From: Microgenomates group bacterium | Lineage (GTDB): Bacteria > Patescibacteriota > Microgenomatia > UBA10105 > UBA927 | Length of the DNA: 64,000 nucleotides | Assembly: GCA_049287205.1 (NCBI GenBank) | Contig: JBAQFJ010000001.1 | Coordinates: forward strand, 191,041-255,040 | Direction of reading: 5' to 3' | In this document: in pieces, positions 1 through 64,000 of the stretch | How the letters are laid out: each line of letters starts with the position of its first letter | Numbering within the stretch: the stretch's first letter is position 1 | Program-made: the position numbers and the translations under genes | Notes under the pieces: model-generated | The model's database searches: none | What the model was told of the DNA's origin: nothing | The model's input: only the letters and a program-made list of their open reading frames with translations

Positions 1-1
1 C

Positions 2-247
2 GAGCAATGTCCGGAATGCGGCAATACACTGGTCATACGAACCGGGAAATTCGGCAAATTCATTGCCTGCAGCAATTTTCCGACGTGCAAGTATACCAGA
101 CAGAAACTCGAAACGATTGATATGAAATGTCCGAAATGCGGGGGAGATATTGTAGTGAAAAAAACACGGTATGGAAAAACATTCTATGGGTGCAGCAATT
201 ATCCAACATGTACATTTGCTGCGTGGAAAAAAGAAGATATTAAATAG
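2..247 (+). CDS. topA: DNA topoisomerase I, C-terminal zinc-ribbon fragment (5' partial)
   Basis: The frame-2 translation [32 protein letters not shown]...[39 protein letters not shown] contains two CxxC...GCSN(F/Y)PxC zinc-ribbon repeats typical of the TopA C-terminus. The stop codon is at 245-247. Confidence 0.7.
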
Positions 248-252
248 GAAGT
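217..252. repeat. Left copy of a 36-37 bp imperfect direct repeat (tgctgcgtggaaaaaagaagatattaaataggaagt). It spans the topA stop codon.
   Basis: Seen directly. About 34 of 36 positions are identical to 1371-1406. Both copies keep the frame ...AAWKK(E/G)DIK*. Confidence 0.8.
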
Positions 253-316
253 AGCTTCGTTGTTAATCTTTAAGAAAATATTGATAATACCAGATAAATC
301 TGTTACAACAGAATAA

Positions 317-340
317 GCTTAATAGCTTTTTTTACTTGAG
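317..340 (+). terminator. Weak intrinsic terminator downstream of topA
   Basis: Stem aagct, loop taat, stem agctt, followed by ttttttt. The stem is short and AT-rich. Confidence 0.35.
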
Positions 341-343
341 TTT

Positions 344-1357
344 TTGAACGTATGTATGAGAGTATATATTGACGCAAATATTTATCTTCAATTATTTGGT
401 CCTGCAGGAGACAAAGCCGATTATATTGGAAAAATAATAAAATTAATAAAAGCAGGTGATGTTGTTGTGATATTTCCTAAAATTACTCAAAATGAGGTGT
501 TTCGGAATATAGGCAGTATTTATGATCAAAAATTACAAAAAACAAAGGTGAAAAAATCTGAATTACAGGATGTTGATGAAGATGACAATGATGATATACG
601 AAGAATAAAAAATAAACATATTCAAATATGTCAAGAAAGTGTGACTAAAGACCTTGCAATTTTTAGAGAAGAATACCAAAAAACTAAACAGTCGGTTTTT
701 AACAGTATTTTTAAGGATTTAAGATTTCAAACAGATGATTTTCCTGAAACTGATGAATTAGTGAGTAAAGCAAATTTTAGACACATAAAAGGGTATCCGC
801 CAGGAAAAGGACCACATATTGGCGATGAGTTGGCTTGGGAAATTCTTTTAACAAATTGTTTAGATGACGATTTGACGATTATAGCAACTGATCCAGATTG
901 GCGTGATAAGACTTCAGAAAAATTGATTCTAAATATGTTTTTGAGAGAGGAATGGGAACAAAAAACAAAGAAAAAAATAATTTTACAAAATTCATTAGGT
1001 GAATTTATTTCTCAATATCCAAAAGTCGGTAAAATAAAAAAAGAAGATATTGAAGCAGAAGAAAGAATGAATACAATACCATTTTATAGAGAGACTATGT
1101 TGTATGGCTTGACTGGAACAACTGGACCAACTGGACCAACTGGAATAGCTGGAACAGAGATGATGACAGGTGCCACGGGTCCAACAGGTTTTTATCAGAT
1201 TGGTACGATTAAGGGAGATACTGGTATCAGCGGAACATCAGTTAATCTTGGTACTTTACGACCAGTACGTTGTTTAAATTGTAATAGATCTTACTATGAT
1301 ATGCCTTCAGGTGGAGTATGTCCCGAATGTGGATTGCCAACATTAGTGTTTTTTTGA
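344..1357 (+). CDS. Hypothetical protein with an N-terminal PIN-like nuclease domain, a collagen-like GxT repeat region and a C-terminal CxxC...CxxC zinc ribbon
   Basis: The N-terminus VYIDANIYL...QNEV...IIATDPDW shows PIN-like acidic residue spacing (assigned by eye). The repeat region reads GLTGTTGPTGPTGIAGTEMMTGATGPTG. The C-terminus reads CLNCN...CPECG. The gene is markedly AT-rich and has no clear SD (Shine-Dalgarno ribosome-binding site). An alternative start is at 356. Confidence 0.55.
   Translation: MNVCMRVYIDANIYLQLFGPAGDKADYIGKIIKLIKAGDVVVIFPKITQNEVFRNIGSIYDQKLQKTKVKKSELQDVDEDDNDDIRRIKNKHIQICQESVTKDLAIFREEYQKTKQSVFNSIFKDLRFQTDDFPETDELVSKANFRHIKGYPPGKGPHIGDELAWEILLTNCLDDDLTIIATDPDWRDKTSEKLILNMFLREEWEQKTKKKIILQNSLGEFISQYPKVGKIKKEDIEAEERMNTIPFYRETMLYGLTGTTGPTGPTGIAGTEMMTGATGPTGFYQIGTIKGDTGISGTSVNLGTLRPVRCLNCNRSYYDMPSGGVCPECGLPTLVFF
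1112..1156 (+). repeat. In-frame tandem 9-bp repeat (ACTGGAMMA, five units) encoding the GxT collagen-like segment
   Basis: Seen directly: actggaaca actggacca actggacca actggaata gctggaaca. Confidence 0.75.
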
Positions 1358-1370
1358 AATTTTAGTTGAT

Positions 1371-1406
1371 TGCTGCGTGGAAAAAGGGAGATATTAAATA
1401 GGAAGT
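1371..1406. repeat. Right copy of the direct repeat (tgctgcgtggaaaaagggagatattaaataggaagt)
   Basis: Seen directly. It reads as a vestigial topA 3' end (IAAWKKGDIK*). Confidence 0.8.
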
Positions 1407-1447
1407 CACTTTGACAACGCTTGTGCACCTCGTAGTATGATAAGGAT

Positions 1448-1663
1448 ATGGAAGAGCGGACAAAAACTATCGCGGCGATCACAATACTTGTAGGTATTGT
1501 GGTTGTCATCATTGTTGTTGTCGGTATTCTGTTATCCTCAAAAAAAGTTATTTCCCCAGTTCCTGCGGAAGGATCGATAAAAATAATTTTTATTTCTCCA
1601 ACGCCAATTTCAGGATTGCCTGCAACACCATCCGCAACGCCAAAAATTCCATCTGGCAGATAA
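1448..1663 (+). CDS. Small membrane protein with one TM helix and a Pro/Ser/Thr-rich tail
   Basis: ORF with a hydrophobic segment IAAITILVGIVVVIIVVVGILL. No homology was recognised. Confidence 0.4.
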   Translation: MEERTKTIAAITILVGIVVVIIVVVGILLSSKKVISPVPAEGSIKIIFISPTPISGLPATPSATPKIPSGR

Positions 1664-1688
1664 CAGAGTAATTTGATACGTTTAACAT

Positions 1689-2300
1689 ATGCAAACGATA
1701 GGTATTATTGATACAGCTGTTTTTTATGCGATCAATCAGCTTCCACACGGATGGTTGTCAGACGGATTTTTTGGCATGCTTTCCGGTCTTGGAGACAGCG
1801 GGTTTATCTGGTTGATGATCGGTATTTGGCTTATTTTTCGTGAAGAAAAACGGGATAAACGTTTTTTTCTCCCTCTTGGAATTGCAGGAGGTATGAGTTG
1901 GTTTTTATCGGAAATACTTATTAAATCCATTGTTGCCCGCCTGAGGCCATCCAATGCGCTTGATCATGTTATCTCAGTTGGATTTCCCAACGGGTATTCA
2001 TTTCCATCATCCCATGCAACGCTTGCGTTTGCGTTCGCTGTCGTACTTTCTTATAAAGAGCCAAAGTTGAAAAAATTCTTTTTCATTTTAGCGATCCTTA
2101 TAGGGTTTTCCCGTATCTATTTGGGGTACCACTATCCAGGTGACGTGCTTGCAGGAATCGCCTTGGGTCTTTTGATCGGGTATCTCACCACTCTTTGGTA
2201 TAGACAGAGCAAGAAAAAGAAGCAAAAGGGATTGAAGAAAAGTACACGGTCAAAAAAATATCAAAAAATGCCTCCACAAAAACACCGTCATCGCAGATAG
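1689..2300 (+). CDS. PAP2-family phosphatase, likely an undecaprenyl-diphosphate phosphatase
   Basis: PAP2 motifs KSIVARLRP, PSSH and SRIYLGYHYPGDV are present. The protein has multiple TM segments. Confidence 0.85.
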   Translation: MQTIGIIDTAVFYAINQLPHGWLSDGFFGMLSGLGDSGFIWLMIGIWLIFREEKRDKRFFLPLGIAGGMSWFLSEILIKSIVARLRPSNALDHVISVGFPNGYSFPSSHATLAFAFAVVLSYKEPKLKKFFFILAILIGFSRIYLGYHYPGDVLAGIALGLLIGYLTTLWYRQSKKKKQKGLKKSTRSKKYQKMPPQKHRHRR

Positions 2301-2327
2301 ATGGGCGTTCATTGTATAATACAACAG

Positions 2328-2870
2328 ATGAAAATGAATGCGAGTCAGCTTCGAACGCAACCAGTTGATATGGAGGTTGCAACATCAATTACAAAAAATC
2401 CCATTACCATTATTTTAGATAATGTACTCGATACGTATAATATTGGATCCATTTTCAGGCTTGCCGATGCAGTAGCAGTAGAAAAAGTGTATCTTTGTGG
2501 TGCAACAGAAATGCCGCCAAACACGAGGATCAAAAAAGCATCCATCAATACGTGTGAATGGGTGGATTGGGTATATACAAAGACAACCCTTGAGGGGCTT
2601 GCTGATTTTCGGAAAAATCATCCTGACGGGCAAATTATCGCTGTTGAGCAAGACAAAAAGAGTGTTCCGTTTCAAGATGTGGTGTATACAACGCCAATTG
2701 CAATTATCGTTGGTAATGAGACATACGGTGTAAGCCGCGAAGTATTGGAGAACGTCGATACGATTGTAGAACTGCCGATGTTTGGCATTAACACGTCACT
2801 GAATGTCATGGTAACGACGGGGATAGTGCTGTACGACATTATTAGAAATACACACAACAAACCCTCGTAA
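2328..2870 (+). CDS. SpoU/TrmH-family RNA 2'-O-methyltransferase
   Basis: Motifs ILDNVLDTYNIGSIFRLADA, IVGNETYGVS and ELPMFGINTSLNV are present. The start is uncertain (2328, 2334 or 2370). Confidence 0.8.
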   Translation: MKMNASQLRTQPVDMEVATSITKNPITIILDNVLDTYNIGSIFRLADAVAVEKVYLCGATEMPPNTRIKKASINTCEWVDWVYTKTTLEGLADFRKNHPDGQIIAVEQDKKSVPFQDVVYTTPIAIIVGNETYGVSREVLENVDTIVELPMFGINTSLNVMVTTGIVLYDIIRNTHNKPS

Positions 2871-2931
2871 TAAATACACCAAAAGAAAGCTTACCGTTTT
2901 GTATCTCCCTTCCATCAATTACTGCATCGCG

Positions 2932-4335
2932 TTACCGGTATTTCCGGTTTGCGTATAGGTAGGGTATATAGGTGCGGAGTGATCTTTTTTCTGACAGGCC
3001 GTTTAGTACTGTATAGATCAAATAGAACCAGAGCCGAAATAGTATATTTGATTTCCACCCGACAAGTTTTTTAATTATTGGCATGAGTTTTGGAAACTTA
3101 ACAGCGGTTTGAAAAAAGAAAAGCATATTCTGTACATAATTGGCGTTGAGTTTTTTGAGTATTGTTCTATCAAGAATAGTTTCGGGTAAATTGGTGAAAT
3201 CATAGTCTGCGTCTAGATATCCGTGTTTTTTTGCGATATCCACTATCTTGGTTCCTGGGAATGGGGTAAAAATTGCAGCTCTTGGATAATCTGTTTTCAT
3301 GCGTATATTCATTTCAACTGTTTCCCACATTTCATTTTCGGTTTCTGTTGGAAGTCCAAGCATGTTGAATGTTTTAAATTTAATGTTGTGTGCATGAAGG
3401 GATTCTGCCATCGTTACGAGATAGTCGTTTGTATAGTTGCGCTCCACAACTTGTTTTCGCACACGGGGTGAACCTGATTCGACTCCAATGGAGACGCTGC
3501 AACAGTTATATTTCGCTAAAATAGCAATACAGGCGGGTGTTGTGAGTTCTGGACGAAGTAGCATGACAAAAGGCAATGTAGTGATTTTCGTATATTCGTT
3601 GAATACGTCATTCATCCATGGAAGATCGATCCCAAAGGAATCTGATGCAAAAATGATTGGATTGGGGGGAAAATATTGGAGTGCTGCCTGTATTTCTTGT
3701 ATTGAGCGTTTGACGCTGAAATGTCTAATGTATGGGCCTAATCCATGATACAGCTCGCGTGTTTGTTCATTAAAGCAGTAATTGCAAGAAAATGGACAAC
3801 CCCGGATCAGAAATACTGTTGGTGATCCATAGAGGACTGCCGTATTTTTGTAGCAGGACCAGTCAATAAGTGGAATGGTATCGAGCGGATAAACCAATGG
3901 ACGAAGTGGATTTTTAAACACTTTTTTCTTGCGTTTCACCCAAAGGTTTTTAATATGGGTAATTGGTTTTTTTTGATCGATTGCATTTAAAAGGTCTACG
4001 AGCGCAAATTCACCTTCGCCCCTGCAGATGTAATCAATTGGTTTTTCATGAATCACTTCTGGAAATAATGTGGGATGCGGACCGCCTAAAATAATTGGTG
4101 TTTTTGTTATTTTTTTTATGCTCCGGCAAATGTCGAGTGTGTCATTCATGAAGCTGCTAAGGCAGGAAAAACCGATCAGATCAGGTTTTTCATGAGAAAG
4201 TTTTTCTAGAATACGTTTTTTATCAGTGCTTACGATAAGCAAAAACTGGTGGCCAGCTGTTTTGGTGGCTGCGTGTAAATAGGCAGTACCGCAATACGGC
4301 GCTGTTTGAAGTTGAATCATGACTATTTTTGCCAT
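2932..4335 (-). CDS. B12-binding-domain radical SAM protein (class B rSAM, probable methyltransferase)
   Basis: An N-terminal B12-binding-like region is followed by a CxxxCxxC cluster RGCPFSCNYC. Length is 467 aa. Confidence 0.85.
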   Translation of the reverse strand: MAKIVMIQLQTAPYCGTAYLHAATKTAGHQFLLIVSTDKKRILEKLSHEKPDLIGFSCLSSFMNDTLDICRSIKKITKTPIILGGPHPTLFPEVIHEKPIDYICRGEGEFALVDLLNAIDQKKPITHIKNLWVKRKKKVFKNPLRPLVYPLDTIPLIDWSCYKNTAVLYGSPTVFLIRGCPFSCNYCFNEQTRELYHGLGPYIRHFSVKRSIQEIQAALQYFPPNPIIFASDSFGIDLPWMNDVFNEYTKITTLPFVMLLRPELTTPACIAILAKYNCCSVSIGVESGSPRVRKQVVERNYTNDYLVTMAESLHAHNIKFKTFNMLGLPTETENEMWETVEMNIRMKTDYPRAAIFTPFPGTKIVDIAKKHGYLDADYDFTNLPETILDRTILKKLNANYVQNMLFFFQTAVKFPKLMPIIKKLVGWKSNILFRLWFYLIYTVLNGLSEKRSLRTYIPYLYANRKYR

Positions 4336-4419
4336 TCCTATTACAATACACTAAGTACCAAATTATATGCAATTTTGCTCTATGCGTTGCGTTTACATAC
4401 ACTGGAAGTTTTTATTCGT

Positions 4420-5418
4420 ATGATTAGACCATTAGCACGCTTTAGAAAATCTATCTTTATCGTGTTCGTGTTACTAGAAGTAATGTGTATTTTTTTTCTC
4501 GTTCGTTATATTATCATCAAACAAAAGGGACTATTTCAAATTCATCCGTTGGCGAGCTTTGCACCTACGTCAAAGAGTAGTACACCGTTACAATATTATT
4601 ATGAGTTGACTCCCAACACCCAAGCATACGACCACGCTTCATGGCTTACTCAGGATGTTGTATATCACTATAACGCTGATGGTCTTCATGAGCGATTTGA
4701 TTATCCGGTGCAGAAAGACGCCCACGTGTATCGCATCATTACATTGGGAGATTCATTTACTTTTGGTATGTGGGTGAATACAGAAGCGAATTTTTCTGAG
4801 CTACTGGAAGATGCATTGAATACTACAGCTTCTTGTCCAGGGATTGATAGGTTTGAAGTGATTAATCTTGGCGTTCCCGGATATGATTTGCATTATGCGT
4901 TCCAACGGTTTGAGGATAAGGGGAGTAAATATGCGCCTGATGCCGTTATTTGGTTTTTACGAGGGGAGAATTTTATTCTTCATACGGAACTATACCGTGA
5001 TTTAGAAGAAACGTATAAAAAAACTCTAAAAGAAAAAACTGTAGAAACCTCTGATCAATCAGATATGTATGCTGCTTCCACATTGGCGTATCAAGCATAC
5101 ATGGATGCATATGCTACCTATTCTGCTGAAAAACAGGAGCAGATTAAGCAAGAAGAATTAAAGAACATCACAGCGTTATCTAAACGGTATAGTATTCCAA
5201 TAGTGCTTGTAACGCTTGAAGAAGAGTCGGAAGAAAATAAAAAAAGTATGCAGCAACTAGCATTACGCGGAAAAAATATTTGGTATGATGCAGTTGTTGG
5301 AGCTGATACATTTCATCCAAACGATTACCATTTAAACGCCCCAGGACACACACGTATCGCGCAAACCGTTTTTACGTTTTTACTATCTCATTTTCTGCAA
5401 TCATGTCGAATGCAATAA
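4420..5418 (+). CDS. Membrane-anchored SGNH/GDSL hydrolase, paralog 1
   Basis: N-terminal TM helix; GDS block ITLGDSFTFG; C-terminal DxxH (NDYHLNAPGH). The internal ATG at 4420 is chosen over the 4306 start. Confidence 0.75.
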   Translation: MIRPLARFRKSIFIVFVLLEVMCIFFLVRYIIIKQKGLFQIHPLASFAPTSKSSTPLQYYYELTPNTQAYDHASWLTQDVVYHYNADGLHERFDYPVQKDAHVYRIITLGDSFTFGMWVNTEANFSELLEDALNTTASCPGIDRFEVINLGVPGYDLHYAFQRFEDKGSKYAPDAVIWFLRGENFILHTELYRDLEETYKKTLKEKTVETSDQSDMYAASTLAYQAYMDAYATYSAEKQEQIKQEELKNITALSKRYSIPIVLVTLEEESEENKKSMQQLALRGKNIWYDAVVGADTFHPNDYHLNAPGHTRIAQTVFTFLLSHFLQSCRMQ

Positions 5419-6420
5419 ATGGCACATATGCAAAAAGCTCGAGGAAAAATATTTATCGTATGCATTTTTGCAGAATGCCTCAGTATCGCCATACTTTGTG
5501 TCTATATTATTGCCTTACATAAAACGCAGGCGATGCGAGCATTCCATGTCCTTCCTTTGTCTCAGAATACTGTCCAGTTTCCGATAGATACGGCGCTTCG
5601 CTATTACTATGAATTAGCACCAAATACTACGAAAATAGATGATTTTGCTTACATGCGGCTGACCGGCAAAGCGGTTCATACTATTAACGCGGATGGATTA
5701 AACGAAAGAATGATGTATGCGCTATCAAAACCTATTACCACATATAGAATTGTGACAGTTGGCGACTCTTTCACTGAAGGCGCGTTTGTTGATACAAAAA
5801 ATAATTATTCGGAAGTTTTGGAGGATATGCTCAATAGTAGCGTACAGTGCCCTTCTTATCAGCATTTTGAAGTTATTAACTTGGGTGTTGCCGGATATGA
5901 TATGCAATATAATCTTGAACGATTTAAGCAAAAAGGACTGAAGTATGATCCAAATCTTGTTATTCTTTGGACAGACGAAAATGATTATGTTGCCAATAAC
6001 GAAAAATATTACGCCTTGGTTGATACGTGGGATCCAGTGAAAGAATCGCCTGAAATTATTGCTTTATATCAATCTCAAGGTGACTTTGCGCCAGAGTCAA
6101 ATGCTGTCTGGTATAAATTTAATTCGTTATATACAAGGACAACACTTGTTGCGGAAGAACTGACGTATCTTCGTAATTTTATGCAGTTTGTTCAGAGTCC
6201 ATTGATCATTTTTTCATTGAGCCGGACGCCGAAAGACATTCGGCAATCAATCCAAACGATGGCGTATCAACAACAGGGAGCATTCTATTTTCCTGAGATA
6301 CCAGATGTGTATGATAAATTTCCTGATGACCACCCCTCTGTTGTAGGACATACGCAGTTTGCGGAATTTTTATATAGAAAGCTTCAGTCTTCTGTTCTTA
6401 CCGATTGTGTTTTTCGGTGA
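5419..6420 (+). CDS. Membrane-anchored SGNH/GDSL hydrolase, paralog 2 (tandem duplicate)
   Basis: IVTVGDSFTEG and DDHPSVVGH are present. It shares the YYYEL(A/T)PNT...NADGL(H/N)ER region with paralog 1. Confidence 0.75.
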   Translation: MAHMQKARGKIFIVCIFAECLSIAILCVYIIALHKTQAMRAFHVLPLSQNTVQFPIDTALRYYYELAPNTTKIDDFAYMRLTGKAVHTINADGLNERMMYALSKPITTYRIVTVGDSFTEGAFVDTKNNYSEVLEDMLNSSVQCPSYQHFEVINLGVAGYDMQYNLERFKQKGLKYDPNLVILWTDENDYVANNEKYYALVDTWDPVKESPEIIALYQSQGDFAPESNAVWYKFNSLYTRTTLVAEELTYLRNFMQFVQSPLIIFSLSRTPKDIRQSIQTMAYQQQGAFYFPEIPDVYDKFPDDHPSVVGHTQFAEFLYRKLQSSVLTDCVFR

Positions 6421-8092
6421 TTATTTTTCGTACTGTAAGAATTTCTAGACAGGTAAAAAGCAATAATAATGCGTACGCGCCAGATGTATAGGAATTGGCG
6501 TTTGTATTTGTCGGTGATTTGACTGTTCCAAAAAAAGCGACAATAAAATAAAAAAATAATGAACAAAGGAGGAGTGAAGCCTGAAACCAGTCGGTGATAT
6601 TTAGTTTTTGTTGTTTGAAGAGGCGAATGAGAAAATGCATATAGAAAAATATAAATAGCATCGGCATAATTTTTTGATACCAGATACATATACTTCTAAA
6701 CGTTATTGATGTGAGAGTTGAGCGTTGCTGCGTATCCGTTTTTTGTGTCAGAATAATTCCTCTTGTTATTTCTCGAAAAAGTGCAATTTGATCACTCGGT
6801 CCCTCACTGTATTTTGGAATCGTGGAGATGTCGAGTTTATTTGCAAGAACACCTGTTTGGATAGTGTTAACAAATTGTTCATAAAACTGTTGACGGTCTT
6901 CGGGACTGAAAAAAGTAAATCCGCTTATTGGAAAAAGTCCGCAGGTAATATATTTTGCGGTACACGCGGCATTGATTTCTTTGGTGAGCTGTTCAAAAAA
7001 AAGTTGTTCATCTTTTTGTGATGGTTTGGTGATTTTCCAAACAGCGTCTCGAAGTGCAAAATGAAAAGCGCCACCAGCAAGTTCATGTTCTTCCGGTGGT
7101 ATCCCTGTCCAGACAACGCTGTTTTGCGCCCAATCATATCCGCCTTGTCCTTCAAAAAATGGTTGGAGCTTTGCAAATGTGGGACTTACGGTATAGAGGA
7201 TGTGTCGGGTTTGTTTTGGAAGACTAATGAGTGGGTTGTGTACATCAGGCTGTATGCGCAATAACACAGAAAAGGCGCTTGCATAGCTTGGGTGAGAAAA
7301 TTCCCGCGTTGTATAGATGCCATACATATGTTTGTTTATGGCACTGAGCGCATGTGTTCCAAGAAGAAAGATGGCGAGTGGAAGCAGAAGAGGGATAATA
7401 TATTTTTTTGATATTTGTTTTTCTTTCCATGTTATCCAAGATGAATATCCATAACAGACAGCAAGAAGCGGCAGCAAAAAAAATCCTTCTTCACGGTAAT
7501 ACCAAAAGAGGAAAAAGAATATGCCAAGAGCGCTTGCGTAGAGAAGTCTTTGTCTATATACCTTGGAGATAATAAGACCGAAAGCACTGAGCGCGACAGC
7601 CAAACTTAGTGCTGGATAGAGCGCGGATCGGGTAATTTCAAAAAATGTTTCATGGTCAAACATAAACGGATTAAACAGAATGATCGTATAGAGAGGTATA
7701 AGAAGCCATTTGTTTCTAACAAACTGCAACACGCAGGCAAGAAACAACAGCGACGCCATACAATAGAGAAGTGTTTGTGCGATGGTAAGTGGAATATGAA
7801 GCATATACGCCCCAGTGATAAATAATGGAAAAACTGGTCCTCTGGTTATGATGCGTTCATTGTATGGTCCAAACCAGTTGCCAAGCGCAAGAGATTTTGC
7901 GTTTGTAATATACAGTTGCATGTCATGCGGTGATGGTGTGATGGCAACTATTTCTCTATCTTTAATTAACCAAATGCGAAACAGAGATATTGCCAGGATA
8001 ACCATATAGAAAATTATTGAAGAAATGGCAGAGTGGTTTTTTATGTGAACGTGCAGATTCTTTTTCATGTGTTTTGTTATACCAACAAGCAC
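6398..8092 (-). CDS. Polytopic membrane protein, GT-C-fold (ArnT/PMT-like) glycosyltransferase candidate
   Basis: The protein has more than 10 predicted TM segments and a large extracytoplasmic loop. An HDMQLY motif lies near the first loop. The start is uncertain (8092 or 8068). Confidence 0.6.
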   Translation of the reverse strand: MLVGITKHMKKNLHVHIKNHSAISSIIFYMVILAISLFRIWLIKDREIVAITPSPHDMQLYITNAKSLALGNWFGPYNERIITRGPVFPLFITGAYMLHIPLTIAQTLLYCMASLLFLACVLQFVRNKWLLIPLYTIILFNPFMFDHETFFEITRSALYPALSLAVALSAFGLIISKVYRQRLLYASALGIFFFLFWYYREEGFFLLPLLAVCYGYSSWITWKEKQISKKYIIPLLLPLAIFLLGTHALSAINKHMYGIYTTREFSHPSYASAFSVLLRIQPDVHNPLISLPKQTRHILYTVSPTFAKLQPFFEGQGGYDWAQNSVVWTGIPPEEHELAGGAFHFALRDAVWKITKPSQKDEQLFFEQLTKEINAACTAKYITCGLFPISGFTFFSPEDRQQFYEQFVNTIQTGVLANKLDISTIPKYSEGPSDQIALFREITRGIILTQKTDTQQRSTLTSITFRSICIWYQKIMPMLFIFFYMHFLIRLFKQQKLNITDWFQASLLLCSLFFYFIVAFFGTVKSPTNTNANSYTSGAYALLLLFTCLEILTVRKIITEKHNR

Positions 8093-8098
8093 AGATTA

Positions 8099-9274
8099 TT
8101 ATCTGTTTTGTAATAATTCAAATATTTTTGGATAGAGTATTTCGGCAGCCGATTGATTTCCTAAGGTATTGAGATGCGTATCTTGAGGTTGATAGTATTG
8201 TGTTGCTAATTCGTCTTTTTTCCAAATTTCAAGTAAATTAATATATTGAATATTTTTTTGATGAAAATAATCCATTAATAATCGTTGTGGTAAATCTACT
8301 TCAAATGAATCTACAGATCTATGTAATCGTGAGGCAACTTTCGTAAGTAACTCACTATTTACTTGCATTTCCTCTGGAATGATTAAAACTAAAAATTGTG
8401 CATTTGCCTGTTCAGTCAATTCTTTCATATGAGTAATATATTGTTGAACACGTGGTAATGAGAGGTATATTGAGCTATTTGGTAGAAAAATTGATGCTTT
8501 GTGAGTTTCAATCTCCAAAAAATTTTCCAATGAAAATGTTGGCTCATTGGGATTATAAGATGAATAACTATCAATCCCCAACGATCCATACGAAGAGGAT
8601 GAACTGGTTTGATTTGCCATCATAGAGGTTCTACCAAAACGTATGGTGTAATATAAATTTCGTGTTAACGATACAATTTTTGATTGATAGAACATGAAAG
8701 GAAGAAGGTGGGGTTGTTTATTTTTTTCATCTGCATAGCGTTCTATATTTGTATGTGTGTCTAAAAAATCATTTCCGACATAAAACGCAAGAAGAACAAT
8801 GTCTGGTTGATAACGTATTCCTTCTAAAGAAAGAATAATCGTTTCAGTCGGCGGCCCAATGCAAGGCAACGCAAGATTAATGGCTTGAAATTTATTTGAA
8901 TAATTTGATTGAACATTTTTTTCTAAAAGGTTGATAAATAATTGATTATATGGAATGGGTCCAACTGATTGAGAGTCTCCAAGTAATACTAAGCGTTTGG
9001 TATCTAATGGTTTAGCGTATGGGGTTTCAGGTGTTCTGAATCCCTTAGAATTAAGAACAAATCCATATAATTCATATCCTGGCGGAGTAGGGCAATCAGA
9101 CAAAGTCCATAATCCTTGCCAATCAATGTTGGTTACGTACCGATTTTGCTGATACGGATTGGTGGTAAAAAATAATAATTTAGGTGATATTTTTTCAGCT
9201 TCACGAAGAAAAAGTTCCGATAGAACAAAAACAAAAAAAATTCCGATTATGCTATATAACAATTGTTTTACCAT
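8099..9274 (-). CDS. Membrane-anchored SGNH/GDSL hydrolase, paralog 3
   Basis: VLLGDSQSVG and DTHLNTLGN (DxxH) are present. There is an N-terminal TM helix. Confidence 0.75.
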   Translation of the reverse strand: MVKQLLYSIIGIFFVFVLSELFLREAEKISPKLLFFTTNPYQQNRYVTNIDWQGLWTLSDCPTPPGYELYGFVLNSKGFRTPETPYAKPLDTKRLVLLGDSQSVGPIPYNQLFINLLEKNVQSNYSNKFQAINLALPCIGPPTETIILSLEGIRYQPDIVLLAFYVGNDFLDTHTNIERYADEKNKQPHLLPFMFYQSKIVSLTRNLYYTIRFGRTSMMANQTSSSSSYGSLGIDSYSSYNPNEPTFSLENFLEIETHKASIFLPNSSIYLSLPRVQQYITHMKELTEQANAQFLVLIIPEEMQVNSELLTKVASRLHRSVDSFEVDLPQRLLMDYFHQKNIQYINLLEIWKKDELATQYYQPQDTHLNTLGNQSAAEILYPKIFELLQNR

Positions 9275-9280
9275 TGGTGG

Positions 9281-10975
9281 TTATTTTGTAATAAGATAGT
9301 TATTTATGATGAGACAGTGCATTGGAGTTTTTAAGAAATCTTCAATTGCTTGACGCGGTGTTTCGACAATCGGTTCTCCCTGAAGATTAAAACTGGTGTT
9401 CATAATGCAATCAATATGCGTTTTTTTTGCATACGTTTTTAACAGGTGATAATATCTTCCATTCTCTGGGGAAACAGTTTGTATGCGGCAGGATTCATCC
9501 TGATGCACAATCGCTGCAAGCGCGTCCTGTTTTTGTTTTTTTACCTGAAAACAGAAATTCATAAATGGACTGCCATGTTTTTTCTGTGGCACGTCAAAAT
9601 AGTCATGAATAGTTTCTTGCAGTGCAGATCCCGCAAAAGGCCTAAATTGTTCTCGATGTTTGATAATATTCATTTTTGTTTTCATTGATCTCGGATTGGT
9701 TGCGGAAAGAATTGATCTATTGCCAAGCGCACGTGGTCCAAATTCCATAGCTCCCTGAAACCATCCGATTATTTTTTTGCTTGCAAGCAAGTTCACTGCT
9801 TTTTTTAGCAAAATTTTTTCATCGGTTATTTTTTGATAGGAAAGGCCAGGGAATTGAGAAAGTATACGTTCAATATCTTCATCACTCGGACTCGTGCCGA
9901 GTGCAAGGGTTGGAAGCGGCAGGTGATGGATTGTCGTTGACCCAAAAAAATTGTAATACACATAGAGTGCGGCGCCAATAGCTGTTCCGCTGTCACTGGA
10001 ACTTCCCAATATATGAATTTTTTTGAATGGTGTACGCGCATAGAGTTTTCCGTTTGCAAGTGCATTTAAGGCAACGCCGCCGCTCATACAAAGATTTTTT
10101 TCTTTGGTTAGCGTTGAAAGATGGTTCAGCATGGAAATTAAGAGTTCTTCCGTCACTTTTTGTACGCTCGCTGCGATATCTTTGTGTCGTTTTTCAACAA
10201 CGTCGTGTGGTTTTCTTGGGGTTCCCAACAATTTTTCAAATTTTTTATTCCACATGCAAAAGGACGTTTGAAAACCAAAATAGCGCATATCCAATTTGAA
10301 GCTTCCGTCAGGTTTCACATCAATCAATGTTCGTATTTGTTCTTCATATACAGGTTTGCCATACGCAGCAAGCCCCATGACCTTATATTCATCTTCATTT
10401 ATTTTGAATCCTAAGAAGGCAGTAACCGTGGAATACAAAAGACCTACGGAATTGGGAAAATCAATGGATGCAAGATGCGTTATGGTATTGTTTTTCCCTG
10501 ACCATAATCCCGTGGTTTCGTATTCTCCTACGCCGTCAATAGTAAGAATTGCAGCGTGAGCAAACGGAGAAGTAAAAAACGAAGATGCTGCATGGGAAAG
10601 GTGATGGGGAACGTACATGATTTGTTTTGTAAAATGCAGGTCTTTCCGTATGACGTGTTCGACATTGATCTTTGTACTTAACCAATCGGGTATTGCTTGA
10701 AGAAATGGACGGAGTGCATAGGGATAGGTGGTTACAAACGTTTCTAGCAGCCGTTCAAATTTTAGCAGTGGTTTTTCGTAGTATGCAATGACATTGATAT
10801 CGTCAATCGTGTAGTTTGCAAGCTGCAACAACCGTGTTATAGCTTGACGAGGAAATTGATTATCGTGTTTGATTCTGGTGAATCGTTCTTCTTCCAGTGC
10901 GGCGATGACCTTGCCATCAACAATCAGTGCTGCTGCGCTGTCATGATAAAACGCTGATATGCCAAGAATGATCAT
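9281..10975 (-). CDS. NodU/CmcH-family carbamoyltransferase
   Basis: The N-terminus IILGISAFYHDSAAALIVDGKVIAALEEERFTRIKHD is the hallmark of the NodU/CmcH/TobZ carbamoyltransferase family. Length is 564 aa. Confidence 0.9.
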   Translation of the reverse strand: MIILGISAFYHDSAAALIVDGKVIAALEEERFTRIKHDNQFPRQAITRLLQLANYTIDDINVIAYYEKPLLKFERLLETFVTTYPYALRPFLQAIPDWLSTKINVEHVIRKDLHFTKQIMYVPHHLSHAASSFFTSPFAHAAILTIDGVGEYETTGLWSGKNNTITHLASIDFPNSVGLLYSTVTAFLGFKINEDEYKVMGLAAYGKPVYEEQIRTLIDVKPDGSFKLDMRYFGFQTSFCMWNKKFEKLLGTPRKPHDVVEKRHKDIAASVQKVTEELLISMLNHLSTLTKEKNLCMSGGVALNALANGKLYARTPFKKIHILGSSSDSGTAIGAALYVYYNFFGSTTIHHLPLPTLALGTSPSDEDIERILSQFPGLSYQKITDEKILLKKAVNLLASKKIIGWFQGAMEFGPRALGNRSILSATNPRSMKTKMNIIKHREQFRPFAGSALQETIHDYFDVPQKKHGSPFMNFCFQVKKQKQDALAAIVHQDESCRIQTVSPENGRYYHLLKTYAKKTHIDCIMNTSFNLQGEPIVETPRQAIEDFLKTPMHCLIINNYLITK

Positions 10976-10978
10976 AAA

Positions 10979-11167
10979 TCAATACGGCGATGAAAAATAC
11001 TGTTTCGGTAGTTTTTTTAGATCCGGTATACGCCAGTAACTGTTGACGGTTACTCGTGGGTGTTTGGTTGTTTTATGAATAATCCATGCCAGAGGGATTA
11101 TGAAGATGTAGAACATGCCGACAATGAGTGAAATAAACACTGCATTTATTTTTTTTACCAGTTTCAT
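10979..11167 (-). CDS. Small membrane protein downstream of the carbamoyltransferase
   Basis: MKLVKKINAVFISLIVGMFYIFIIPLAWIIHK... has one TM segment. The stop is 3 nt from the carbamoyltransferase start. Confidence 0.45.
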   Translation of the reverse strand: MKLVKKINAVFISLIVGMFYIFIIPLAWIIHKTTKHPRVTVNSYWRIPDLKKLPKQYFSSPY

Positions 11168-11369
11168 AAAATTGGATAGAGGAAGACAGGCAGCGGGCTT
11201 ATTTGTGCGCTGATAACAAGAAGCGCGATGATAATAAGAAAAAGGACAACTGGGATAATCCAAATTTTTTTGGAGTGTGTCGCTAAGATAAAGAGCTGCT
11301 TAATTGTTTGAAACATATAGCTCGATTCTATCTGAATTATGTATACTTGTAAATTGCATTGTTCTAGTA

Positions 11370-13337
11370 TTATGGATTAACTATTTTTATTATGTACATG
11401 GGGACAGATTCAAAATCTATTGTTGCAAATAACTGATACGTTGTTGGCATTTGCAGCACTTTTTGTATGAGTTCGCTATGCTCTTGAACAAAAAGATACT
11501 GAATATTATGTTTCACTATGTATTGATGCATGGCTTGAATTGTGTGTTCATCTGTTTTGTCAAAAGGTATTGTGAATAAATAGACATTGTTCCATTGATT
11601 GGTATTGGACGCAAAAAGCTGATAGTCGGGGGCGTTGAATGGTTCAATAACCAATATATTAGAATGGCTAGGAATTGTCGGTAACAGATTTTTATACGGA
11701 TTTTCTTGAAGACGCATGGCGTGTATCATTTCAATAGTTGGGGTGTGTGTCCATATATATATCGATCGCATTGTGGTTGTGAAAAGGGGCACTGATAGCA
11801 AAAGAATTCCGATGCTGAAAATGGTACTACTATATCGATATACTCGAGTGTCAATGTATGTAAATAGTCGATAACAAAAAAGCAGCATTACTGCAAATAC
11901 ACCGATGAGATGTTTATATGGAACTCCTGATTGATCTTCCCATCGTATGAGATACATCTGGATCAGTGTGATGCTCGTGAGTCCAAGCAGCAGGAGTTGA
12001 TTGGTGGAAAGCGGTTTTTTCTTTATGATGAGGGAATACAAGTCAGCGAGTGACAGAAAGATAAGAAAAAACCAAATTATGCCGCCAAATCCAAAATTTT
12101 TGTCTGGATCAGTTACGCCGTATTGAAACGTTCCTATCCAATTTTCTGTATCTTCTTTGTCCAATGGTGTATCTGCTCCAACAAAAGAAATAATTTTTTG
12201 CATTGTTGTATCAATGAATGGAAAACACGTATTGGTGTAACAGGGAAGTCTGAGAAAAAGAAATGGCAACCGTAGAGTATGTATATAGAGTTGTTTGAAA
12301 GATGTGGAAGCGGTATGAATGGCTGTGAATGGTTTTGAACCTCCCGGTGATCCATACAATTGATAATTTTGGTGGAGCAATAAAAGATATCCTGATAAAA
12401 CGAAGCTCATCAAAAACCCTGCGAGGACAATAGGTATGCGTTTTATGAATTTTTTTCTTAGTAACAGGAGTAAAAGCAAAGTATAAAACCATCCTGTAGG
12501 TTTTATAATTGGGAGGATTCCAAAGCTAAAACCTAAGTACCACCAGAATTGTCGCGTTGTTTTTTGTTCAGCATGGAATGCATGGATGACTGTGTATACA
12601 CAACTTAGTAATATGACTCCGAGCCACATTTCTTGAATAAGAATCATAGATGCATGTCTAAAAATGATTGGAGCTGTGACAAATAGCATTCCTGTTAGAA
12701 GTCTATGTATTTTATTTTTTGTAAATAGCGAGCCGATAACATAGAGTAAGATGGTGATGATAGGAAATGCTGTCCAATAAAGAATATTTGTTATGCGCTC
12801 TCCAGCCTGGAACAGGTTTGGCCACATACATAGTACGCCAGTGCCATAGAGGAAAATGTTTTTATGCTCCCTAGCTGATGGAAAACGAAATATACTTTTT
12901 TGCTCTATCCAATAGAGTGGAGTTGAAGCACGATATACGACGTCATCAAACGACAGAGTTGGTGTTGTTGCACGTAATAGGAAAGACAACAGGAGGAAAA
13001 ATCCGATAAATATCAATAGTATGATGATGTATCCGGATCGTTTTTGTTTTTTTACATGAGCGGCAATGTTTAACACTGCCTGTTTTATTTGCTTTGTCGA
13101 TATTCGATGTTTTGGAAAAAAGATGTACGTGCAGCTAAAAATGAAGCACTGAAGTATGAGGAAATTTGCTCCGGTAAGTTGTTGGGGAAACGACAATAAA
13201 GTTGATAGTGCAGTGAGGTAAAAAAACAATGCCGGAAAAAAAGCAATAAAGAGAAAAGTGGATCTGTAGCCAATGATGTGCAGCCAAGGAAGGATGGTAC
13301 ACACCAAAAGGAAAAAACTTATAAAGAAGCCGATCAT
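11370..13337 (-). CDS. Polytopic membrane protein, GT-C (ArnT/PMT-like) glycosyltransferase candidate
   Basis: Many TM helices; FDDVVY in the first loop resembles the DE-x-RY motif. Start moved to 13337 (MIGFFISFF...) because the sigma70 promoter at 13378-13406 and the hairpin at 13459-13475 occupy the 13338-13466 extension. Confidence 0.7.
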   Translation of the reverse strand: MIGFFISFFLLVCTILPWLHIIGYRSTFLFIAFFPALFFYLTALSTLLSFPQQLTGANFLILQCFIFSCTYIFFPKHRISTKQIKQAVLNIAAHVKKQKRSGYIIILLIFIGFFLLLSFLLRATTPTLSFDDVVYRASTPLYWIEQKSIFRFPSAREHKNIFLYGTGVLCMWPNLFQAGERITNILYWTAFPIITILLYVIGSLFTKNKIHRLLTGMLFVTAPIIFRHASMILIQEMWLGVILLSCVYTVIHAFHAEQKTTRQFWWYLGFSFGILPIIKPTGWFYTLLLLLLLRKKFIKRIPIVLAGFLMSFVLSGYLLLLHQNYQLYGSPGGSKPFTAIHTASTSFKQLYIHTLRLPFLFLRLPCYTNTCFPFIDTTMQKIISFVGADTPLDKEDTENWIGTFQYGVTDPDKNFGFGGIIWFFLIFLSLADLYSLIIKKKPLSTNQLLLLGLTSITLIQMYLIRWEDQSGVPYKHLIGVFAVMLLFCYRLFTYIDTRVYRYSSTIFSIGILLLSVPLFTTTMRSIYIWTHTPTIEMIHAMRLQENPYKNLLPTIPSHSNILVIEPFNAPDYQLFASNTNQWNNVYLFTIPFDKTDEHTIQAMHQYIVKHNIQYLFVQEHSELIQKVLQMPTTYQLFATIDFESVPMYIIKIVNP

Positions 13338-13377
13338 ATCTTTATTTATATCATAGAAATCTTGGAGACATTGGGGA

Positions 13378-13406
13378 TTGACGTGGGTCACGGCTTTCCG
13401 TATAAT
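13378..13406 (+). promoter_or_regulatory. Sigma70-type promoter, candidate rrn P1
   Basis: TTGACG, a 17-nt spacer, then TATAAT. Seen directly. Confidence 0.6.
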
Positions 13407-13458
13407 TGACTTTTGCAATGAGAAAGTAAGCCAATTCGCTTCGTGTATCTGGGTTCGA

Positions 13459-13483
13459 CCCCGCACAAGGCGGGGCTTTTTTT
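13459..13483 (+). promoter_or_regulatory. GC hairpin plus U7 in the rRNA leader. It is either a boxB-like element, a leader terminator/attenuator, or the terminator of a short sRNA.
   Basis: Stem ccccgc, loop acaag, stem gcgggg, then c and ttttttt. Seen directly. Confidence 0.5.
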
Positions 13484-13493
13484 CTCTCTTTTT

Positions 13494-13505
13494 TGCTCAT
13501 TAACA
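13494..13505 (+). promoter_or_regulatory. boxA-like antitermination element (TGCTCATTAACA)
   Basis: It matches the rrn boxA consensus TGCTCTTTAACAA at 11 of 12 positions. A possible P2 (TTGCAA, 18 nt, TAAATA) follows at 13509-13538. Confidence 0.55.
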
Positions 13506-13566
13506 TATTTGCAAGCAGTATAGTCAGTACAGTAAATATCTTGGTGAATTAAACGGTGATAGGAAA

Positions 13567-15056
<1,490 letters not shown>

Positions 15057-15248
15057 AATTTAAAATCGAAGATGCGAAGCATACACGAATGAGTAATCAT
15101 TCCACTATATGATGAGCATCGATAGATTTTTACACGCATCTCTTTGAGAGAGTGCGTATATATAAACTATTCTCGAGCAGAATAGTTCTCTCAAAATACC
15201 CATGTTCCTGTCACCGTTTAGTACATCAAGTATTTACTGTTTTTCGTT

Positions 15249-15275
15249 ATCCCGCTTTGCACGCGGGATTTTTTG
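15249..15275 (+). terminator. Intrinsic terminator after the 16S trailer
   Basis: Stem atcccgc, loop tttgcac, stem gcgggat, then tttttt. Confidence 0.7.
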
Positions 15276-15300
15276 TAGACACTTTGTCTATAATAGGAAT

Positions 15301-16338
15301 ATGTTTCGTAAAACAAATTTTTTATCCTGTTTTATTATCATAGGGATTTTGATTTTCTTTATTGTCGTATCTGAATGCATCGTCCGTTTTTTATCTGACA
15401 GACATATAGTGTCGTATTACAAGCCTATTGAACTGGTTAAGCAGCATGAAACAGCGGAGGAATTGCGGTTGAGTAATGTATTTTCAAATGGTGAATCTGA
15501 ATTTGAATATGATCCTTTGTTTTTTTGGCGTCCCAAAAAAAATGTAGGTGTGTTTAATACTTTAGGGATACGAGCTGATTCATCTGGTCTGCAAGAGTCA
15601 GTTAACACATCATGTACGGTCGTCATGTACGGCGATTCAAATACTGTGGGTGCGTTTCAGGGTGGGTACTATGATTCTCCTTGGCCTGAAGAATTGGGGA
15701 AATTACTTCAGAAACACATTCCTGATGTCAGAATATTTAATATGGGGGTCTCAGGTTATTCTTCCTATCAGGGATTGGAAAAATTTCGTCAGGATATTCC
15801 TTTCTTTCATCCGTCACTTGTTTTTGTTGCATTTGGTTGGAATGATGCCGCTCCTAATATGGGAATTTCAGATAAAGAGTTTCATACCATGCTTTCTTCC
15901 TTAGTATCACCGTTAAATAATTTTCGATTGTTTCAAGTAATTAAATACTATTCTGATGCCTTGCTTCAACGATATATCCAGAAAACTGTATCAGACGGAC
16001 CAAGAGTTTCATCTGAAGATTTTAAAAATAATTTAGTTGCGTTTATTCAACTTGCACAACAAAATAATAGTACGATTGTCTTCATAACTCGACCCCACAC
16101 AGATTTTTCAGATTCAGAATATTCCAATTGGCGAGTACGCGTTGTGGAAAATAACGCCATTATTCGTTCTGTTGCCTATGAATACGGCGTCCCGATTATT
16201 GACATGGAAGAAATGTTTCTCAACCAATACAAAAATGAGTTAATCGATGATTGCCATTTTACCCAAAGAGGTCATACGATTGCAGCTCATGAAATATATA
16301 CATTGCTTCAACGTGAACAGTTATCGTGTGGATACTAG
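15301..16338 (+). CDS. Membrane-anchored SGNH/GDSL hydrolase, paralog 4
   Basis: MYGDSNTVG, GWNDA and DDCHFTQRGH (DxxH) are present. There is an N-terminal TM helix. The start is at the internal ATG 15301. Confidence 0.75.
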   Translation: MFRKTNFLSCFIIIGILIFFIVVSECIVRFLSDRHIVSYYKPIELVKQHETAEELRLSNVFSNGESEFEYDPLFFWRPKKNVGVFNTLGIRADSSGLQESVNTSCTVVMYGDSNTVGAFQGGYYDSPWPEELGKLLQKHIPDVRIFNMGVSGYSSYQGLEKFRQDIPFFHPSLVFVAFGWNDAAPNMGISDKEFHTMLSSLVSPLNNFRLFQVIKYYSDALLQRYIQKTVSDGPRVSSEDFKNNLVAFIQLAQQNNSTIVFITRPHTDFSDSEYSNWRVRVVENNAIIRSVAYEYGVPIIDMEEMFLNQYKNELIDDCHFTQRGHTIAAHEIYTLLQREQLSCGY

Positions 16339-16343
16339 TGTTC

Positions 16344-17408
16344 TTACTTGCTGAGCATTGATTTCCATAGGATCGGTTGACCTAAGTTTCCTAAAATGCT
16401 CTGATATGCTTCGCATGGTGTCCAACAATTAGCGCAGCGTTTCATCTGGATTATGTGCAACGCATTGAGCATTTTTTTATCGTTCCACATAGTCATAAGG
16501 TTTCCTTTATTTTTTTTGATGTTTCCTAATGGTTGATTCCACATAGAGCAGGGGAAGATGTTCCCGTATGGGTCAATGAATATTGAACTTGAGAGAGACC
16601 TGCATGAGATTGGGGTTTTTTTGGTTGTAATATATTTTTGAATAAGGCGTTGATAGATTCGTTCAATCCATGCGATTTTTGTCCACGCAAACGGTTTTTT
16701 TTGGTTAAATTCACTGATACTCTTTATCATGGCGGAGCTGAGTGTCAAATGTTTCTCTTCATTTCCATAGTAATGTGATGATTGGTGAGCAATATTAAAA
16801 TGAATATCAGATCGTTTCAACGATGGAATCTCATTTTTTAACTCACGATACGTTTGTTCTATAGTCATAAAATTATAGTTTGAAATAGTCATCCCGAAAT
16901 AACAGTCAAATCGTGATGATCGCAATGCTTTTAGTTGTGTATATGTCGTTATCGCATGTTTCCAATTACCCTTGATACCACGAAGCTGATCATGTAGGCT
17001 TTCGGGACCGTCAAGAGATACAGAAACAAGAAAATGTGGAGGTTTCAGTTCTAGAATTTCTTTCACTTGATTTACTATTCTCTCTGTCAATAAGCCGTTA
17101 GTGGGAAAGTTAAGAAATAGCAGATGTTTTTGTGTCGTTAGAATTGTTTTACAAATAGAAACAAGATCGTTTCGAAGTATCAGTTCTCCTCCTGTCAGAT
17201 TTACCCAAGTAAAGAAGGTATTTTTTTTGAAAAAATCATGTATTTCAGATAATGTAAGTTCCTTCTTATATGGTTTTTTCCAAATGTTGCATATCGTGCA
17301 GCGGGAATTGCATCGATAGGTGATAGCGAAGGTAAGTTTATACGGAGAAGGTAACCGTATGAGGTTAGATTTGAGAATGGTGAAGATGCTATACAATGTA
17401 TTATTCAT
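16344..17408 (-). CDS. Radical SAM protein with a C-terminal SPASM-type Cys-rich domain
   Basis: CNSRCTIC (CxxxCxxC) is near the N-terminus. C-terminal cysteines CRSL...CSMW...CANCWTPCEAY follow. It overlaps the GT-C gene start by 8 nt. Confidence 0.85.
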   Translation of the reverse strand: MNNTLYSIFTILKSNLIRLPSPYKLTFAITYRCNSRCTICNIWKKPYKKELTLSEIHDFFKKNTFFTWVNLTGGELILRNDLVSICKTILTTQKHLLFLNFPTNGLLTERIVNQVKEILELKPPHFLVSVSLDGPESLHDQLRGIKGNWKHAITTYTQLKALRSSRFDCYFGMTISNYNFMTIEQTYRELKNEIPSLKRSDIHFNIAHQSSHYYGNEEKHLTLSSAMIKSISEFNQKKPFAWTKIAWIERIYQRLIQKYITTKKTPISCRSLSSSIFIDPYGNIFPCSMWNQPLGNIKKNKGNLMTMWNDKKMLNALHIIQMKRCANCWTPCEAYQSILGNLGQPILWKSMLSK

Positions 17409-18879
17409 TTGAGCTAATACTATCTTTAGTTATTCGATATAACGTGTGGTAATTATAACGATTTATCATACTATCATACAGAATGATGATTTTTTCTTTA
17501 TGAAGATCCAAAATAGGCGGGTCGTTTGGCTCATCGATATAGGAAGGATCAATAAAAATGATTGGTGATAAATTTTGTTTATTTGCATAATAAAAAACAT
17601 TTCCAAGTTCGATGGTTCCTTCATTGTTGATATTCCAAAAATGCATATTTTCTTTATATAGAGGATTGGAATATTTAAATGATGGTGTGTCCCATTGATA
17701 AAGCCAAGGGAGTGTGACGATTAAAGCGTTGGGATAGTTTGTATGAATATACTCTATCGATTTTGTATATAAGGTTGTTACATGAAATAGATTCAAATCT
17801 GTTTCACCCCAATAATCCATTGGTAGATAATAATAATGCGCTATATGAATGCATATAAATATAGTGCCTATGCATATACTTAGAATAAGTGCTTTTATTT
17901 TCGAGAAAAAAAACATCATCGTTGCACCTGAGACAATAAATAAATATGGATATAGCGGGAGCAAATATCTTGGAACGAACGCGCTAAAAAAATACAAGAG
18001 AACATAGAAGAAAAAAAGAAATAGAAAAAAGAGCAGTGGCATATATCGCTTTTTTTGAAATGGTATTTTTTTAGCTAAAAAAATAACAACATATGTAATA
18101 ATAGTTGGCCATATGAGCCAAATGCCATTAAAAAGAAAAATAAACTGTAGTATGTTTTGTATTGTTATTACAAAGTTTCTGTTAAAACTAAGTAGTCCAA
18201 AGTTGGCAGGATCTAAGTAAAAACTAAAAATCATTTTGTTTAATCCCATCCATATGAGAATTGCGATAAGAGGGAGGCAATACGGAATTGCTTGCCTGAT
18301 TGATTTTGATAGAGAGAAATGGAGTAAAAGCTTTAAGCGATATGCTTCATATAGACAGATAAAAAATGGAATAAATAGAAACGGTTCTTTTGTAAGCACG
18401 AGAAGGGTGGCTGAAATGTAGTACCAAAGTTTATTGTGTGTGAAATATGCATACATGGTCATAAGCAGCAAAAAAGTAAGAATTGAGACGTCGTTAAAAA
18501 AAAAGCTTTGTGACATGAAAAGAGGAAAAATACACAGAAGCACGGTTGCATACAAACCTGTTTTTTTATCAAAAAGCTGTTTCCCTAATAAATACGTGAA
18601 TAGTAGGGATAATGAGGAAAACGTATAAATAATAAGACTTCCGACTGTTAATGACGGACCGAAAAATTTGAATAATAATGCAGATAAAAAAATGAACACG
18701 GGAGGTCTATAGGAGATATACAATGTAAAAGGATTCAAATTATTATTTAACATTTTTAGAGTTGCATCGTAATAAACTGCTTGGTCGTTATATGGAAGTG
18801 TATGCATAAACGGAATACGAAGGAAGAAATTTAATATACAAAGAGCAATAACGAACAGAAGCCATTTATCAATCCTCAT
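17401..18879 (-). CDS. GT-C-fold glycosyltransferase (ArnT/PMT, GT39/83-like)
   Basis: About 12 TM helices. The first loop contains PYNDQAVYYDATLKM. The C-terminal soluble domain is about 130 aa. Confidence 0.75.
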   Translation of the reverse strand: MRIDKWLLFVIALCILNFFLRIPFMHTLPYNDQAVYYDATLKMLNNNLNPFTLYISYRPPVFIFLSALLFKFFGPSLTVGSLIIYTFSSLSLLFTYLLGKQLFDKKTGLYATVLLCIFPLFMSQSFFFNDVSILTFLLLMTMYAYFTHNKLWYYISATLLVLTKEPFLFIPFFICLYEAYRLKLLLHFSLSKSIRQAIPYCLPLIAILIWMGLNKMIFSFYLDPANFGLLSFNRNFVITIQNILQFIFLFNGIWLIWPTIITYVVIFLAKKIPFQKKRYMPLLFFLFLFFFYVLLYFFSAFVPRYLLPLYPYLFIVSGATMMFFFSKIKALILSICIGTIFICIHIAHYYYLPMDYWGETDLNLFHVTTLYTKSIEYIHTNYPNALIVTLPWLYQWDTPSFKYSNPLYKENMHFWNINNEGTIELGNVFYYANKQNLSPIIFIDPSYIDEPNDPPILDLHKEKIIILYDSMINRYNYHTLYRITKDSISSNE

Positions 18880-19011
18880 ATATTCGATGATACCTTTTTA
18901 CAGGTTATATTGATATTGTAGTAATACGTACGTTTATTATGGTTTAAACATATGAAAAAAACAATTCGATTATTACATTATCTTTTTAATAAAGAGGTTG
19001 ATATTTTATAT

Positions 19012-19686
19012 CTAAAAAGTAAGACAATTTTGTAATAAATTCCAAACAAATCGGCTCCACATATTTTTTAAAATAATTTTTGACTTTCCATATTTCCTTT
19101 TTAATTCATGGCTCGCTATTTCATTTACACAAAAGTGCTTATGCAGTGATTTCATAAGCATATCTTGTTCAATAGTGAAAGAATTTTCTTTACAAGAAAT
19201 ATTTTTTGCTACAGAGCAACGAATTGCACGGAATCCATTTTGGGAATCAGTTATTTGTGATTTGTATCTCCAATTGATAATTTGAGTTATTATAGCGCTT
19301 CCAATCATTCTGATAGTTTTTTCAAAATCACCATGTAGTTCATCACTTCCGCCTTTTCCTCGCGATGCTATAACGAGGTCAGCTTGCCCTTGAATAATGG
19401 GTGTAATTAATTTTGGGATGTCTGAGGCTTTGTGTGAACCGTCTGCATCCATCAAAACAATAATATCTCCAGTTGCTTTTTTTATTCCTAGTTGAACTCC
19501 TGCGCCTTTTCCTTTGCCGTTATCCAAAAATACTTGTACTCCATTGGATTTTGCAATAGCGCGTGAATCATCTTTCGAATGTCCATCGATAACCAGAATT
19601 TCGTTAACGTAGGGTTTTGCTTTTGTGATAACTGACGCAAGAGTAGAAGATTCATTTTTACAACAGATGACCAATGTTGTTTTCAT
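19012..19686 (-). CDS. GT2-family polyprenyl-phosphate glycosyltransferase (Dpm1/ArnC-like)
   Basis: VICCKNESSTL, IDGHSKDDS and LMDADGSH (DxD) motifs are present. Confidence 0.85.
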   Translation of the reverse strand: MKTTLVICCKNESSTLASVITKAKPYVNEILVIDGHSKDDSRAIAKSNGVQVFLDNGKGKGAGVQLGIKKATGDIIVLMDADGSHKASDIPKLITPIIQGQADLVIASRGKGGSDELHGDFEKTIRMIGSAIITQIINWRYKSQITDSQNGFRAIRCSVAKNISCKENSFTIEQDMLMKSLHKHFCVNEIASHELKRKYGKSKIILKNMWSRFVWNLLQNCLTF

Positions 19687-19799
19687 AAAAAGTTTTGATT
19701 GTCGTTATCTTATATTATCGCATGGAAAGTATCCATAGTAAGATGGTACAATAGGGAGGCTTGTGGCGGCACGTCAAACGTGCCAGCCGCGTTTGACGC

Positions 19800-19871
19800 G
19801 GCGCGTTGGCGAAGAGGTAACGCGGGAGTCTGCAAAACTTCTATGCGCCGGTTCGATTCCGGCACGCGCCT
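19800..19871 (+). tRNA. tRNA-Cys (GCA)
   Basis: Hand-folded cloverleaf. Acceptor GGCGCGT pairs with ACGCGCC. The anticodon loop CTGCAAA gives anticodon GCA. T-arm is GCCGG, TTCGATT, CCGGC. The U73 discriminator is typical of tRNA-Cys. CCA is not encoded. Confidence 0.85.
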
Positions 19872-19875
19872 CAAA

Positions 19876-19905
19876 AAATACCCCGAAGTTCGGGGTATTT
19901 TTATA
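19876..19905 (+). terminator. Intrinsic terminator after tRNA-Cys
   Basis: Stem ataccccg, loop aagtt, stem cggggtat, then ttttat. Confidence 0.7.
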
Positions 19906-19912
19906 AAGGAAT

Positions 19913-21091
19913 ATGAAACAAAAAACAACCGTACGGAAAATTGCAATTATATCCGCGTTACATTACGCGTGGTTTTGGGTGCCGATTTGGGTACTTTTTT
20001 ATCGGCGGTTTACCGATTACTCGGGTGTTGCAATGCTCGAAGCATTGTCGATGGGAGCATTTTTAGCAATGATTGTTCCCGGTGGGTTATTGGCTGATTA
20101 TATCGGAAGAAAACGATTACTTATCCTTGCAAGCATAGTCAATGCAATCGGTGCCACCATTGTTGGTTTTGCTGGTTCATTTACAGCTGTTGCAATCGGT
20201 ATCGGTATAATGAGTTTGTCTGGTGGACTCTTTACTACGTCTGTGGAGGCGCTTCTGTATGATTTTCTGAAAACGGAAAAGAGAGAAGAACAATATAAAA
20301 AGATATGGGGAAAAATGACAACTGTACGGATGCTGACTTGTGCTGCTGCAAGTTTGGTCGGGGGGTATATTTATAGTATTGATGTTCGACTTCCGTGGTT
20401 TGGTGTTGCGGTAGCGTCCTTTGCCGCCTTTTTTGTTGCCATAACACTTAAGGAGCCACGTATTGAAACCCCGCATGATTCATTCCCGCAATTTTTACGA
20501 GAGGCGGGGAAGGGAGTAACAGAGTTGTTCAGAAAATATGTTTGGAAAATCAGTATCCCGCTTCTGTTTATTGGTATATTTTTTACGACGGACTCATCAG
20601 GGATTTGGGATATTCAGGCAGTTGAATTTGGATTTTCCAGTCAAACACTGGGTGTGTTACTTACCGTAACCTATCTTTGTTTGGCTGTTGTGTCTTGGTA
20701 TGCGGCAAAAATAACGGCGAAATTGTCTTCGTTTGGAGGGATTCTCTTATTTGCCATTATTTGGGCAGTATTGTGGTTTGTTTCAGGGGTAACCGGAGGT
20801 GTTATCGGTGCAACGCTTTTGATTCTTCGTTCTTCGTTTTCAGTTGTTGCGGATATCCAAAGTTCTGGTGTGTGGAATAGTATGATTCCATCGCGAGTTC
20901 GGGCTACGACACTCTCAACAATCACCATCATTCGAGGACTACCGTATATTCTGGTTGCTGCAAATATCGGGATGGTCATCGATTCTGTCGGCATTCAATG
21001 GCTGATTCGTGCGTTTGCGATCCTGATGTTTATGTTGCTTCTCCCCACATGTGTTTGGTGGATACAAAAGGGAAGAAAGAGCACAGTGTGA
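19913..21091 (+). CDS. MFS-family transporter
   Basis: About 12 TM segments. The loop GRKRLLILASI lies between TM2 and TM3, as is typical of MFS transporters. Confidence 0.8.
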   Translation: MKQKTTVRKIAIISALHYAWFWVPIWVLFYRRFTDYSGVAMLEALSMGAFLAMIVPGGLLADYIGRKRLLILASIVNAIGATIVGFAGSFTAVAIGIGIMSLSGGLFTTSVEALLYDFLKTEKREEQYKKIWGKMTTVRMLTCAAASLVGGYIYSIDVRLPWFGVAVASFAAFFVAITLKEPRIETPHDSFPQFLREAGKGVTELFRKYVWKISIPLLFIGIFFTTDSSGIWDIQAVEFGFSSQTLGVLLTVTYLCLAVVSWYAAKITAKLSSFGGILLFAIIWAVLWFVSGVTGGVIGATLLILRSSFSVVADIQSSGVWNSMIPSRVRATTLSTITIIRGLPYILVAANIGMVIDSVGIQWLIRAFAILMFMLLLPTCVWWIQKGRKSTV

Positions 21092-21858
21092 CGTGCGGTT
21101 TATCGTATCCTTTTTTGTTAAAGAATAGGATGAAACGCACGAGGAACAAAACACAATAACAAATTACCCAACAAAGGGAGGAGAAGAAAAAGCCCTAAAA
21201 TTGGAGAATCATTATCGTGAATAGTCTATTCCTCGCCCCCAGTTGCGTTCATTCGCCGTTATGAATATGGATGAGTTGCCAGATAGCGCAGGAGTTGCTG
21301 CGTTTTAAACAGATACATATTTTAGTAAACCCGCGTGCTAATTTTTTGTTGGAGGATGAATTAGCTCTGTGCGGAAATGCTCCGGGCAATGGTGGAGTTG
21401 TTGTTTACTACAGCGATATTCTGTGAGAAGAAATTATTTACTCGCATTTTGGTTTTCTCCTGTTAGTGAACCGGTACGCCATAAGCGTCGTTCCGACAAA
21501 AATCCTGTTCTCTCTTTTGTGTTTACTCCGTGCGCCTCCTTTCCCTGCGTGTTTTTTGAAAAAACTACCGATAATATCTGGGTGCTCCCTTAGTACTAAT
21601 TTTATTCACCCAAAGAAGTTAGTAAGCTGCTAAACATACGCGTGTGTTATGTTCACCACCTTACTAACTTCCGATGTGAGAAATAGAAACATTTTGTTCC
21701 TCGTTTTTAAAGAGCTTGTATTGATCGCATCAAATATCGCAAAAGATAGTTGTGCAATATATAACTCCTCTCGTAATACATCTTTGTTTGTTTTCTTGTC
21801 AAGAGAGAAAGGGGTAGTAGTGAGGCAAAATCTTGTGGTACAATACGTCAGTGTTGAA

Positions 21859-21930
21859 GGGTGACTAGTTCATCGGTAGAACGCTTTCCTGATAAGAAAG
21901 AGGCGGATGGTCCGACTCCATCGTCACCCA
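21859..21930 (+). tRNA. tRNA-Ile (GAT), candidate
   Basis: Hand-folded. Acceptor GGGTGAC pairs with GTCACCC. The D-arm is canonical (A14, G18, G19). The anticodon loop CTGATAA gives anticodon GAT. T-stem GATGG pairs with CCATC. The T-loop TCCGACT has C at position 55 instead of U. Confidence 0.65.
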
Positions 21931-21982
21931 CACTTCGTTCGCCCGTTGGCGAACTACGCGTGGCAAGCCACATTGTATACCT

Positions 21983-22555
21983 ATGATTTTATCTGACGGT
22001 GATATCAGAAAAGCGTTGGTTGAAAAACGGATTGTTATTGATCCGTCCCCGAATTTTGAAACACAACTCGGTTCCTGTTCCATTGATTTTCGGCTTGGAA
22101 CAAAATTTCGTGTATTCAATCACAGCAAAGTTGCGCTCATTGACACCAATAACCCGAATGTTACGAGTGATCTGATGACGGAAGTGGAAGTTAAAGACGG
22201 GGAGCCGTTTATTTTACAGCCGGGTGATTTTGTTCTCGCAACAACCATGGAAACATTAACGATGCCAAACAATTTACTTGCACGGCTTGAGGGTCGTTCG
22301 AGTTTGGGAAGACTTGGTCTTGTGGTTCATTCCACCGCCTCTGTATTTGATCCGGGGTGGCATGGGGTAGCGGTTTTGGAACTTGGAAACCTTGGAAGAA
22401 TGCCGATTGCACTTTACAGCGGTATGCGTATCTGTTCATTTACGTTTGAGGAACTCACTTCGGATTCAGAACACCCGTATCTTACACGAAAATCTGCAAA
22501 ATATAAAAATCAGAATGCGCCAGTAGTCTCTCAGATCGCACGAGACCTCGAATAA
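21983..22555 (+). CDS. dcd: dCTP deaminase
   Basis: MILSDGDIRKAL...PGWHG...is typical of Dcd. Length is 190 aa. Confidence 0.9.
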   Translation: MILSDGDIRKALVEKRIVIDPSPNFETQLGSCSIDFRLGTKFRVFNHSKVALIDTNNPNVTSDLMTEVEVKDGEPFILQPGDFVLATTMETLTMPNNLLARLEGRSSLGRLGLVVHSTASVFDPGWHGVAVLELGNLGRMPIALYSGMRICSFTFEELTSDSEHPYLTRKSAKYKNQNAPVVSQIARDLE

Positions 22556-22564
22556 TCAGTCTTC

Positions 22565-24328
22565 TTATTTTACTGTCACACTTTTTGCCAAGTTCCTTGG
22601 TTTATCTGGATCTAAATGTTTGGAAAGTGTCAGATAGTAGGCAAGCAACTGTCCTGCGATAATGTTTGGGATGATGGTCGCCGTGCCCGCATCTGCTACT
22701 TCAATGTACGCATCAAATATTGTATTTGGTTTGTACGAAATACCGATGATGAATCCTCCGCGTGCTTTCATTTCCATTGCCGCTGCGAGGTTTGCTCCAT
22801 ATGTTTCATCGTTTGGTAAAAAGACGATGCATGGTGTGTTTTTTTCAATTAAGGCGATAGGTCCGTGTTTTAGCTCACCTGCTGCAAGACCCTCCGCATG
22901 AATATAGCTTATTTCTTTTATTTTCATTGCAGTTTCGAGTGCCGCAGGATATGAGGTACCGCGACCGACGACAAATAATTGCTTGTTTTCCTTAAGTTTT
23001 TCTGCAAGTGTTTTTATTGCGGCAAGTGATGTTGGTTCAAGTAATTTTTTGATTCCGCATGTTGCAGCAGTTAACACTTTTTTCCCTTCATCTAAATTCC
23101 CTGCGAGATCATATGCAGTCAAGAGAAGGATGCCAAGTTTTGTTGTCATGTCTTTTGTTGAGGCAACAGATATCTCAGGTCCTGCACCACATTGCACCTT
23201 GATATCGGATAATCGCCACAATGTTGATCCGTAGACATTGACGATGCTCGCAACTACCGCCTTGTGCGTTGCACCGCGTTTGACCGCATCGATGATATCC
23301 ATGGTTTCACCTGACTGCGAGAGCCCGATGAGAAGCGACTTATCATTTAGAAATTCTTCCTGATACGTAAATTCACTGGCAACACAGGCGTTGATATGTC
23401 GTTTGGCAATGCTAGAGAATAGGTAGGTACCAGCAAGACATGCGTAGTACGCACTTCCACAGCCGATAAGATACGTTCCGCGTGCGCTAGTTATTGCAGT
23501 TGCCAGTGTGTGTATATCATCACGGGTGAGCAATTCCTCCAGTATTGTCGGCTGCTCATGGATTTCTTTTTCCATGAACGTTGCATAGCCGTTTTTTTCC
23601 GCTGCGGTTACATTCCACGTTAATAGCGTTGGTTGTATGTCTTTTTTTTTGCCAGTGATTGCGTCAAATATTGTAATTGACTCGTCCGTTAACACTGCCA
23701 TTTCATTATCCTCCAAGAAATGCACTTTTTTGGTGTAGGGCAAAAGTCCTGCTGCATCGCTTGCGACGAATTGTTCGTTGTCTCCGTAGCCAACAACGAG
23801 TGGAGAACCGTTTCTAATTGCGACAATCTGCCGCTCTCCATTTTTGATTGCGATGATGGCATTGGAGCCGGTAAATTGTAAAAATGTTGTTCTGACACTT
23901 TCTACAAACGGCATGGTTTTGACTGCATCTTCAATCATGTGCGACGCAACCTCACTGTCTGTCTCCGACACAAATGTATGTTTGGTACGGAGTGCAGTTT
24001 TGAATGGTTCATAATTCTCAATGATTCCGTTGTGAATCACGGCAATGTTTTTTGTGCAATCTGCGTGCGGATGCGCATTTTCTTTCGTGACGCCTCCATG
24101 TGTTGCCCAGCGGGTATGCCCAAATGCAAGGGAGCTGTCTGGCATGCTATCAACCGTGGCATTGCCGATTTTTCCGATCTGTTTTTCGATCACTATTCCT
24201 TTGGCACCATCTGGTATTGCAGCAACGCCCCAACTGTCATATCCTCGGTATTCAAGGGTTTTGAGACCGGTTAATACGAGTTTTTGTGCATCAGTTCGTT
24301 TTCCAATGTATCCAAAAATTCCACACAT
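22565..24328 (-). CDS. glmS: Glutamine--fructose-6-phosphate aminotransferase
   Basis: The N-terminus MCGIFGYIG (Cys2 nucleophile), two SIS domains and a C-terminal ...KSVTVK are present. The start is set at the MCGIF methionine. Confidence 0.95.
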   Translation of the reverse strand: MCGIFGYIGKRTDAQKLVLTGLKTLEYRGYDSWGVAAIPDGAKGIVIEKQIGKIGNATVDSMPDSSLAFGHTRWATHGGVTKENAHPHADCTKNIAVIHNGIIENYEPFKTALRTKHTFVSETDSEVASHMIEDAVKTMPFVESVRTTFLQFTGSNAIIAIKNGERQIVAIRNGSPLVVGYGDNEQFVASDAAGLLPYTKKVHFLEDNEMAVLTDESITIFDAITGKKKDIQPTLLTWNVTAAEKNGYATFMEKEIHEQPTILEELLTRDDIHTLATAITSARGTYLIGCGSAYYACLAGTYLFSSIAKRHINACVASEFTYQEEFLNDKSLLIGLSQSGETMDIIDAVKRGATHKAVVASIVNVYGSTLWRLSDIKVQCGAGPEISVASTKDMTTKLGILLLTAYDLAGNLDEGKKVLTAATCGIKKLLEPTSLAAIKTLAEKLKENKQLFVVGRGTSYPAALETAMKIKEISYIHAEGLAAGELKHGPIALIEKNTPCIVFLPNDETYGANLAAAMEMKARGGFIIGISYKPNTIFDAYIEVADAGTATIIPNIIAGQLLAYYLTLSKHLDPDKPRNLAKSVTVK

Positions 24329-24679
24329 ATACGTATCTCCTTTTAAAAAATGAAGTGCTTGTTTTGTACTATTTGTGAAGCAACTCTCATGGATTGCTCT
24401 TTGTGCTTTTGTTGCCAAAAGATTTAAAACAATCGTTTTGGAAGAGAGTATTCCAAAGGGTTTCCGCTGATACTCTATAGAAGTATTCTATAGGTCCGAA
24501 TTTCGGCTATGCCGAACCCTTTTCCTCGTTATCCCACATAGTGGGACCATGCGCTCTTTTGTTTTTTTTGCTTCTCTTTGCTCCTTTCTTTGTCTATCAT
24601 ATGGTGTCTGTCTTGGACTGTCAAACTATTTGACAAATTGTAAAAAACAAGGAATAGTAGATAGTAAGGAGAAATTATT

Positions 24680-25141
24680 ATGAAAAAATCTGCTGCAATA
24701 GGTCATTCACAAGACCACGTAAAACCTTTTATTGTTGCTATAGGTATTGCCTTCACGTTTTTAGCACTTGTGGTCATCTACGTCGCATTTACCAAAGGCG
24801 GACTTGATATTCGAAGCCGTGCATCAGATTGTCCCGCAGCAACATATAACATAAAAACGAAAAAATACACCTGTTCCAGCGGAGTACTTCAAGGGAAGAA
24901 ATGTTGTCCTGCAAAAACAAATTTACAAAAAGCGCCAGCTGGAATGACAAAAAAATTAACGCCTACGCCGACATTTAGTATGAAAATGACTTCTACGACA
25001 ACGACTCCTGTTCCTGGAAGGTGTTGTCCAAAAGTGAATACGACATATGCAAAAAATACCTGTAATGGTGCCAGTAAAACAGCATGTACTAATAATCTAC
25101 GGTATTGCATGTGGACAACCGTCGCGTATTGTAGTTTTTAA
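24680..25141 (+). CDS. Small cysteine-rich, membrane-anchored or secreted protein
   Basis: Strong SD aaggag. N-terminal TM helix. There are 12 Cys, including the CC pairs KCCPAK and RCCPKV. The protein is Thr/Pro-rich. Confidence 0.6.
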   Translation: MKKSAAIGHSQDHVKPFIVAIGIAFTFLALVVIYVAFTKGGLDIRSRASDCPAATYNIKTKKYTCSSGVLQGKKCCPAKTNLQKAPAGMTKKLTPTPTFSMKMTSTTTTPVPGRCCPKVNTTYAKNTCNGASKTACTNNLRYCMWTTVAYCSF

Positions 25142-25173
25142 TTGTTTTGCCCGACAATAAACTAGGTGTTGGA

Positions 25174-25812
25174 ATGGTGAAATATCGACAGCATCATACA
25201 TATATATCTGTCATGGGCACGATGGGAAGCGGAAAAACAACCGCCGCCCGATTGCTTGCAAAGTCTTTGAAATTCAAGCTTCTTGAAGAAAATTTCGGGG
25301 AAAATGCGTTTCTTTCCCGTTTTTATGGTGATATGAAGCGGTGGGCGTTCCATTCACAGACATTTTTTCTTATGGAAAAAATACATCAGATGATGGATAC
25401 ATGTGCGCTTCTTGCAAAACATTCCATTATTCAGGATACGCCGATTCAGCAGGACGCATTTTCGTACGCAAAAGCGCAGCATGTGCTTGGGAATATTGAT
25501 GATGCGGAATGGAAACTGTACCAGAAAATTTATTTTTCGTTTGAATCGCAATTTCCTAAACCTGATTGCATCGTGTATCTTGAAACATCACTTCCTGCCA
25601 TTGCCAAACGAATTGCTTCCCGCGGACGGGGATATGAACAAAAAATCCCTGAAAATTATCTTGAGCTTCTGGATATGCTAAACCATAAGTGGCTTACGGA
25701 ACAAAAGGATATTCCTGTAGTAACGATTCAGACAGATGGTTTAAATATTGTAACGAGCATGAAAGCACAGAAACAATTTCTTGCTGTGGTGAGAAAACAA
25801 TGTAGGTTGTAA
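25174..25812 (+). CDS. Deoxynucleoside kinase (dCK/dGK/dAK family)
   Basis: P-loop VMGTMGSGKTT is present. FLSRFYGDMKRWAFHSQ is typical of the dNK family. Confidence 0.8.
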   Translation: MVKYRQHHTYISVMGTMGSGKTTAARLLAKSLKFKLLEENFGENAFLSRFYGDMKRWAFHSQTFFLMEKIHQMMDTCALLAKHSIIQDTPIQQDAFSYAKAQHVLGNIDDAEWKLYQKIYFSFESQFPKPDCIVYLETSLPAIAKRIASRGRGYEQKIPENYLELLDMLNHKWLTEQKDIPVVTIQTDGLNIVTSMKAQKQFLAVVRKQCRL

Positions 25813-25824
25813 GATACAAGATAT

Positions 25825-26478
25825 ATGGATGAACGATTTTCTGTTGTGAAAGTGCTTGTGTGGGACATTGATGGCACGTTGTATCCGCCGCACAAGGAAT
25901 TGTTTCATATGATCCGTGAAAGCGAATATAAAACCATCATGCATCATACAGGCTGGGATAAAGAGAAAGCGATGGAAGAGTTTGCCAAACTGCATAAGAA
26001 AACAATTCAAAGTGCAACGGAAGTGGTTGCCGTATTGAGTGGCAGGACTATTGCAGAAGTGGCGGTTGAATCGGAAACCTATTTTGACCGCAGAGATTTT
26101 ATACTAAAGGATGAACGTTTACCTCAATTGTTTACAAAACTTTCCAGTTACACGCATGTTACGCTTGGAAACGGATCTTTAGTGAAACAGAAAGAAACAC
26201 TCGTGTATCTCGGTTTAGACCTTTCACTGTTTTCTTTGTTTGTGACGGCAGAAACCGTTGGATTTACCAAGCCAAATCCCGCAGGTTTTCAGTATGTGCT
26301 CGCGCATACAGGATTTCCTCCAGAAGCACATATGATGATTGGAGATCGGGAAAAAGTGGATTTGGTTCCCGCTCACACGCTGGGCATGAAAACATGTCTA
26401 ATAGGAGAGGCTCCATCCGACACCATTGCAGACCTTGTCATTCCGACACTCTATGATATTGAAAGGAGTCTTGTATGA
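25825..26478 (+). CDS. HAD-superfamily hydrolase (possible nucleotidase)
   Basis: Motif I is WDIDGTL. Motif IV is IGDREKVD. Confidence 0.75.
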   Translation: MDERFSVVKVLVWDIDGTLYPPHKELFHMIRESEYKTIMHHTGWDKEKAMEEFAKLHKKTIQSATEVVAVLSGRTIAEVAVESETYFDRRDFILKDERLPQLFTKLSSYTHVTLGNGSLVKQKETLVYLGLDLSLFSLFVTAETVGFTKPNPAGFQYVLAHTGFPPEAHMMIGDREKVDLVPAHTLGMKTCLIGEAPSDTIADLVIPTLYDIERSLV

Positions 26479-27071
26479 ATACAGGTAAATTGATCGTGTT
26501 TGAAGGAGTAAGCGGTACAGGAAAAGAGACGCAAGCAAAATTACTTCAAACGTATTTAGCCAAGCAGCAGATCACATCAAGCATAGTATTTCATCCGACG
26601 CCGGATTTAAAAGAAGTGTTGTCATTGTGGCGGAAAACGCGATCAATTGATGCAACAACAGAATTTTATCTTCTTCTTGCCGACCGATATGATCGTGTTT
26701 CACAGGTTATTCAACCGGCCCTTGATCGAGGGGAATGGGTGATAAGCCTTCGAAATTATGTGAGTGCGCTCGTGTATCAGGCAAAAACACCGGAAGAACG
26801 GAAATGGATGAAGGAAGAATTTTTCCGATTCGAACCGAATCCTGATGGATTATTTCATTTTGACATTACTCCTGAGGCGGCGCTCAAACGAATTATGGAA
26901 CGGCATGAAAAAACGGGAGAGGCGATTGGGAAATTTGAAAACCCGAAAGCGCTTGAGGAAAAACGTGCAAAATTTATAGAAGTTATGCGTGATATTGATC
27001 ACGTTGCAATTGACGCAAGTCTATCCATTGAATATATTCATAAAAAAATCATTGCATCCATACATATTTAG
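26475..27071 (+). CDS. Thymidylate-kinase-like paralog (divergent)
   Basis: IVFEGVSGTGKETQ and LLLADRYDRVSQVIQPALDRGEWVIS align with the TMK core. The TREPGGT block is missing. Confidence 0.7.
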   Translation: MNTGKLIVFEGVSGTGKETQAKLLQTYLAKQQITSSIVFHPTPDLKEVLSLWRKTRSIDATTEFYLLLADRYDRVSQVIQPALDRGEWVISLRNYVSALVYQAKTPEERKWMKEEFFRFEPNPDGLFHFDITPEAALKRIMERHEKTGEAIGKFENPKALEEKRAKFIEVMRDIDHVAIDASLSIEYIHKKIIASIHI

Positions 27072-27130
27072 ATTTTTTGATCTCTTTGGTTTTTGATTTA
27101 CGCATGGTAGTATACTTTTTATTGTGACCT

Positions 27131-27775
27131 ATGAGAAACGGATTTTTTATTACATTTGAGGGGGGAGAAGGAGCAGGAAAATCCATGCAAGTTGAAATTC
27201 TTGCATGTCATCTTCGAGAAGTTGGCTATAAAATCACCGTAACCCGTGAACCAGGAGGCACGCGAATTGGAGAACAAATCCGTGCAATTACGCACAGCAG
27301 AGAAAACGTAGATCTGAATGAAAAAGCGGAAAGCTATCTGATGGCAGCAGCTCGTGCACAACACGTTGCTGAAACCATTATGCCTGCACTTGAGACGAAT
27401 AGAATTGTGATCTGTGATCGATTTGTGGATTCTTCCATTGTGTATCAGGGGTTTGGGCGAAATTTAGGTGCGGATAAAATTGCTTCCTTAAACGAAATGG
27501 CGGTGAATGGCGCAACACCTGATCTTACATTTCTTCTTGATATTGACCCTGCGATCGGTGCTAAACGCCAACAGGAAAAAAAGAATAAAGATCGGTTAGA
27601 TATGCAGCAGGAAGATTTTTATACGCGTGTTCGGAACGGCTATCAAACACTGGTGAGGAAAAATAAAAAACGATTTGTGGTGATCGACGCCAATCAATCA
27701 ATCGAAAAAATCGCAACAAAAATATGGCAGGTGGTACAAAAAAAGATTGGTACGACTGAGTATGAAAAAAAATAA
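27131..27775 (+). CDS. tmk: Thymidylate kinase
   Basis: FITFEGGEGAGKS, TREPGGT and CDRFVDSSIVYQG are canonical TMK motifs. Confidence 0.9.
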   Translation: MRNGFFITFEGGEGAGKSMQVEILACHLREVGYKITVTREPGGTRIGEQIRAITHSRENVDLNEKAESYLMAAARAQHVAETIMPALETNRIVICDRFVDSSIVYQGFGRNLGADKIASLNEMAVNGATPDLTFLLDIDPAIGAKRQQEKKNKDRLDMQQEDFYTRVRNGYQTLVRKNKKRFVVIDANQSIEKIATKIWQVVQKKIGTTEYEKK

Positions 27776-28355
27776 TACAAAAAAAGGGATTCCTGGCAAA
27801 TTAACCGTTATCGCAGGGCCAATGTTTGCGGGAAAAACAACGAAATTACTCACCATATTTCGTGTTCTGTCGGATTTAGGATTTAGCGTGTTATGTTTTA
27901 AAGCTGAGGCGAATAGCAACGGGGGTATGGGGCACACAAAGTCTCATGATGAACGGCCTCTTGCAGTTATCTATATTGATATGGATAAACCGGAACGCAT
28001 TTTGGACTATGTAGGAGAGCAGGGAATTCAAAAAGTTATTATCGATGCGATTCATTTTTTCCCGAAAGTCGGGTTTGAAAAGACAGTGGATAAACTCCTT
28101 GCAAAAGGCATTGATGTATATTTGAACGGCCTTATCTATGATTATCGAAAAAAAGAATACGGTGCAACACGCGCGCTCATGAATAAAGCAGATGAATGTT
28201 TGGAGCTTTTTTCCATCTGCGTTCGCTGCGGATCAAAAGCGATGCATTCCGAACGGGTTTCCGGAGGGACGCAACTTTCCATAGGTACAACGAGTACTAA
28301 AAAAGCAGAATATATTCCCGTCTGCGCTTCCTGCCACAAACTCTATCAAGGATGA
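27762..28355 (+). CDS. tdk: Thymidine kinase
   Basis: P-loop AGPMFAGKTT is present, with a C-terminal zinc ribbon CVRCGS...CASCH. It overlaps the tmk end. Confidence 0.9.
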   Translation: MKKNNTKKGIPGKLTVIAGPMFAGKTTKLLTIFRVLSDLGFSVLCFKAEANSNGGMGHTKSHDERPLAVIYIDMDKPERILDYVGEQGIQKVIIDAIHFFPKVGFEKTVDKLLAKGIDVYLNGLIYDYRKKEYGATRALMNKADECLELFSICVRCGSKAMHSERVSGGTQLSIGTTSTKKAEYIPVCASCHKLYQG

Positions 28356-28372
28356 ATCTGCAAACGAGAGAC

Positions 28373-29146
28373 ATGATTATTGTGACAGGGCCTTCTGCTT
28401 CAGGGAAAACCAAAGCGTTAAGTATTCTTCGGGCTATTATCCCTAATGAATATGAATTTCCTTATGAACCTGTTCCACTTTCAGATTCACATACAATTCT
28501 AAAACAAGTACGTGAAGATGATAGGTCGGGAGGACACAATCATTATCATCCATGGGAGGGTGGTGGGCTAGGGCATACGCATGAGCAGCATGATGGAATT
28601 ACCCCCTTTACCCTTGCAGGGAAATCTATCGGATTTAACTTTATGAGAGATTTTTTTGTAGCGCTCAAAGAGCTACCTCATGATGGGAAAATCAAATGCG
28701 CAGAATGGTCTGGTGGAAGAAATGGAAATGAACCAGAAGATCCTGCTTCAAGAACAGATATTGCGTTTTCGACAATTGTGGAACAACTGAAAACGTGGCC
28801 ATCAGAGGGTTTGGATCGAGTGATGGGAATATTACATATTTCTACTGATCGTGATATTCGGTTTTCCCAAAATAAAAGAAGAAGTACACCAACTGATGAA
28901 CAAATTCGTTTAGGACTTGCATCATGGGAATTATCACCAACAGCAATGCTAATTTTTGATAAAGATGATTTTCCATCACCTCTGGTGTGGCAGTATCTTG
29001 GATGTGAGCATCATATTCCATTTATGAGGACGATTTTTAATGATGGAAAAGACTCATTGGAAACAGGAATCCGCGCTGCACTTCCTCGAATGTTTGAAAT
29101 AGGTATGGGGAAGGAAATGGGAAAGTCTTACGGTAAAGAACGGTAA
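28373..29146 (+). CDS. Uncharacterised P-loop NTPase or kinase with a His-rich segment
   Basis: Walker A MIIVTGPSASGKT is present. His-rich segment GGHNHYHPWEGGGLGHTHEQHDG follows. No family was recognised. An alternative start is at 28352. Confidence 0.6.
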   Translation: MIIVTGPSASGKTKALSILRAIIPNEYEFPYEPVPLSDSHTILKQVREDDRSGGHNHYHPWEGGGLGHTHEQHDGITPFTLAGKSIGFNFMRDFFVALKELPHDGKIKCAEWSGGRNGNEPEDPASRTDIAFSTIVEQLKTWPSEGLDRVMGILHISTDRDIRFSQNKRRSTPTDEQIRLGLASWELSPTAMLIFDKDDFPSPLVWQYLGCEHHIPFMRTIFNDGKDSLETGIRAALPRMFEIGMGKEMGKSYGKER

Positions 29147-29184
29147 GAAATAATGCCCTTTTCCTGCTATAGTTAAATAATACT

Positions 29185-30006
29185 ATGTCAGAATCAATAA
29201 ATGAAATGCCAAAAGATGATGAAGCTGCATATCTGAGTTGGCAAAAAGCATTAGAAGAGGACACCTTACATGATGATCCACGTCTGCTTCCGGATACTGT
29301 TTCTACGGATGAATTTTTGCGTGTTGAAAAGAAAGCGGAAGTTGCAGAAAAAAAAGCTGTAGAAGCAGAAAAAGTTGCGCTTATTGATGAAAAAACAGGA
29401 CTTCCAAACGGAGCGGCTTTTCAACAGAGACTAGAACAATTTCATGCATCTCATACATCTGGTGCACTTATTATCATGGATTTGAATGGATTAAAGATTG
29501 TAAATGATGAAATGGGCGGACATGCAGTGGGAGATCATCTTTTAATTGCTATTGCAACAGAGCTTCGGCTCAACACATCCGAACAAGATTTTGTCGCGAG
29601 AATGAATGATAAAGGAGGAGATGAATTTGCAGTTTTGTTGCCTGGTTTATCTAAAACAAAATTGTCAGTTGTATTGCAACGGCTTCAGAAATTATTCCCT
29701 GGAGGATTTGATGAACAGGATCATTTAATACCAACGGTTTCTATCGGCGCAGTGCATACAGACGATATTGGCGATGCAGAGCGTTCTTCTTTACGTGATT
29801 GTGCTGACTACGCGATGTATAAAGCAAAACATCTGGCAAAAGCAGCTCCTTCGATTACGGAACATAATATGCATTTAGATACCGTATACACGTTACGGAA
29901 ACCGACTGCGTCCTATGTCTATAATCCGCAAGAGGATGGTCCTGTCTTAACAGTGAGAGACGCCCTTGCATCATTTCAGGCACAGCCACAAGCTCGCTTG
30001 AAATAA
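29185..30006 (+). CDS. GGDEF-domain protein (putative diguanylate cyclase)
   Basis: DEKTGLPN, GGDEF (KGGDEFAVLL) and IGAVHT motifs are present. There is an N-terminal coiled-coil region. Confidence 0.8.
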   Translation: MSESINEMPKDDEAAYLSWQKALEEDTLHDDPRLLPDTVSTDEFLRVEKKAEVAEKKAVEAEKVALIDEKTGLPNGAAFQQRLEQFHASHTSGALIIMDLNGLKIVNDEMGGHAVGDHLLIAIATELRLNTSEQDFVARMNDKGGDEFAVLLPGLSKTKLSVVLQRLQKLFPGGFDEQDHLIPTVSIGAVHTDDIGDAERSSLRDCADYAMYKAKHLAKAAPSITEHNMHLDTVYTLRKPTASYVYNPQEDGPVLTVRDALASFQAQPQARLK

Positions 30007-30132
30007 TCGCGTTCTTCTGGTATACTCCCTCTATTACACACGTTCGCATTTGTATCTTCTCTCTGGGTTTCCAGGGGAAGCGGACGGAGGAAAAAGAAGA
30101 TACACCGGATTTTAGCTTGTATAAATCATAAG

Positions 30133-30160
30133 CGCTCCAGTGTATAGGAGCGTTTTTTTT
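30133..30160 (+). terminator. Intrinsic terminator after the GGDEF gene
   Basis: Stem cgctcc, loop agtgtata, stem ggagcg, then tttttttt. Confidence 0.7.
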
Positions 30161-30256
30161 GATTCGTTAGTTAATACGTGAGTTTTACGAACGAATTTAC
30201 TAACGATCAATCCGCCGTAGCCCCAACAGGGCGAAGGTGGAAGGAGTCAAAATAGT

Positions 30257-31204
30257 ATGAAAGAAGTAACATTGCAGGAATTACTCGAAGCTGGATGTCA
30301 TTTTGGCCACAAATCAGAACGGTGGCACCCAAAAGCATCCAAGTTTATCTACGTTGAAAAAGATGGTATTCATATCATTGATTTAGCCAAAACCAAGGCT
30401 GGCCTTGAAGAAGCAGCCGGGTTTGTTCGTGACCTCGTGGCAGGTGGCAGCGAAATTTTGTTTGTTGGAACCAAGAGACAAGCAAAAGGAATTGTGAAAA
30501 CAGAAGGTGTTCGCGCAGAAGCTCCATATATTACAGAACGATGGATTGGTGGATTTTTGACCAACTGGGATGGTATCCACAAAAATATTCAAAAAATTAT
30601 CCGTATGCAGGAAGAAGAAGCAACGGGTAAATGGAAGAAATTTCCAAAGCATGAACAGATGAAAATGGGACGATACCTTCGAAGACTTAACGTCTTTTAC
30701 GGTGGTGTGTTGAAGCTTGATGTTCCTCCACAGGCACTCTTTATCATAGATGTGAAGAAAGAAATTGCCGCAGTGAGAGAAGCTGTGAGAATCGGTGTTC
30801 CGGTGGTAGCTATCGTTGACACAAATTCAGATCCAACCGGTATTGAACATGTGATTCCTGCAAATGATGATGCAGTCGGATCTGTGACACTCATTACCCA
30901 GACCATTGCAAATGCATATATCGAAGGAAAAGCCGAAGCTTTAAAAAATTCCGTCGACGCTAAAGCTGCGGCGGACAAGGCAGCAGAAAAAGCAAAAAAA
31001 GAAGCGGTAAAAACAACGGATGTGAATGAAGAAATAAAAAAAGAAGAAAAACGAGTGGCTGAAGAAATTACGGCAACACTGACAGTTGAAGCAAAACCTC
31101 GGCCAAAGGCCGATCAGCCTTTGGTTAAAAAAGCAGTCAAAAAACCGCGAGTGGCAAAAACGGCCCCTGCAAAAGCTGTGGCCGAAAAGAAAGAAACTGT
31201 ATAA
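30257..31204 (+). CDS. rpsB: 30S ribosomal protein S2, with a Lys/Ala-rich C-terminal extension
   Basis: ELLEAGCHFGHKSERWHPK is the S2 signature. SD ggaagg lies upstream. Confidence 0.95.
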   Translation: MKEVTLQELLEAGCHFGHKSERWHPKASKFIYVEKDGIHIIDLAKTKAGLEEAAGFVRDLVAGGSEILFVGTKRQAKGIVKTEGVRAEAPYITERWIGGFLTNWDGIHKNIQKIIRMQEEEATGKWKKFPKHEQMKMGRYLRRLNVFYGGVLKLDVPPQALFIIDVKKEIAAVREAVRIGVPVVAIVDTNSDPTGIEHVIPANDDAVGSVTLITQTIANAYIEGKAEALKNSVDAKAAADKAAEKAKKEAVKTTDVNEEIKKEEKRVAEEITATLTVEAKPRPKADQPLVKKAVKKPRVAKTAPAKAVAEKKETV

Positions 31205-31225
31205 TAGTTGATAAGGAGTAAACTC

Positions 31226-31696
31226 ATGAATTTTTCACTTGATTTATTAAAAAAGCTTCGTGAAGAAACACAGGCAGGGGTTGCTGATTGTAAAAAGGCC
31301 TTGGACGAATCCAAAGGTGATTATAAAAAAGCCATGGAGCTGTTGAAGTCATGGGGTATCGAGAAAGCAGCTAAAAAAGGTGATCGGGAAACTGCAGTTG
31401 GCATTATCGAATCCTATGTGCATGCAAATTCCAAGGTTGGTGTTTTGGTTGAAGTCAGATGTGAAACAGATTTTGTGGCAAAGAATGAAGAATTCAAAAA
31501 ACTTGCTCATGAACTTGCTTTGCAGATTGCGGCGATGGATCCAAAAAACGTGGACGAACTGTTAAAAAGTTCATACATCCGTGATGGAAAAACCACGATG
31601 GGGGATCTTGTAAAACAGACGATCACCAAAATTGGTGAAAACATAACTGTTGTGCAGTTTACCCGCATGCAGCTGGATAAAAAAGAATTGGTCTGA
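31226..31696 (+). CDS. tsf: Elongation factor Ts (short form)
   Basis: GVADCKKALDES and VEVRCETDFVAKNEEF are present. SD aaggag lies 7 nt upstream of ATG 31226. Confidence 0.9.
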   Translation: MNFSLDLLKKLREETQAGVADCKKALDESKGDYKKAMELLKSWGIEKAAKKGDRETAVGIIESYVHANSKVGVLVEVRCETDFVAKNEEFKKLAHELALQIAAMDPKNVDELLKSSYIRDGKTTMGDLVKQTITKIGENITVVQFTRMQLDKKELV

Positions 31697-31711
31697 TAGT
31701 ATAGTCTTACT

Positions 31712-32275
31712 ATGATAGATACCATCCTATCCCTTGCGCAGGGGAAAATGCGTAAAGCAATAGAAATTACCCGCAATGATCTGTCTTCCATCAGATCCGG
31801 TCGTGCAACTGGTGCATTGGTAGAAAATATTATCATCACCGCATACGACGGAACCCAGAAATTGAAACTTCAGGAAATGGCAACCATTGGTGTTCCTGAT
31901 GCAAAAACCATTGTGATTACCCCGTATGATCCGAGCGTTGCGCAGGATATCATCAAAAGTATTCAAGGATCCGACACGGGTATGAATCCCGTATCTGACG
32001 GGGAAGTCATCCGTATTACGATTCCTCCAATGAGTCAGGAACAACGTGAAGAATATATCAAGCTTGCACGCACGAAACTTGAAGGTGGTCGCATTATGGT
32101 TCGTCAAATCCGTCAGGAAGCAATGAAAGATTTGAAAAAAGAAGTGGAAAGCGGAACATTGACTGAAGATCAGCAAAAGGTCGGTGAGAAAAAAGTACAG
32201 GAGCTCACTGATGAGATGATTTCCGAAGTTGATGCAACTGGCGAGAAAAAAGAAGCGGAACTCATGCAAATTTAA
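31712..32275 (+). CDS. frr: Ribosome recycling factor
   Basis: LSSIRSGRATGALVENI...RITIPPMSQEQREE is canonical RRF. Confidence 0.95.
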   Translation: MIDTILSLAQGKMRKAIEITRNDLSSIRSGRATGALVENIIITAYDGTQKLKLQEMATIGVPDAKTIVITPYDPSVAQDIIKSIQGSDTGMNPVSDGEVIRITIPPMSQEQREEYIKLARTKLEGGRIMVRQIRQEAMKDLKKEVESGTLTEDQQKVGEKKVQELTDEMISEVDATGEKKEAELMQI

Positions 32276-32322
32276 TTAGTTTATTGGCTTATTGGTCGGA
32301 TTGGCAATTATTGGTTTATTGT

Positions 32323-33426
32323 ATGTTCCTCACTGCCGTAACGTTTATTATTATTTTGAGCTTGCTCGTGATGATTCACGAGCTTGGGCATTATACTGTC
32401 GCACGTCTTTTCGGCGTTCATGTAGAAGAATTCGGATTTGGACTTCCTCCTCGGATTTGGGGTAAAAAAATCAAAGGCACGATCTATTCCATTAACTGGC
32501 TTCCTATCGGCGGATTTGTAAAACTTGCGGGGGAAGATGAAGAAGATGTTGACCGTGAAAAAAAGAAAATTACATCGGCGAGTGTGAGAAACACATACTT
32601 CTGGGCGAAGTCCCGCGGACAGAGAGCACTTATTTTGTGTGCGGGCGTGTTCATGAATTTTCTGCTTGCTGTTGGTATCACCACCTATCTGTTGACTCGT
32701 GGCGTGACGGAGCCAACTAAAATTGTGCATGTGGAATCTGTGACGGCAAACAGTCCCGCAGCACTCGGCGGACTCAAAGAGCAGGATATCATGAAGTCAA
32801 TCCAATACGCAGATGCTGGCGGTGTGCAGACAAAAAATCTTGAAACTCCGGATGAACTTATTTCTATTGTGAAAGCGCATGCAGGGACGACTGTGACGCT
32901 TTCAATTGTTCGAAATGCTGAACCGATTACTGTATCATTAATTCCGCGAACGAACCCGCCTGAGGGAGAAGGTCCTTTGGGGGTAGCAGTGTCAAATCTG
33001 GAAAAGCACAAATATCCGTTATCCAAAGCGCCGTTTATGGCGGTGAAAATTAATGTCGAACGTATGTGGACAATGCTTACTTCGCTTGGATCTGTCATTT
33101 CCAAATTGGTGATGGGAGACAAGCTCGCATCAGGGGAAATTTCAGGGCCGATCGGGATTGCACAGGTGACGGGCGAAGCAGTGAAATACGGATTTGATGC
33201 CGTCCTTGAATTTATGGCGATTCTTTCTTTAAATTTGGCACTCTTAAATATTCTTCCATTTCCAGCGCTTGACGGGGGACGACTCGCATTCGTCATTGCC
33301 GATAAATTCGGCAAAAAAGCTCGACCTGCCGTTGAACGCATGATTCACCAAATCGGCATGATTATTTTGATGGCTCTTATTCTTCTTGTAACGGTTAACG
33401 ACATCTTGAGGATCGTGAGGGGATAA
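32323..33426 (+). CDS. rseP: RIP (regulated intramembrane proteolysis) zinc metalloprotease, site-2 protease
   Basis: HELGH zinc-binding motif, a PDZ region, and LNLLPFPALDGGR are present. Confidence 0.85.
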   Translation: MFLTAVTFIIILSLLVMIHELGHYTVARLFGVHVEEFGFGLPPRIWGKKIKGTIYSINWLPIGGFVKLAGEDEEDVDREKKKITSASVRNTYFWAKSRGQRALILCAGVFMNFLLAVGITTYLLTRGVTEPTKIVHVESVTANSPAALGGLKEQDIMKSIQYADAGGVQTKNLETPDELISIVKAHAGTTVTLSIVRNAEPITVSLIPRTNPPEGEGPLGVAVSNLEKHKYPLSKAPFMAVKINVERMWTMLTSLGSVISKLVMGDKLASGEISGPIGIAQVTGEAVKYGFDAVLEFMAILSLNLALLNILPFPALDGGRLAFVIADKFGKKARPAVERMIHQIGMIILMALILLVTVNDILRIVRG

Positions 33427-33485
33427 AAATAAAATTACTTCTCTTGTTTTTCATATATTGTTGGTATATATTACTTATATACATG

Positions 33486-33617
33486 CATTCCGAGATCCGA
33501 CCGGAATAAGGCAGTTTCGCTAATAACGAAAACGGGTGAGCCCGTCATAGCAAAATAAGAAGTAAATAAGGTGGTACCACGAATTTACCGTTCGTCCTTA
33601 TAGGAGAACGGTTTTTT
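33486..33617 (+). promoter_or_regulatory. Putative T-box riboswitch leader (proline-type) with an intrinsic terminator
   Basis: The T-box-like sequence AAGGTGGTACCACG (33568-33581) is immediately followed by the terminator ccgttcgtcct, loop tat, aggagaacgg, then tttttt (33588-33617). Upstream hairpins include attccg-AGATCCGAC-cggaat, whose loop carries CCG followed by A. Confidence 0.55.
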
Positions 33618-33638
33618 ATTGGAAAAAAGGAGGATACC

Positions 33639-33974
33639 ATGTCAATGTATGATAATTTTCAGTCTCTCGACGTTCGAGTTGGAAAGATTGTGGGTGTTGA
33701 AGATTTTCCGGAAGCTCGAAAACCCGCATATAAACTGATTATTGATTTCGGTTTAGAAATTGGACAGAAACGGTCAAGTGTCCAAATCGTAAAGTACTAT
33801 AAAAAAGAAGAGCTTGTTGGTAAAAAAGTACTCGGAGTTGTAAATTTTCCTCCTCGTCAAATCGGTCCTTTTATTTCCGAATGCTTGACGTTGGGAGTGC
33901 CGGATGAAAGTCATGACTGCATCTTGATTGTTCCCGATAAAGTTAATGCAGTAATTGGTGGTAAACTATATTAA
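33639..33974 (+). CDS. tRNA-binding-domain protein (CsaA/Trbp111/Myf-like)
   Basis: LDVRVGKIVGVEDFPEARKPAYKLIIDFG...VLGVVNFPPRQIGPFISECLTLG is present. Strong SD aggagg. Confidence 0.8.
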   Translation: MSMYDNFQSLDVRVGKIVGVEDFPEARKPAYKLIIDFGLEIGQKRSSVQIVKYYKKEELVGKKVLGVVNFPPRQIGPFISECLTLGVPDESHDCILIVPDKVNAVIGGKLY

Positions 33975-33985
33975 AGGTACATATT

Positions 33986-35431
33986 ATGAAACAATTTGAT
34001 AAAAAAGACGCAAAGAAAAAACTCGATAATATTTCTGACTGGTATAACGATATTGTTCTCAAAGCAGAACTTGCAGATTACGGTCCTGTCAGGGGAACAA
34101 TGGTTATCCGGCCATACGGCTATGCAATTTGGGAGACGGTGCAGCATATTTTTGACAAGATGATCAAAGCTGCAGGGGTGGAAAATGCGTATTTTCCTAT
34201 GTTTATCCCTGAATCGCTCCTCAAAAAAGAAAAAGAACATGTGGAAGGATTTTCTCCGGAACTTGCAGTTGTTACTCATGCGGGCGGGGAAAAGCTTACA
34301 GAGCCGTTGATTGTGAGACCTACGTCGGAAACGATTATGTATTCCATGTACGCCAAATGGGTGAAAAGCTGGAGGGATTTGCCGCTGCTTCTCAATCAAT
34401 GGTGTAATATTGTGCGTTGGGAAAAACGAACCTATCTGTTTTTGCGTACGACGGAATTTTTGTGGCAGGAAGGGCATACCGCACATGCCAGCCATGAAGA
34501 GGGAATCGCATTTGCCTTGAAAGCACACGAATGGTACAGGCAAATTTTTGAAGACTATTTCGCGATGCCGGTTCTCTTGGGCAAGAAAAGCAAAACTGAA
34601 CAATTTGCTGGTGCTGCAACAACCTTTACGGTTGAAAGTTTGATGCCGGATGGAAAAGCTTTGCAAGCAGCAACATCTCATGATTTAGGACAGAATTTTT
34701 CTAAAGTGTTTGATATTCAATTTCAAGATAAAGAAAAGAAGTTAGAATACGCATGGCAAACTTCGTGGGGACTCTCGACACGGGCACTTGGTGGACTGTT
34801 TTTGACACATGGGGATGATGCAGGACTCATTCTTCCTCCAAAGGTTGCGCCTATCCAGCTAGTCATCGTACCGATCCTATCTTCAAAAATGACACCGAAA
34901 AAAGATCAGCCGCAGTATGTGAAACGGATTACTGACGCATTTATTTCTCAAGGAATTCGCGTCAAACTGGATGATACGGATGACAGCCCGGGACGGAAAT
35001 TCAACAAATGGGAAATGAAAGGCGTGCCGATGCGTATTGAGATTGGCGTGAAAGAAACAGATGATGAAACTGTAACACTTGTTTTCCGTGATACGGGAGA
35101 AAAGAAAACAATGCCGTGGAAAGAAGCAGTGATGCAGATTGATGATGAACTTGCAGCGATGCAGGTGCGACTTTTTGAAAAACAAAAAGCATTCTTAAAA
35201 AGCCGTACATACACTGTTTCATCATATGATGAATTCAAAAAGATTATGAGTACGACAAAAGGATTTATCAGCGCCTTGTGGTGTGAGGATGCCGCATGTG
35301 AAAAAGCAATCAAGGATGAAACAAAAGCAACAACTAGGTGTTTACCAATGGATGCGCATGAGGAAAAAGGTGTGTGTGTACATTGCGGAAAACCAAGTAC
35401 TCACCGTTGGATTTTCGGACAAAGTTATTGA
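33986..35431 (+). CDS. proS: Prolyl-tRNA synthetase (archaeal/eukaryote-like short form with a C-terminal zinc-binding domain)
   Basis: Class II motifs are present. The N-terminus is ISDWYNDIVLKAELADYGPVRGTMVIRPYGYAIWE. The C-terminus is CVHCGKPSTHRWIFGQSY. Length is 481 aa. Confidence 0.95.
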   Translation: MKQFDKKDAKKKLDNISDWYNDIVLKAELADYGPVRGTMVIRPYGYAIWETVQHIFDKMIKAAGVENAYFPMFIPESLLKKEKEHVEGFSPELAVVTHAGGEKLTEPLIVRPTSETIMYSMYAKWVKSWRDLPLLLNQWCNIVRWEKRTYLFLRTTEFLWQEGHTAHASHEEGIAFALKAHEWYRQIFEDYFAMPVLLGKKSKTEQFAGAATTFTVESLMPDGKALQAATSHDLGQNFSKVFDIQFQDKEKKLEYAWQTSWGLSTRALGGLFLTHGDDAGLILPPKVAPIQLVIVPILSSKMTPKKDQPQYVKRITDAFISQGIRVKLDDTDDSPGRKFNKWEMKGVPMRIEIGVKETDDETVTLVFRDTGEKKTMPWKEAVMQIDDELAAMQVRLFEKQKAFLKSRTYTVSSYDEFKKIMSTTKGFISALWCEDAACEKAIKDETKATTRCLPMDAHEEKGVCVHCGKPSTHRWIFGQSY

Positions 35432-35432
35432 T

Positions 35433-35888
35433 ATGGTAAAACACTACACGTCAACTGCAGTGTTGGTTACGGATACTAAACCTCGAAAAGTTCTTTTGGG
35501 ACTTCATCAAAAACTACAGATGTGGCTACCACCTGGTGGGCATCAGGAAGCAAATGAAAACCCCTTTGAGTGTTTGATACGGGAGGTTCTTGAGGAAACG
35601 GGATTTGATGTGACATCGTATTTGCCGAAATCACAGAAGTTGGATGAACGGGTCAATTCGCTTGCCATTCCTGATTATCTGTTTGAGGAACCGATTCCCG
35701 CGCGTGGTGACACGTCAGAACATATTCATATGGATTTTGTGTATGTTATTGTTGTTCCAGAATTTGAGCCGCACTTTTCTGAACGCGAATATGCCCAGAT
35801 GCGATGGTTTGGTGAGGGAGATGTTGAAGATCTTGCGTTATACCCAAATATCAAAGAAATTATTCTTCCTCGGTGTTTTTCCAAATAA
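35433..35888 (+). CDS. NUDIX hydrolase
   Basis: Nudix box PGGHQEANENPFECLIREVLEETGF is present. Confidence 0.8.
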   Translation: MVKHYTSTAVLVTDTKPRKVLLGLHQKLQMWLPPGGHQEANENPFECLIREVLEETGFDVTSYLPKSQKLDERVNSLAIPDYLFEEPIPARGDTSEHIHMDFVYVIVVPEFEPHFSEREYAQMRWFGEGDVEDLALYPNIKEIILPRCFSK

Positions 35889-35892
35889 AAAG

Positions 35893-35945
35893 CCCTTGAT
35901 AAGTTTTGATTGTGCCTTACCAAGGGCGGTGGTGTTTTGTGATAT
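35893..35945. terminator. Bidirectional hairpin terminator between convergent genes
   Basis: gcccttgataag, 12-nt loop, cttaccaagggc, with T-rich flanks. Confidence 0.5.
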
Positions 35946-35947
35946 TG

Positions 35948-36184
35948 TTAAAAACTGCGACCTACTGTGTACTCACCAAATTTTGTACTTGCATCATGCA
36001 TTATTCCGGTACACGCGATATGGTATTGTTCAAGTAATTGGGTGATGATAGGCATCCAGTAAAACGGATTATATTCTGTAAAGCCAAGACTTACTACAGT
36101 GTTTTCACCGGGTTTGACATCCTTGAGTGCTTCAGCGATTGTTTTTACTACTTCATCTTGCGTTGGTCTCTTTTGTTGCGCCAT
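35948..36184 (-). CDS. Hypothetical small protein
   Basis: ORF with SD aagagga upstream of ATG 36184. No homology was recognised. Confidence 0.45.
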   Translation of the reverse strand: MAQQKRPTQDEVVKTIAEALKDVKPGENTVVSLGFTEYNPFYWMPIITQLLEQYHIACTGIMHDASTKFGEYTVGRSF

Positions 36185-36370
36185 AATTTCCTCTTTTCTT
36201 GGATTCCTGAATGGGTGAGTAAACAATATCGTATTAAAAAATAATGAGCGATGATGTTGTAACGATGATGGTAATGCTATATATTGCCTTTCATTAACAA
36301 CTATGGGGCATTATAACACGCTATCTGTCGATCTTCACCTCATGGTAGGTTTTCAGGTATAATGAGTGGT

Positions 36371-37195
36371 ATGAAAACGATTATCACCCATTTTGCTCCT
36401 GATCTTGATGCCATTACCTCTGTGTGGCTTCTCAAGACATTTGTGCCGGATTTGAAAGAAGCGGCAATCGCATTTGTGCCCGCGGGGAAGACACTCAATG
36501 GTATGGCACCTGACAGCGATCCTGAAATTATTCATGTTGATACAGGCTACGGGAAATTTGATCATCATCAGACAAATGATGATACGTGTGCGGCACTGTT
36601 GGTCTATCAATCCTTAGGGAAAAAAGATGAGGCACTGGAGCGGCTCCTTCATGTGGTGAATGATGTGGATCATTTTAAGGAAGTATTTTATCCCAATCCG
36701 ACTGCTGATTTTTATGATTTATCCCTTCCCGTCATCATCGATGGGTTGCAACTGAATATGGTGGATAACCCTGTCGGCATGATGGATACGGTCATGGATT
36801 GTTTGGACGGAGCATACAAGATGTTTCAAAATAAAGTATGGGCAGAAATTGATATTAAAGATAATGCAATCCAATTTGATACAAAATTTGGCAAGGCATT
36901 TGGTATCGAAACAGTGAATCGGGAAGTGGTGCACTACGGACAGAAAATGGGATTTGTTTTGGTGGTCAGGAAAGATCCGAAAAACGGAAACGCGCAGATT
37001 AAAACCATTCCAAATGATGACATTGATCTTACGGCTATCTATGAAGTGCTTCTGAAAAAAGATGCGTCAGCCACATGGTTTTTACATCCAAGCCTTCACA
37101 TGCTTCTCAATGGAAGCGCAAAAAATCCTGATATGAAACCGACCAGCTTATCTCTTGAGGCGCTCATCGCCGAGGTAAAAACAATCTATGGATAA
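36371..37195 (+). CDS. DHH-family phosphoesterase (NrnA-like), putative
   Basis: THFAPDLDAITS and HVDTGYGKFDHHQ (DHH motif) are present. TATAAT lies at 36355-36360. Confidence 0.65.
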   Translation: MKTIITHFAPDLDAITSVWLLKTFVPDLKEAAIAFVPAGKTLNGMAPDSDPEIIHVDTGYGKFDHHQTNDDTCAALLVYQSLGKKDEALERLLHVVNDVDHFKEVFYPNPTADFYDLSLPVIIDGLQLNMVDNPVGMMDTVMDCLDGAYKMFQNKVWAEIDIKDNAIQFDTKFGKAFGIETVNREVVHYGQKMGFVLVVRKDPKNGNAQIKTIPNDDIDLTAIYEVLLKKDASATWFLHPSLHMLLNGSAKNPDMKPTSLSLEALIAEVKTIYG

Positions 37196-37598
37196 CTGTT
37201 TATTTTGCAATATCGTTGCTGGTTCTTCTCCTTCATATACCGTGTATGAAGATGACAAAACAAAAGCATTTTTGGATATTTTTCCATCAACTCAGGGGCA
37301 TGTCGTTGTAATTTTGAAAAAACACGGATGGGCGATTGGCGATTATACGCCGGAAGAACTGGGTACACTCATGGGTACGGTGCAAAAGGTGGTTGCAGCA
37401 CTTACCGTAGCATTCAAGACGGAAGTATTTACTATTGGCATGAATCACAAGGAAGAAAATGGTGTGCATCACCTGCATATTCATGTGTTGCCGCGGTTTT
37501 TCGATGACAAGGGCAGTGTGATACAATCAGTAGTTGAACGAGAGGGAAAAGACTCTCTTACAGAAACGCAAGAAAAAATTAAAAAAGAAATTCGGTGA
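37188..37598 (+). CDS. HIT-family (histidine triad) hydrolase
   Basis: CLFCNIV... and VHHLHIHVLPR (HxHxHxx) are present. Confidence 0.85.
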   Translation: MDNCLFCNIVAGSSPSYTVYEDDKTKAFLDIFPSTQGHVVVILKKHGWAIGDYTPEELGTLMGTVQKVVAALTVAFKTEVFTIGMNHKEENGVHHLHIHVLPRFFDDKGSVIQSVVEREGKDSLTETQEKIKKEIR

Positions 37599-37617
37599 GG
37601 AGGTGTTCTAATATTTT

Positions 37618-37806
37618 ATGGTATTTGTAAAAGCACAACCAGGAGATAATTCAGATTCATTAATTCGTAAATTTACTCGTAAAGTCCTTACGGAAGGTAT
37701 TTTGCAGGACTTGAAGAAACGGGAATTTTATCAGAAACCGGCTGAAATCAAAAAAGAAAAAAAGCGCGACTTGGCACGACGATTACGTCACCCAGGAAGA
37801 ATATAA
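37618..37806 (+). CDS. rpsU: 30S ribosomal protein S21
   Basis: MVFVKAQPGDNSDSLIRKFTRKV...RREFYQKPAEIKKEKKR is S21. SD ggaggtg. Confidence 0.9.
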   Translation: MVFVKAQPGDNSDSLIRKFTRKVLTEGILQDLKKREFYQKPAEIKKEKKRDLARRLRHPGRI

Positions 37807-37819
37807 GGAGCAACTCTTT

Positions 37820-38266
37820 ATGATGCTTGATACGTTAAAAGCTGACCTCGTCACGGCGATGAAAGCACACGACCAAATGGCAGTGGATACCATTCGTTTT
37901 TTGCTGTCTGCAATTCGGAATATGGCAATTGCCAAATATGGGGCAGCAAGTGATACTGCACTTACAGATAGCGACGTTGCTGATACGATCAAAAAGCAAG
38001 TGAAAACGCACAAGGAAAGTATTGAGGCTTTTAAAACTGCAGGCCGAGATGAGCTTGTGAATAAGGAATCAGGGGAACTTGCAGTATTGGAGCGATATGT
38101 TCCTGCGGAAATGAGTGATGAAGAGCTAAAAAATTTACTTGCACCTGTTGCCGCGTCCGGTGAGCCAAACTTCGGTTTATTGATGAGGAATGCAATGCAA
38201 GTGGTAGCTGGGAAAGCAGACGGCGCACGCGTATCTTCCATCCTCAAAAGCCTGATTGCAAAATAA
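37820..38266 (+). CDS. yqeY: GatB/YqeY-domain protein
   Basis: LKADLVTAMKAHDQMAVDTIRFLLSAIRN is the YqeY family. It sits in the conserved position after rpsU. Confidence 0.85.
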   Translation: MMLDTLKADLVTAMKAHDQMAVDTIRFLLSAIRNMAIAKYGAASDTALTDSDVADTIKKQVKTHKESIEAFKTAGRDELVNKESGELAVLERYVPAEMSDEELKNLLAPVAASGEPNFGLLMRNAMQVVAGKADGARVSSILKSLIAK

Positions 38267-38267
38267 T

Positions 38268-38669
38268 ATGGTGACTGTAACTATTCAGACAGAATCCCGC
38301 TACCCGATTGCACGAAAAAAAATAACAAAAGCTATTCAGGATTTTTTGGTAGGGAAAATTGAGAGTGATGCTGATGTGAGTGTTTCTTTTGTCGGGGACA
38401 GGAAAATTCATGAGTTGAATAAAACATACCGGAAAAAAGATTATCCGACCGATGTTCTGTCATTTCCATTGTACGATCCCACCCAACCGAGTCCTGTTTC
38501 ATTTGTAGGACCGCCTGATGATATTCTCCATTTAGGAGACATTGTTGTTTCCTATCCAATGGCGGTGAAAGAAGCAGGGGAACAAGAAAAAATGGTGGAT
38601 GACATGATTGAATTTTTGGTGCTGCACGGACTTGATCATCTTCTTGGAAATCATCATCCTGAGGAGTAA
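38268..38669 (+). CDS. ybeY: rRNA maturation endoribonuclease YbeY
   Basis: DVLSFP and HGLDHLLGNHH (H3xH5xH) are present. Confidence 0.85.
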   Translation: MVTVTIQTESRYPIARKKITKAIQDFLVGKIESDADVSVSFVGDRKIHELNKTYRKKDYPTDVLSFPLYDPTQPSPVSFVGPPDDILHLGDIVVSYPMAVKEAGEQEKMVDDMIEFLVLHGLDHLLGNHHPEE

Positions 38670-38750
38670 ATACATACCAATAATTACCAATTTCCAATAC
38701 ATACCAATATAGTGTATTATCATTTGGTATTAGATATCCAAATGTAAATT

Positions 38751-40184
38751 ATGTCTTTTTACCGAACGTATAGACCACAGCTGATTGATGAAATTGATAA
38801 CGTTCATGTTCGTGAACAGGTGCATTCTTTACTTCAAAAAGACGTTTCAGAACTTCCGCATGCGTACTTGTTGACGGGACCAAAGGGCGCCGGAAAGACA
38901 ACGACCGCAAGAATTCTTGCCAAACTCTATAACTGTGAAAAAACTTCCAAAAAAACAGGCCCTTGTGGCACGTGTCAGATGTGTACGTCTATTGCAAACG
39001 GAACGAATATGGATGTGTTGGAAATTGACGCAGCATCAAACCGTGGTATTGATGAAATCCGTGAGCTTCGTGACAGAATTGCACTTGCATCCATCGGCGG
39101 CGGGTACAAAATATATATTATTGATGAAGTGCACATGTTGACGACAGAAGCATTTAATGCACTGTTAAAAACGCTCGAAGAACCGCCTAAACATGCAGTG
39201 TTTATTTTGGCAACGACTGATCCACAAAAAGTACCGGCTACGATCAAGTCACGGTGTATTTCCATTGTATTTCGAAAGGCAAATGATACAGAATTGTTGA
39301 GCGCACTCAAGAAAATCGTATTGACGGAAAAAATGGATATCACAGATGACGCGTTGCAATTCATCGTGTCAGAGGCAGACGGTGCGTTTCGGGATGCAGT
39401 GAAAATTTTGGAACAGGTGAGTTTTTCCAAAGGCAAAATTACGATTGATACAATTACGGATTTGTTCTCGTCCTCAGGCGATGATATCGTTTCTCAGTTT
39501 TTAGACGCACTTTCTAAAAAAGATGAAAAAGCGGCGTTTGCACTGATAGAAAAACTTACCAATGAATCCAAAGATATCAAGGGATTTATCACCGATGTCT
39601 TGCATAAACTGCAGGAGATGCTTGTTATTCTTGGAAAAGGAGACACACTTTCGGGGTGGAATAAAACGAGTGTTCAGCATGCATCGCATTGTTTTATTGA
39701 CGCATATGGAATGGTAAAAAATTCTCCAATCGCAGAACTTCCTTTGGAACTTGCGGTGTTTGATTATTTTGGTCAAGGTATTGCGCCAACACAGTTACAG
39801 CAGTCAAAACCGGCAGGCATACCATCGGTGGAAATGCAACCGGCGCCGAAGCCGAAATTATATGAAGGCGGTGAAATGCCGTCTCCAGTTTCAGAAGAGC
39901 ATTCGGAAATACCAGCCAAAAAATTTGATGAATCGTTTACTGTCGAAAAACTGCAGGAATACTGGAAAGATATTATTGAAGCGCTCAAGCCGTTTAATCA
40001 TTCCGTTGCAGGTGTTATGCGTTCAGCACGGCCAAAAACAATACATGGTGATGTTTTGACTATTGAAACGCAATATAAATTTCATCAGGAACGCTTGTCA
40101 GAAGTGAATGTCCGTGATATGTTGTCTACGGTACTCAAGAAATTATTTGGAGTGCACGTAAAAGTAGAAGTTGTATTGGCTTAG
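38751..40184 (+). CDS. dnaX: DNA polymerase III subunit gamma/tau
   Basis: FYRTYRPQ, GPKGAGKTT, the zinc module CGTCQMC, DEVHML and SRC are present. Confidence 0.95.
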   Translation: MSFYRTYRPQLIDEIDNVHVREQVHSLLQKDVSELPHAYLLTGPKGAGKTTTARILAKLYNCEKTSKKTGPCGTCQMCTSIANGTNMDVLEIDAASNRGIDEIRELRDRIALASIGGGYKIYIIDEVHMLTTEAFNALLKTLEEPPKHAVFILATTDPQKVPATIKSRCISIVFRKANDTELLSALKKIVLTEKMDITDDALQFIVSEADGAFRDAVKILEQVSFSKGKITIDTITDLFSSSGDDIVSQFLDALSKKDEKAAFALIEKLTNESKDIKGFITDVLHKLQEMLVILGKGDTLSGWNKTSVQHASHCFIDAYGMVKNSPIAELPLELAVFDYFGQGIAPTQLQQSKPAGIPSVEMQPAPKPKLYEGGEMPSPVSEEHSEIPAKKFDESFTVEKLQEYWKDIIEALKPFNHSVAGVMRSARPKTIHGDVLTIETQYKFHQERLSEVNVRDMLSTVLKKLFGVHVKVEVVLA

Positions 40185-40203
40185 GAAGTAAGGAGGAATA
40201 TAT

Positions 40204-40464
40204 ATGTTTAATCCGTTTAAACAATTAGGTGATATGAATGAAATGAGGAAGTCAGCGATGGCAATCCAAAAAGCATTAGCCGTCATGTCATTTACCGCAA
40301 AAGAAGGTGATGTTGAAATAACAATAAATGGAAATCAGGAAGTACAATCCGTGACGATTGCAGGGGTTCCAAATGAATCCATTAAACGGGCAATGGGCAA
40401 TGTGATTAAGCAAGCTCAACAGGCAGCCGCAGGACAGTTTGCACAAATGTCAAAGGGCATGTAA
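40204..40464 (+). CDS. ybaB: Nucleoid-associated protein YbaB/EbfC
   Basis: The 86-aa YbaB family protein reads MFNPFKQLGDM...VEITINGNQEV. SD aaggagg. Confidence 0.9.
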   Translation: MFNPFKQLGDMNEMRKSAMAIQKALAVMSFTAKEGDVEITINGNQEVQSVTIAGVPNESIKRAMGNVIKQAQQAAAGQFAQMSKGM

Positions 40465-40468
40465 TATC

Positions 40469-41410
40469 ATGGCAATTGTTGTTACAGGAAGCATCGGGTA
40501 CGACTATATCATGGGGTTTCAAGGAAAAATTTCCGATCGGATCATGCCGGATAAAATTCACACGATTTCCTTATCGCTTCTTGCAGATAAATTACATAAA
40601 CAATTTGGCGGAACCGCGGGGAATATCGCGTATTCATTAAAATTACTTGGCGTCGAGCCGATTGTGCAGACGTACGCAGGGAATGATTTCGCTTCGTATA
40701 GGGAATTCTGGAACAAGCATGCCATTGCAACACATCATGTTGCAATAGACCAAAAAAATTCGAGTGGAACGTATTTTGTCGTCACTGACCAAGCGGATAA
40801 TCAAATCGGTGCCTATTATAAAGGCGCACTCGTTCGAAATACATCGCTTCATCTTTCTGGCATTCATGAACGTTTTGAGCTCGTGGTGATTTCTGCAAAT
40901 GAACCGAAAGCAATGGTGCAATACGTCACCGAATGTGCGAAACAAAAGATTCCGTATATGTACGATCCTTCGTTTCAGATTGGAAATTTTTCAAAGAAAG
41001 AATTATATGATGGCGTGAGACACGCGGCGATGCTTATCGGAAATGATTACGAGATTGCGCTTCTTGAAAAACGTCTTGAAATAACGCACAGTGATTTGCT
41101 TGCACTCTGTCCTATCGTCATTACTACACTTGGGGCAAAGGGATCATTGATTGAGACGCGTGAAAAACGGATACCAATACGCCCAGCCAAAGTAAAGGCA
41201 ATTGTTGATCCGACTGGTGCAGGTGATGCGTATAGATCAGGATTTTTAGGAGGATTCACAAGAGGTTTTGATTTGAAAACGTGTGGGCAAATGGGATCGA
41301 TTGCTGCTGTATATACAGTCGAAGAATTTGGGACACAAACACATATGTATACAAAAAAAGAATTTTGCACGCGGTATAAGAAAAATTATAAAAATATTTT
41401 ATCGTTATAA
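40469..41410 (+). CDS. PfkB-family ribokinase-like kinase (possible adenosine/nucleoside kinase)
   Basis: FGGTAGNIA and DPTGAGDAY are PfkB motifs. It lies next to ahcY. Confidence 0.75.
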   Translation: MAIVVTGSIGYDYIMGFQGKISDRIMPDKIHTISLSLLADKLHKQFGGTAGNIAYSLKLLGVEPIVQTYAGNDFASYREFWNKHAIATHHVAIDQKNSSGTYFVVTDQADNQIGAYYKGALVRNTSLHLSGIHERFELVVISANEPKAMVQYVTECAKQKIPYMYDPSFQIGNFSKKELYDGVRHAAMLIGNDYEIALLEKRLEITHSDLLALCPIVITTLGAKGSLIETREKRIPIRPAKVKAIVDPTGAGDAYRSGFLGGFTRGFDLKTCGQMGSIAAVYTVEEFGTQTHMYTKKEFCTRYKKNYKNILSL

Positions 41411-41428
41411 GATAAAGGAGAAAGAGCT

Positions 41429-42691
41429 ATGGAAAAAACAGGAGATGTAAAAAATATACAACTTGCCAAGGCCGGAAAACTTCGTATTGAATGGGCGGGA
41501 AATGCAATGCCAGTGTTAAAACTTATTGAAAAACGATTCATAAAAGAACAACCACTTAAAGGATTGACGATTGCCGCATGTTTGCATGTGACAGCAGAGA
41601 CTGCGAATTTGATGTTGGCACTCAAGGCGGGGGGAGCAAAAGTATATTTGTGCGCAAGTAATCCACTTTCCACACAAGACGATGTCGCGGCATCACTCGT
41701 TAGCGATTATCATATTCCGACATTCGCCATCAAAGGCGAGGATACAAAAACGTACTATTCTCATTTGAATGCGGTGTTGGATATGCATCCGAATATCACC
41801 ATGGATGATGGTGCGGATCTGGTCTCGCTCCTTCACACAAAACGAAAATCGCAATTGCCTGAAATTATCGGATCAAGCGAGGAAACAACAACAGGAGTTA
41901 TTCGTTTAAAAGCGATGATGAAAGATGCGGCACTCAAGATTCCGGTATTTGCGGTCAACGATAGTGATACAAAACACATGTTTGATAATCGGTATGGCAC
42001 AGGACAATCAACGCTTGACGGTATCATGCGTGCAACGAATATGCTGCTTGCAGGAAAAACATTTGTTGTTGCAGGATATGGATGGTGTGGACGGGGACTA
42101 GCTAGCCGCGCTCATGGGATGGGCGCACATGTCGTCGTAACGGAAGTAGATTCCATTAAAGCGCTCGAGGCAGTGATGGATGGATATGCTGTTATGCCCA
42201 TGAACAAAGCTGCTAAAATTGGTGATATGTTTGTGACGGTGACGGGAGATAAAAATGTTGTTTCTCTCGATCACATGATGAGCATGAAAGATGGGGCGGT
42301 TATTGCAAATTCTGGCCACTTCAATGTTGAGGTTGCAGTTGAAGCATTGCAGAAAAAAGCAAAATCACGACGGACAATCAGGACGTATGTGGAAGAATAT
42401 ACGCTTGCGGATAAGACAAAACGATTTGTACTTGCAGATGGCAGGCTTATTAATTTGTCTGCAGCGGAAGGCCATCCTGCAGAGGTAATGGACATGAGTT
42501 TTGCCAATCAGGCGCTTGCCGCGGAATTTTTTATTAAGAACAAAGGGAAACTTGAAGTGAAGGTGTATACTATCTCAAAAGAAATGGATCAGGAAATTGC
42601 AAGATTGAAGTTAAAAGCAATGGGTGTGCAGTTTGATACGCTTACCAAAGAACAGGAAGCATACTTAGGGAGTTGGCAAGAAGGAACATAA
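41429..42691 (+). CDS. ahcY: Adenosylhomocysteinase
   Basis: SAH hydrolase. The NAD fold is [12 protein letters not shown]. Conserved HxTxQT-like blocks are present. Length is 420 aa. Confidence 0.9.
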
Positions 42692-42698
42692 CTGAAGT

Positions 42699-43421
42699 AT
42701 GAAGCTTATTTTATTTGATATTGACGGAACACTAGTGAGTCAAGATGGTGCCGCAACGTTTGAGATGGTTCCTCATGGAGAATCAAAATTTTCTTATGCT
42801 ATACGCACGGTGTTTGGTAAATCCGTTCACGTTGATATGACGAAATTTAACGGATTTGTTGACAGGAGTATTTTGTGGTTTTGCGCTGAGAGCGTGGGAA
42901 TTAAGCGAAGTGATTTTGAACGGGAACTGCCTCGTCTTGCTTCAGAAATGCATCAGTATATTGTCTCTTCAACACCAGCTGATACCACACTGTATCATTC
43001 GATTGCATCAGCAAAACAATTTGTGGATTTGGTGGTTGCTAGTAAAACAATCGCATATGGAGTTTTATCTGGCAACGTGCAAAGCATTGGTCTTTGGAAA
43101 CTGGATAAGGCAGGATATGGGCATATGTTTGATTTCGGTGTGTATGGGGAAGATGCGGATGACAGGATCGAGCTTGCAAAAAAAACTGTTGTACGGGCAG
43201 ATGCGTTTTTTCACACATCATTTTCTCCGCGTGATATCTCGGTGATTGGGGACACCGTACACGATGTCCGGTGTGGTAAAGCAATTGGTGCGCACACGAT
43301 TGCCGTCATGACAGGCAGACATCATGACCCTGTAGTGCTTGATGCAGAACACCCTGATTTTTTAGTGGACACGCTCATGGATAATTCAGTCCTTGATTAC
43401 TTCGGGTTGAAGAAGGTATAA
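42699..43421 (+). CDS. HAD-superfamily hydrolase
   Basis: LILFDIDGTLV (motif I) and IGDTVHDV are present. Confidence 0.75.
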   Translation: MKLILFDIDGTLVSQDGAATFEMVPHGESKFSYAIRTVFGKSVHVDMTKFNGFVDRSILWFCAESVGIKRSDFERELPRLASEMHQYIVSSTPADTTLYHSIASAKQFVDLVVASKTIAYGVLSGNVQSIGLWKLDKAGYGHMFDFGVYGEDADDRIELAKKTVVRADAFFHTSFSPRDISVIGDTVHDVRCGKAIGAHTIAVMTGRHHDPVVLDAEHPDFLVDTLMDNSVLDYFGLKKV

Positions 43422-43430
43422 CAAATATAT

Positions 43431-44345
43431 ATGAAAGACCATTTATTGTTTTCCGGATCCAGTAATCAGACTCTAGCTTCTAAAGTCGCAAGTCAATTAC
43501 ATATTCAACTTGGGAAAGTGGATCTTTCCCGTTTTGCTGACGGTGAAGTGCGTCCATGGATTCAGGAAGATGTTCGGGATAAAACAGTGTTTGTTATGCA
43601 ATCACTGTCAACACCCATGGATGAATATATTATGGAAATGGCTTTGATGGGGGATGCAATCAGAAGAAGTGCTCCTAAGACAATGATTGCCGTCATTCCA
43701 TATCTTGGGTATTCAAGACAGGATAAACAGCACCGCGTCGGCGAGCCAATTTCAGCCCGCGTGATTGCAAAATTTATTGAAATATCAAAATTTAAAGAAG
43801 TGATTGTCGTTGATCTTCATAATGATGCAATTGTCGGTTTTTTCCAAATCCCCGTGACGCATGTGAGTGCAATGCCGGTATTAGTTGAAGCGATTAAAAA
43901 ATTGCAATTGAACAATCCTGTGGTCGTCTCTCCTGATGTCGGTGGAGTGAGACGAGCCAGAAATTTTGCATATCAGATGGATGCGGATCTTGTGGTTATG
44001 GAAAAGAAACGGTTTATTGACCGCCATGATGAAAGCGAAAATTTTCAGATCATAGGAGATGTGAAAGGAAGAACCGCGATCATTCATGATGATATGATTT
44101 CAACGGGTGGCACCATCATCCATAGTGCAGCGGCACTTCGGGATGCAGGTGCAACATCTGTTGTTGTATGTGCATCGCACGCGGTATTGTCAGGGGAAGC
44201 AAAACATAATTTGGAGCATGCGGCTATTGATCATCTGATTCTCACTGACACGATTATTGATGCAGAGGATCGGCTACCAAAAGGAACGACCATTGTTTCT
44301 GTCGCGCCAATCATCGCTGATGCCATTTCAACCATTGTCCGGTAA
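43431..44345 (+). CDS. prs: Ribose-phosphate pyrophosphokinase
   Basis: LFSGSSNQTLA... and the PRPP-binding loop DDMISTGGT are present. Confidence 0.95.
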   Translation: MKDHLLFSGSSNQTLASKVASQLHIQLGKVDLSRFADGEVRPWIQEDVRDKTVFVMQSLSTPMDEYIMEMALMGDAIRRSAPKTMIAVIPYLGYSRQDKQHRVGEPISARVIAKFIEISKFKEVIVVDLHNDAIVGFFQIPVTHVSAMPVLVEAIKKLQLNNPVVVSPDVGGVRRARNFAYQMDADLVVMEKKRFIDRHDESENFQIIGDVKGRTAIIHDDMISTGGTIIHSAAALRDAGATSVVVCASHAVLSGEAKHNLEHAAIDHLILTDTIIDAEDRLPKGTTIVSVAPIIADAISTIVR

Positions 44346-44356
44346 CACAGTACCTT

Positions 44357-44962
44357 ATGAATATTCTTCCTAAATCAGTCACGCGTGTTGTTGAGTCGTT
44401 CGAACGGCTTCCCGGCATCGGGCCAAAAACAGCCCAGAGGCTTGCGTTTTATCTTTTGCATGTGCCGGAGGATGAAATTAAACGGTTTGCGGATTCTCTG
44501 ACGGATTTGAAATCACATACGGTTCTTTGCAGTGTGTGTAAAAATGTGACGGAAACAGATCCGTGTTCTGTGTGTAGCGATCCACGGCGTGATCACACAA
44601 TGATTTGTTTGGTGGAACAACCAACCGATGTGTTATCTATCGAACGGACTGGGGCATTCCATGGTGTGTACCATGTCTTGCATGGAAGCATTGATCCTTT
44701 AAACAATATCGGTCCGGATGAAATTTATTTAGCTGATCTTTTGAAACGGATTAAAAATCAGACAGATACAGTGAAAGAACTTATTTTTGCGATGAATCCG
44801 ACGATGGAAGGGGAAGCGACAGCAATGTATATTCAAAAACAACTGCAAGGTACGGACATAAAAATTACGAGGCTTGCACATGGCATCCCCATCGGCGGAG
44901 ATATTGAATATGCGGATGAAGTCACCCTCAAACGCGCACTCGAAGGCAGACGCGATTATTGA
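44357..44962 (+). CDS. recR: Recombination protein RecR
   Basis: LPGIGPKTAQRLAFYLL (HhH), the C4 zinc finger CSVCKNV...CSVC, and a Toprim region are present. Confidence 0.95.
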   Translation: MNILPKSVTRVVESFERLPGIGPKTAQRLAFYLLHVPEDEIKRFADSLTDLKSHTVLCSVCKNVTETDPCSVCSDPRRDHTMICLVEQPTDVLSIERTGAFHGVYHVLHGSIDPLNNIGPDEIYLADLLKRIKNQTDTVKELIFAMNPTMEGEATAMYIQKQLQGTDIKITRLAHGIPIGGDIEYADEVTLKRALEGRRDY

Positions 44963-45095
44963 TTTTTCCAAAAAAAAGCGCCAAGGTAATGTAAACAACA
45001 CGAGTAGTGTCATTCATGTTTGTCCTTGACGCTTAATTTCCTTCAAATACTTATTATTTCCTTCTGTTCTACAAGATGGCTGGGATGATATTTTT

Positions 45096-45458
45096 TTAGA
45101 TATCTTTTATGCTTTTTGTTTTTACAATTTGACCGCCTCGATTGATTCTCAATGCGATTCGTGGATTCATTTTTGGTCCAACGATAACATGGCATCGTTT
45201 CGCACGAAAAATATTGTGGTCGGCGAGTGCAATAAACGCTTCGTTAACGACAAATCCTAGTCGTATTGCGGCTTCAACTTCAGCTTCTCTTCTTTCTTGG
45301 TTTTTCCAATCGATTACAATCATATCTCTGTAATCAATCGTGGCTTTCTTTATTTGATTCGTCTCGTTTAGAATGATGCCTATCAGTATTCGGTATTCTC
45401 CGTACTTAGCCATTTTTATGCGGTCTCCCTTGTGTAGTGTAATTTTTTGAGTAGCCAT
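45096..45458 (-). CDS. Hypothetical protein
   Basis: ORF with coherent codon usage. No family was recognised. Confidence 0.45.
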   Translation of the reverse strand: MATQKITLHKGDRIKMAKYGEYRILIGIILNETNQIKKATIDYRDMIVIDWKNQERREAEVEAAIRLGFVVNEAFIALADHNIFRAKRCHVIVGPKMNPRIALRINRGGQIVKTKSIKDI

Positions 45459-45678
45459 CTCGTACCCTAATAGATCCTCTAGGGAAGTCTAGACCCATAG
45501 TTATAGATCCACACTTCCCTAGAAGAAATTCTTTGTAAGTATATGTTGGAAAAGAGCCCAAATAGCTTCAAAACGACCCTTGCTAGCAAGAAGAAATTCA
45601 AGGCTATTTGAAGCAAAAAGTATACCATTTTTCGTTGCGGTTGTCAATCACTATAGGACAATTGCGGTCTGTCAAAAA

Positions 45679-45999
45679 ATGGGCGATAATACAAGCCGTA
45701 TGACAGAACTTAGACCAAAAGTAGAAAAGGTTCTCAAAGAAATCATGGATCCGGAGCTGAACATCAGTTTGTGGGATTTGGGATTGATTTATGATCTCAA
45801 TATCAAAAGTGGGCATGTGGAGGTGGTGATGACACTTACTTCTGTCGGATGTCCGTTATTTGGCACGATTCAAGGTGATATTGAAGAACGGATTGGTAAA
45901 ATTAAAGGTGTGACACAAGTATCCGTTGAACTGACGTTTGAGCCACCGTGGAGTATGGATAGGATGAGCGACGAAGCCCGCGCCAATTTAGGATTTTAA
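45679..45999 (+). CDS. DUF59/MIP18-family Fe-S cluster assembly protein (SufT-like)
   Basis: DPELNISLWDLGLIYDL...TLTSVGCPL...FEPPWS is present. Confidence 0.8.
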   Translation: MGDNTSRMTELRPKVEKVLKEIMDPELNISLWDLGLIYDLNIKSGHVEVVMTLTSVGCPLFGTIQGDIEERIGKIKGVTQVSVELTFEPPWSMDRMSDEARANLGF

Positions 46000-46024
46000 C
46001 TTCATTCCTTGGTATACTACATAT

Positions 46025-46504
46025 ATGGCACCGCCAAAAATGCGTCCCCCTATTATCGGTTCGTTTGAAGATATCGGCAAAGACGTTGCGCGAGAAGTGA
46101 CGAAAGCGCCGGTGGATATCGCGGGGAAGGTTTTGGAAAGTTTGACCGGCGGATCATCAGTGAAAGGACAAAAACAAGCGACTACCGGAGCGGGAAATGA
46201 GGGAACAAAAAAACCGGATGGCGCACTCGGCGCAATGGAAGAAACAAACGATAAGAAAGTAAAAAAGGCGATTGCACGGGCCGCACTGGAACAGCTTGCA
46301 GGACACGCACAAAAAGAAATGCCGTCCATATTTGAAGAAAAACAAAAAGAAGAACAGCAAAAAAAACAAGTTGATCAGGAGCAGGCCAAAAAGGCGGCGT
46401 TTGCCGAGATGCCAAAAATGTCTTCCAAAAAACGACGAGGCGACCTGTATGGTATTAAAGGAAAAAGTTCTACAGAGATGAGTAAAAATGTCCGGCAAGA
46501 CTGA
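46025..46504 (+). CDS. Hypothetical low-complexity charged protein
   Basis: Lys/Glu/Gln-rich ORF. The opposite-strand ORFs overlap it. The coding call is tentative. Confidence 0.45.
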   Translation: MAPPKMRPPIIGSFEDIGKDVAREVTKAPVDIAGKVLESLTGGSSVKGQKQATTGAGNEGTKKPDGALGAMEETNDKKVKKAIARAALEQLAGHAQKEMPSIFEEKQKEEQQKKQVDQEQAKKAAFAEMPKMSSKKRRGDLYGIKGKSSTEMSKNVRQD

Positions 46505-46521
46505 TATAATAGGGAAAGCAT

Positions 46522-47937
46522 ATGCTTCAATTGTTTAATACACTATCAAGAAAAAAAGAAGAATTTATTCCCGTTGCCGCAGGGAAGGTGTTATTTTATC
46601 ACTGCGGACCGACTGTGTATTGGACGCAGCATATCGGCAACCTTCGTGGTATGACGTTGGGAGACTTAGTGAGACGAACGTTGGAATATCAAGGGTTTGA
46701 AGTGAAACATGTGAGGAATTACACGGATGTCGGGCATCTCACGTCAGACAATGATACAGGTGAGGATAAAATGGAAAAAGGTGCGAAGCGGGAAGGAAAA
46801 ACACCGGATGAAATTGCAAAATTTTATATCGACCAATTTGAGACGGATACAAAAAAATTAAATCTTCTGGAACCGACTGTAAAACCCCGAGCAACCCAAT
46901 ATATTCAGGACATGATTGCTATCGTGTCAGCACTCATCGAAAAAGGATATGCATACTCGACTGATCTTGCAGTCTATTTTGATATCACAAAATTTGCTGA
47001 CTACACAAAATTATCCCATCAGCAGATGGATAAGCTTATGGAAGGGGCGGGAAAAGCGGAAGTCTCGGATCCGAGAAAAAAACATGCGGCAGATTTTGTA
47101 TTATGGTTTTTTACGGCGGGTGTGCATACTAACGCATTGCAACACTGGAAGTCTCCATTCCAGTCACTTCTTGTGAAAGACGGGGACGGATTTCCGGGAT
47201 GGCATTTGGAATGTTCTGCAATGACAAAAGCATTGTTAGGTAACACGATTGATATTCATATGGGAGGTGTTGAACATATTCCCGTGCATCACACCAATGA
47301 AATTGCCCAGAGTGAAGCGGCAAATGGTGTGAAGTTTGTGAACTATTGGCTGCATAATGAGCATTTACTGGTGAATGATAAAAAAATGGCAAAGTCGGAA
47401 GGGACAGGCTTTGCATTATCTGAAATTATCGATCGCGGATACGATCCGTTAGTCTTGCGCTATTTTTTCCTGCAATCGCATTACCGGTCAAAGCAGAATT
47501 TTACGTGGGAGGCATTGGACGGCGCAAAAACAGCGCTTTTTACACTTCGCGATCTCGCTTTGTCTTGGAAAGCGAATGAAAAGTTTGACGGCGAGGTAAG
47601 CGACGCGGGCGCAACATACAAAACAAAATTTATTGAGGCAATTTCTGACGATCTCAATATTCCAAAAGCGCTTGGCGTTGTATGGGATCTGACAAAAGCG
47701 ACTATTCCAAGTTCGGAAAAGCTGCCATTACTCTTGGATTTTGATCGGGTGTTGGGTCTTGGACTTGCAGGTTGGAAAGAAGCGGAAATTCCAGCTGATA
47801 TTCAAAAAAAAGCTGCGTTGATTACAACCCTTCGGAAAGAGAAAAAATTTACGGAAGCAGATGCGGTACGGAAAGAGATAACAGAGGCGGGGTATATTGT
47901 TCAGGATACAACAGCAGGAACAATCGTGAAACGATAA
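46522..47937 (+). CDS. cysS: Cysteinyl-tRNA synthetase
   Basis: HIGNLRG (HIGH-class) and KMAKSEG (KMSKS) are present. The zinc-binding Cys in CGPTVY is present. Confidence 0.95.
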   Translation: MLQLFNTLSRKKEEFIPVAAGKVLFYHCGPTVYWTQHIGNLRGMTLGDLVRRTLEYQGFEVKHVRNYTDVGHLTSDNDTGEDKMEKGAKREGKTPDEIAKFYIDQFETDTKKLNLLEPTVKPRATQYIQDMIAIVSALIEKGYAYSTDLAVYFDITKFADYTKLSHQQMDKLMEGAGKAEVSDPRKKHAADFVLWFFTAGVHTNALQHWKSPFQSLLVKDGDGFPGWHLECSAMTKALLGNTIDIHMGGVEHIPVHHTNEIAQSEAANGVKFVNYWLHNEHLLVNDKKMAKSEGTGFALSEIIDRGYDPLVLRYFFLQSHYRSKQNFTWEALDGAKTALFTLRDLALSWKANEKFDGEVSDAGATYKTKFIEAISDDLNIPKALGVVWDLTKATIPSSEKLPLLLDFDRVLGLGLAGWKEAEIPADIQKKAALITTLRKEKKFTEADAVRKEITEAGYIVQDTTAGTIVKR

Positions 47938-47944
47938 ACGTTTT

Positions 47945-48331
47945 TTATTTCTTCTTAATTTCTTTGGCAGTGAGGGTGTGTTTTTCAATATCGAGGGTTG
48001 CAGGGTCAATGGTAATTTTCACTTTTGTTCCCGAGAGCAGTGCGTCCATATTTGCGGATGTCGGGGGTGTTATATTCCAACTGCCCAAATTTTTATCCGG
48101 ACTGCTTGTGAATGTTAATTGATCAACAATTATGGTGTTATCGTTGTAGTTTATTTCGTTTATTACTGCTGTTGCCGTAATGCCACTTGTTACACTTGCC
48201 CTTGACCGGATATCGGTTGAAACTCGGGTTTTATTGATAATGCCGGTAAGAACAATTCCTGCGATGATAAATGCAACGGTACTAACCAGATAGAGCAGAG
48301 AATTGTCCTTTTTTTTCGCTTCTATTGCCAT
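47945..48331 (-). CDS. Hypothetical membrane-anchored protein
   Basis: One TM helix (LLYLVSTVAFIIAGIVLTGII) followed by a Thr/Ser-rich extracellular part. The start is uncertain (48361 or 48331). Confidence 0.45.
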   Translation of the reverse strand: MAIEAKKKDNSLLYLVSTVAFIIAGIVLTGIINKTRVSTDIRSRASVTSGITATAVINEINYNDNTIIVDQLTFTSSPDKNLGSWNITPPTSANMDALLSGTKVKITIDPATLDIEKHTLTAKEIKKK

Positions 48332-48493
48332 ACGTTTCCTCACAGATATTGTTTCACGCATGGCAGTAATGTGTCAATGGATCGGGGGAGGAATATGTAA
48401 TGAAGCTGTATGTTCTTGCGTGGTAAAACAGTATATACTCAAGTATACAAATATGTGTTCAGAGGGATATCTCTGATGGTATGGTGAATCACT

Positions 48494-49906
48494 ATGAAAA
48501 AATTCACAAAAATTGTTGCAACCATTGGTCCGACTTCTGACACCCGTTCGGGCATTATTTCTTTGATAAAAGCGGGAGTGAATGTGTTTCGGTTTAATAT
48601 GAAACACAATACGATCGCGTGGCATGAAGAACGGATCGGACTGGTAGAGCAAATTGCGGAAGAATTGCATACGAACGTCGGAATACTCATTGATTTGCAG
48701 GGGCCGGAAATTCGTTTGGAGACACCGGATAAACAGTCTATTACCCTTAAAAAAGGCGACCGGTATCCGGTAACGTCCGCGTTTATTCCGGGGGTGCAGT
48801 CTATTTGTGTGCCGCTTGCCGCGGTTTTTTCAGTTCTTAAGGTTGGCGATGCGTTCCTGATAGATGACGGATTTATTGAAGCGACTATTGTTGAGGTGAG
48901 CAAAGACGGCTTCATTATCGAGATGAAAGAAGATGCGGTGATCAAGCACCGGAAAGGCGTGAATTTTCCTGGGATTCATATTGATCTTCCATCGCTTATT
49001 AGTGATGATTTGTTAAAGCTCGATATGGCGTCTAAAAATAAAGTTGATTTTGTGGCGTTATCATTTACGAGGACAAAAACAGATATTGAAATTCTTCGGG
49101 AAGAAATGAAAAAACGGCATGTTGAAGCGATGATTATCGCAAAAATTGAAAGTCAGCCTGCGCTGGATCATTTGAAGGAAATCATTACGGCAGCTGACGG
49201 TATTATGGTTGCACGCGGAGACTTGGGTATTGAGACTCCGATTGAACGGCTTGCCTATGAACAAAAACAGATGATTATCGAATGCAGGAAACAGAGAAAA
49301 CCGGTTATTGTTGCAACTCAAATGTTGCAATCTATGTGCGACAACCCAAGACCAACGCGTGCGGAAGCCACGGATGTAGCTAACGCAGTGTATGATTTGA
49401 CGGACGCGACTATGCTGTCACAAGAATCCGCATCAGGATTATTCCCGGAAAAATCAGTTTCAACCATGACACGGATACTTGCATGGAATGAAAAACATAC
49501 CATTCCTTCATGGGTGGAGCCAGTGGAAGAAAAAGCAACGGACACGATCGTGCATGCGATGTTGCCGATTGTCATGGACACCAAGAAACATACCGTTGAT
49601 GCGATTGTCGTGTTGACAGAAACAGGGTATACGGCACGGTGCGTTTCCAGTACGAGACCCGGAGTACCGATTATCGCTGTATCAGATAACAAAAAAACGA
49701 TTGAAACACTGACATTATCGTATGGGGTCATTCCCGTACAGATGCAATTTCCTGCGTCCGGATTAATCACCACAACAGATGATGTCATTTCAGAATTGAA
49801 AAAAATGGAATTAGTGAACGTCGGACATAAAGTTATTCTGATTCATGGATCAACGTGGAAAAAACCGGGACTGACCAATACCGTGAGTTTGGTTACTGTA
49901 GAATAA
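48494..49906 (+). CDS. pyk: Pyruvate kinase
   Basis: KIVATIGPTS, MVARGDLGIE and the other pyruvate-kinase conserved blocks are present. Confidence 0.95.
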   Translation: MKKFTKIVATIGPTSDTRSGIISLIKAGVNVFRFNMKHNTIAWHEERIGLVEQIAEELHTNVGILIDLQGPEIRLETPDKQSITLKKGDRYPVTSAFIPGVQSICVPLAAVFSVLKVGDAFLIDDGFIEATIVEVSKDGFIIEMKEDAVIKHRKGVNFPGIHIDLPSLISDDLLKLDMASKNKVDFVALSFTRTKTDIEILREEMKKRHVEAMIIAKIESQPALDHLKEIITAADGIMVARGDLGIETPIERLAYEQKQMIIECRKQRKPVIVATQMLQSMCDNPRPTRAEATDVANAVYDLTDATMLSQESASGLFPEKSVSTMTRILAWNEKHTIPSWVEPVEEKATDTIVHAMLPIVMDTKKHTVDAIVVLTETGYTARCVSSTRPGVPIIAVSDNKKTIETLTLSYGVIPVQMQFPASGLITTTDDVISELKKMELVNVGHKVILIHGSTWKKPGLTNTVSLVTVE

Positions 49907-49987
49907 TTTTTTGGTGGTTTTTCATTTTTTCCTCTGGCAGCATATTTTGTTTTCCTTTATCATGGATATAAGAAAGGTTTTTTTGGT

Positions 49988-52120
49988 ATGGAAGCTTCAC
50001 AGTTATCTTCAGTTTTTTCACCAACATCCGTTGCTTTGGTTGGAGCTTCAGCAAAAGCGGGAAGTGTCGGCAATAATCTGATGAAAAATTTGGTCGGCAG
50101 TGGATTTAAAGGCGTTGTATATCCTGTGAACCCGACAAGTCAAACCATAGAAGGAATTGCGTCAGTGTCATCTATTACTGCAATTGGAAGTCCCATTGAT
50201 CTTGCAATTATTGCAGTACGAGCAGATCTTGTGAGGAGCGTTGTGGAGGAAGCAGGGAAATGTGGGGTAAAGGGACTGATTATTATTTCTGCAGGATTTC
50301 GTGAAGCAGGTGTTGAAGGAAAAAAACGGGAAGAAGAAATAAAAGCATTATGTGAAAAATATAACATGATGATGATAGGTCCAAATTGTTTAGGAGTGTT
50401 GCATCCGTCATTGGGACTGAATGCTTCGTTTGCTCCACTCATGCCGAAAGCTGGATCCATCGCGTTTATCTCGCAAAGCGGCGCACTTGGTACAGCTGTG
50501 ATTGATTTTGCCAGAGATCTTGATATCGGATTTTCCACATTTATCAGCATGGGAAATAAAGCAACAGTCGATGAAGTTGCGCTCATTACCTATTTTCAAC
50601 ATGATCCGGAGACAAAAGTCATTCTTATGTATGTGGAAGACATTCGGGATGCAGCTGCGTTTGTGGCAATTGCCAAGAAAGTGACGCACGGGGAGCACGC
50701 AAAACCGATTATTTTTTTGAAAGCAGGCAGGACAAAAGCGGGAGCGAACGCATCTGTTTCTCATACGGGTGCTCTTGGTGGAAACGATGCGTATTATGAT
50801 GCTGTGGCGCTTGAGTCCGGTGCAATTCGTGTTAATACCATCCAGGAATTATTTTCTGATGCGCTTATGTTTGCGCATAATCCGTTGCCAAAAGGGAACA
50901 GAGTGGTGATCATTACCAATGCGGGAGGGCCGGGGGTACTCATGACGGATACTGCGGTGCTTTCAGGACTGACGATGGCAACGCTTGAAGAGACAACTAT
51001 TACCAAACTTCGTGAGGTATTGCCGATGTGTGCAAATTGTGTAAATCCAATTGATGTATTAGGGGATGCAAAAAGTGATAGATACAGTCTTGCGTTTGAT
51101 GCGATTGCAAAAGACATTGGCGTTGACAGTTTTCTTATATTGCTGACACCACAGGCAGGAACGGAGATTATTGAAACGGCCCAAAAGATTATCGAATTAA
51201 AAGAAAACATTGATAAACCAATCGGCGTTTCGTTTGTTGGTGGCCCTTTGGTTGCACCCGGTATGGCACTCCTAAGAAGTAAGAATGTCGCTGCATTTTC
51301 GTATCCCGAAGATGCATCCAAAGCACTTGCAACATTGACACAATTTGCACTCGCGACTAAAAAGTTGTCGGAAGAAGTACTCATGAGTTTTTTGGATATA
51401 CAACCAGAAAAAGTAATCACAGCGCTTGCACCGTTTGGGAGCCAAAAAAAAGAATTGATTCCAGAGGAGCTTGCCCATGAAATACTCAGGTTGTACGGAT
51501 TTCTAATGCTTCATTCAGCACGGGTACAAACGAGAGATGCCTTAACAACGGCGATGGAACAGTTTGTAGGCGAAGTTGCGATGAAAATTGTATCACCTGA
51601 TATTACGCATAAAAGTGATGTGGGAGGAGTGCTTCTCAATGTGACAAAAAGTACTGCGCTCGCATCATACGACACACTTATGCAGACGGTTTCATCTCAC
51701 GTGCCAAACGCAAAATTGGAAGGAGTGCTTTTAGTTGAGATGGCGCCGACTGGTGGCATGGAAATTATTTTAGGCATATCCAAACAACAGGGATTCGGCA
51801 CCATGGTGATGGTGGGACTTGGTGGCATTTATGTGGAAGCGTTTAAAGATGTAAGTTTTGGTGTTGTGCCTGTCACAGAGGAAGATGCAATGGGAATGAT
51901 TAACCGGCTTCGCATTCATACGATTCTTGATGGAGTGAGAGGGAAGCCAGCAATGGACAAAAAACTCCTTGCAACCTGTATTCAACGGTTATCAAAACTC
52001 GTGTCAGATCATCCTGAGATTGTGGAACTGGATATCAATCCGTTTGTACTTCTTGTCGATGGCGGAAAAGTGTTGGACGCGAGAATTGCAGTGGAGCACA
52101 CTTCTTTAGGAAACAAATGA
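49988..52120 (+). CDS. acd: ADP-forming acetyl-CoA synthetase (fused alpha/beta, NDP-forming acyl-CoA synthetase family)
   Basis: A CoA-binding N-terminal domain (VALVGASAKAGSVGNNL, VYPVNP), a succinyl-CoA-synthetase-like domain and a C-terminal ATP-grasp domain are present. Length is 710 aa. Confidence 0.85.
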   Translation: MEASQLSSVFSPTSVALVGASAKAGSVGNNLMKNLVGSGFKGVVYPVNPTSQTIEGIASVSSITAIGSPIDLAIIAVRADLVRSVVEEAGKCGVKGLIIISAGFREAGVEGKKREEEIKALCEKYNMMMIGPNCLGVLHPSLGLNASFAPLMPKAGSIAFISQSGALGTAVIDFARDLDIGFSTFISMGNKATVDEVALITYFQHDPETKVILMYVEDIRDAAAFVAIAKKVTHGEHAKPIIFLKAGRTKAGANASVSHTGALGGNDAYYDAVALESGAIRVNTIQELFSDALMFAHNPLPKGNRVVIITNAGGPGVLMTDTAVLSGLTMATLEETTITKLREVLPMCANCVNPIDVLGDAKSDRYSLAFDAIAKDIGVDSFLILLTPQAGTEIIETAQKIIELKENIDKPIGVSFVGGPLVAPGMALLRSKNVAAFSYPEDASKALATLTQFALATKKLSEEVLMSFLDIQPEKVITALAPFGSQKKELIPEELAHEILRLYGFLMLHSARVQTRDALTTAMEQFVGEVAMKIVSPDITHKSDVGGVLLNVTKSTALASYDTLMQTVSSHVPNAKLEGVLLVEMAPTGGMEIILGISKQQGFGTMVMVGLGGIYVEAFKDVSFGVVPVTEEDAMGMINRLRIHTILDGVRGKPAMDKKLLATCIQRLSKLVSDHPEIVELDINPFVLLVDGGKVLDARIAVEHTSLGNK

Positions 52121-53605
52121 AGTGCCAGTCATCTCCTTTGGTTTTTCGATTCCGAAGATTTTCAGGATGGTCGGTGCAATATCCGCGAGGGTCAGACCCT
52201 CTCTGGTGATTGTTGTGTAGGTATTGCTTACGAGAATGAGTGGAACGGGATTGGTGCTGTGACTTGTAATCATTTCTCCTGTTTTTCCATTCGTCATTTC
52301 ATCTGCGTTTCCGTGATCAGCCGTGACGATGACAGAATAGCCATGCTCTAGCGCTCTCGGTATGAGAGTGCTAAGTGCTTGATCAATTGTCTCGATTCCT
52401 TTAATTGTTGCTTCCATATTTCCTGTGTGTCCGACCATGTCGGCGTTACACATATTGGTTGCGATGAATTGATGCTTTTCATGTGTGATGTCATCAAGAA
52501 TTTCTTGAGCAATATCAGGGGTGCGCATCTCAGGTCGTTCGTCATGCGTTTTGATGTCGGAGTAGGAGTCAAGGAGGATGCGGTCTTCTCCTTCACAGGC
52601 GTCTAGTTTTTTGCTGTTAAAGAAATAGGTGAGGTGATTGAATTTTTCCGTCTCTGTGATCCGGAGTTCTTTCACCCGATTGGTTCCCAGTATCTCTCCG
52701 AGGGTATTATTGATGACTTCCGGAGGGAAGGCGACGGGGCAGTCAAATTCTGCCCGATATTGGGTCATAGCCACGAAATGGAGGTTTGGAATCCCTGCTT
52801 CTAAGGTCTTTTTGGTCAATTCGACGGCCCGATCGCTTCTAAAGTTCACGAATATGACACTGTCATTCTCTTTGATTGTCGTTGGGGTACCGATTATCGA
52901 AGGCTGTATAAACTCATCGGTTTCTCCTCGGGTGTAGGCATCTTCTATTGCCTTTGTTGCCGTGGCGTATGGACGGCCCGTTCCTTTGGTCAACATATCC
53001 CACGCATGTTCGATGCGATCCCAATTTGTGTCCCTGTCCATGGCATAATACCTGCCGATAATACTGGCGATTTTTCCAACGCCAATTTCCTGCATTTTTT
53101 CCTCAAGTTCAATCAAAAATTGTTTGCCACTTTTGGGTGACGTATCACGGCCATCAGTAAAAACATGAATGCATACATTTTGTACTCCTATTTGTTTTGC
53201 AAGGGTAAGCAGGGCATGCATATGAGTACTATAAGAGTGCACGCCACCAGTTCCGAGGAGTCCTTCAAGATGGAGCGTACTGCCATACTTTTTTGCATGT
53301 TCCATTGCATCAATAAGTACCTTATTTTTGAAAAATGAACCATCCGTAATGGAGGTATTTATTTTGACGAGATCTTGATAAATGATGCGTCCGGATCCGA
53401 TGACCATATGATTCACTTCGCTCGTTCCCATTTGCCCTTCAGGAAGTCCTACTGCAAGACCTGATGCGGGAATGATTGCGTGTGGGTACTTGTTCCATAA
53501 CGCATCAAACGTCGGCTTTTTGGCAAGGGCGATTGCATTCCCTGTTACATCTTTGCGATACCCCCAACCATCCATGATGATAAGGAGGACTTTGTTATCT
53601 GTCAT
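52106..53605 (-). CDS. gpmI: 2,3-bisphosphoglycerate-independent phosphoglycerate mutase
   Basis: The N-terminus LLIIMDGWG and the alkaline-phosphatase-like metal-binding blocks are present. Length is 499 aa. Confidence 0.95.
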   Translation of the reverse strand: MTDNKVLLIIMDGWGYRKDVTGNAIALAKKPTFDALWNKYPHAIIPASGLAVGLPEGQMGTSEVNHMVIGSGRIIYQDLVKINTSITDGSFFKNKVLIDAMEHAKKYGSTLHLEGLLGTGGVHSYSTHMHALLTLAKQIGVQNVCIHVFTDGRDTSPKSGKQFLIELEEKMQEIGVGKIASIIGRYYAMDRDTNWDRIEHAWDMLTKGTGRPYATATKAIEDAYTRGETDEFIQPSIIGTPTTIKENDSVIFVNFRSDRAVELTKKTLEAGIPNLHFVAMTQYRAEFDCPVAFPPEVINNTLGEILGTNRVKELRITETEKFNHLTYFFNSKKLDACEGEDRILLDSYSDIKTHDERPEMRTPDIAQEILDDITHEKHQFIATNMCNADMVGHTGNMEATIKGIETIDQALSTLIPRALEHGYSVIVTADHGNADEMTNGKTGEMITSHSTNPVPLILVSNTYTTITREGLTLADIAPTILKIFGIEKPKEMTGTSFVS

Positions 53606-53610
53606 AGTAT

Positions 53611-54864
53611 TTATTGTAGCTCTTCTTCGATACGGAGTAATCGGTTATATTTTGCAAGTCTCTCTCCGCGATCCGGTCCGCCGAATTTACTTTGTTTGGA
53701 TGTGCCAACAACTAAGTCTGCGATGAAATCGTCATTGGTCTCTCCACCTCGGTGAGACACAACGGTTGTATATCCTGCTTTGTGAGCAAGTGTTATCGCA
53801 TCGAGTGTTTCTGAAACTGTTCCAATTTGATTGACCTTGATGAGTACACTGTTGACTGCTTTTTTGTCGATTGCTGTTTGTATGTGTTTGACGTTTGTTG
53901 TGAGCAAATCGTCTCCAACGATTTGGTGATCCTGTCCAATAGTACTAGTGAAGTATGTCCATTCATCCCAATCAGATTCGCTGTGTACATCTTCAAGTGA
54001 CCAGATTGGGTATTTCTTTGTCCAGTCAATAACCTTTTCCGTCCATTGTCTCGAAGTGAGTTTTAGGTCACCTTCACTTTTGAGTGTATATGTGCCGTTT
54101 GCAAAAAATTCTGATGCAGCTGCATCAAGTCCTAAGACCACTTCACTTCCCATTTTGTACCCAGCTTTTTCCGTGGCTTCGATCATAAGTTGAAACGCTT
54201 CCTCGTTGGACTTCATTTCGATAGGACAAAATGCACCTTCATAGCCGACGCCAGTTGCATAGTGCTTTTCTGCTAATATTTTTTCGAGTGCATGGAAAAT
54301 CTCTGCTCCTGCTCGAAGCGCTTCTTTGAATGTTGGGAAACGTTCTTTCTTTGGAACGACAAAATATTCTTGACAATCCGTTGACCAATTTCCGTGTTTG
54401 CCACCTTCAAGTACTAAGAGGAGTGGTTGGGGAAGTTCAAATTTCGTGTTGCCAACAAGTGATCCTAAATATTTGTAGAGTGGAGTATTCTGTGACATAG
54501 CTGCGGCTCGAGAGGCAGCCATGGAAACGGCAACGATTGCATTGCCGCCAAGTCTACCTTTGTTTTCTGTTCCATCAGCTTGAATCATGAGGTTGTCGAG
54601 GTTTCGTTGATTGGTCACATCTTGGCCTACAACAATTTTTTTGAGTTCCGTATTTACGTTTTCAACCGCGTGTAGTACGCCCTTTCCAAAGTATCGAGTC
54701 TTATCACCATCTCGAAGTTCTACGGCTTCTGTAGAACCTGTGGATGCTCCGGATGGCACGGATGCAGTTGCTGTCATGCCGTTTTCGAGGGTCAGATCAA
54801 CTTCAACAGTTGGATGTCCTTTTGAATCAAGAATTTCTCGTGCGTGGATGTTTTTTATGTTCAT
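53611..54864 (-). CDS. eno: Enolase
   Basis: AREILDSKGHPTVEVD...SGASTGSTEAVELRDGDK... is present. The start is at MNIKNIH. Confidence 0.95.
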   Translation of the reverse strand: MNIKNIHAREILDSKGHPTVEVDLTLENGMTATASVPSGASTGSTEAVELRDGDKTRYFGKGVLHAVENVNTELKKIVVGQDVTNQRNLDNLMIQADGTENKGRLGGNAIVAVSMAASRAAAMSQNTPLYKYLGSLVGNTKFELPQPLLLVLEGGKHGNWSTDCQEYFVVPKKERFPTFKEALRAGAEIFHALEKILAEKHYATGVGYEGAFCPIEMKSNEEAFQLMIEATEKAGYKMGSEVVLGLDAAASEFFANGTYTLKSEGDLKLTSRQWTEKVIDWTKKYPIWSLEDVHSESDWDEWTYFTSTIGQDHQIVGDDLLTTNVKHIQTAIDKKAVNSVLIKVNQIGTVSETLDAITLAHKAGYTTVVSHRGGETNDDFIADLVVGTSKQSKFGGPDRGERLAKYNRLLRIEEELQ

Positions 54865-55028
54865 GGGTTTCTCCTTATATGAATAAAAATACAATAAACT
54901 ACGAATTTTAGTCGATTACAAAAAGTATATCTGGTTTGAGGGTGGGTTACAATGCGGCAGGGTGATGCATGAGCGCAACAATAGGTAACAGAAAAGAAGT
55001 ATCAAATAATATTGATATATCGGTAGCC

Positions 55029-55895
55029 TCAGGGTCTGACCCTGAGGCTAGGAGGATTAGTAACTTTTGGATGAAGCGCCATTGTTTGTAATATCTGCAG
55101 GAATGTTTCACCTTTCGTTTTATTGGTTGTATCAATGACGGCACTATAGAGATGGGATGTTCTTGCCTGTTCTGGTGATAAGAGTTTTCCTTTAGCAATA
55201 TCGTTTCTGTTTCGTTCTACGATGCTCATATATGCTTCAGCTTCCGAGATGGTGATGCCATTTTTCTTTTGTCGAGACATTTCTCGTTCAACAAGTACCT
55301 TGTCTGATGCGTATATATATACCAGAAGGTCTGTTATAGGAGGGGGAGCAATAAGCCATGTGTCTCTACCTTCCGTAACAATCTGTTTACTTTCTTTGAT
55401 ACGTTTTGTTTGTTGTGGCGCCAGAAATTCGCGCACTGGTGTCCGCGAAGCTACTTCTGAAACGGTGTCGTTAATACGTGGGAGTTCAAGTACGGATGTT
55501 AGGTCAATTATTTCCGGTTTTGTTTGGGTGTGGTAGTGAAGCAAAATGCGGTTTTCTTTGTCATCTTTTTTAAATTGTATATCTATTGTTTGTAAGTATT
55601 CAGCGAGTTGTTCGTCTGAAAGTGTTTGATAATTCATTTGATGATCCATGAGTAAAGCAAATGTCACCGTGCGATACATGAGTCCCGTGGAAAGTCGTTC
55701 AATACCAAGGTGTTTTTCAAACAGTTCAATAAGTGATCCTTTTCCTGCTGCAGCAGGCCCGTCGATACCGATTTTCCAATCATATGGTTTTAAAAACTCT
55801 GAGAATTCGTGTATGTTTCGTTGAACGGGATTGGAAATAAATTCCTTATTCTGTTGTTGTGACGCGCTATAAGATTCAATTGGTTTTCCTGCCAT
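55029..55895 (-). CDS. cmk: Cytidylate kinase with an N-terminal extension of about 40 aa
   Basis: P-loop IGIDGPAAAGKGS and CMP kinase blocks are present. Confidence 0.8.
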   Translation of the reverse strand: MAGKPIESYSASQQQNKEFISNPVQRNIHEFSEFLKPYDWKIGIDGPAAAGKGSLIELFEKHLGIERLSTGLMYRTVTFALLMDHQMNYQTLSDEQLAEYLQTIDIQFKKDDKENRILLHYHTQTKPEIIDLTSVLELPRINDTVSEVASRTPVREFLAPQQTKRIKESKQIVTEGRDTWLIAPPPITDLLVYIYASDKVLVEREMSRQKKNGITISEAEAYMSIVERNRNDIAKGKLLSPEQARTSHLYSAVIDTTNKTKGETFLQILQTMALHPKVTNPPSLRVRP

Positions 55896-55953
55896 GCGCG
55901 CATTATAGGATTAAAAGTAGACCTCGTCAAACAAGAAGAGGTATACTGAAAGA

Positions 55954-56247
55954 GTGAAAAATATTTTGTATTGGTTACCACGAATCCTTGCAATTTTTTA
56001 TGTAGTATTTTTCAGCATATTTGCACTTGATGTGTTCAGTGAACCACAGTGGATTCTTGCACTTTTCATGCATTTGATTCCAAGTATGGTGTTGTTGATT
56101 ATGACAATTGTTGCTTGGAAGAGAGAGCGAGTGGGCGGAATTCTATTTTGTCTTGCAGGTGTGTTTATGCTTGTGTTCTATCACACTGTTTGGATTACAC
56201 TCCCAGCATTTGTCATTAGCTTTCTTTTATTAATCAAAAAAGGTTGA
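55954..56247 (+). CDS. Small 3-TM membrane protein (GTG start)
   Basis: Hydrophobic ORF. No family was recognised. Confidence 0.45.
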   Translation: MKNILYWLPRILAIFYVVFFSIFALDVFSEPQWILALFMHLIPSMVLLIMTIVAWKRERVGGILFCLAGVFMLVFYHTVWITLPAFVISFLLLIKKG

Positions 56248-56290
56248 TATATCGGTAACCTGACTGGTCAGCCCCTTGAACCTTATGGAA

Positions 56291-57163
56291 TTAAAATGTT
56301 GCTGGCGTGCCAGCGAGAGCAAGGAACCCATATTGATTTGGGGCAAACACTGCAATTTTTGTAGATGACTTTTCCACAAAATCGGTCAATATTTTTACTC
56401 CCACGTCTCCTTGTTTATATGGACCCCATGGGTCTATGATAAGCGGATTATTGTCAGCATCAAGACTGCTGAAAAGCACCATATGTGTTGCTGAGCCTTT
56501 TTCAGCGCCATACTTGAGGATTTTTGCGAAGAGAAAATCACCTGTATCAAGTACAGATTCTTTCGCCTCATCCATGAGTTCCGGCCATTTTGATGTTGGA
56601 ATTATATGATTTGCGTTGAATCCCCATTTTGGCATCGGTTCCGTATAGGAATAGAGATCTGTCGGTGAGCAAAAAGATTTGAGTGTGTTAAGGGCACCGA
56701 TGAACGGTCCATCAAACATGCCAATGTCATTTTTGGTGATAATAGGATTATTTTTATACTGTTTGTCCATAAGGTGATTGATGATATCAGCAATCGAAAT
56801 ATCAGGGACATCGCCTGTTTTGAAATAGATAAGTGTCTTGAGCACTGTTGCCATGGAAGCCTCGCAACACGCATGACTTTTGTAATTGTAGGCAGTAAAG
56901 GCTTCCAAATATTTCGAATCGAGTCTTTCATACTGTTTGTCGTCACCTTGTCCGGTGAGTAGTATCCGTCTATTTTTACCGAGCGGTTCTGTAAAGAATT
57001 TGGGATTTGCCATGAGTAGCGTTCGCTCTTTTGTTGTAGGAATTTCCCAATGCATAGGTCGCTCGGGTGTTAGAAATGATTCAGGTATACGGGGGAGGGC
57101 GAAAGCTGTCAGTAGAATTCCTGCTTGTTTTAAGAAGTCTCTTCTTGTTATTCGTTCTTGCAC
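56291..57163 (-). CDS. Tat-signal secreted protein, putative papain-like or C39-like cysteine peptidase
   Basis: The twin-arginine motif TRRDFLKQAGILLTAFAL is present. SHACCEASMATVL is a candidate catalytic Cys. A distal His lies in ATHMVLFSS...DPW. Confidence 0.55.
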   Translation of the reverse strand: MQERITRRDFLKQAGILLTAFALPRIPESFLTPERPMHWEIPTTKERTLLMANPKFFTEPLGKNRRILLTGQGDDKQYERLDSKYLEAFTAYNYKSHACCEASMATVLKTLIYFKTGDVPDISIADIINHLMDKQYKNNPIITKNDIGMFDGPFIGALNTLKSFCSPTDLYSYTEPMPKWGFNANHIIPTSKWPELMDEAKESVLDTGDFLFAKILKYGAEKGSATHMVLFSSLDADNNPLIIDPWGPYKQGDVGVKILTDFVEKSSTKIAVFAPNQYGFLALAGTPATF

Positions 57164-57630
57164 ACTACGTCTTTCTTTTTTCGTTTGATGGCTTCATTAA
57201 TGAGAAATACTTGATTGCTGCGAAGCAAGGGCATCGAGTCCTCGGAAAAAAAACCATATTCTGCAACTTCATGAGAAGGAGTAAATTCACCACCGATAAA
57301 GACACCGGTGTAACACAGATCAAGTCTGGCACTTGTTCTATCGGTGCGGGTTAGAAAGGATTCATCAATGCTTACAACAAGGCCGGATTCTTCTTTTATT
57401 TCCCGTTCCAGTCCCTCTTTTGGATGTTCACCTTTTTTTAAGTATCCGCCGGGAAGACTCCATGCATGTTGCCGGTAGGTGTGCTTGAAGAGAAGTATTT
57501 CATTTTTGTCATTAAAAATGATGCCGGTGGTTCCGACAAGAAATTTTGTTTCCAATATGCGCATAAAAAATAACTGGGCATCTTTAGGGAGATGTAACGC
57601 TGTCCAGATTTTGGCAAGAATTGATTTCAC
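57148..57630 (-). CDS. NUDIX hydrolase
   Basis: Nudix box PGGYLKKGEHPKEGLEREIKEESGL is present. Confidence 0.8.
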   Translation of the reverse strand: MKSILAKIWTALHLPKDAQLFFMRILETKFLVGTTGIIFNDKNEILLFKHTYRQHAWSLPGGYLKKGEHPKEGLEREIKEESGLVVSIDESFLTRTDRTSARLDLCYTGVFIGGEFTPSHEVAEYGFFSEDSMPLLRSNQVFLINEAIKRKKKDVVCKNE

Positions 57631-57974
57631 AATGCGTTTTTGTCCGAAGGCTCTATAACTGTGGAATTATTTTTGAGCCGTTCATTTTCTAGTTCGAGTT
57701 GATGAACTCGTTTGGTGAGTTCAACAATTTCGTTTTTTCCTTCTTTGATTTTTGTATCTTTTTTGTGAAATTTAAAGGATACAGAAACCGCGTTGATAAG
57801 AAAAAGAATATATGCCAGCGTAAGACCCGCTACGAGAGATCCGATGATGATGTAAAAAAGTGGAATATCAGAAAATACATATGGTCCGAGATGGAGTGGA
57901 ACAAGCAGTAGATTATTTTGTGCTAAGTACGCCATGATGCCACCAACGATTAAAAGAAGAATCAGAATAAGCAT
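57627..57974 (-). CDS. LapA/DUF1049-like small membrane protein (two TM helices plus a coiled coil)
   Basis: Two N-terminal TM helices are followed by LELENERLKN. Confidence 0.55.
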   Translation of the reverse strand: MLILILLLIVGGIMAYLAQNNLLLVPLHLGPYVFSDIPLFYIIIGSLVAGLTLAYILFLINAVSVSFKFHKKDTKIKEGKNEIVELTKRVHQLELENERLKNNSTVIEPSDKNAL

Positions 57975-58033
57975 TGTTTGTAGTATACTCGCTATGGTGT
58001 GTTAAAGATACAATTAGTACAAATATATGTAAT

Positions 58034-58072
58034 TTGACAATTAGTTGTAATGTCTATACTATGACGATAGAC
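58034..58072 (+). promoter_or_regulatory. Promoter (TTGACA, 17 nt, TACTAT) with an overlapping inverted repeat GTCTAT-N9-ATAGAC
   Basis: Seen directly. This is the classic arrangement for an autoregulated RHH protein. Confidence 0.5.
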
Positions 58073-58083
58073 AAAAAACATAT

Positions 58084-58314
58084 ATGAAAACTGATTCGAA
58101 GCAACGTCTTACAGCATTTATTGATCCCATTTTAGTGAAACGGGCGAAAGTTCGTGGAGCGCTTGAAGGATTAACAATATCAGAAGTTGTTGAGCGTGCG
58201 CTTGATGCATATGCGCCGTATATCAAAAAGGCGAGTGATAAGGATATCCATGTGAGTTTCATTAATTATCCGACTGTTGATATATCGGTTTCCAAAAAAA
58301 CGTTAAAATTATAA
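58084..58314 (+). CDS. Ribbon-helix-helix (CopG/antitoxin-like) DNA-binding protein
   Basis: RLTAFIDPILVKRAKVRGALEGLTISEVVERALDAY has the RHH beta-alpha-alpha pattern. Confidence 0.65.
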   Translation: MKTDSKQRLTAFIDPILVKRAKVRGALEGLTISEVVERALDAYAPYIKKASDKDIHVSFINYPTVDISVSKKTLKL

Positions 58315-58371
58315 AATACTTGGGTTTGTAGACGTACATCTGTGTAAATAAAAGTATATTTATCCAGTTGT

Positions 58372-58953
58372 ATGGATATAAACAAACTTGGTAAAATTCC
58401 GCAATCAATCTACGCGCGTATCGCTTCCTTGGGAAAGATAGAACACGTTCCACTTGTTATTTCCCCTCAAGTAACAGATCAAGCGTTAAAAGAAGAAGGA
58501 AAAAATGAGCAGAAGATAAATATAGCGACCAAAAAAGAAGAGGATAAACAATTAGTGAATGATCTTATAAAAAAATCGAACAGATGTATTATCAGTATTT
58601 CTACTCACTTCCCGTGGACATTGCTTCCTAACACAATTCAGGTTGAGGAAAGTCGTGTTACATTTATTTTTCGTCAACTATTAGGATCGCAGTCGCACAG
58701 TGTTGATATAAAAGATATATCGAATGTATTTATCGAATCTTCCCCATTTTTTGCAACCTTGCAGATCGTTTCTCGGACATATATACAAAACGATATTATG
58801 ATCGGACATCTGAATGTGAAGAGAGCACATCATGTCCAAGCGGTGATTGAAGGATTGCGGACATTTGCTGAGCATAACATAGATACCTCTAACTACGAAG
58901 TGAAAGAACTTATAGCAAAAATTGAAGAGTTTCAAAAAAATAAAAAAATCTAA
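58372..58953 (+). CDS. Hypothetical protein (193 aa)
   Basis: AT-rich ORF with plausible codon usage. No family was recognised. Confidence 0.5.
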   Translation: MDINKLGKIPQSIYARIASLGKIEHVPLVISPQVTDQALKEEGKNEQKINIATKKEEDKQLVNDLIKKSNRCIISISTHFPWTLLPNTIQVEESRVTFIFRQLLGSQSHSVDIKDISNVFIESSPFFATLQIVSRTYIQNDIMIGHLNVKRAHHVQAVIEGLRTFAEHNIDTSNYEVKELIAKIEEFQKNKKI

Positions 58954-58968
58954 GGAGGTGAAACGAAT

Positions 58969-59205
58969 ATGACGGATGTACATAAAAAAATAAATGATAA
59001 AAATAAACATGGAATGAATCCAGTTGTTGCCGGTATTGCAGGAGCTGTTGCTGGTGGTGTCGCCGTGGCGGCTGCAGTTGCACTTTCGAGTGAAAAAAAT
59101 CGGGAAAAAATCAAAGATGCGTTTGAGGACGCAAAAGAAAAAGTGACAGAAAAAGTGGAAGATGTTGTGAGTGACATAAAAGAGAAAATAGAAGAGAAGA
59201 AGTAA
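58969..59205 (+). CDS. Small Gly/Ala-rich TM protein with a charged C-terminal helix
   Basis: Strong SD aaggaggtg. PVVAGIAGAVAGGVAVAAAVAL is followed by a KE-rich tail. Confidence 0.6.
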   Translation: MTDVHKKINDKNKHGMNPVVAGIAGAVAGGVAVAAAVALSSEKNREKIKDAFEDAKEKVTEKVEDVVSDIKEKIEEKK

Positions 59206-59234
59206 TGTGAATTTTTTTTGAAAGGAGGTTCTAT

Positions 59235-59378
59235 ATGAATTTTTCAACAACGAATCTGAGTCCGTTCGCCTCGCTTGTGTTTGGTGTGCTGATTTTGATT
59301 TTTCCAAAATTTCTTAATTATCTTATTGCCGGCTATCTTATTTTTGTCGGAGTTATCGGATTAGGATTAATTGGGTAG
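59235..59378 (+). CDS. Small membrane protein (DUF3096-like, 47 aa)
   Basis: SD aaaggagg. MNFSTTNLSPFASLVFGVLILIFPKFLNYLIAGYLIFVGVIGLGLIG. Not in the ORF track because it is shorter than 60 aa. Confidence 0.5.
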   Translation: MNFSTTNLSPFASLVFGVLILIFPKFLNYLIAGYLIFVGVIGLGLIG

Positions 59379-59407
59379 TCTGACCCTCGCAAAAATGTAG
59401 CGTATAC

Positions 59408-59441
59408 TTGACATAATGTAAAAAATATATTACATTTGTCA
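59408..59441 (+). promoter_or_regulatory. Promoter TTGACA with an overlapping imperfect ~12-bp inverted repeat (TGACATAATGTAA...TTACATTTGTCA)
   Basis: Seen directly. It lies immediately upstream of the apparently leaderless DUF2178-XRE operon. Confidence 0.5.
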
Positions 59442-59444
59442 TAT

Positions 59445-59843
59445 ATGAACTTAAAAAAATATAAGCAACTTCGGGCAGCTATCGCGTTTTTTGTGGCAAT
59501 GATTGTTTCGTTTGCGGTGACCAGTAATAATTATCTCCTTGCGTTTTTTGGTGTTGTTACAGGCATGATGTTTTTGACGCTTGTTCGTACGAAGGTCAAG
59601 ATAACGGTTGATGAGCGGGAAGTTTCAATACGGGAAAAAGCAGCGCAGACGACTTACGCGATTTTTGCTCCAACCATCGGATTTGGATCATTGTTCCTCA
59701 TTCTGTTTGCTCGGGGGGAATATATATTTCTGCAGTCTCTCGGCATGATTCTGACCTACCTAACATTATTTCTCATTGCCCTATATTCCATTTCCTATTT
59801 TGTATTAAACAGAAAGATGGGAGGCGGTGGCAATGAAGAATAA
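59445..59843 (+). CDS. DUF2178-like membrane protein
   Basis: 4 TM helices. It forms a conserved pair with the downstream HTH regulator. The start is at ATG 59445. Confidence 0.6.
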   Translation: MNLKKYKQLRAAIAFFVAMIVSFAVTSNNYLLAFFGVVTGMMFLTLVRTKVKITVDEREVSIREKAAQTTYAIFAPTIGFGSLFLILFARGEYIFLQSLGMILTYLTLFLIALYSISYFVLNRKMGGGGNEE

Positions 59844-60042
59844 GATTAAAGTGTACCGTGCTATAAAAGGATTGACGCAGGAAGAGCTCGCTGAAAAAAT
59901 CGGGGTCACCAGACAAACTGTGAATGCTATTGAGAGTGATAAATATCTGCCATCACTTGGGCTTGCGTTTAAGATCGCCCGTTTATTCCACACAACCGTT
60001 GAAGATGTATTTATATATGATGATAAGGAGGGAACTGTATGA
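59833..60042 (+). CDS. XRE-family helix-turn-helix transcriptional regulator
   Basis: IKVYRAIKGLTQEELAEKIGVTRQTVNAIESDKYLPSLGLAFKIARLF is a canonical HTH_XRE. Confidence 0.85.
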   Translation: MKNKIKVYRAIKGLTQEELAEKIGVTRQTVNAIESDKYLPSLGLAFKIARLFHTTVEDVFIYDDKEGTV

Positions 60043-60437
60043 GAAAGATAATACAAGCTGTATTACATCTTGGAGCTATTGGTGTGAGCGTGTTTCTGTT
60101 GTTTTTTGTCATTTGTTGTGTATGGATCGGGTATGATGTGAAACAGCAATGTCAAACAGCGAGTCGTACCTATGGGGGCGATTGTGTTACCGCACTAAGT
60201 ACACTGCTCTCTGATGAGCATCGAGGATTTCGTGAACGAAATAACGCCATTTGGGCTTTGGGGCAACTTGGGGACAGTCGTGCATATCCGTTGCTTTCCA
60301 ACATGTATACTGGAAATATTCCTGACCGTGAACCGCTCGACACGATGATTAGCCAGTACGAGCTGAAGAAAGCGGTTGCGCTGACGAACGGTGGATTCAA
60401 TATGACAGCCGTATTCTGGCGGTACGGCATACAATAA
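60039..60437 (+). CDS. Membrane-anchored HEAT/PBS-lyase-repeat-like protein
   Basis: N-terminal TM helix. AIWALGQLGDSRAYPLL is a HEAT-like repeat. Confidence 0.5.
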   Translation: MRKIIQAVLHLGAIGVSVFLLFFVICCVWIGYDVKQQCQTASRTYGGDCVTALSTLLSDEHRGFRERNNAIWALGQLGDSRAYPLLSNMYTGNIPDREPLDTMISQYELKKAVALTNGGFNMTAVFWRYGIQ

Positions 60438-60471
60438 TCTTCTGGAGGGGTTTTTACTTTCTTGTGTTATT

Positions 60472-61593
60472 ATGAGTGGAATGCATAGGAAAAAAATTTT
60501 TCGTGTGGTTTTTTGGACGTGTTTTGTGCTGCTTCTTGATTGTTGCATTGGTCATTTTTATTTACAAAAAACGCATCGTCAATATTATACGGATTTGATG
60601 CAAAAAGAACGCGGCAATTCCAACCGTGTTTCTGATAGTATGTATCACCATGGTCTCGTTCCTAATACAGAAGTTCTGTATAGTTGGAACAACAGTGATC
60701 CGTATCCTTTATATGTCAATTCTCTTGGTTTATTGGATAAAGAGATTCGTTTTATCCCGAAAACAACAGAGAAACACAGAATTCTTTTCTTGGGTGATTC
60801 TTTTACGGAGGGATTAGGGTATCCATATAAAAAAACGTTTGTCGGACGGATCGCTCAGGCGTTAGGCGATGAGAACTACGATGTGTTAAATGGTGGACTG
60901 ATGACGTATTCTCCGAAGCTGTATCTGGAAAAAACAAAATACATCGTCGCATCTCAAGAGATTCAGGTAGATGAAGTTGTCATATTGCTTGATCTATCAG
61001 ATATTCATAATGAAGCCTACAAATATAGAAATTTTCAGCCTGTTGAGAATTCGAATATTGCAGGTGCAACACAGACGATTATTCGTCATGCATTGTGGGA
61101 CAAGCTGAAAGGGGCGAGTATTGATAATTCATTGTTGGTCAATTCGCTCTACACGATTACGGTACGGAAAAAGGAAAAAGAACGGATGCTTGCCAGTTTA
61201 TATCCGTATCAAACAGATTATCAGGCGTGGACATATAACAATAAACAATTTGCTGCATATGGAAACATCGGACTGTCCTTGTGCAAGACATATCTTGCGG
61301 AATTAGTTGCCTTTTTACGAAATCATGCAATCACCAACATAACATTAGTCGTGTATCCGTGGCCGCAACAGATTACCTATGATACGGTTGATTGCATACA
61401 GGCGACATATTGGCAGACATTCGCCACTGAACAAAATATTTCCTTTGTCAATTTGTTTCCGCAGTTTTTTTCCTTCCAGCAAAAGGAAAATCTGTATAAC
61501 AGTGATAATCATTTTAACGAACGAGGGCATCAGGTCGTTGCCGATGTTCTCATGAAAACCATTGGCGCAACTACGGAAGCAACAATTAAGTAA
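60472..61593 (+). CDS. Membrane-anchored SGNH/GDSL hydrolase, paralog 5
   Basis: LFLGDSFTEG and SDNHFNERGH (DxxH) are present. There is an N-terminal TM helix. Confidence 0.75.
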   Translation: MSGMHRKKIFRVVFWTCFVLLLDCCIGHFYLQKTHRQYYTDLMQKERGNSNRVSDSMYHHGLVPNTEVLYSWNNSDPYPLYVNSLGLLDKEIRFIPKTTEKHRILFLGDSFTEGLGYPYKKTFVGRIAQALGDENYDVLNGGLMTYSPKLYLEKTKYIVASQEIQVDEVVILLDLSDIHNEAYKYRNFQPVENSNIAGATQTIIRHALWDKLKGASIDNSLLVNSLYTITVRKKEKERMLASLYPYQTDYQAWTYNNKQFAAYGNIGLSLCKTYLAELVAFLRNHAITNITLVVYPWPQQITYDTVDCIQATYWQTFATEQNISFVNLFPQFFSFQQKENLYNSDNHFNERGHQVVADVLMKTIGATTEATIK

Positions 61594-61602
61594 TCTATTT
61601 TC

Positions 61603-63069
61603 ATGGCACTACGCAGATTACATATACAAAACATTGATCTACTTATCGCTGTTGTACTTTTTGCACTTTCTTTTTGTATTAAACTGCCGCTTGTGAAAGA
61701 GAACGCGTTGGGATTTTTTGCCGATGAAGTTCGGTATAGCATGTATTTAACTGATGAGTTTAATACAGCTATGATAAAAGAGGATTTCCACATCTTTTGG
61801 CAGTCTATTTTTGACATACATGCCCGTCCTGCATATGGCGTTCTATATACGCCGTCTTTATATCTTACTAATATTACAAAGAATGATTTGTTCGGCCCTG
61901 TATATAATCTTGTATTAAATTCCTTATGTATCGTGTTGTTATTTTTTATCGTGAAAAAAATATTCTCCTATAAAACAGCGTTCATCAGTACCGGTGTTTT
62001 TTTGTTTTCCATGACCTCTTTATCCTATGTACGACATATGTTTCCGTATGACGGAGCACTGCTGTTTTTTCTGTTTGGCTTATGCGTCTATGTTTATTCG
62101 AATTCTGTTTTCTTTTTTGGGGTGCTTATGGGCATATCATTTGCCGTGTATCCGGGGAATTATTTTTATATTTTGCCGATTCCGTTTCTTATGCTTTTTT
62201 GGCCGTTGGAGAGTCAATGGAAAACGCGACTTTGGCGATCAACAAAATTTTTGATTGGGTTTTTGTTCGTGGTATCTGTTTTTGAATATGTTTCCATATC
62301 CCTTGGGAATCCCATGTCGTATATACAGACAGCAATGCAGTTATCGCACACGGTAACACAAGGTGACTTTGTACCCGCTGTCAAATTTATTGTTCAATAT
62401 ATATATGCAAACGACGGCTTTGTCGGCATAATGGTTTTTGTGACGGGTATACTTGCGCTTCGGCATATGTATCTGCTTCGCCGAAAAAATCGTTACTATA
62501 CCATTATATTTTTTTACATTGTGTGTATGTATTTCATCATGGAGCTTATGTCGTTTGGCACACATAGCATGGTGCTGTATGGAAGGACAGTTCGGATATT
62601 GTATATGTTTATGATGCTTTCGAGTGCTGTGTGGTTGTCCGTAAAAATAAAACACGTTGTTTTTATCGAGATATTGGCGCTGTGCATAATCATTTCTTGG
62701 ATCCCGCGATATAATTCGTATGTTGCTGTTGTGTATCCGAAAGACGTTCTTTATTACGCCTCATTGCTGACTAGTTCTCTTGCTCCCTTGCATGTTGTTT
62801 CTGCCTATAAGCGGGAAGCGGGTGAGGCAGGTACAGTTGATTTAGGAAGCGCGAACCAGTTCTACATAACGAATGTTGAGTTTCTCTATCCTTATTACGG
62901 AACGAAAGCCATTACCTGTGGAAACAAAATTGTTTTGCTTCATACGTTGTATCCGTTAGCTACGTACAAACCGTATTTATTTGAAGGTTTTTCAGAAATA
63001 GAGCGCGGTAATTTTTATCGCGATCCACCGTATTATCAGCTTATTCACTGTCAAGACGAATCATCTTAG
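61603..63069 (+). CDS. GT-C-fold glycosyltransferase (ArnT/PMT-like)
   Basis: FADEVRY matches the DE-x-RY first-loop motif of the ArnT/PMT family. More than 10 TM helices. Confidence 0.8.
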   Translation: MALRRLHIQNIDLLIAVVLFALSFCIKLPLVKENALGFFADEVRYSMYLTDEFNTAMIKEDFHIFWQSIFDIHARPAYGVLYTPSLYLTNITKNDLFGPVYNLVLNSLCIVLLFFIVKKIFSYKTAFISTGVFLFSMTSLSYVRHMFPYDGALLFFLFGLCVYVYSNSVFFFGVLMGISFAVYPGNYFYILPIPFLMLFWPLESQWKTRLWRSTKFLIGFLFVVSVFEYVSISLGNPMSYIQTAMQLSHTVTQGDFVPAVKFIVQYIYANDGFVGIMVFVTGILALRHMYLLRRKNRYYTIIFFYIVCMYFIMELMSFGTHSMVLYGRTVRILYMFMMLSSAVWLSVKIKHVVFIEILALCIIISWIPRYNSYVAVVYPKDVLYYASLLTSSLAPLHVVSAYKREAGEAGTVDLGSANQFYITNVEFLYPYYGTKAITCGNKIVLLHTLYPLATYKPYLFEGFSEIERGNFYRDPPYYQLIHCQDESS

Positions 63070-63119
63070 TATTTGTTCTTCATTGCTAATTTTTTTATTC
63101 TTTGATACAACAAAGACAT

Positions 63120-64000
63120 ATGAAAACGTATATACGACTTCGTGATGGTAACACTATTCCGGTGTTAGGACTTGGAACTTGGAAATCTGACAAAACAGTT
63201 GTTGGTGATGCAGTTCGATGTGCACTAACGAAAGCAGGGTATACCCATATTGATTGCGCAAGTATTTATCGAAATGAGAAAGAAATTGGTGATGTGTTTG
63301 GTGAGGTTTTTGGATCCTCTATAAAACGGGACAGTATTTTTATCACCAGTAAATTGTGGAATACAGAGCATCGTGCAGAGGATGTGGAAAAGGCATGTAA
63401 GAAAACGTTGTCAGATTTGCGTCTCGAATATCTTGATTTATATCTGATGCATTGGGGTATTGCATTTCCGCATGGAGAAAATTTAGAACCGGTTGATACC
63501 GAAGGGTATGCAGTGACAGATACTGTATCTATTCGAGAAACATGGGAAGCAATGGAAGGACTTGTAAAAAAAGGATTGGTCAAATCTATTGGTGTAGCAA
63601 ATTTTACGACGATGATGCTTGTCGATTTGTTGGCGTATGCACATATACTCCCTGTGATGAATCAAGTGGAGCTTCATCCATATAACACGCAAGATTCATT
63701 ACTTGCGTTTTGTCAACATCATGCTATTGCAGTGACTGCATATTCACCACTTGGTCGGCAAGGGGCTGATAGGCAAGGTGCACGGGTATTTGACGAGCCC
63801 GTCGTGAAAAACCTTGCAGAAAAATATCATAAGACACCGGCACAAATTCTTTTGCGGTGGGGAATACAACGGGGAACGATAGTGATTCCAAAAAGTGTTA
63901 CACCGGATCGAATTATAGAAAATAGTCAGGTGTTTGATTTTGAAATGACTGAAGAAGACAGCAAGGAAATACGTGTACTCGATAACAATTATCGATTTGT
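63120..64000 (+). CDS. Aldo/keto reductase (3' partial, runs off the window)
   Basis: LGLGTWKS, IDCASIY (Tyr), LWNTEH, IGVANF and IPKS (AKR signature blocks) are present. Confidence 0.85.
   Translation, partial: MKTYIRLRDGNTIPVLGLGTWKSDKTVVGDAVRCALTKAGYTHIDCASIYRNEKEIGDVFGEVFGSSIKRDSIFITSKLWNTEHRAEDVEKACKKTLSDLRLEYLDLYLMHWGIAFPHGENLEPVDTEGYAVTDTVSIRETWEAMEGLVKKGLVKSIGVANFTTMMLVDLLAYAHILPVMNQVELHPYNTQDSLLAFCQHHAIAVTAYSPLGRQGADRQGARVFDEPVVKNLAEKYHKTPAQILLRWGIQRGTIVIPKSVTPDRIIENSQVFDFEMTEEDSKEIRVLDNNYRF

Follow-up and report, generated by a model that had tools for sequence, protein, structure and literature searches.

A Nuclease-Like Gene Between Two Copies of the topA Terminus at a Recurrent Hotspot in Gottesmanbacteria

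In a member of the Gottesmanbacteria lineage (Microgenomates), the 3' end of topA is present twice, and the 1.1 kb between the two copies holds a single gene, encoding a PIN_12 domain protein. Relatives lack this DNA, and at the same topA stop codon, other lineages carry another gene, a scar, or a PIN homologue. The reading we favor, with a probability of roughly 45%, is a Campbell-type or site-specific insertion of foreign single-gene DNA at a recurrent topA-stop hotspot. This kind of genomic islet is already known; the host and the target site are new.

A duplicated terminus

The window (the whole 64-kb stretch of DNA analyzed) opens within topA. The locus comprises the following features:

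2..247, + strand: topA 3' end, encoding the C-terminal zinc ribbons and closing with TAG at 245-247; truncated by the window start
216..252, + strand: left direct repeat; the final 29 coding nt of topA with the stop codon and the 5 nt after it; specifies the conserved C-terminal KKEDIK
253..1369, + strand: inserted DNA; 1117 nt, 31.7% GC, absent from all relatives
1370..1406, + strand: right direct repeat; AAWKKGDIK-stop and 5 nt more, with a single non-synonymous change; aligns colinearly with the topA end and spacer native to L216, a relative
1411..1438, + strand: native promoter of m71, TTGACA-16-TAGTAT; 10/12 consensus positions, the top-scoring site of 1-1800; L216 and L012 conserve it
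1448..1663, + strand: m71, gene for a 71-aa single-pass membrane protein; conserved downstream neighbor of topA (tblastn, about 200 loci; homologues P0044-P0058)
1689..2300, + strand: PAP2 phosphatase gene; Pfam PAP2, 3.3e-24; conserved flank
2301..2870, + strand: SpoU-type RNA methyltransferase gene; Pfam SpoU_methylase, 3.3e-31; conserved flank

The repeat copies, TTGCTGCGTGGAAAAAAGAAGATATTAAATAGGAAGT at 216-252 and TTGCTGCGTGGAAAAAGGGAGATATTAAATAGGAAGT at 1370-1406, are identical at 35 of 37 positions, in line with the figure of about 94% given in a preliminary description of this DNA; they differ at two positions and share an exact run of 18 bases at most. This pair is the strongest direct repeat of the whole window. 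A pattern search allowing up to three mismatches finds two copies only in 64 kb (expectation from 100 shuffles: 0), so a dispersed repeat is ruled out.

The left copy continues the reading frame of two Zn_ribbon_Top1 domains (Pfam, 2.6e-34), and the encoded C-terminus is 65-90% identical to Gottesmanbacteria topA C-termini, nearly all of which end in AAWKKEDIK. The right copy reads AAWKKGDIK-TAG and lies outside any ORF; an in-frame TAG three codons upstream indicates that it is not part of a gene. L216 has its native topA terminus, spacer, and next-gene promoter in colinear order with this copy and the 41 nt downstream of it. Judged from these alignments, the left copy is the working end of topA and the right copy its displaced ancestral terminus, as the preliminary description had proposed for both. 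The native −35 box stands 5-9 nt past the topA stop, and the topA end thus occupies the UP-element position. The right repeat accordingly sits at the upstream region of the m71 promoter, where it may act as an UP element.

Both copies share lineage-specific synonymous states as well as the non-conserved 5 nt after the stop (GAAGT), and the repeat thereby resembles a duplication of resident DNA. Alignments of the flanks, for a duplicated promoter or longer att arms, are not significant against shuffles in the window or in two other loci described below (L079 and L090). The repeat itself folds at 0 kcal/mol and has neither dyad symmetry nor a hairpin. In positions 1-2500, matches to Rfam families are sub-threshold and attributable to chance. 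One further match lies inside the inserted gene:

1037..1051, + strand: AAAAAAGAAGATATT, 15 nt that also occur in the repeat without mismatch, read in frame as KKEDI

The peptide belongs to a family-conserved motif (KITKExIExEK), and this match is probably coincidental rather than a third recombination site.

Empty sites in relatives

A census of 172 unique topA junctions yields 110 empty, 24 occupied, and 38 unscorable cases; empty junctions make up 110 of the 134 that can be scored, and a PIN gene is present in none of the 172. Empty sites include those of L011, L012, L013, L026, L072, and L216-L221. The closest relatives share one order, in which the topA stop is followed by a 17-86 nt spacer and then m71, none with a PIN gene. 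Identity to these empty-site relatives is 83% (amino acids) for m71 of L026 and 90% for the topA C-terminus of L072 and L011; L216-218 stand at 80% and L219-221 at 75%. Compared with every relative examined, then, 253-1369 is an insertion. In no relative is the gene enclosed by this repeat pair, nor is the repeat a dispersed one, which leaves the earlier proposal of an insertion standing. That proposal pictured empty sites with the PAP2 gene directly after topA: sites without the insert do exist, but m71 intervenes.

The junction varies even between strains that are 96% identical in the flanks: L215 matches the window at 96.1% across m71-PAP2, yet carries unrelated sequence upstream of m71 position −16. 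The empty site of the window genome, constructed in silico, would read topA...TAGGAAGTCACTTTGACA; exact-pattern scans of JGI metagenome contigs for a strain-level, lineage-specific empty site gave 0 matches. Most occupied junctions proved not to be mobile cargo, but lineage-specific operon variants encoding secreted SLT-like cell-wall hydrolases and membrane proteins.

Could the insert be an assembly artefact, an AT-rich fragment of another organism that was joined through a short shared sequence into the metagenome-assembled genome (MAG)? Only the window's own assembly contains the left junction, from topA into the insert, and the Logan contig L001 starts at 266. The right junction, however, running from the cargo gene through the right repeat, m71, PAP2, and SpoU, is 100% identical in three independent run-level assemblies (L001-L003), and L010 independently shows a topA end, a PIN gene, and m71 in that order in another lineage. 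Moreover, at most 18 shared exact bases, with two differences, are too short to mislead an assembler working at k=31 or larger. An artefact is therefore very improbable.

The inserted gene and its surroundings

Three features lie within the inserted DNA:

356..1357, + strand: cargo gene, 333 aa, the sole ORF of the insert; PIN_12 domain, linker, and zinc ribbon
260..288, + strand: promoter-like site, candidate cargo promoter; TTGTTA-17-GATAAT, just inside the insert; 9/12 in the consensus scan
315..335, + strand: weak hairpin and U-run, AAGCU-UAAU-AGCUU; the region folds at −7.5 kcal/mol (z −1.2); score short of the terminator-scan threshold

The preliminary description had noted one AT-rich gene between the repeats, and one ORF is what the insert contains. 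Its product is a member of the PIN_12/DUF4935 family, as judged from the Pfam score (PF16289: 1.5e-11, 45.5 bits against a gathering cutoff of 32), the acidic PIN residues, and a VapC-like fold. The protein, identical to P0001 of an NCBI Microgenomates MAG, comprises a VapC-like nuclease domain of the PIN_12 (DUF4935) type, into which a long helical segment is inserted; a disordered, collagen-like Gly-X-Thr linker at about residues 240-300; and a CxxC...CxxC zinc ribbon at the carboxyl terminus. Residues D6, E47, D157, D179, and D181 and the four Cys are invariant in the family alignment, and the AF2 model (pLDDT 69.7) finds its best PDB fold matches among VapC PINs. The protein is thus a predicted nuclease. 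A PDB search with its sequence returned nothing significant, PADLOC defense-system models gave no match at E<=1, and the PHROG matches reflect only the collagen-like repeat. There is no antitoxin partner in the single-ORF insert, and homologues in other contexts also stand alone; a VapBC toxin-antitoxin module was rejected because the adjacent antitoxin gene is absent.

The composition of the insert is atypical, as had been anticipated: 31.7% GC against 40.5% for the window, with a cargo GC3 (0.183) that is the lowest of 49 window ORFs (mean 0.361, sd 0.049). GC below that of the surroundings is common to all members of the cargo family and cannot by itself prove recent transfer.

The cargo gene probably has its own promoter, for which 260-288 is the candidate; the consensus scan as a whole does not rise above shuffle expectation. 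The weak terminator claimed earlier corresponds to the 5-bp hairpin and T-run at 315-335, but this structure lies upstream of the cargo gene and its region folds no better than shuffles. It might instead be a topA terminator supplied by the insert. The promoter/terminator scan and folding found no terminator 3' of the cargo gene.

Consistent with the integrase-free insert described before, no integrase, recombinase, transposase, or Cas1 domain occurs in the insert or in the 20 window ORFs tested, and recombinase genes are likewise missing from the cargo ORFs of occupied junctions in relatives. The insert ends have no terminal inverted repeats; an IS element, transposon, or MITE was rejected on this ground and because the duplication is not of fixed length (37 nt here, 24 to at least 46 nt elsewhere). 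The fold of 1340-1410 is no stronger than that of shuffles (z −0.34). An integron cassette was rejected since this region, at the 3' end of the cargo gene, forms no attC-type hairpin and there is no integrase. GC skew stays positive across the locus, which is not at a GC-skew switch.

Recurrence at topA

The topA stop codon is a recurrent hotspot. In another species (L090/L133), a 559-aa gene without Pfam or PADLOC match lies between two topA ends; in L071, the nearest relative, the site is empty. Of the two ends, the displaced one is mosaic: its last 46 nt are about identical, whereas the 21 nt upstream have 8 mismatches and nonetheless code for a topA-like GKTFYDCSNFPTC, as would be predicted had the incoming DNA carried a topA end of its own. 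In a third species (L079), two topA ends stand 48 nt apart with only a scar between them; the sister genome L042 shares the AAGTGAC of the downstream copy, whereas the functional copy ends in AAATAAC. In a fourth lineage, L010, the closest PIN homologue (53-56% amino acid identity) lies between the topA end and the m71 start; a second topA end is absent from L010, and its relative L013 is empty. No flanking repeats were found around the other PIN homologues (L004-L010). Finally, L158 has a gene for a NucC-like PD-DExK nuclease at the topA junction site.

Repeat length differs by case: 37 nt in the window, 24-29 nt in L079, and at least 46 nt in L090. Self-alignment scores for about 200 loci put the background at 28 or below and the three cases at 43-94, with the window at about 64. 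Cargo and insert ends are unrelated between cases. The opposite end of topA offers an analogue: in L049 and L105, a 37-nt duplication at the topA 5' start, where the dprA stop and the topA start overlap, flanks a hairpin element of 106-127 nt and keeps both dprA and topA intact.

The homologue in L010 invites the opposite polarity: no insertion at all, but a PIN gene ancestral in a Gottesmanbacteria subclade and repeatedly lost, for example through recombination between the repeats. The PIN divergence between both lineages is similar to that of the flanks (m71, 48%; PAP2, 43%; SpoU, 64%), and the family-wide low GC removes composition alone as proof of recent transfer. However, 95% identity could not have been kept in a non-coding 37-nt copy across such divergence, and the states common to both copies are young and lineage-specific. 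With at least eight closest relatives all empty, along with 110 of 134 junctions, very many independent precise losses would be needed; the cargo GC3, furthermore, is the extreme of the window. Ancestral presence is quite improbable.

Scarcely better placed is a transposition-type insertion, in which an enzyme encoded elsewhere makes widely staggered cuts and leaves a long (about 37 bp) target-site duplication. Cas1-family integrases make such cuts. The repeat boundaries are sharp, with no homology beyond; the window copies look like a true duplication of resident DNA; and the length at the topA 5' start in L105 is again 37 nt. Against this, the insert lacks terminal inverted repeats and the window ORFs tested encode neither a transposase nor Cas1; the duplication varies in length; the three examples have no conserved insert termini, their cargo and ends being unrelated; and the displaced copy in L090 is mosaic, not a copy of resident sequence. 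Transposition of this type is improbable.

Routes of insertion

Under the favored reading, a small foreign DNA carrying one PIN_12 nuclease-like gene, probably with its own promoter, would recombine into the chromosome, with the crossover falling within the last 30 nt or so of topA and a few bases past its stop. A single reciprocal, Campbell-type exchange could be driven by a trans-acting site-specific recombinase, or by homologous recombination on the short shared topA-end sequence. The complete topA 3' end would be retained as the left repeat; the original terminus would move 1.15 kb downstream to become the right repeat, still directly before the native m71 promoter. The islet carries no mobility gene; in its present state it is most probably a remnant that is fixed or can be exchanged only passively.

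In a hybrid attL/attR pair, one copy would derive from the element. The displaced copy in L090 is mosaic, and the functional stop of L079 differs from that of its sister genome; in the window, both copies have resident-lineage states. An element-borne site would, given the shared lineage states, have to come from a very close relative. Searches of phage and viral contigs for the topA-end motif, as an attP candidate, gave 0 matches, and neither a circular form, an excision junction, nor a donor was observed. The attL/attR signature of the preliminary description therefore stands with respect to terminus repeats and empty sites; the site-specific recombinase that it implies does not follow, with no recombinase, no dyad, variable lengths, and resident-like copies.

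These same observations make recombination or repair, filtered by selection, a serious rival, although we consider it less probable than a Campbell-type or site-specific event. DNA of a relative would be taken up (in these bacteria dprA adjoins topA), anchored by topA homology, and joined illegitimately or captured at a staggered break, duplicating a few dozen bases. Duplications of the topA terminus alone would survive, since this stretch is both the end of an essential gene and the region upstream of the next promoter; the native −35 box 5-9 nt past the stop, with the topA end at the UP-element position, fits well. So do the varying repeat lengths (24-29, 37, and at least 46 nt) with a recombinase found nowhere; the resident look of both window copies; and the analogous 37-nt duplication in L049/L105 that leaves both genes intact. 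On the other side, published experiments reportedly find that recipient DNA is lost at the illegitimate joint instead of being duplicated. Three or four independent events on the same 25-nt stretch exceed what is expected without site preference, a count that carries ascertainment bias because the survey covered topA only. The mosaic copy in L090 also fits an element-borne copy better.

More doubtful, but worth stating, is an undescribed, integrase-independent insertion of DNA at gene boundaries in Gottesmanbacteria, and perhaps in other candidate-phyla-radiation bacteria, that duplicates 24-67 nt of terminus. Its sites would be the topA stop (window, L090, L079) and the dprA stop/topA start (L049, L105). 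Such a route would move single-gene cassettes, nucleases for example, while the functions of both neighbors survive, and the topA end would be the "address" of a cassette-exchange system, not the scar of a conventional island.

Significance

The locus documents a recent gene gain cleanly, with empty sites available for comparison, at a hotspot adjoining an essential gene. To our knowledge, few mobile elements have been characterized in candidate-phyla-radiation bacteria. The host is an uncultured groundwater-type bacterium; genomes in this radiation are small, and the source contig here spans about 1 Mb. Nuclease-type genes at the site (PIN_12 in the window and L010, NucC-like PD-DExK in L158) could serve defense or conflict functions in organisms attached to other cells. 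A single mechanism behind the terminus-duplicating insertions at the two ends of topA would be one that has yet to be described; failing that, the locus is an ordinary decayed islet, of use chiefly as a marker of strain variation.

Comparison with known systems

The DUF4935 family is described as monocistronic (PMC5499597). The cargo agrees: it scores above the Pfam threshold, keeps the acidic active-site residues, and is monocistronic; unlike canonical VapBC modules, it has no antitoxin partner.

Xer-dependent elements and dif modules are likewise short, integrase-less cassettes between repeated recombination sites, moved by host enzymes. An Xer/dif element was rejected here because the repeat has no dif-like dyad and the locus no GC-skew switch.

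Rhs, CDI, and T6SS effector loci also receive new DNA at the conserved end of a resident gene and shift the previous end downstream; C-terminal displacement and orphan arrays arise there from a homologous anchor plus an illegitimate join, with no dedicated recombinase (PMC5361080). In those loci, however, a variable toxic C-terminus and immunity gene are exchanged, whereas here an unrelated gene is gained and the topA protein stays as it was.

Like a cis-mobilizable element (CIME), the islet keeps both att-like repeats and lacks integration and transfer genes, so that it may be a decayed islet of this type. CIMEs, however, are recognized by descent from, and mobilization by, a related ICE or IME with an integrase of the same specificity. 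No integrase-bearing element was found at the topA site among the 24 occupied junctions of 134 scorable (ORFs, Pfam, PADLOC), the 20 window ORFs, or viral contigs.

The other likely analogue is e14, which encodes its own integrase and excisionase. Of the properties of an e14-type element, the window shows direct repeats containing the terminus and an unoccupied attB in relatives; an element-encoded integrase is lacking. In E. coli K-12, e14 is a 15-kb cryptic prophage that excises on SOS induction, with icd on one flank and the C-terminal pseudogene icdC on the other (PMC13626634). As at topA, the element lies at the 3' end of an essential protein gene, the complete end is kept, and a displaced C-terminal fragment forms the direct repeat at the far side (PMC13626634). 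The window insert differs in its size (1.1 kb), its single gene without a recombinase, its topA target, and its candidate-phyla-radiation host. The closest parallel to e14 is the mosaic displaced copy in L090.

Duplication of the topA terminus

The 3' end of topA is present twice in the window, as 37-nt direct repeats (AAAAAAGAAGAT and AAAAAGGGAGAT) with two mismatches. A degenerate search (up to three mismatches) finds these two copies only in 64 kb, against a shuffle expectation of none, and the pair is the strongest among the direct repeats of the window. The locus is arranged as follows:

216-252, left repeat, end of the working topA
260-288, promoter-like TTGTTA-17-GATAAT, within the insert
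315-335, weak hairpin and T-run, within the insert
356-1357, cargo gene (333 codons), within the insert
1370-1406, right repeat
1411-1438, predicted TTGACA-16-TAGTAT promoter, five nt 3' of the right repeat
1448-1663, m71, a 71-aa membrane-protein gene
1689-2300, PAP2 gene
2301-2870, SpoU methyltransferase gene

The preliminary description had reported this repeat pair as a duplicated topA terminus, and the duplication is confirmed. The left copy is, as proposed, the current end of topA: it is the in-frame terminus of a partial topA that encodes two Zn_ribbon_Top1 domains, its stop codon lies at 245-247, and five post-stop nucleotides (GAAGT) complete the repeat. The right copy translates as AAWKKGDIK-TAG; an in-frame stop three codons upstream places it outside any gene. 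Synonymous states (GCT GCG ... GAT ATT AAA TAG) and the post-stop GAAGT are common to both copies and vary among relatives; therefore, both copies descend from the same recent sequence. In the simplest history, each would have acquired one substitution since duplication: synonymous AAG to AAA in the working copy, and non-synonymous GAA to GGA in the displaced copy. (Within the cargo gene, 15 nt at 1037-1051 are identical to part of the left repeat (AAAAAAGAAGATATT, in-frame KKEDI); since they lie in the family-conserved KITKExIExEK motif, the match is probably coincidental.)

The 1117 nt between the repeats are 31.7% GC (window, 40.5%) and hold one ORF, so the account of a single AT-rich gene stands. 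No terminator was found 3' of this gene, and the 1411-1438 promoter is the best match of the region. Could the arrangement be an assembly artefact? Cargo gene, right repeat, m71, and PAP2 recur at 100% identity in three independent run-level assemblies, and the left junction is present in the window sequence only; this explanation carries small weight.

Empty junctions in relatives

About 200 loci, nearly all from Candidatus Gottesmanbacteria, were retrieved through an 81-aa topA C-terminus search, a degenerate topA-end DNA pattern, and one look-up of m71-related proteins. Across them the order dprA-topA-m71-PAP2(-SpoU) is conserved. Among 172 unique junctions, 110 are empty (topA stop to m71 start median 72 nt, maximum 158), 24 are occupied by 0.6-4.2 kb, and 38 are not scorable. 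The expected empty sites thus exist, although m71 intervenes where topA had been predicted to meet PAP2 directly. The closest relatives are all empty: L026 (m71 83% aa identity); L072 and L011 (topA C-terminus 90%); L216-218 (80%); L219-221 (75%); L012; and L013. A PIN gene was found by tblastn at no locus in the census. Ancestral presence of the insert, followed by losses, is accordingly given little weight.

The native sequence of L216, TAA-AAAGTGGTTTTGACATACGAATGTACTTCCGTAGTATGATAAGAAT-ATG, is colinear, nucleotide by nucleotide, with the right repeat and downstream TAG-GAAGTCACTTTGACAACGCTTGTGCACCTCGTAGTATGATAAGGAT-ATG of the window. This supports the earlier reading of the right copy as the displaced ancestral terminus, and comparison with the relatives likewise supports 253-1369 as an insertion.

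The junction differs even between very close strains. L215 (a 680-nt ENA contig, ERZ27247358 k141_851020) specifies the same m71 protein and matches window 1432-1819 at 96.1% identity, but is unrelated to the window upstream of m71 position -16. There it has an L026-like spacer preceded by the end of an ORF (...TGSRTVNVNAGGGISQQ-stop; L215 1-292), with no homologue in the window or the ~200 loci.

Other variation was noted nearby. In some lineages the topA spacer consists of short tandem repeats: AATAACCCAATCATCC three times in L030 (oriented, +3 to +45 after the stop), and CCAATA(A/C)AT-like units in L026 (+3 to +60) and L215. The PAP2-SpoU junction (2300/2301), where the genes abut in the window, is also variable; several relatives carry there a 432-448 aa gene without a Pfam hit, or ~1.4 kb (L216 4214-5512, L219 2981-4327, L072).

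Recurrence at the topA 3' end

Each locus's topA end was aligned to its own downstream DNA. The background never exceeds 28, and the outliers are three loci from two genomes. L090 and L133 (score 94) represent the same genome, Gottesmanbacteria RIFCSPHIGHO2_02_FULL_40_13. Here a 559-aa ORF without Pfam or PADLOC matches separates the topA stop from a second topA end. The terminal 46 nt of this second end are almost identical to the working copy, and the preceding 21 nt, despite 8 mismatches, still encode in-frame GKTFYDCSNFPTC. In the closest relative, L071 (84% nt identity in topA), 16 nt separate the stop from a gene starting ATGAGACGCCTGCCTCT, which in L090 comes after the second topA copy. 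The other genome, L079 (score 43), has two topA ends 48 nt apart. Its downstream copy and flank match sister genome L042 (AAGTGAC...), whereas the working copy ends AAATAAC.

Locus L010 holds the closest cargo homologue, P0002 (53-56% aa identity), between the topA end and the m71 start (MDDRR); it has no second topA end, and the junction is empty in L013, a relative of this lineage. A second nuclease-type cargo occurs in L158, where a 261-aa DUF6602/PD-DExK NucC-like nuclease (Pfam 4.5e-18; PADLOC PDLC01495 1.7e-19) is encoded between topA and m71 (oriented; 668-1453 nt past the topA stop codon); no topA end is duplicated there. At the remaining occupied junctions the genes are mostly for secreted SLT-like cell-wall hydrolases and membrane proteins, and look like lineage-specific operon variants. 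In L036 the topA-m71 junction is occupied by a relative of the GDSL-like lipase/acylhydrolase genes, several paralogues of which are dispersed in the window (5419-6420, 15202-16338, 60472-61593; see also L012).

The cargo protein

The 333-aa cargo protein is identical to an NCBI protein from a 'Microgenomates group bacterium' MAG. By the Pfam criterion it is assigned to PIN_12, formerly DUF4935 (45.5 bits; cutoff 32). Six homologues show no variation at D6, E47, D157, D179, and D181 or at the four cysteines of the CxxC...CxxC motif in the C-terminal part. The AlphaFold model (mean pLDDT 69.7) predicts with confidence a PIN fold with a long helical insert (residues 1-235), then Gly-X-Thr repeats (239-301; pLDDT below 50) without assigned secondary structure, and finally a small beta ribbon. 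VapC-type PIN toxins are its best structural matches in the PDB, with weak E-values. PADLOC gave no match, and PHROG matches are confined to the collagen-like repeat. DUF4935 has been classed as VapC-like PIN, of unknown function and usually monocistronic (PMC5499597). A VapBC module was rejected because a partner gene is absent.

Among 1.84 billion cluster representatives, a profile search recovers 308 proteins at E<=1e-30 and 1738 at E<=1e-10; the best 150 matches are mostly full-length (about 300-350 aa). Other PIN homologues (L004-L009) occupy unrelated contexts, without flanking repeats. Distant homologues (~40% aa identity among themselves) share a leader, AAAGGGGAGTAAATTNGCCTY, immediately 5' of the start codon despite these different contexts (L004 119-155, L005/L006, L007 3350-3383, L008).

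Codon usage and GC had been proposed as a check. The cargo gene has the lowest GC3 of 49 window ORFs (0.183; mean 0.361, sd 0.049) and the third lowest GC (0.324). Homologues elsewhere are likewise below their surroundings in GC, so this composition supports recent transfer but does not prove it. Three more AT-rich ORFs (8099-9274, 17401-18879, and 19012-19686, all on the minus strand; GC 0.31-0.34, GC3 down to 0.22), one encoding a family-2 glycosyltransferase, may be other acquired genes in a surface-polysaccharide region.

Possible routes of insertion

The working end continues directly from topA, the displaced end runs on into the native downstream DNA, and the repeat edges are sharp; this architecture appears to be that of a reciprocal single exchange. 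Campbell-type or site-specific insertion is our leading, tentative reading (probability about 0.45). A single reciprocal exchange would have joined the chromosome to incoming DNA that shared the topA terminus and carried its own topA end. Such an incoming end is favored by the mosaic structure of the displaced copy in L090 and by the L079 working copy, whose stop codon differs. Several points count against a conventional integrative element. Neither the insert nor 20 window ORFs nor any occupied junction contains a recombinase (the preliminary description had noted the missing integrase), and no viral contig bears the topA-end motif. Dyad symmetry is absent from the repeat, the length of which varies among cases, and both window copies resemble resident sequence. 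Insertion by transposition with a long duplication is accorded small weight.

Alternatively, recombination or repair after DNA uptake, followed by selection, could have left the same structure; we rate it a serious rival, less probable than the leading reading. The topA end would occupy the upstream-element position of the m71 promoter, because the -35 box starts 5-9 nt past the stop. Only insertions duplicating this stretch would then leave both topA and m71 expression intact. Loci L049 and L105 provide an unplanned control. In both, a hairpin-rich element of 106-127 nt is flanked by duplicates of the first 37 nt of topA (TATGACRCTYATTATTGTYGAATCACCGACAAAAGCA), a stretch that overlaps the dprA stop codon (oriented, L049 1372-1724 and L105 922-1122). 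The dprA stop is preserved by the upstream copy, and the downstream one serves as the topA start. (L049 carries the start three times and has a scaffold gap.) Within this survey, which covered topA loci only, they support the view that terminus duplications are not confined to the 3' end. There is a modest possibility that insertions at both ends reflect an undescribed process in these bacteria.

A short palindromic motif, GTCAYCCTGAAC...GTTTCAGGRTC, recurs at several Gottesmanbacteria loci (L049, oriented, 2313-2344; L079 7304-7372; L093 68-104; L097 12114-12150), frequently accompanied by GATGCTGAAA...TTCAGCATG. One 32-nt copy lies in frame within L049 topA, reminiscent of the in-frame palindromic elements (RPEs) of Rickettsia.

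Relation to known elements

The locus was rejected as an IS or MITE for lack of inverted repeats, as a dif module for lack of both a dyad and a skew switch, and as an integron cassette for lack of an attC-like fold. The att-site mechanism first proposed is plausible but unproven: the layout at a gene's 3' end is indeed that of e14, whereas the recombinase, the dyad, and a constant repeat length are lacking. As e14 does at icd/icdC (PMC13626634), the incoming element would bring its own copy of the target end, as suggested by L090 and L079; the window locus resembles such integration into a protein-gene 3' end, minus the integrase. It also looks like a CIME, which retains att sites and has lost mobility genes (PMC5704250), although no related integrase-bearing element for the topA site, demanded by that definition, is known. 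The locus therefore fails one defining test of each. [quoted passage not shown] We class the window locus as a small islet without an integrase, placed at a conserved gene's 3' end: host group and target are new, and the kind of element is known.

Follow-up and report, generated by a model that had tools for sequence, protein, structure and literature searches.

A predicted PIN_12 nuclease with a tethered zinc ribbon, inserted as a single gene at the 3' end of topA in a Microgenomates bacterium

The PIN gene found behind topA in a 64-kb stretch of Microgenomates DNA (the whole stretch that was analysed, hereafter the window) is a true single-gene insertion, as shown by the 42-nt direct repeat on its two sides and by the empty site in the relative L013, and was probably acquired horizontally. 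Its product is predicted to consist of a PIN_12 nuclease domain (aa 1-235), a disordered linker (aa 240-301) and, at aa 302-333, a zinc ribbon with four Cys. By analogy with related proteins, we lean towards reading it as a mobile, accessory, stand-alone nuclease of the defence or abortive-infection type.

We confirmed an uninterrupted ORF of 337 aa at 344..1357 (+), where an initial annotation of the sequence had placed the gene. Position 344 is an in-frame TTG upstream of ATG 356, and a 333-aa NCBI protein from the same genome (P0001; 100% identity and coverage), recorded as 'PIN domain-containing protein [Microgenomates group bacterium]', starts at that ATG. ATG 356 is thus the likely start codon, giving a product of 333 aa, and we moved the start accordingly. 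The features of the locus are as follows.

1..247, + strand: 3' end of topA (topoisomerase I), with C-terminal Zn-ribbon repeats and stop codon TAG at 245-247; the insertion target
216..257, + strand: left direct-repeat copy, 42 nt, from a repeat search; last 29 coding nt of topA, stop codon and 10 nt beyond
258..1369, + strand: unique part of the insert, 1112 nt, delimited by its absence from L013 and by composition
260..288, + strand: putative promoter TTGTTA-17-GATAAT, internal to the insert and ahead of the PIN gene (consensus scan only)
356..1357, + strand: coding sequence of the PIN_12-linker-zinc-ribbon protein, 333 aa (ORF scan and identical NCBI protein)
356..1060, + strand: predicted PIN_12 nuclease domain, aa 1-235 (Pfam, AlphaFold2, Foldseek, invariant columns)
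1073..1258, + strand: disordered low-complexity linker, aa 240-301 (pLDDT, TRF, homolog comparison)
1259..1354, + strand: predicted four-Cys zinc ribbon, aa 302-333, C306-x2-C309-x12-C322-x2-C325 (invariant Cys, model, Pfam matches in the family)
1370..1411, + strand: right direct-repeat copy, 38/42 identical to the left one; displaced pseudo-3'-end of topA (KKGDIK*)
1411..1438, + strand: putative host promoter TTGACA-16-TAGTAT (consensus scan)
1448..1663, + strand: gene for a 71-aa membrane protein, directly after topA in the empty-site relative (L013 comparison)

The insertion site at topA

In L013, topA is followed by the membrane-protein gene and then by PAP2, with no PIN gene between them. 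Over 81 aa, the translated end of topA in the window shares 97.5% identity with the terminal part of the 682-aa Toprim/Topoisom_bac ORF of L013, and the left repeat copy is the functional end of topA. The two copies lie 1154 nt apart, and the repeat pattern occurs only these two times in the 64-kb window, against 0.00 occurrences expected by chance. As the copies are 9.5% divergent, compared with a third-codon-position divergence of 40% between the window and L013, the insertion post-dates the split from that relative. The species-level population is polymorphic at the junction, L109 being occupied and L110 carrying a different upstream gene. The PIN gene is not one of the conserved core genes of the lineage, a result that would have spoken against the initial annotation had it been otherwise.

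[quoted passage not shown] The earlier description of the gene as AT-rich insertion cargo was therefore borne out by the direct repeats, the empty site in L013 and the low GC content. The insert measures ~1.15 kb and contains one gene, that of the PIN-zinc-ribbon protein, with no transposase or integrase. We found no other + strand ORF of at least 40 aa inside it, and a repeat search detected no terminal inverted repeats of the transposon type at its ends. None of 19 short contigs showed the terminal overlap of a circular mini-contig, and neither circular forms nor empty junctions came to light.

Nobusato in 2000 reportedly described an insertion of restriction-modification (R-M) genes with long target duplication. 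R-M insertions of this type carry repeats of about 45-420 bp and no other mobile element, and the 46-bp cases of H. influenzae overlap gene 3' ends, with a low-GC insert in one case (Furuta, Abe and Kobayashi 2010, PMC2853133). Our insert resembles them in its nuclease cargo, in the lack of transposase and integrase, in a GC content lower than that of the genome, and in a direct repeat of >30 bp that overlaps a gene 3' end and is single in the empty-site genome (PMC2853133). Of the traits by which long-target-duplication insertion was recognised in 2010, it shows a repeat >30 bp, a single copy in the empty-site genome, an insert <20 kb and no mobile-element genes. What sets it apart is its cargo, a PIN nuclease with no accompanying methylase in place of an R-M pair; homologs of R and M genes are absent from the insert, which encodes only the PIN-zinc-ribbon protein.

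Predicted modules of the protein

The initial annotation had proposed a PIN-like nuclease in the first 190 aa or so. The ORF matched Pfam PF16289 (PIN_12) with 45.4 bits, the cut-off being 32 (E = 1.5e-11), and the match covers aa 7-186 of the 337-aa ORF. The domain contains a long helical insert at aa 79-125. The presence of the domain was thereby upheld, and its length had to be corrected to about 235 aa with the helical insert. PIN_12 was also matched by 50 of 51 aligned homologs. In that alignment D6, E47, D157 and D179 were invariant and D181 was kept in at least 90% of the sequences. The acidic motifs named earlier, YIDAN (D6), QNEV (E47) and ATDPDW (D179/D181), are thus real and conserved, and D157 in HIGDE adds a fourth acidic position. 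The AlphaFold2 model of the protein had a pLDDT of 83 and a pTM of 0.73, with values mostly >90 in the PIN_12 domain and of 78-90 around aa 51-90. Modelling and a Foldseek search supported the PIN fold, an alpha/beta/alpha sandwich built on a parallel sheet, the best matches being VapC/FitB with a probability of 0.99-1.0; the top matches were 3zvk VapC2, 2h1c FitB, 1w8i and 1y82 (probability 0.82-1.0, TM-score (target) ~0.55). Profile and structure searches, which the initial annotation had suggested as a check, thus both return a PIN fold, and Pfam, the model and the VapC/FitB matches agree. From sequence and model, the N-terminal domain is a VapC-type PIN_12 nuclease fold with predicted activity.

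Within the PIN-like superfamily, PIN_12 (PF16289, formerly DUF4935) falls in the VapC structural group (Matelska et al. 2017, PMC5499597). The window protein agrees with the described DUF4935 proteins in the Pfam match of its N-terminal 235 aa, in the four acidic residues and in monocistrony, and its long helical insert after strand 2 fits the description of the family (PMC5499597). It departs from them at the C terminus, where an uncharacterised alpha/beta region is described for DUF4935 (PMC5499597) and the window protein has a disordered linker and a four-Cys ribbon.

The similarity to VapC and FitB toxins, the best structural matches, and the mobile, AT-rich, single-gene setting would also suit a solitary VapC-like toxin of an addiction or toxin-antitoxin module, kept because its loss harms and devoid of a role in phage defence. 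The part of the antitoxin might then fall to a small RNA, to some host factor or to the ribbon tail of the protein itself. DUF2283 pairs adjoin one homolog, and ORFs that resemble a toxin/HTH pair by eye adjoin the homolog at L040, both of which favour such a module. We nevertheless consider it quite unlikely: the insert has no antitoxin-sized + strand ORF, the PIN domain of about 235 aa with its long helical insert contrasts with the 130-150 aa of VapCs, and DUF4935/PIN_12 genes are usually monocistronic (PMC5499597). A VapBC toxin-antitoxin pair proper was rejected, as an adjacent small antitoxin gene is absent from the + strand of the insert.

A family search returned 2787 cluster representatives at E <= 0.001, and we counted architectures in the best 153 of them; the 90%-identity clusters sampled held one or two sequences each. 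The initial annotation had seen a collagen-like GxT repeat behind the PIN domain. A Gly-X-Thr run does exist, but it is short: Gly-X-Y triplets occur at aa 251-268, 272-280 and 287-295 (nt 1106-1240) as 6+3+3 interrupted units, of which 7/12 are G-x-T. At the DNA level it goes back to a 9-nt unit in tandem, ACTGGAACA x5, which TRF detected at nt 1112-1156. The linker has a pLDDT <50 and is predicted to be disordered, and only 3 of the best 153 cluster representatives had four or more Gly-X-Y triplets in a row, the linkers of homologs being rich in S/T/P where the window protein has GxT. Because it is short, encoded by a 9-nt repeat, predicted to be disordered and found in 3/153 relatives, the GxT run is to be seen as a low-complexity linker, non-conserved and produced by slippage of the 9-nt unit.

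The collagen-like domain was accordingly not confirmed. A structural or surface protein with a GxT triple helix, such as a fibre or an adhesin, could be invoked from the weak matches that aa 251-297 give with Pfam Collagen (E = 0.003), collagen-like adhesin models and phage tail-fibre PHROGs. However, the Pfam score lies below threshold (PF01391, 17.7 bits where 27.2 are required), the triplets are few and interrupted, the region is predicted to be disordered, is missing in 150 of the best 153 representatives and stems from a 9-nt tandem repeat, and inspection of the protein revealed neither a signal peptide nor a trimerisation domain. A collagen or tail-fibre identity was rejected on account of the sub-threshold score, disorder, lack of conservation and tandem-repeat origin; this alternative is effectively refuted and retains next to no probability.

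The C-terminal module is a predicted four-Cys zinc ribbon, as judged from sequence and model. Its presence had been recognised in the initial annotation, which gave the spacing as CxxC-x15-CxxC in place of the x12 found. C306, C309, C322 and C325 are invariant in the 51 homologs, and the ribbon was modelled by AlphaFold2 as small beta-hairpins with a pLDDT of about 80. Some family members match Pfam Zn_Ribbon_1, Zn_ribbon_3 or DZR, and one matches Zn_ribbon_NOB1. Among the best 153 cluster representatives out of 2787 hits, 128 have CxxC...CxxC in their last 60 aa, and the complete plan of PIN_12, S/T/P linker and Zn ribbon was likewise counted in 128/153. The architecture, first put down as unrecognised, is therefore not unusual, and its plan is shared by Nob1.

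Nob1 (COG1439) is the endonuclease of the 18S/16S rRNA 3' end in archaea and eukaryotes and a universal housekeeping gene. The order of its modules (PIN, flexible linker, CxxC...CxxC ribbon) is that of the window protein, which could accordingly be imagined as a housekeeping RNA-processing enzyme, a bacterial Nob1 analogue acting on rRNA or tRNA in reduced genomes. The shared two-module plan, the Zn_ribbon_NOB1 match of one family member and weak similarities of the ribbon to PRK12496 (E = 0.008), Nob1 2lcq (E = 0.56), bL32 and uS14 point in that direction. Yet all these matches are insignificant or far under their cut-offs; PRK12496 (NCBIfam), which we take to be a Nob1-like PIN + Zn-ribbon family, scored 15.9 bits against a cut-off of 268, in the ribbon only. 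Nob1 has no significant sequence relationship to the window protein and belongs to another PIN subfamily, and the window gene is sporadic and inserted: it is AT-rich, missing at the locus in the close relative L013 and polymorphic within the species, and its neighbourhood is not conserved. A Nob1-like function is thus very improbable. With the window protein as query, NCBIfam gave only sub-threshold collagen and zinc-ribbon noise, a sequence-profile search of the PDB gave only insignificant zinc-ribbon matches, and none of the PADLOC defence models was matched.

Homolog loci and the question of self-mobilisation

The PIN_12-zinc-ribbon gene is sporadic in distribution and accessory. The neighbourhoods of its homologs differ in every case and include an R-M methylase/Ymh, DUF2283 pairs, GIY-YIG and prophage-like genes; most consist of housekeeping genes and are not defence islands. 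A sister homolog of 53-55% identity from another organism (L033) occupies the same topA 3' site. A second gene end, the 5' end of ychF, recurs at loci of related copies: a perfect 19-nt flanking repeat starts at the ychF start codon in L034, a 'MSLSIGI' ychF-like piece is present in its sister L001, a 24-codon ychF-like pseudo-5' end in L036 of another clade, and in L039 ychF lies 1.6 kb from the PIN gene. This recurrence of topA and ychF gene ends is left unexplained by a passive cargo model.

In three cases the spacing of the repeat copies was 1154, 1151 and 1153 nt. At two further PIN_12 genes the flanking repeats are about 90-98 nt long and again lie at gene ends. Overall, repeats of at least 17 nt flank 4 of about 70 PIN_12 genes, compared with 2 of 190 control ORFs. 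No flanking repeat was seen at most homolog loci (L033, L001, L003, L035 and about 60 others), none exceeding chance at the four named; L036 has a weak 13-nt repeat only, a length reached by 5 of 500 shuffles.

These observations bear on the possibility that the PIN-zinc-ribbon protein is itself a site-specific, homing-like endonuclease of a self-mobilising selfish element, which would cut the topA 3' and ychF 5' ends and insert its own ~1.15-kb gene with a long target duplication. The unit comprises one gene and no other mobility function; the same topA site in L033, the ychF repeat and ychF-like pieces of L034, L001 and L036, the proximity of ychF in L039, the near-constant spacing, the repeats at two further PIN_12 genes and the excess over control ORFs all fit, and so does the combination of young repeats with old same-site proteins. 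I-TevI, the Seg/Mob proteins and other free-standing homing endonucleases of modular build, which join a nuclease domain by a long flexible linker to a small nucleic-acid-binding module, offer a parallel in their plan, in single-gene insertion beside conserved genes and in sporadic occupancy of the same site. In contrast to them, the window protein has a PIN catalytic domain, not GIY-YIG or HNH: searches of Pfam, NCBIfam and PHROGs found PIN_12 only, with LAGLIDADG, GIY-YIG, HNH, His-Cys box, PD-(D/E)XK and EDxHD domains absent. Homing, moreover, normally leaves no target duplication.

Several points speak against self-mobilisation, which we regard as unlikely. PIN is no known class of homing endonuclease or recombinase, VapC-group PINs being RNases, and a literature search for PIN-domain homing endonucleases found no paper. 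Most homolog loci lack a flanking repeat, the enrichment over control ORFs is modest, and the repeat lengths (19, 42, about 90 and 98 nt) vary in a way that argues against a fixed staggered cut. An identical element was not seen at two sites, contigs with a common protein also sharing their context, nor did circular or empty-junction forms turn up. Finally, the same location could also result from vertical descent or from transfer of the occupied allele by homologous recombination. The more specific proposal that PIN_12 plus zinc ribbon would form a new class of minimal ~1.15-kb selfish element, whose ribbon recognises the topA 3' and ychF 5' ends, appears to us rather improbable.

A possible role in defence and its significance

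The favoured reading, a stand-alone defence or abortive-infection-type nuclease, draws on what is known of relatives. Experiments on Cosus (Brc24), a PIN_12 cassette of one gene, showed that it blocks T7, that its catalytic-site mutants give no protection and that the gene is costly to the host (bioRxiv 10.1101/2024.07.02.601719). Compared by description, both Cosus and the window gene are stand-alone PIN_12 genes on a small mobile single-gene unit. Cosus is an attC integron cassette in Proteobacteria, whereas the window gene has no attC and resides in Microgenomates, and a zinc ribbon, predicted for the window protein, is not mentioned for Cosus in that paper (bioRxiv 10.1101/2024.07.02.601719). 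PIN_12 genes also occur in IncY P1-like plasmids between lxc and mat, which is the res-mod slot of phage P1; the window protein shares 25% identity with these proteins, in the PIN domain only. The C-terminal domain of other PIN_12 proteins matches PADLOC PDC-S34 and PD-T7-3. By analogy, the earlier guess of a toxin or defence effector seems reasonable.

What we observed are the domain identities, the conservation of catalytic and Cys residues, the insertion footprint, the empty site and the sporadic distribution; that the protein is an active nuclease, what it cuts, what its ribbon does and that it serves in defence, we infer. As we propose it, a single gene would have been acquired horizontally and inserted at the topA 3' end with a 42-bp long target duplication, and the GxT form of the linker would have arisen in this lineage through 9-nt slippage. 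The PIN domain would be the effector that cuts nucleic acid, RNA most likely, in line with other PINs of the VapC group. The zinc ribbon at the end of its tether may act as a variable targeting or sensing module and would take the place of the PDC-S34-like C-terminal domain of other PIN_12 proteins.

PIN_12/DUF4935 is a large family, with 2787 cluster representatives at E <= 0.001, that has scarcely been studied, Cosus being its sole functional datum. The locus described here defines a common, undescribed subfamily in which a tethered zinc ribbon replaces the usual C-terminal domain. The genomes of such candidate-phylum bacteria are small, and few defence systems have been recognised in them. 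In one of these bacteria the locus documents a clean natural insertion event, for which an occupied site, its empty counterpart and a polymorphic population are at hand. Its footprint extends long-target-duplication insertion from R-M systems to a PIN nuclease, and the recurrence of topA and ychF gene ends hints that such nucleases may help their own spread. If a selfish PIN_12 element were true, the PIN fold would be a new mobility enzyme, and it would supply a mechanism for the long-target-duplication insertions of other defence nucleases.

PIN_12 domain, linker, and zinc ribbon

We confirmed in the window an uninterrupted ORF at 344..1357 (+), whose 333-aa product from the ATG at 356 is a 100% match to the NCBI entry 'PIN domain-containing protein [Microgenomates group bacterium]', a match that places the window in a candidate-phylum (CPR) genome. 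The initial annotation had proposed a PIN fold for this protein, and both profile and structure searches upheld it: Pfam returned PIN_12 (PF16289, formerly DUF4935) with 45.4 bits, above its threshold of 32, and the top Foldseek matches in the PDB were VapC, FitB, and archaeal PIN proteins (probability up to 1.0, TM-score [target] of ∼0.55). The AlphaFold2 model, built on a 51-homolog alignment (mean pLDDT 83, pTM 0.73), comprised a confident PIN domain at aa 1-240 with a long helical insert containing helix 79-125, a segment with pLDDT < 50 at aa 244-294, and a small beta-hairpin module with pLDDT ∼80 at aa 301-330. Residues D6, E47, D157, and D179 are invariant in the 51 sequences, and therefore the PIN motifs that had been picked out by eye (YIDAN, QNEV, and ATDPDW) are real, with a fourth acidic residue in HIGDE. 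Also invariant are C306, C309, C322, and C325, the two cysteine pairs being separated by x12 rather than by the x15 first reported. PADLOC defense models did not match the window protein, and NCBIfam and PHROGs gave only weak collagen-like and zinc-ribbon noise.

The Gly-X-Y run (6+3+3 triplets, aa 251-295) lies inside the disordered segment and is partly encoded by five copies of a 9-nt tandem repeat, ACTGGAACA (nt 1112-1156). Pfam Collagen scored 17.7 bits on the protein, below its cutoff of 27.2. A run of at least 4 triplets was present in only 3 of the 153 best family representatives, the others having Ser/Thr/Pro-rich linkers of similar length. The score, the disorder, and the rarity of the run effectively exclude a collagen-like structural role; the run is a low-complexity tether and not the collagen domain that had been supposed.

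A word-indexed search retrieved only 10 relatives of the protein. When all 1.84 billion cluster representatives were scanned with an HMM, 2787 matched at E <= 0.001, 447 of them at E <= 1e-30. The CxxC...CxxC ending is found in 128 of the best 153 of these 2787 matches, PIN_12 is matched by 50 of the 51 aligned members, and several match Zn_Ribbon_1, Zn_ribbon_3, or DZR in Pfam. Judged by these endings and zinc-ribbon matches, the PIN_12-linker-zinc ribbon architecture is widespread yet undescribed. The initial observation was thus largely right, except that the collagen interpretation was wrong and that the architecture, unfamiliar at first sight, is common rather than odd. The only paper that we found on the family calls the function of PIN_12/DUF4935 genes unknown and the genes usually monocistronic (PMC5499597); its DUF4935 proteins have a different, alpha/beta C-terminal region, whereas the window protein has a linker and a zinc ribbon. 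The plan of PIN domain, linker, and zinc ribbon is shared with the rRNA endonuclease Nob1, which would suggest a similar housekeeping role. NCBIfam and PDB profile searches gave no significant sequence link between the two proteins, and we consider such a role highly improbable.

Insertion at the 3' end of topA

The PIN gene is bracketed by two direct repeats that are 38/42 identical and consist of the final 29 nt of topA coding sequence, the stop codon, and the 10 nt that follow.

Features at the topA junction
216-257: left repeat copy, 42 nt, completing topA (..AAWKKEDIK*)
260-288: promoter-like site inside the insert (pattern scan only)
1370-1411: right repeat copy, a displaced topA pseudo-end (..KKGDIK*)
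1411-1438: host-type promoter-like site just past the right repeat (pattern scan only)

This 42-nt pattern occurs only twice in the 64 kb (0.00 expected). [quoted passage not shown] No transposase, integrase, or inverted repeats were found within the insert. In the relative L013 (CAZSTG010000002.1), topA is directly followed by the 71-aa membrane-protein gene and PAP2, and the PIN gene is absent; the window and L013 are 97.5% identical at the TopA C terminus and 78% in PAP2. The flanking repeats, the low GC, and this empty site substantiate the earlier proposal that the gene is insertion cargo.

Third codon positions diverge by 40% between the window and L013 and the repeat copies differ by 9.5%, and therefore the duplication is younger than the split of the two lineages. 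Two bases common to both copies differ from L013 and from L033, a locus carrying a sister gene, as would fit a duplication in situ. Members of the same species-level population differ at this junction, locus L109 carrying the occupied allele. In another contig (L110; ENA ERZ27247358 k141_851020; 1-308, compared with window 1370-1447), the membrane-protein gene is 97.2% identical to that of the window. Upstream of it we found no topA, PIN gene, or repeat; a Thr-rich ORF ends there instead (...TTTTGSRTVNVNAGGGISQQ*), and the intergenic DNA that comes next is homologous to its counterpart in L013. It looks as if the DNA downstream of topA is a hotspot for alternative cargo.

Insertion with long target duplication is known for restriction-modification (R-M) genes, with repeats of ∼45-420 bp; 46-bp repeats in H. 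influenzae overlap gene 3' ends (PMC2853133). Such repeats are single copy in the empty-site genome, no other mobile element is present, the insert is low in GC in one case, and the mechanism is unknown (PMC2853133). The window insert agrees with this description in all respects save one, its cargo being a PIN nuclease and not an R-M pair, and its footprint in the sequence matches this type of insertion.

Elsewhere, the window contains a complete 16S rRNA gene (13568-15054), with tRNA-Cys (19800) and tRNA-Ile (21859) 5-7 kb downstream. Since no 23S rRNA was detected anywhere within the 64 kb, the rRNA genes are unlinked. At 24381-24566 (-), a glmS ribozyme match (55.2 bits) exceeds the gathering threshold of Rfam. 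Four proteins of 330-390 aa (4306-5418, 5419-6420, 8099-9274 [-], and 15202-16338) are paralogs; all have a membrane anchor at the N terminus and share a GDS-type motif, which, judged by eye, resembles GDSL/SGNH hydrolases. Large ORFs resembling membrane glycosyltransferases and radical-SAM proteins lie among them.

Recurrent sites and flanking repeats

Homologs of the window protein have neighborhoods unrelated to one another: adjoining a GIY-YIG gene (L006), downstream of an N6/N4 methylase and a Ymh-like gene (L009), amid DUF2283 pairs and a DDE transposase (L007), in a prophage-like stretch (L012), or adjoining mreC/PBP/topA (L003). In L006 (GCA_009885205.1), the gene for the 102-aa GIY-YIG protein (4675-4983) ends 18 nt upstream of the PIN-zinc ribbon gene. 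The window insert holds a single gene, and a solitary toxin would be one reading of it, an improbable one in our view.

Two locations recur, the topA end and the ychF start. At the former, the L033 gene (product 53-55% identical to the window protein) lies directly past the topA stop codon and upstream of a probable ortholog of the 71-aa membrane-protein gene; no surviving repeat was found in its flanks. At the latter, L034 has a perfect 19-nt flanking repeat beginning at the ychF ATG; the old ychF promoter region stays with the upstream copy, and the new Shine-Dalgarno site comes from the element. A 7-codon ychF-like start follows the gene in L001, a sister of L034. In another clade, a 24-codon decayed ychF-like 5' end follows the gene in L036, which has a weak 13-nt repeat, and in L039 ychF lies 1.6 kb downstream. 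The repeat copies are 1154 nt apart in the window (216/1370), 1151 nt in L034 (244/1395), and 1153 nt in L036 (517/1670, 13-nt repeat only), despite PIN gene lengths of 1002, 990, and 930 nt, respectively; this near-equal spacing may be fortuitous or reflect a limit on size.

The same footprint is seen at L062 and L049, two loci whose PIN_12 genes lack a zinc ribbon; their imperfect direct repeats, 90-98 nt long, are ends of neighboring genes. The L062 repeat (30-127/1453-1550; 98 nt, 85% identical) is made up of the 3' end of the gene upstream, and that of L049 (135-222/1517-1603; ∼90 nt) spans the start of the gene downstream, from its upstream region into its first codons. The L062 copies differ at 13 codons, 8 of them synonymously, including a stop replaced by another stop and an Arg CGT by AGG. 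Since the differences are mostly synonymous, both copies evolved as coding sequence, and they look like diverged functional alleles, not a decayed duplicate. Of ∼70 PIN_12 genes, 4 had exact repeats of 17 nt or more in their flanks, compared with 2 of 190 control ORFs taken from these loci, an enrichment that is real but modest. Most PIN_12 loci had no flanking repeat, and no circular forms were found among the short contigs checked. At L077, a 368-aa ORF (1947-3053) located ∼1 kb upstream of another PIN_12 gene has a perfect 32-nt flanking direct repeat (TAACAGAGTATATCTGGTTAGGGCTACGCCCT) and could be a further insertion of this kind.

The main rival explanation, suggested by the recurrence of the topA and ychF sites and by the young age of the repeats, is that the window protein itself directs site-specific insertion of its gene at the ends of conserved genes. 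It would then be a new kind of mobility enzyme, an explanation that we regard as unlikely.

Links to defense

Cosus (Brc24), a cassette of mobile integrons with a single PIN_12 gene, abolishes T7 plaques; its >10^5-fold protection is lost in PIN-site mutants, and its gene is costly to the host (bioRxiv 10.1101/2024.07.02.601719). Using tblastn, we found PIN_12 genes in 22 P1-like plasmids of Enterobacteriaceae, one Paraburkholderia plasmid, and one phage, the P1-like-plasmid proteins being 25% identical to the window protein over aa 1-232. In both IncY plasmids examined (L107 and L108, each at 4001-4951), the gene lies between lxc and mat, a slot that in phage P1 (L111, 3544-9700) holds res-mod/EcoPI, a type III R-M system; the PIN_12 gene is there an allelic replacement of a defense system. 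The C-terminal domain of the P1-like-plasmid proteins, L062, and L049 matches the PADLOC candidates PDC-S34 and PD-T7-3. These three links (Cosus, the P1 slot, and the PADLOC candidates) concern PIN_12 generally and do not directly touch the zinc-ribbon subfamily. On balance, we lean toward reading the window gene as a stand-alone, accessory PIN_12 nuclease, acquired by horizontal insertion and of the defense or abortive-infection type, for which the tethered zinc ribbon would act as a variable targeting or sensing module.

Follow-up and report, generated by a model that had tools for sequence, protein, structure and literature searches.

The locus examined here raises the question of whether SGNH-type serine hydrolases, polytopic membrane glycosyltransferases and several cytoplasmic enzymes, encoded close to one another in a Microgenomates (CPR) bacterium, act together on the cell envelope. 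The window, that is, the whole stretch of 64 kb that was analysed, belongs to an uncultured bacterium, to which a Candidatus Gottesmanbacteria MAG is the closest species in GTDB. An earlier note had described an envelope-glycan locus built from repeated pairs of SGNH and GT-C genes, and all the ORFs that it named were recovered in place. Enzyme classes, topology signals, operon structure and synteny can be read directly from the locus, whose components are individually of familiar types, although their combination is uncommon.

Component enzymes

The five SGNH proteins form one family. They comprise SGNH-a (4420..5418, plus strand; Lipase_GDSL, 4.7e-5), a predicted membrane-anchored, outward-facing SGNH-type serine hydrolase/transferase; SGNH-b (5419..6420, plus strand; Lipase_GDSL, 5.8e-8); SGNH-c (8099..9274, minus strand), for which the only Pfam match is ALGX at 6.1e-4; SGNH-d (15301..16338, plus strand; Lipase_GDSL_2, 7.9e-21), which matches solved GDSL esterases and is the member nearest to canonical SGNH proteins; and SGNH-e (60472..61593, plus strand; Lipase_GDSL_2, 1.4e-7), which opens an isolated module of two genes. 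Invariant GDS, G and N motifs and a C-terminal D-x-H, an unusual final motif, are common to all five, and each has a single N-terminal hydrophobic helix preceded by K/R. The anchors are predicted from these signals to lie N-in, with the catalytic domains outward-facing. Profiles built from the other four members recognise each protein at 30-126 bits (121 bits for SGNH-a; 36 bits, 2.7e-12, for SGNH-c), which corroborates the earlier description of five TM-anchored paralogs. The profile of all five matches solved GDSL/SGNH esterases, the closest solved relatives being GDSL lipases, lysophospholipase L1-like esterases and TesA.

The four polytopic proteins had been described as ArnT/PMT-like GT-C enzymes. 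Three of them are GT-C glycosyltransferases, but the fourth only inclines to this class. The PMT_2-type (ArnT/PMT-like) protein 17401 (17401..18879, minus strand; 3.9e-8, 34.1 bits against a 26.1-bit cut-off) gives the only direct Pfam match among the four, and also matches the NCBIfam 'cell surface glycopolymer formation protein' (1.8e-7); for the other three (6398, 11370 and 61603), neither Pfam nor NCBIfam gives a match even at E<=10. Outside Pfam coverage, 6398 (6398..8092, minus strand) has about seven TM helices, a helical outer domain of ~200 aa and three further TM helices. Its AF2 model (pLDDT 85.7, pTM 0.85) retrieves GT-C enzymes as all of its top 14 Foldseek PDB matches, including ArnT (8e-4, probability 1.00), Emb, PglB, AftA, ALG and Pmt, at E-values near 1e-3 and low TM-scores of ~0.3 to solved GT-Cs; locally it superposes best on Pmt2 (rmsd 5.8 over 274 columns). 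This confident model supports 6398 as a GT-C by fold. Asp57, after TM1, is nearly invariant in its family, of which a Skermanella member is named 'RgtA/B/C/D-like' in UniRef. The divergent 11370 (11370..13337, minus strand) combines ~12 TM helices with an alpha/beta domain at its C terminus. A profile search from it yielded 1047 relatives, of which 60 were scanned: 19 match PMT_2 (best 2.3e-16), and others match DUF2142, PMT, TMEM260-like, GT87 and carbohydrate-binding modules. Transitive profile homology links it to the PMT_2, DUF2142 and GT87 clan. Asp131 is nearly invariant, within a motif of consensus DExxY among the scanned relatives, and Arg356 is invariant; the AF2 model is poor (pLDDT 51.6) and has AftB as its top structural match. 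As for 61603 (61603..63069, plus strand), Pfam recognises none of 11 members of its family, and the protein is unclassified. An hhalign comparison with the 11370 family (57% probability, E 1e-4, 123 columns) and an 'ADE..Y' motif after TM1 in all full-length family members make it lean towards GT-C.

Just past a TM helix, all four proteins have an acidic motif with an aromatic residue after it. The possibility that they are MBOAT or acyltransferase-3 proteins, which the earlier note had set against its own assignment, found no support: none of the four matches MBOAT or Acyl_transf_3 at E<=10, and no invariant His occurs in the 6398, 11370 and 61603 families. The four proteins show no mutual similarity in all-against-all BLASTP (E>0.6), and they are therefore not repeated modules by origin. 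On the SGNH side, SGNH-a and SGNH-b are the only clear tandem duplicate (34% identity, 1e-53 by BLASTP).

The cytoplasmic enzymes largely bear out the earlier assignments. The short soluble GT2 (19012..19686, minus strand; Glycos_transf_2, 3.5e-24), of the polyprenyl-phosphate sugar synthase type, shows a DAD motif and resembles AglJ (1.7e-35), PpgS (3.9e-20), dolichyl-phosphate hexose transferase (1.3e-14) and ArnC (1.3e-10), all under the NCBIfam equivalog cut-offs, in support of a role in donor supply. The O-carbamoyltransferase of the NodU/CmcH/TobZ family (9281..10975, minus strand; Carbam_trans_N 2.9e-83, Carbam_trans_C 4.6e-62) matches NovN (2.9e-90), GdmN and TobZ at full length; NovN and TobZ carbamoylate sugar hydroxyls. 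Upstream of it lie a 62-aa single-pass membrane protein (10979..11167, minus strand), an ORF with no Pfam or NCBIfam match that is conserved in relatives, and a 50-aa DUF5989 membrane protein (11164..11316, minus strand; 31.4 bits against a 27-bit cut-off), a common companion of carbamoyltransferases. These two small genes had not been listed before. Both domains were matched in each of the two radical SAM enzymes. The first, of class B (2932..4335, minus strand; B12-binding 2.1e-17, Radical_SAM 7.5e-20), carries a CPFSCNYC motif; its nearest solved relatives are an unnamed radical SAM enzyme, the dehydratase AprD4, OxsB and the methylase CysS, so the suggested methyltransferase activity is not established. 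The second, with a SPASM domain (16344..17408, minus strand; Radical_SAM 3.9e-10, SPASM 8.5e-8), carries CNSRCTIC and has the PTO1314 family as its best NCBIfam match, far under the cut-off.

Operons, synteny and the embedded 16S rRNA gene

The region is not one unit: a complete 16S rRNA gene (13568..15054, plus strand; Rfam SSU_rRNA_bacteria, 1344 bits) splits it into at least four transcription units of opposing orientations. This gene, absent from the earlier note although it lies mid-interval, is unlinked from 23S/5S and occupies the same position in three related loci (L004, L005, L006). The best promoter-like site near it spans 13378-13406, and a T-run hairpin follows at 15249-15269. It is embedded in the locus and is no functional component of the glycan system. 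Intergenic gaps of 6 bp and gene overlaps of 8 and 23 bp occur in the locus: SGNH-c shares an operon with the carbamoyltransferase and GT-C 6398, between which it lies with a 6-bp gap on either side, the rSAM-SPASM gene overlaps the PMT_2 gene by 8 bp, and SGNH-b converges on 6398, their 3' ends overlapping by 23 bp. The proposal that each SGNH gene lies beside a GT-C gene holds in part: SGNH-b and SGNH-c flank 6398 and SGNH-e precedes 61603, but SGNH-a adjoins only SGNH-b, the rSAM-SPASM gene, on which SGNH-d converges, intervenes before 17401, and 11370 has no SGNH neighbour.

The pairs are also conserved only in part. SGNH/GT-C adjacency is retained only in close relatives (57-71% identity); homologs at 24-34% identity lack it and instead have GT2 polyprenyl-phosphate sugar synthase genes as recurrent neighbours, no SGNH neighbour having been found among distant homologs for any of the three GT-C families examined. 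Gene content varies among relatives, but a carbamoyltransferase gene, a GT-C gene and two convergent SGNH genes are kept as a core; this arrangement recurs in at least five related metagenomic or MAG loci and is therefore more than chance. SGNH-b has orthologs in equivalent position in L004, L006, L030 and L031, whereas SGNH-c is found in L004/L007 and missing from L006, L030 and L031. The DUF5989 gene is also upstream of the carbamoyltransferase in L005 and L031, and homologs of 60 aa (32-34% identity) take the place of the 62-aa protein, between DUF5989 and carbamoyltransferase, in L030 and L031. L004/L007 further contain orthologs of the B12-rSAM enzyme (84% identity) and, past the 16S gene, of SGNH-d (49%). 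Beyond the 16S gene, L004 encodes a second 6398 paralog together with a polytopic protein of 442 aa and a further B12-rSAM enzyme; L006 carries there PMT_2, a B12-rSAM enzyme and, adjoining PMT_2, the rSAM-SPASM ortholog (62% identity). The co-oriented 60472/61603 pair, 9 bp apart, also occurs in L017, surrounded by unrelated housekeeping genes, with the SGNH-e ortholog (78% identity) upstream of its partner. One conserved flank is a PAP2 phosphatase, undecaprenyl-diphosphatase-like (1689..2300, plus strand; Pfam PAP2 3.3e-24, NCBIfam SepP 2.3e-16, under the family cut-off), syntenic in five loci (L004, L005, L006, L030, L031).

In more distant genomes, GT2 genes recurrently adjoin genes of the 6398 and 61603 families (L009, L010, L016, L018, L023, L026, L032), those of the 6398 family in L016 and L032. 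The neighbours of 61603 relatives are GT2, carbamoyltransferase, PMT_2 or a gene resembling, by eye, a DegT-type sugar aminotransferase, and in L018 polytopic proteins again come after a carbamoyltransferase. The 6398-family gene of L032 lies within a classical polysaccharide locus (Bac_transf, Wzy_C, GT4, UDP-Glc dehydrogenase, MBOAT+AlgX, GT2, LPG_synthase_TM), and this distant relative carries a canonical MBOAT+AlgX pair.

Taken together, we consider it somewhat probable that several separate operons on either side of the 16S rRNA gene make up a variable envelope-glycosylation island, specific to this Microgenomates lineage close to Candidatus Gottesmanbacteria. The separate operons may serve different products, which counts against a single system. 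It can accordingly be asked whether a recombination-prone spot beside the 16S gene has accumulated independent envelope-modifying cassettes with different targets (the carbamoyltransferase/GT-C operon, the GT2/PMT_2/rSAM operon and stand-alone SGNH genes), the SGNH/GT-C adjacency being functionally meaningless. This explanation, to which we would give about one chance in four, fits the division by the 16S gene into opposed units, the differing content past it in L004 and L006, the confinement of SGNH-c to one sublineage, the distant GT-C homologs free of SGNH neighbours and the low GC of the island (0.34-0.38 vs 0.42 in the housekeeping part). However, the core is kept at 57-71% identity, SGNH-c is placed inside an operon with 6-bp gaps, the isolated 60472/61603 pair persists among housekeeping genes, and all components would be expected at the same membrane face or in the same type of pathway.

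Role of the SGNH proteins

The O-acyl decoration suggested earlier is the weakest of the proposals. No MBOAT, AT3 or other acyl translocase was found across the 64 kb, so that glycan O-acylation would be without an obvious donor route, and any role given to the SGNH proteins is therefore tentative. CPR bacteria are generally dependent on external lipids. The SGNH proteins could be outward-facing lipases or phospholipases that provide a cell unable to make its own fatty acids or lipids with those of a host or of its surroundings, lying beside glycosylation genes by coincidence. Their solved relatives, their anchored and outward-facing topology and the lack of a translocase partner agree with such a role, which we nevertheless regard as improbable: SGNH-c is tightly operonic between carbamoyltransferase and GT-C, pairing is conserved in close relatives, five divergent paralogs suggest several distinct substrates, as is typical of glycan tailoring, and the 6398-family GT-C of L032 lies beside a genuine glycan O-acetylation pair.

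The locus also resembles two-component O-acetylation systems (PatA/PatB, AlgI/AlgJ/AlgX, OatA, WssH/WssI) in having outward-facing, membrane-anchored SGNH-type domains beside polytopic proteins. The C-terminal D-x-H resembles that of AlgJ/AlgX, SGNH-c has its weak ALGX match, and the five-member profile matches AlgJ weakly (E 0.44); unlike in the AlgX of L032, where the motif order is permuted, the order here is canonical, with GDS first and D-x-H last. Such systems pair SGNH domains with MBOAT/AT3 proteins, whereas the partners here, so far as they can be classified, are of the GT-C kind. That the pairs, notably 60472/61603, are O-acyltransferases of the PatA/PatB, AlgI/AlgJ or OatA type, in which the polytopic partner ferries acyl groups instead of sugars, is very improbable, since this textbook layout, the missing Pfam assignment of 61603 with its GT-C link of just 57% probability, and the tight pairing kept in L017 are opposed by the lack of MBOAT or Acyl_transf_3 matches and of an invariant His, by the 'ADE..Y' motif shared with the 11370/PMT_2-like family, by distant 61603 relatives paired with GT2, PMT_2 and carbamoyltransferase instead of SGNH, and by the GT-C assignment of 6398 and 11370 by fold or profile.

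Relation to known systems and proposed mechanism

The reading as an extracytoplasmic glycosylation locus finds its closest parallel in the three-component systems GtrA/GtrB/GtrC, CsbB/GtcA/YfhO, ArnC/ArnEF/ArnT and polyprenyl-phosphoribose synthase/MATE/GT136 (PMC11127046). As in these, GT2 19012 and GT-C 17401 share an operon, distant 6398-family members adjoin a GtrB-like GT2 (in L032 also an LPG_synthase_TM gene, for which a flippase role is a guess), and some 11370-family members carry carbohydrate-binding modules, like some GT136 enzymes. The locus departs from them in having one GT2 for three or four unrelated GT-Cs, and also in its carbamoyltransferase, its two radical SAM enzymes and its five SGNH proteins. 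No flippase (GtrA, Wzx, MATE or SMR type), initiating phosphoglycosyltransferase or polymerase was found in the window, so the pathway of the acceptor glycan is not visible there.

The GT-C arrays of mycobacterial and corynebacterial cell walls (Emb, Aft, Mpt, PimE; PpgS with Rv3779) likewise combine multiple GT-Cs and polyprenyl-phosphate sugars at the outer face, as predicted here; GT2 19012 is similar to PpgS both in length and in sequence, and structural matches include Emb and AftA for the 6398 model and, as the top one for the poor 11370 model, AftB. In those walls, serine-hydrolase-type transferases carry out acylation on the outside of the membrane. Outward serine hydrolases beside GT-Cs recall, by analogy only, mycoloyl transfer onto arabinan. 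The differences are that no orthology to any named mycobacterial enzyme was found, that the hydrolases have the SGNH instead of the alpha/beta-hydrolase fold, and that the host is a tiny CPR genome without a mycolic acid pathway. Similarities to protein O-mannosylation (Ppm1 with Pmt in Actinobacteria; PMT and TMEM260 in eukaryotes) lie in the PMT_2 match of 17401, the PMT and TMEM260-like relatives of 11370 and the large outer domain of 6398, inserted between TM blocks like the MIR domain of PMTs; no MIR domain is present here, and a protein target is a possibility only.

With respect to carbamoylation, both Pfam domains are full-length and homology to NovN, GdmN and TobZ is strong, as expected of the NodU/CmcH/NovN/TobZ/SxtI group, but 9281 falls far under the NodU equivalog cut-off (149 vs 1000 bits). 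The adjoining DUF5989 protein, which may be equivalent to SxtK, is near the 54 aa of the latter in size, whereas the 62-aa partner has no SxtJ match. It has been proposed that SxtI works together with SxtJ and SxtK (PMC2679770). The setting differs from these precedents in being an envelope locus and not a secondary-metabolite or Nod-factor cluster.

We infer the following steps, together with their sugars and acceptor. At the inner membrane face, the short GT2 would load a sugar on polyprenyl phosphate, in the manner of AglJ, PpgS and ArnC. In the cytoplasm, the donor sugar or a precursor would be tailored by the two radical SAM enzymes and by the O-carbamoyltransferase, for which DUF5989 and the 62-aa protein may act as membrane tethers. 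Lipid-linked sugars would then be flipped by some putative flippase, and on the outer side each of three or possibly four unrelated GT-Cs would pass a sugar to an acceptor at the surface, which could be a wall glycopolymer or a secreted protein. In the same compartment, the five anchored SGNH enzymes could edit ester substituents of the glycosylated product, as esterases or as transacylases with a lipid-borne acyl donor. The PAP2 phosphatase, if it takes part in the glycan system as we infer, might recycle the lipid carrier. The general idea of the earlier note, an envelope-glycan locus driven by GT-C enzymes with lipid-linked donors supplied by the GT2, is thereby supported. It can be surmised, with slightly more belief than doubt, that this CPR lineage encodes extracytoplasmic glycosylation systems of the three-component type combined with cytoplasmic carbamoyl and radical-SAM tailoring, which is the best reading of the locus.

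Organisation of the locus and its embedded 16S gene

ORF calling and profile searches in window coordinates confirmed the gene positions reported in the earlier note and completed its inventory, in which the 16S rRNA gene, a DUF5989 gene and a 62-aa gene had been overlooked. Read from the left, the map starts with genes recognised by profile search as a PAP2 phosphatase (1689-2300, plus strand), a SpoU methylase (2301-2870, plus) and a B12-binding radical SAM (rSAM) enzyme (2932-4335, minus). SGNH-a (4420-5418, plus) and SGNH-b (5419-6420, plus) converge on a minus-strand operon, the 3' end of which they overlap by 23 bp. This operon comprises, in order, the genes for DUF5989 (50 aa; 11164-11316; 31.4 bits against a 27-bit cut-off), a conserved single-pass membrane protein of 62 aa (10979-11167), an O-carbamoyltransferase (9281-10975), SGNH-c (8099-9274) and the polytopic protein 6398 (6398-8092), the successive genes being separated by -4 (an overlap), 3, 6 and 6 bp. 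Upstream on the same strand, after a gap of 53 bp filled by a promoter-like site, comes the gene of polytopic protein 11370 (11370-13337). A second minus-strand operon, with an 8-bp overlap, consists of the genes for a GT2 (19012-19686), the PMT_2 polytopic protein 17401 (17401-18879) and an rSAM-SPASM enzyme (16344-17408). SGNH-d (15301-16338, plus) converges on this operon, and genes for tRNA-Cys (19800-19872, plus) and an MFS transporter (19913-21091, plus) lie beyond it. SGNH-e (60472-61593, plus) and its polytopic partner 61603 (61603-63069, plus) form a separate pair amid housekeeping genes. Proteins of the window are listed by NCBI under 'Microgenomates group bacterium' with the locus tags WAV51_00805, WAV51_00830 and WAV51_01135, on a contig of 1,020,031 bp; in GTDB, the closest species is represented by a MAG of Candidatus Gottesmanbacteria.

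The complete 16S rRNA gene (13568-15054, plus; Rfam, 1344 bits) is located between the two gene groups, a placement found also in the relatives L004, L005 and L006. The region's best promoter-like site precedes this gene by about 160 nt, and a T-run hairpin lies downstream of it; the promoter and terminator scans were overall not above shuffled expectation, and only these 16S-flanking sites were singled out. Neither a 23S nor a 5S gene is present anywhere in the 64 kb, so that the rRNA genes are unlinked. A tRNA-Ile(GAT) gene normally follows 16S; here it is found at 21859-21931, 6.8 kb downstream, with a low-GC cassette (15301-19686) in between. The housekeeping part (22600-58000) has a GC content of 0.42, which falls to 0.38 at 2932-13466 and to 0.34 in this cassette, with a minimum of 0.31 in the PMT_2 gene. 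Such low values are compatible with a cassette that is exchanged horizontally or evolves fast.

Several features of the surroundings may be recorded in their own right. On the left flank, where the relatives have topA, the window encodes (344-1357, plus) an odd domain combination of a PIN_12 domain, collagen-like G-x-x repeats (GPTGPTGIAG...) and a C-terminal zinc-ribbon-like CxxC...CxxC. In the 767 bp between the MFS and tRNA-Ile genes (21092-21858), there is neither a credible ORF nor a match to Rfam (E ≤ 0.1). Further on, a glmS ribozyme/riboswitch (24381-24566, minus; 55.2 bits against a 37-bit cut-off) lies upstream of an ORF (22565-24418, minus) which, judged from its sequence, is glmS-like (glutamine-fructose-6-phosphate aminotransferase).

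Fold assignment of the polytopic proteins

The earlier note had read the locus as repeated modules in which an SGNH protein is paired with a GT-C glycosyltransferase. The polytopic proteins are not copies of one module, since no similarity is detectable between any of the four by BLASTP (E > 0.6); hhalign comparisons among the 6398, 11370 and 61603 families gave probabilities of 1-15%, except for 53-57% between 61603 and 11370. Protein 17401 exceeds the Pfam PMT_2 threshold (34.1 bits against a cut-off of 26.1 bits, E 3.9e-8). For 6398, 11370 and 61603, Pfam and NCBIfam scans returned no match at E ≤ 10, and searching the PDB with profiles of these families yielded nothing meaningful. Ten distant members of the 6398 family also lacked any Pfam or NCBIfam match, as did all 11 scanned members of the 61603 family for Pfam.

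The assignment of 6398 is carried by its AlphaFold2 model, computed from a 20-sequence alignment (pLDDT 85.7, pTM 0.85). The first 14 PDB matches of this model in Foldseek are all GT-C enzymes with probabilities of 0.60-1.00 (ArnT, EmbA/B/C, PglB, AftA, STT3, AglB and ALG9), the best being ArnT (E 8e-4, probability 1.00), and ALG3 and Pmt1/2 were also matched; no MBOAT or acyltransferase-3 (AT3) structure appeared among its PDB matches. The TM-scores of only about 0.3 and identities of about 11% to solved GT-C enzymes make the kinship distant. The predicted architecture of seven or eight helices, a helical outer domain of about 200 residues and three more helices is PMT-like. By this model, 6398 has a GT-C fold, distant from the solved ones. 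The UniRef label of its Skermanella homologue reads 'Glycosyltransferase RgtA/B/C/D-like domain-containing'.

For 11370, the evidence comes from its family. Word-indexed search had found only 7 relatives, against 1047 when 1.84 billion representatives were searched exhaustively by HMM, which shows that its orphan appearance was an artefact of sensitivity; rarity is for this reason not claimed for the 6398 and 61603 families, for which the same word-indexed search gave 20 and 6 relatives. When 60 of the 1047 relatives were scanned, 19 matched PMT_2 (best 2.3e-16), two DUF2142, two PMT, one a TMEM260-like family and one GT87, all of which we take to be GT-C families; two of the 60 also carry carbohydrate-binding modules. 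By this transitive evidence, rather than by a direct match, 11370 is homologous to recognised GT-C families. The AlphaFold2 model of 11370, computed from 7 sequences, was of low quality (pLDDT 51.6); Foldseek ranked AftB first at only E 0.29, with unrelated folds behind it, and these matches were set aside as uninformative. The 61603 family aligns with the 11370 family over 123 columns (hhalign, 57% probability, E 1e-4).

In all four proteins, the first loop outside the membrane, following TM1, contains conserved acidic residues with a putative catalytic role. These are the nearly invariant Asp57 of 6398 ('DD' in the Skermanella and Xenophilus homologues), the nearly invariant Asp131 of 11370 (consensus DExxY in the 60-member family alignment; Arg356 is invariant in the family), the 'ADE..Y' motif in all five full-length 61603 members and, read from a single sequence only, 'YNDQ' in 17401. 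The alternative that these are acyltransferases of the MBOAT or AT3 type found no profile match at E ≤ 10 in any of the four, and the family alignments of 6398, 11370 and 61603 contain no invariant or nearly invariant His. The GT-C class claimed previously thus holds for 6398, 11370 and 17401; 61603 is a candidate GT-C, for which the MBOAT/AT3 alternative is unlikely.

SGNH proteins and tailoring enzymes

The SGNH part of the claim is borne out by motifs, anchors and mutual profile recognition common to all five proteins. The block I GDS nucleophile and the oxyanion-hole Gly and Asn are present throughout, with the GDS, the Gly four residues on and the Asn of an 'INLG'-like block invariant in 5/5 (G110, D111, S112, G116, N149). 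Four of the five match Pfam Lipase_GDSL or Lipase_GDSL_2, and SGNH-c joins them through a leave-one-out profile (2.7e-12). Profiles built from any four score the fifth at 30-126 bits and other proteins of the locus at no more than 2.5 bits, and the profile of all five matches solved GDSL/SGNH esterases and TesA. The only close paralogues are SGNH-a and SGNH-b (34% identity, 1e-53), other pairs reaching 1e-4 to 1e-6 or worse. Each protein has one N-terminal hydrophobic helix preceded by Lys or Arg, so that the predicted topology is an N-in anchor with an external catalytic domain. In canonical SGNH/GDSL enzymes, block V is DxxH, with the catalytic Asp and His three residues apart. None of the five has this motif; all have instead a C-terminal D-x-H with a spacing of two residues (DYH, DDH, DTH, DCH and DNH), followed by a conserved Gly. 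D-x-H retains the catalytic pair and so represents a variant of block V, not its loss. No SGNH domain fused to a GT-C was found among 187 fetched proteins.

The GT2 encoded at 19012 is a short protein with a DAD motif and no TM helices. It matches AglJ (1.7e-35) and PpgS (3.9e-20), and also dolichyl-phosphate hexose transferase and ArnC, all below the equivalog cut-offs. These enzymes load sugars onto polyprenyl phosphates. The donor of the GT-C proteins would be a polyprenyl-phosphate-linked sugar, a putative assignment supported by the context of this GT2 in the operon and by GT2 neighbours in relatives.

The carbamoyltransferase matches both domains of its family over the full length (Carbam_trans_N 280.6 bits, Carbam_trans_C 209 bits) and is homologous to NovN, GdmN and TobZ (2.9e-90 to 1e-65). 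NovN and TobZ carbamoylate sugar hydroxyls. Its assignment as the NodU equivalog was rejected (149 against 1000 bits). Directly upstream lie the 62-aa gene and that of DUF5989, which may correspond to SxtK, and the trio is found also in L005, L030 and L031. A carbamoyltransferase with two small membrane partners recalls SxtI, SxtJ and SxtK of saxitoxin clusters, where SxtI is proposed to act with the other two and sxtK is a 165-bp gene of unknown function (PMC2679770). An SxtJ-like identity of the 62-aa ORF received no support in Pfam and NCBIfam scans, and a literature search on DUF5989 returned only unrelated ornithine carbamoyltransferase papers.

The B12-rSAM enzyme matches the B12-binding and Radical_SAM domains of Pfam and carries a CxxxCxxC core (CPFSCNYC). 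Its membership in class B rSAM stands, and the methyltransferase function once considered probable becomes one option among others, as its solved relatives include the AprD4 dehydratase and OxsB beside the methylase CysS. Its NCBIfam matches are all far below cut-offs. The rSAM-SPASM enzyme (Radical_SAM 3.9e-10, SPASM 8.5e-8; motif CNSRCTIC) received no specific or equivalog assignment in NCBIfam.

Conservation of the locus and its proposed role

In close relatives, with a 6398 orthologue of 57-71% identity (L004, L005 and L007 of Gottesmanbacteria, and L006, L030 and L031), the order is TopA, a small ORF, PAP2, (B12-rSAM), SpoU and two SGNH genes converging on 6398, followed by carbamoyltransferase, a 60-aa gene, DUF5989, (11370 family) and 16S. 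The contents vary around this order: SGNH-c occurs only in the window and L004/L007, and L004 lacks an 11370 orthologue. Past 16S, L004 has a second 6398 paralogue, another polytopic protein, an SGNH-d orthologue and a second B12-rSAM, and L006 has PMT_2, rSAM-SPASM and B12-rSAM. L017 retains the 60472/61603 pair (78% and 62% identity), flanked by the same housekeeping genes as in the window. Extra polytopic proteins (L004 3046-4743, minus; L006 14254-15405, minus; L018 4403-6004; L004 1721-3049) occupy positions held by other GT-C genes in the window; two are 6398-family paralogues (25-30% identity) and two, of 442 and 533 aa, are unclassified. A 4.7-kb contig labelled 'uncultured Gammaproteobacteria bacterium' (L008, CAYRFA010000053.1) carries homologues of 11370 (44%), the carbamoyltransferase (74%) and 6398 (57%) in the CPR order, and is probably a mis-binned Microgenomates contig.

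The SGNH pairing is conserved in these close relatives and in L017, but not at distant homologues. SGNH neighbours are lost at 6398 homologues of 24-32% identity (Moraniibacteriota, Skermanella, Nitrospirales, Xenophilus, Arenicellales and a Coxiella MAG), at 61603 homologues of 29-34% identity and at 11370 relatives; no SGNH gene was found near the distant GT-C homologues, except for a weak match 4.5 kb away in L013. Adjacent SGNH and GT-C genes are a feature of one lineage only. What recurs at distance is a GT2, located immediately downstream in L016 and L026 and in the vicinity in L009, L010, L018, L023 and L032, together with a carbamoyltransferase in L018 and PMT_2 in L019 and L029; a neighbour in L021 resembles, by eye, a DegT-type sugar aminotransferase. 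The most informative example is L032, in which a polysaccharide locus has, in order, GT2, GT4, epimerase, MBOAT, AlgX and the 6398-family gene, followed by a GT2 30% identical to 19012, a methyltransferase, LPG_synthase_TM, UDP-glucose dehydrogenase, GT2, Bac_transf and Wzy_C. Its MBOAT (474 aa) and AlgX-type protein (521 aa) form a canonical O-acetylation pair (4481-7484) directly upstream of the 6398-family gene, and the AlgX has a permuted motif order (DCTHW before IGDSY), unlike the SGNH proteins of the window. This placement in a classical (Wzy-type) polysaccharide locus suggests that the 6398 family behaves as the GT-C part of a side-chain glycosylation system. Its distant members (L011 6308-8131, L014 9923-11935, and those of L012, L013, L015 and L016) are "hypothetical" in RefSeq and without Pfam match, and the family extends to Nitrospirales and others and to the cultured Proteobacteria Skermanella aerolata (WP_044429824) and Xenophilus arseniciresistens (WP_271428584). 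It is a widespread, unannotated family, probably of the GT-C class.

Three-component systems rely on a GT2 to synthesise a polyprenyl-phosphate sugar, on a flippase to bring it to the other side of the membrane and on a GT-C to attach it to an acceptor at the surface (PMC11127046). As in these systems, a synthase-type GT2 and a GT-C share one operon here, and the evidence agrees with a set of such systems for extracytoplasmic glycosylation. We propose that this glycosylation would be elaborated by cytoplasmic carbamoylation, radical-SAM chemistry and outward-facing SGNH enzymes, and the separate operons may serve different products. Window ORFs with at least three TM helices are the four candidates, the MFS transporter, RseP and a DUF2178 protein. 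Neither these nor the small ORFs include a GtrA-, SMR-, MATE- or Wzx-like flippase or an MBOAT/AT3 acyl translocase; the only other transporters in the window are the MFS protein and RseP, and it contains no initiating transferase or polymerase. With no acyl translocase in the window, the SGNH enzymes may be esterases, users of lipid-borne donors or unrelated lipases. It could also be hypothesised that D-x-H SGNH and GT-C proteins act directly together in an undescribed extracellular (de)acylation of a surface glycan without MBOAT/AT3, acyl groups coming from membrane lipids or being pre-attached to the polyprenyl-linked sugar, and that carbamoyl and radical-SAM tailoring would then give a lipoglycan-like or glycoprotein coat unique to Microgenomates; we consider this improbable.

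Literature searches brought up no account of paired SGNH and GT-C proteins, nor of GT-C systems in CPR bacteria. The view put forward in the earlier note is retained in part: its coordinates and SGNH proteins stand and its repeated modules do not, and its interpretation gains from the lack of MBOAT/AT3 signal and is narrowed by an adjacency confined to one lineage. Every component is of a known kind. At the annotation level, the novelty comprises two or three GT-C families that escape both Pfam and NCBIfam, an SGNH family with the variant D-x-H motif that is paired with them in the Gottesmanbacteria-like clade, and a 16S gene whose embedding in a variable island is conserved. With known components and a pairing of one lineage, the locus is of value for annotation and for generating hypotheses, not as a new principle. 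The 6398 family is experimentally accessible through its presence in cultured Proteobacteria and classical polysaccharide loci, and D-x-H SGNH proteins beside GT-C proteins, without an acyl translocase, pose a testable question on ester handling outside the membrane. CPR bacteria are uncultured, tiny and thought to be host-attached, so that surface chemistry is central to their lifestyle; to our knowledge, this chemistry is almost unknown. As the locus indicates, several outward-acting GT-C enzymes, two of them from families missed by Pfam and NCBIfam, are maintained in a Gottesmanbacteria-like lineage together with carbamoyl and radical-SAM tailoring.
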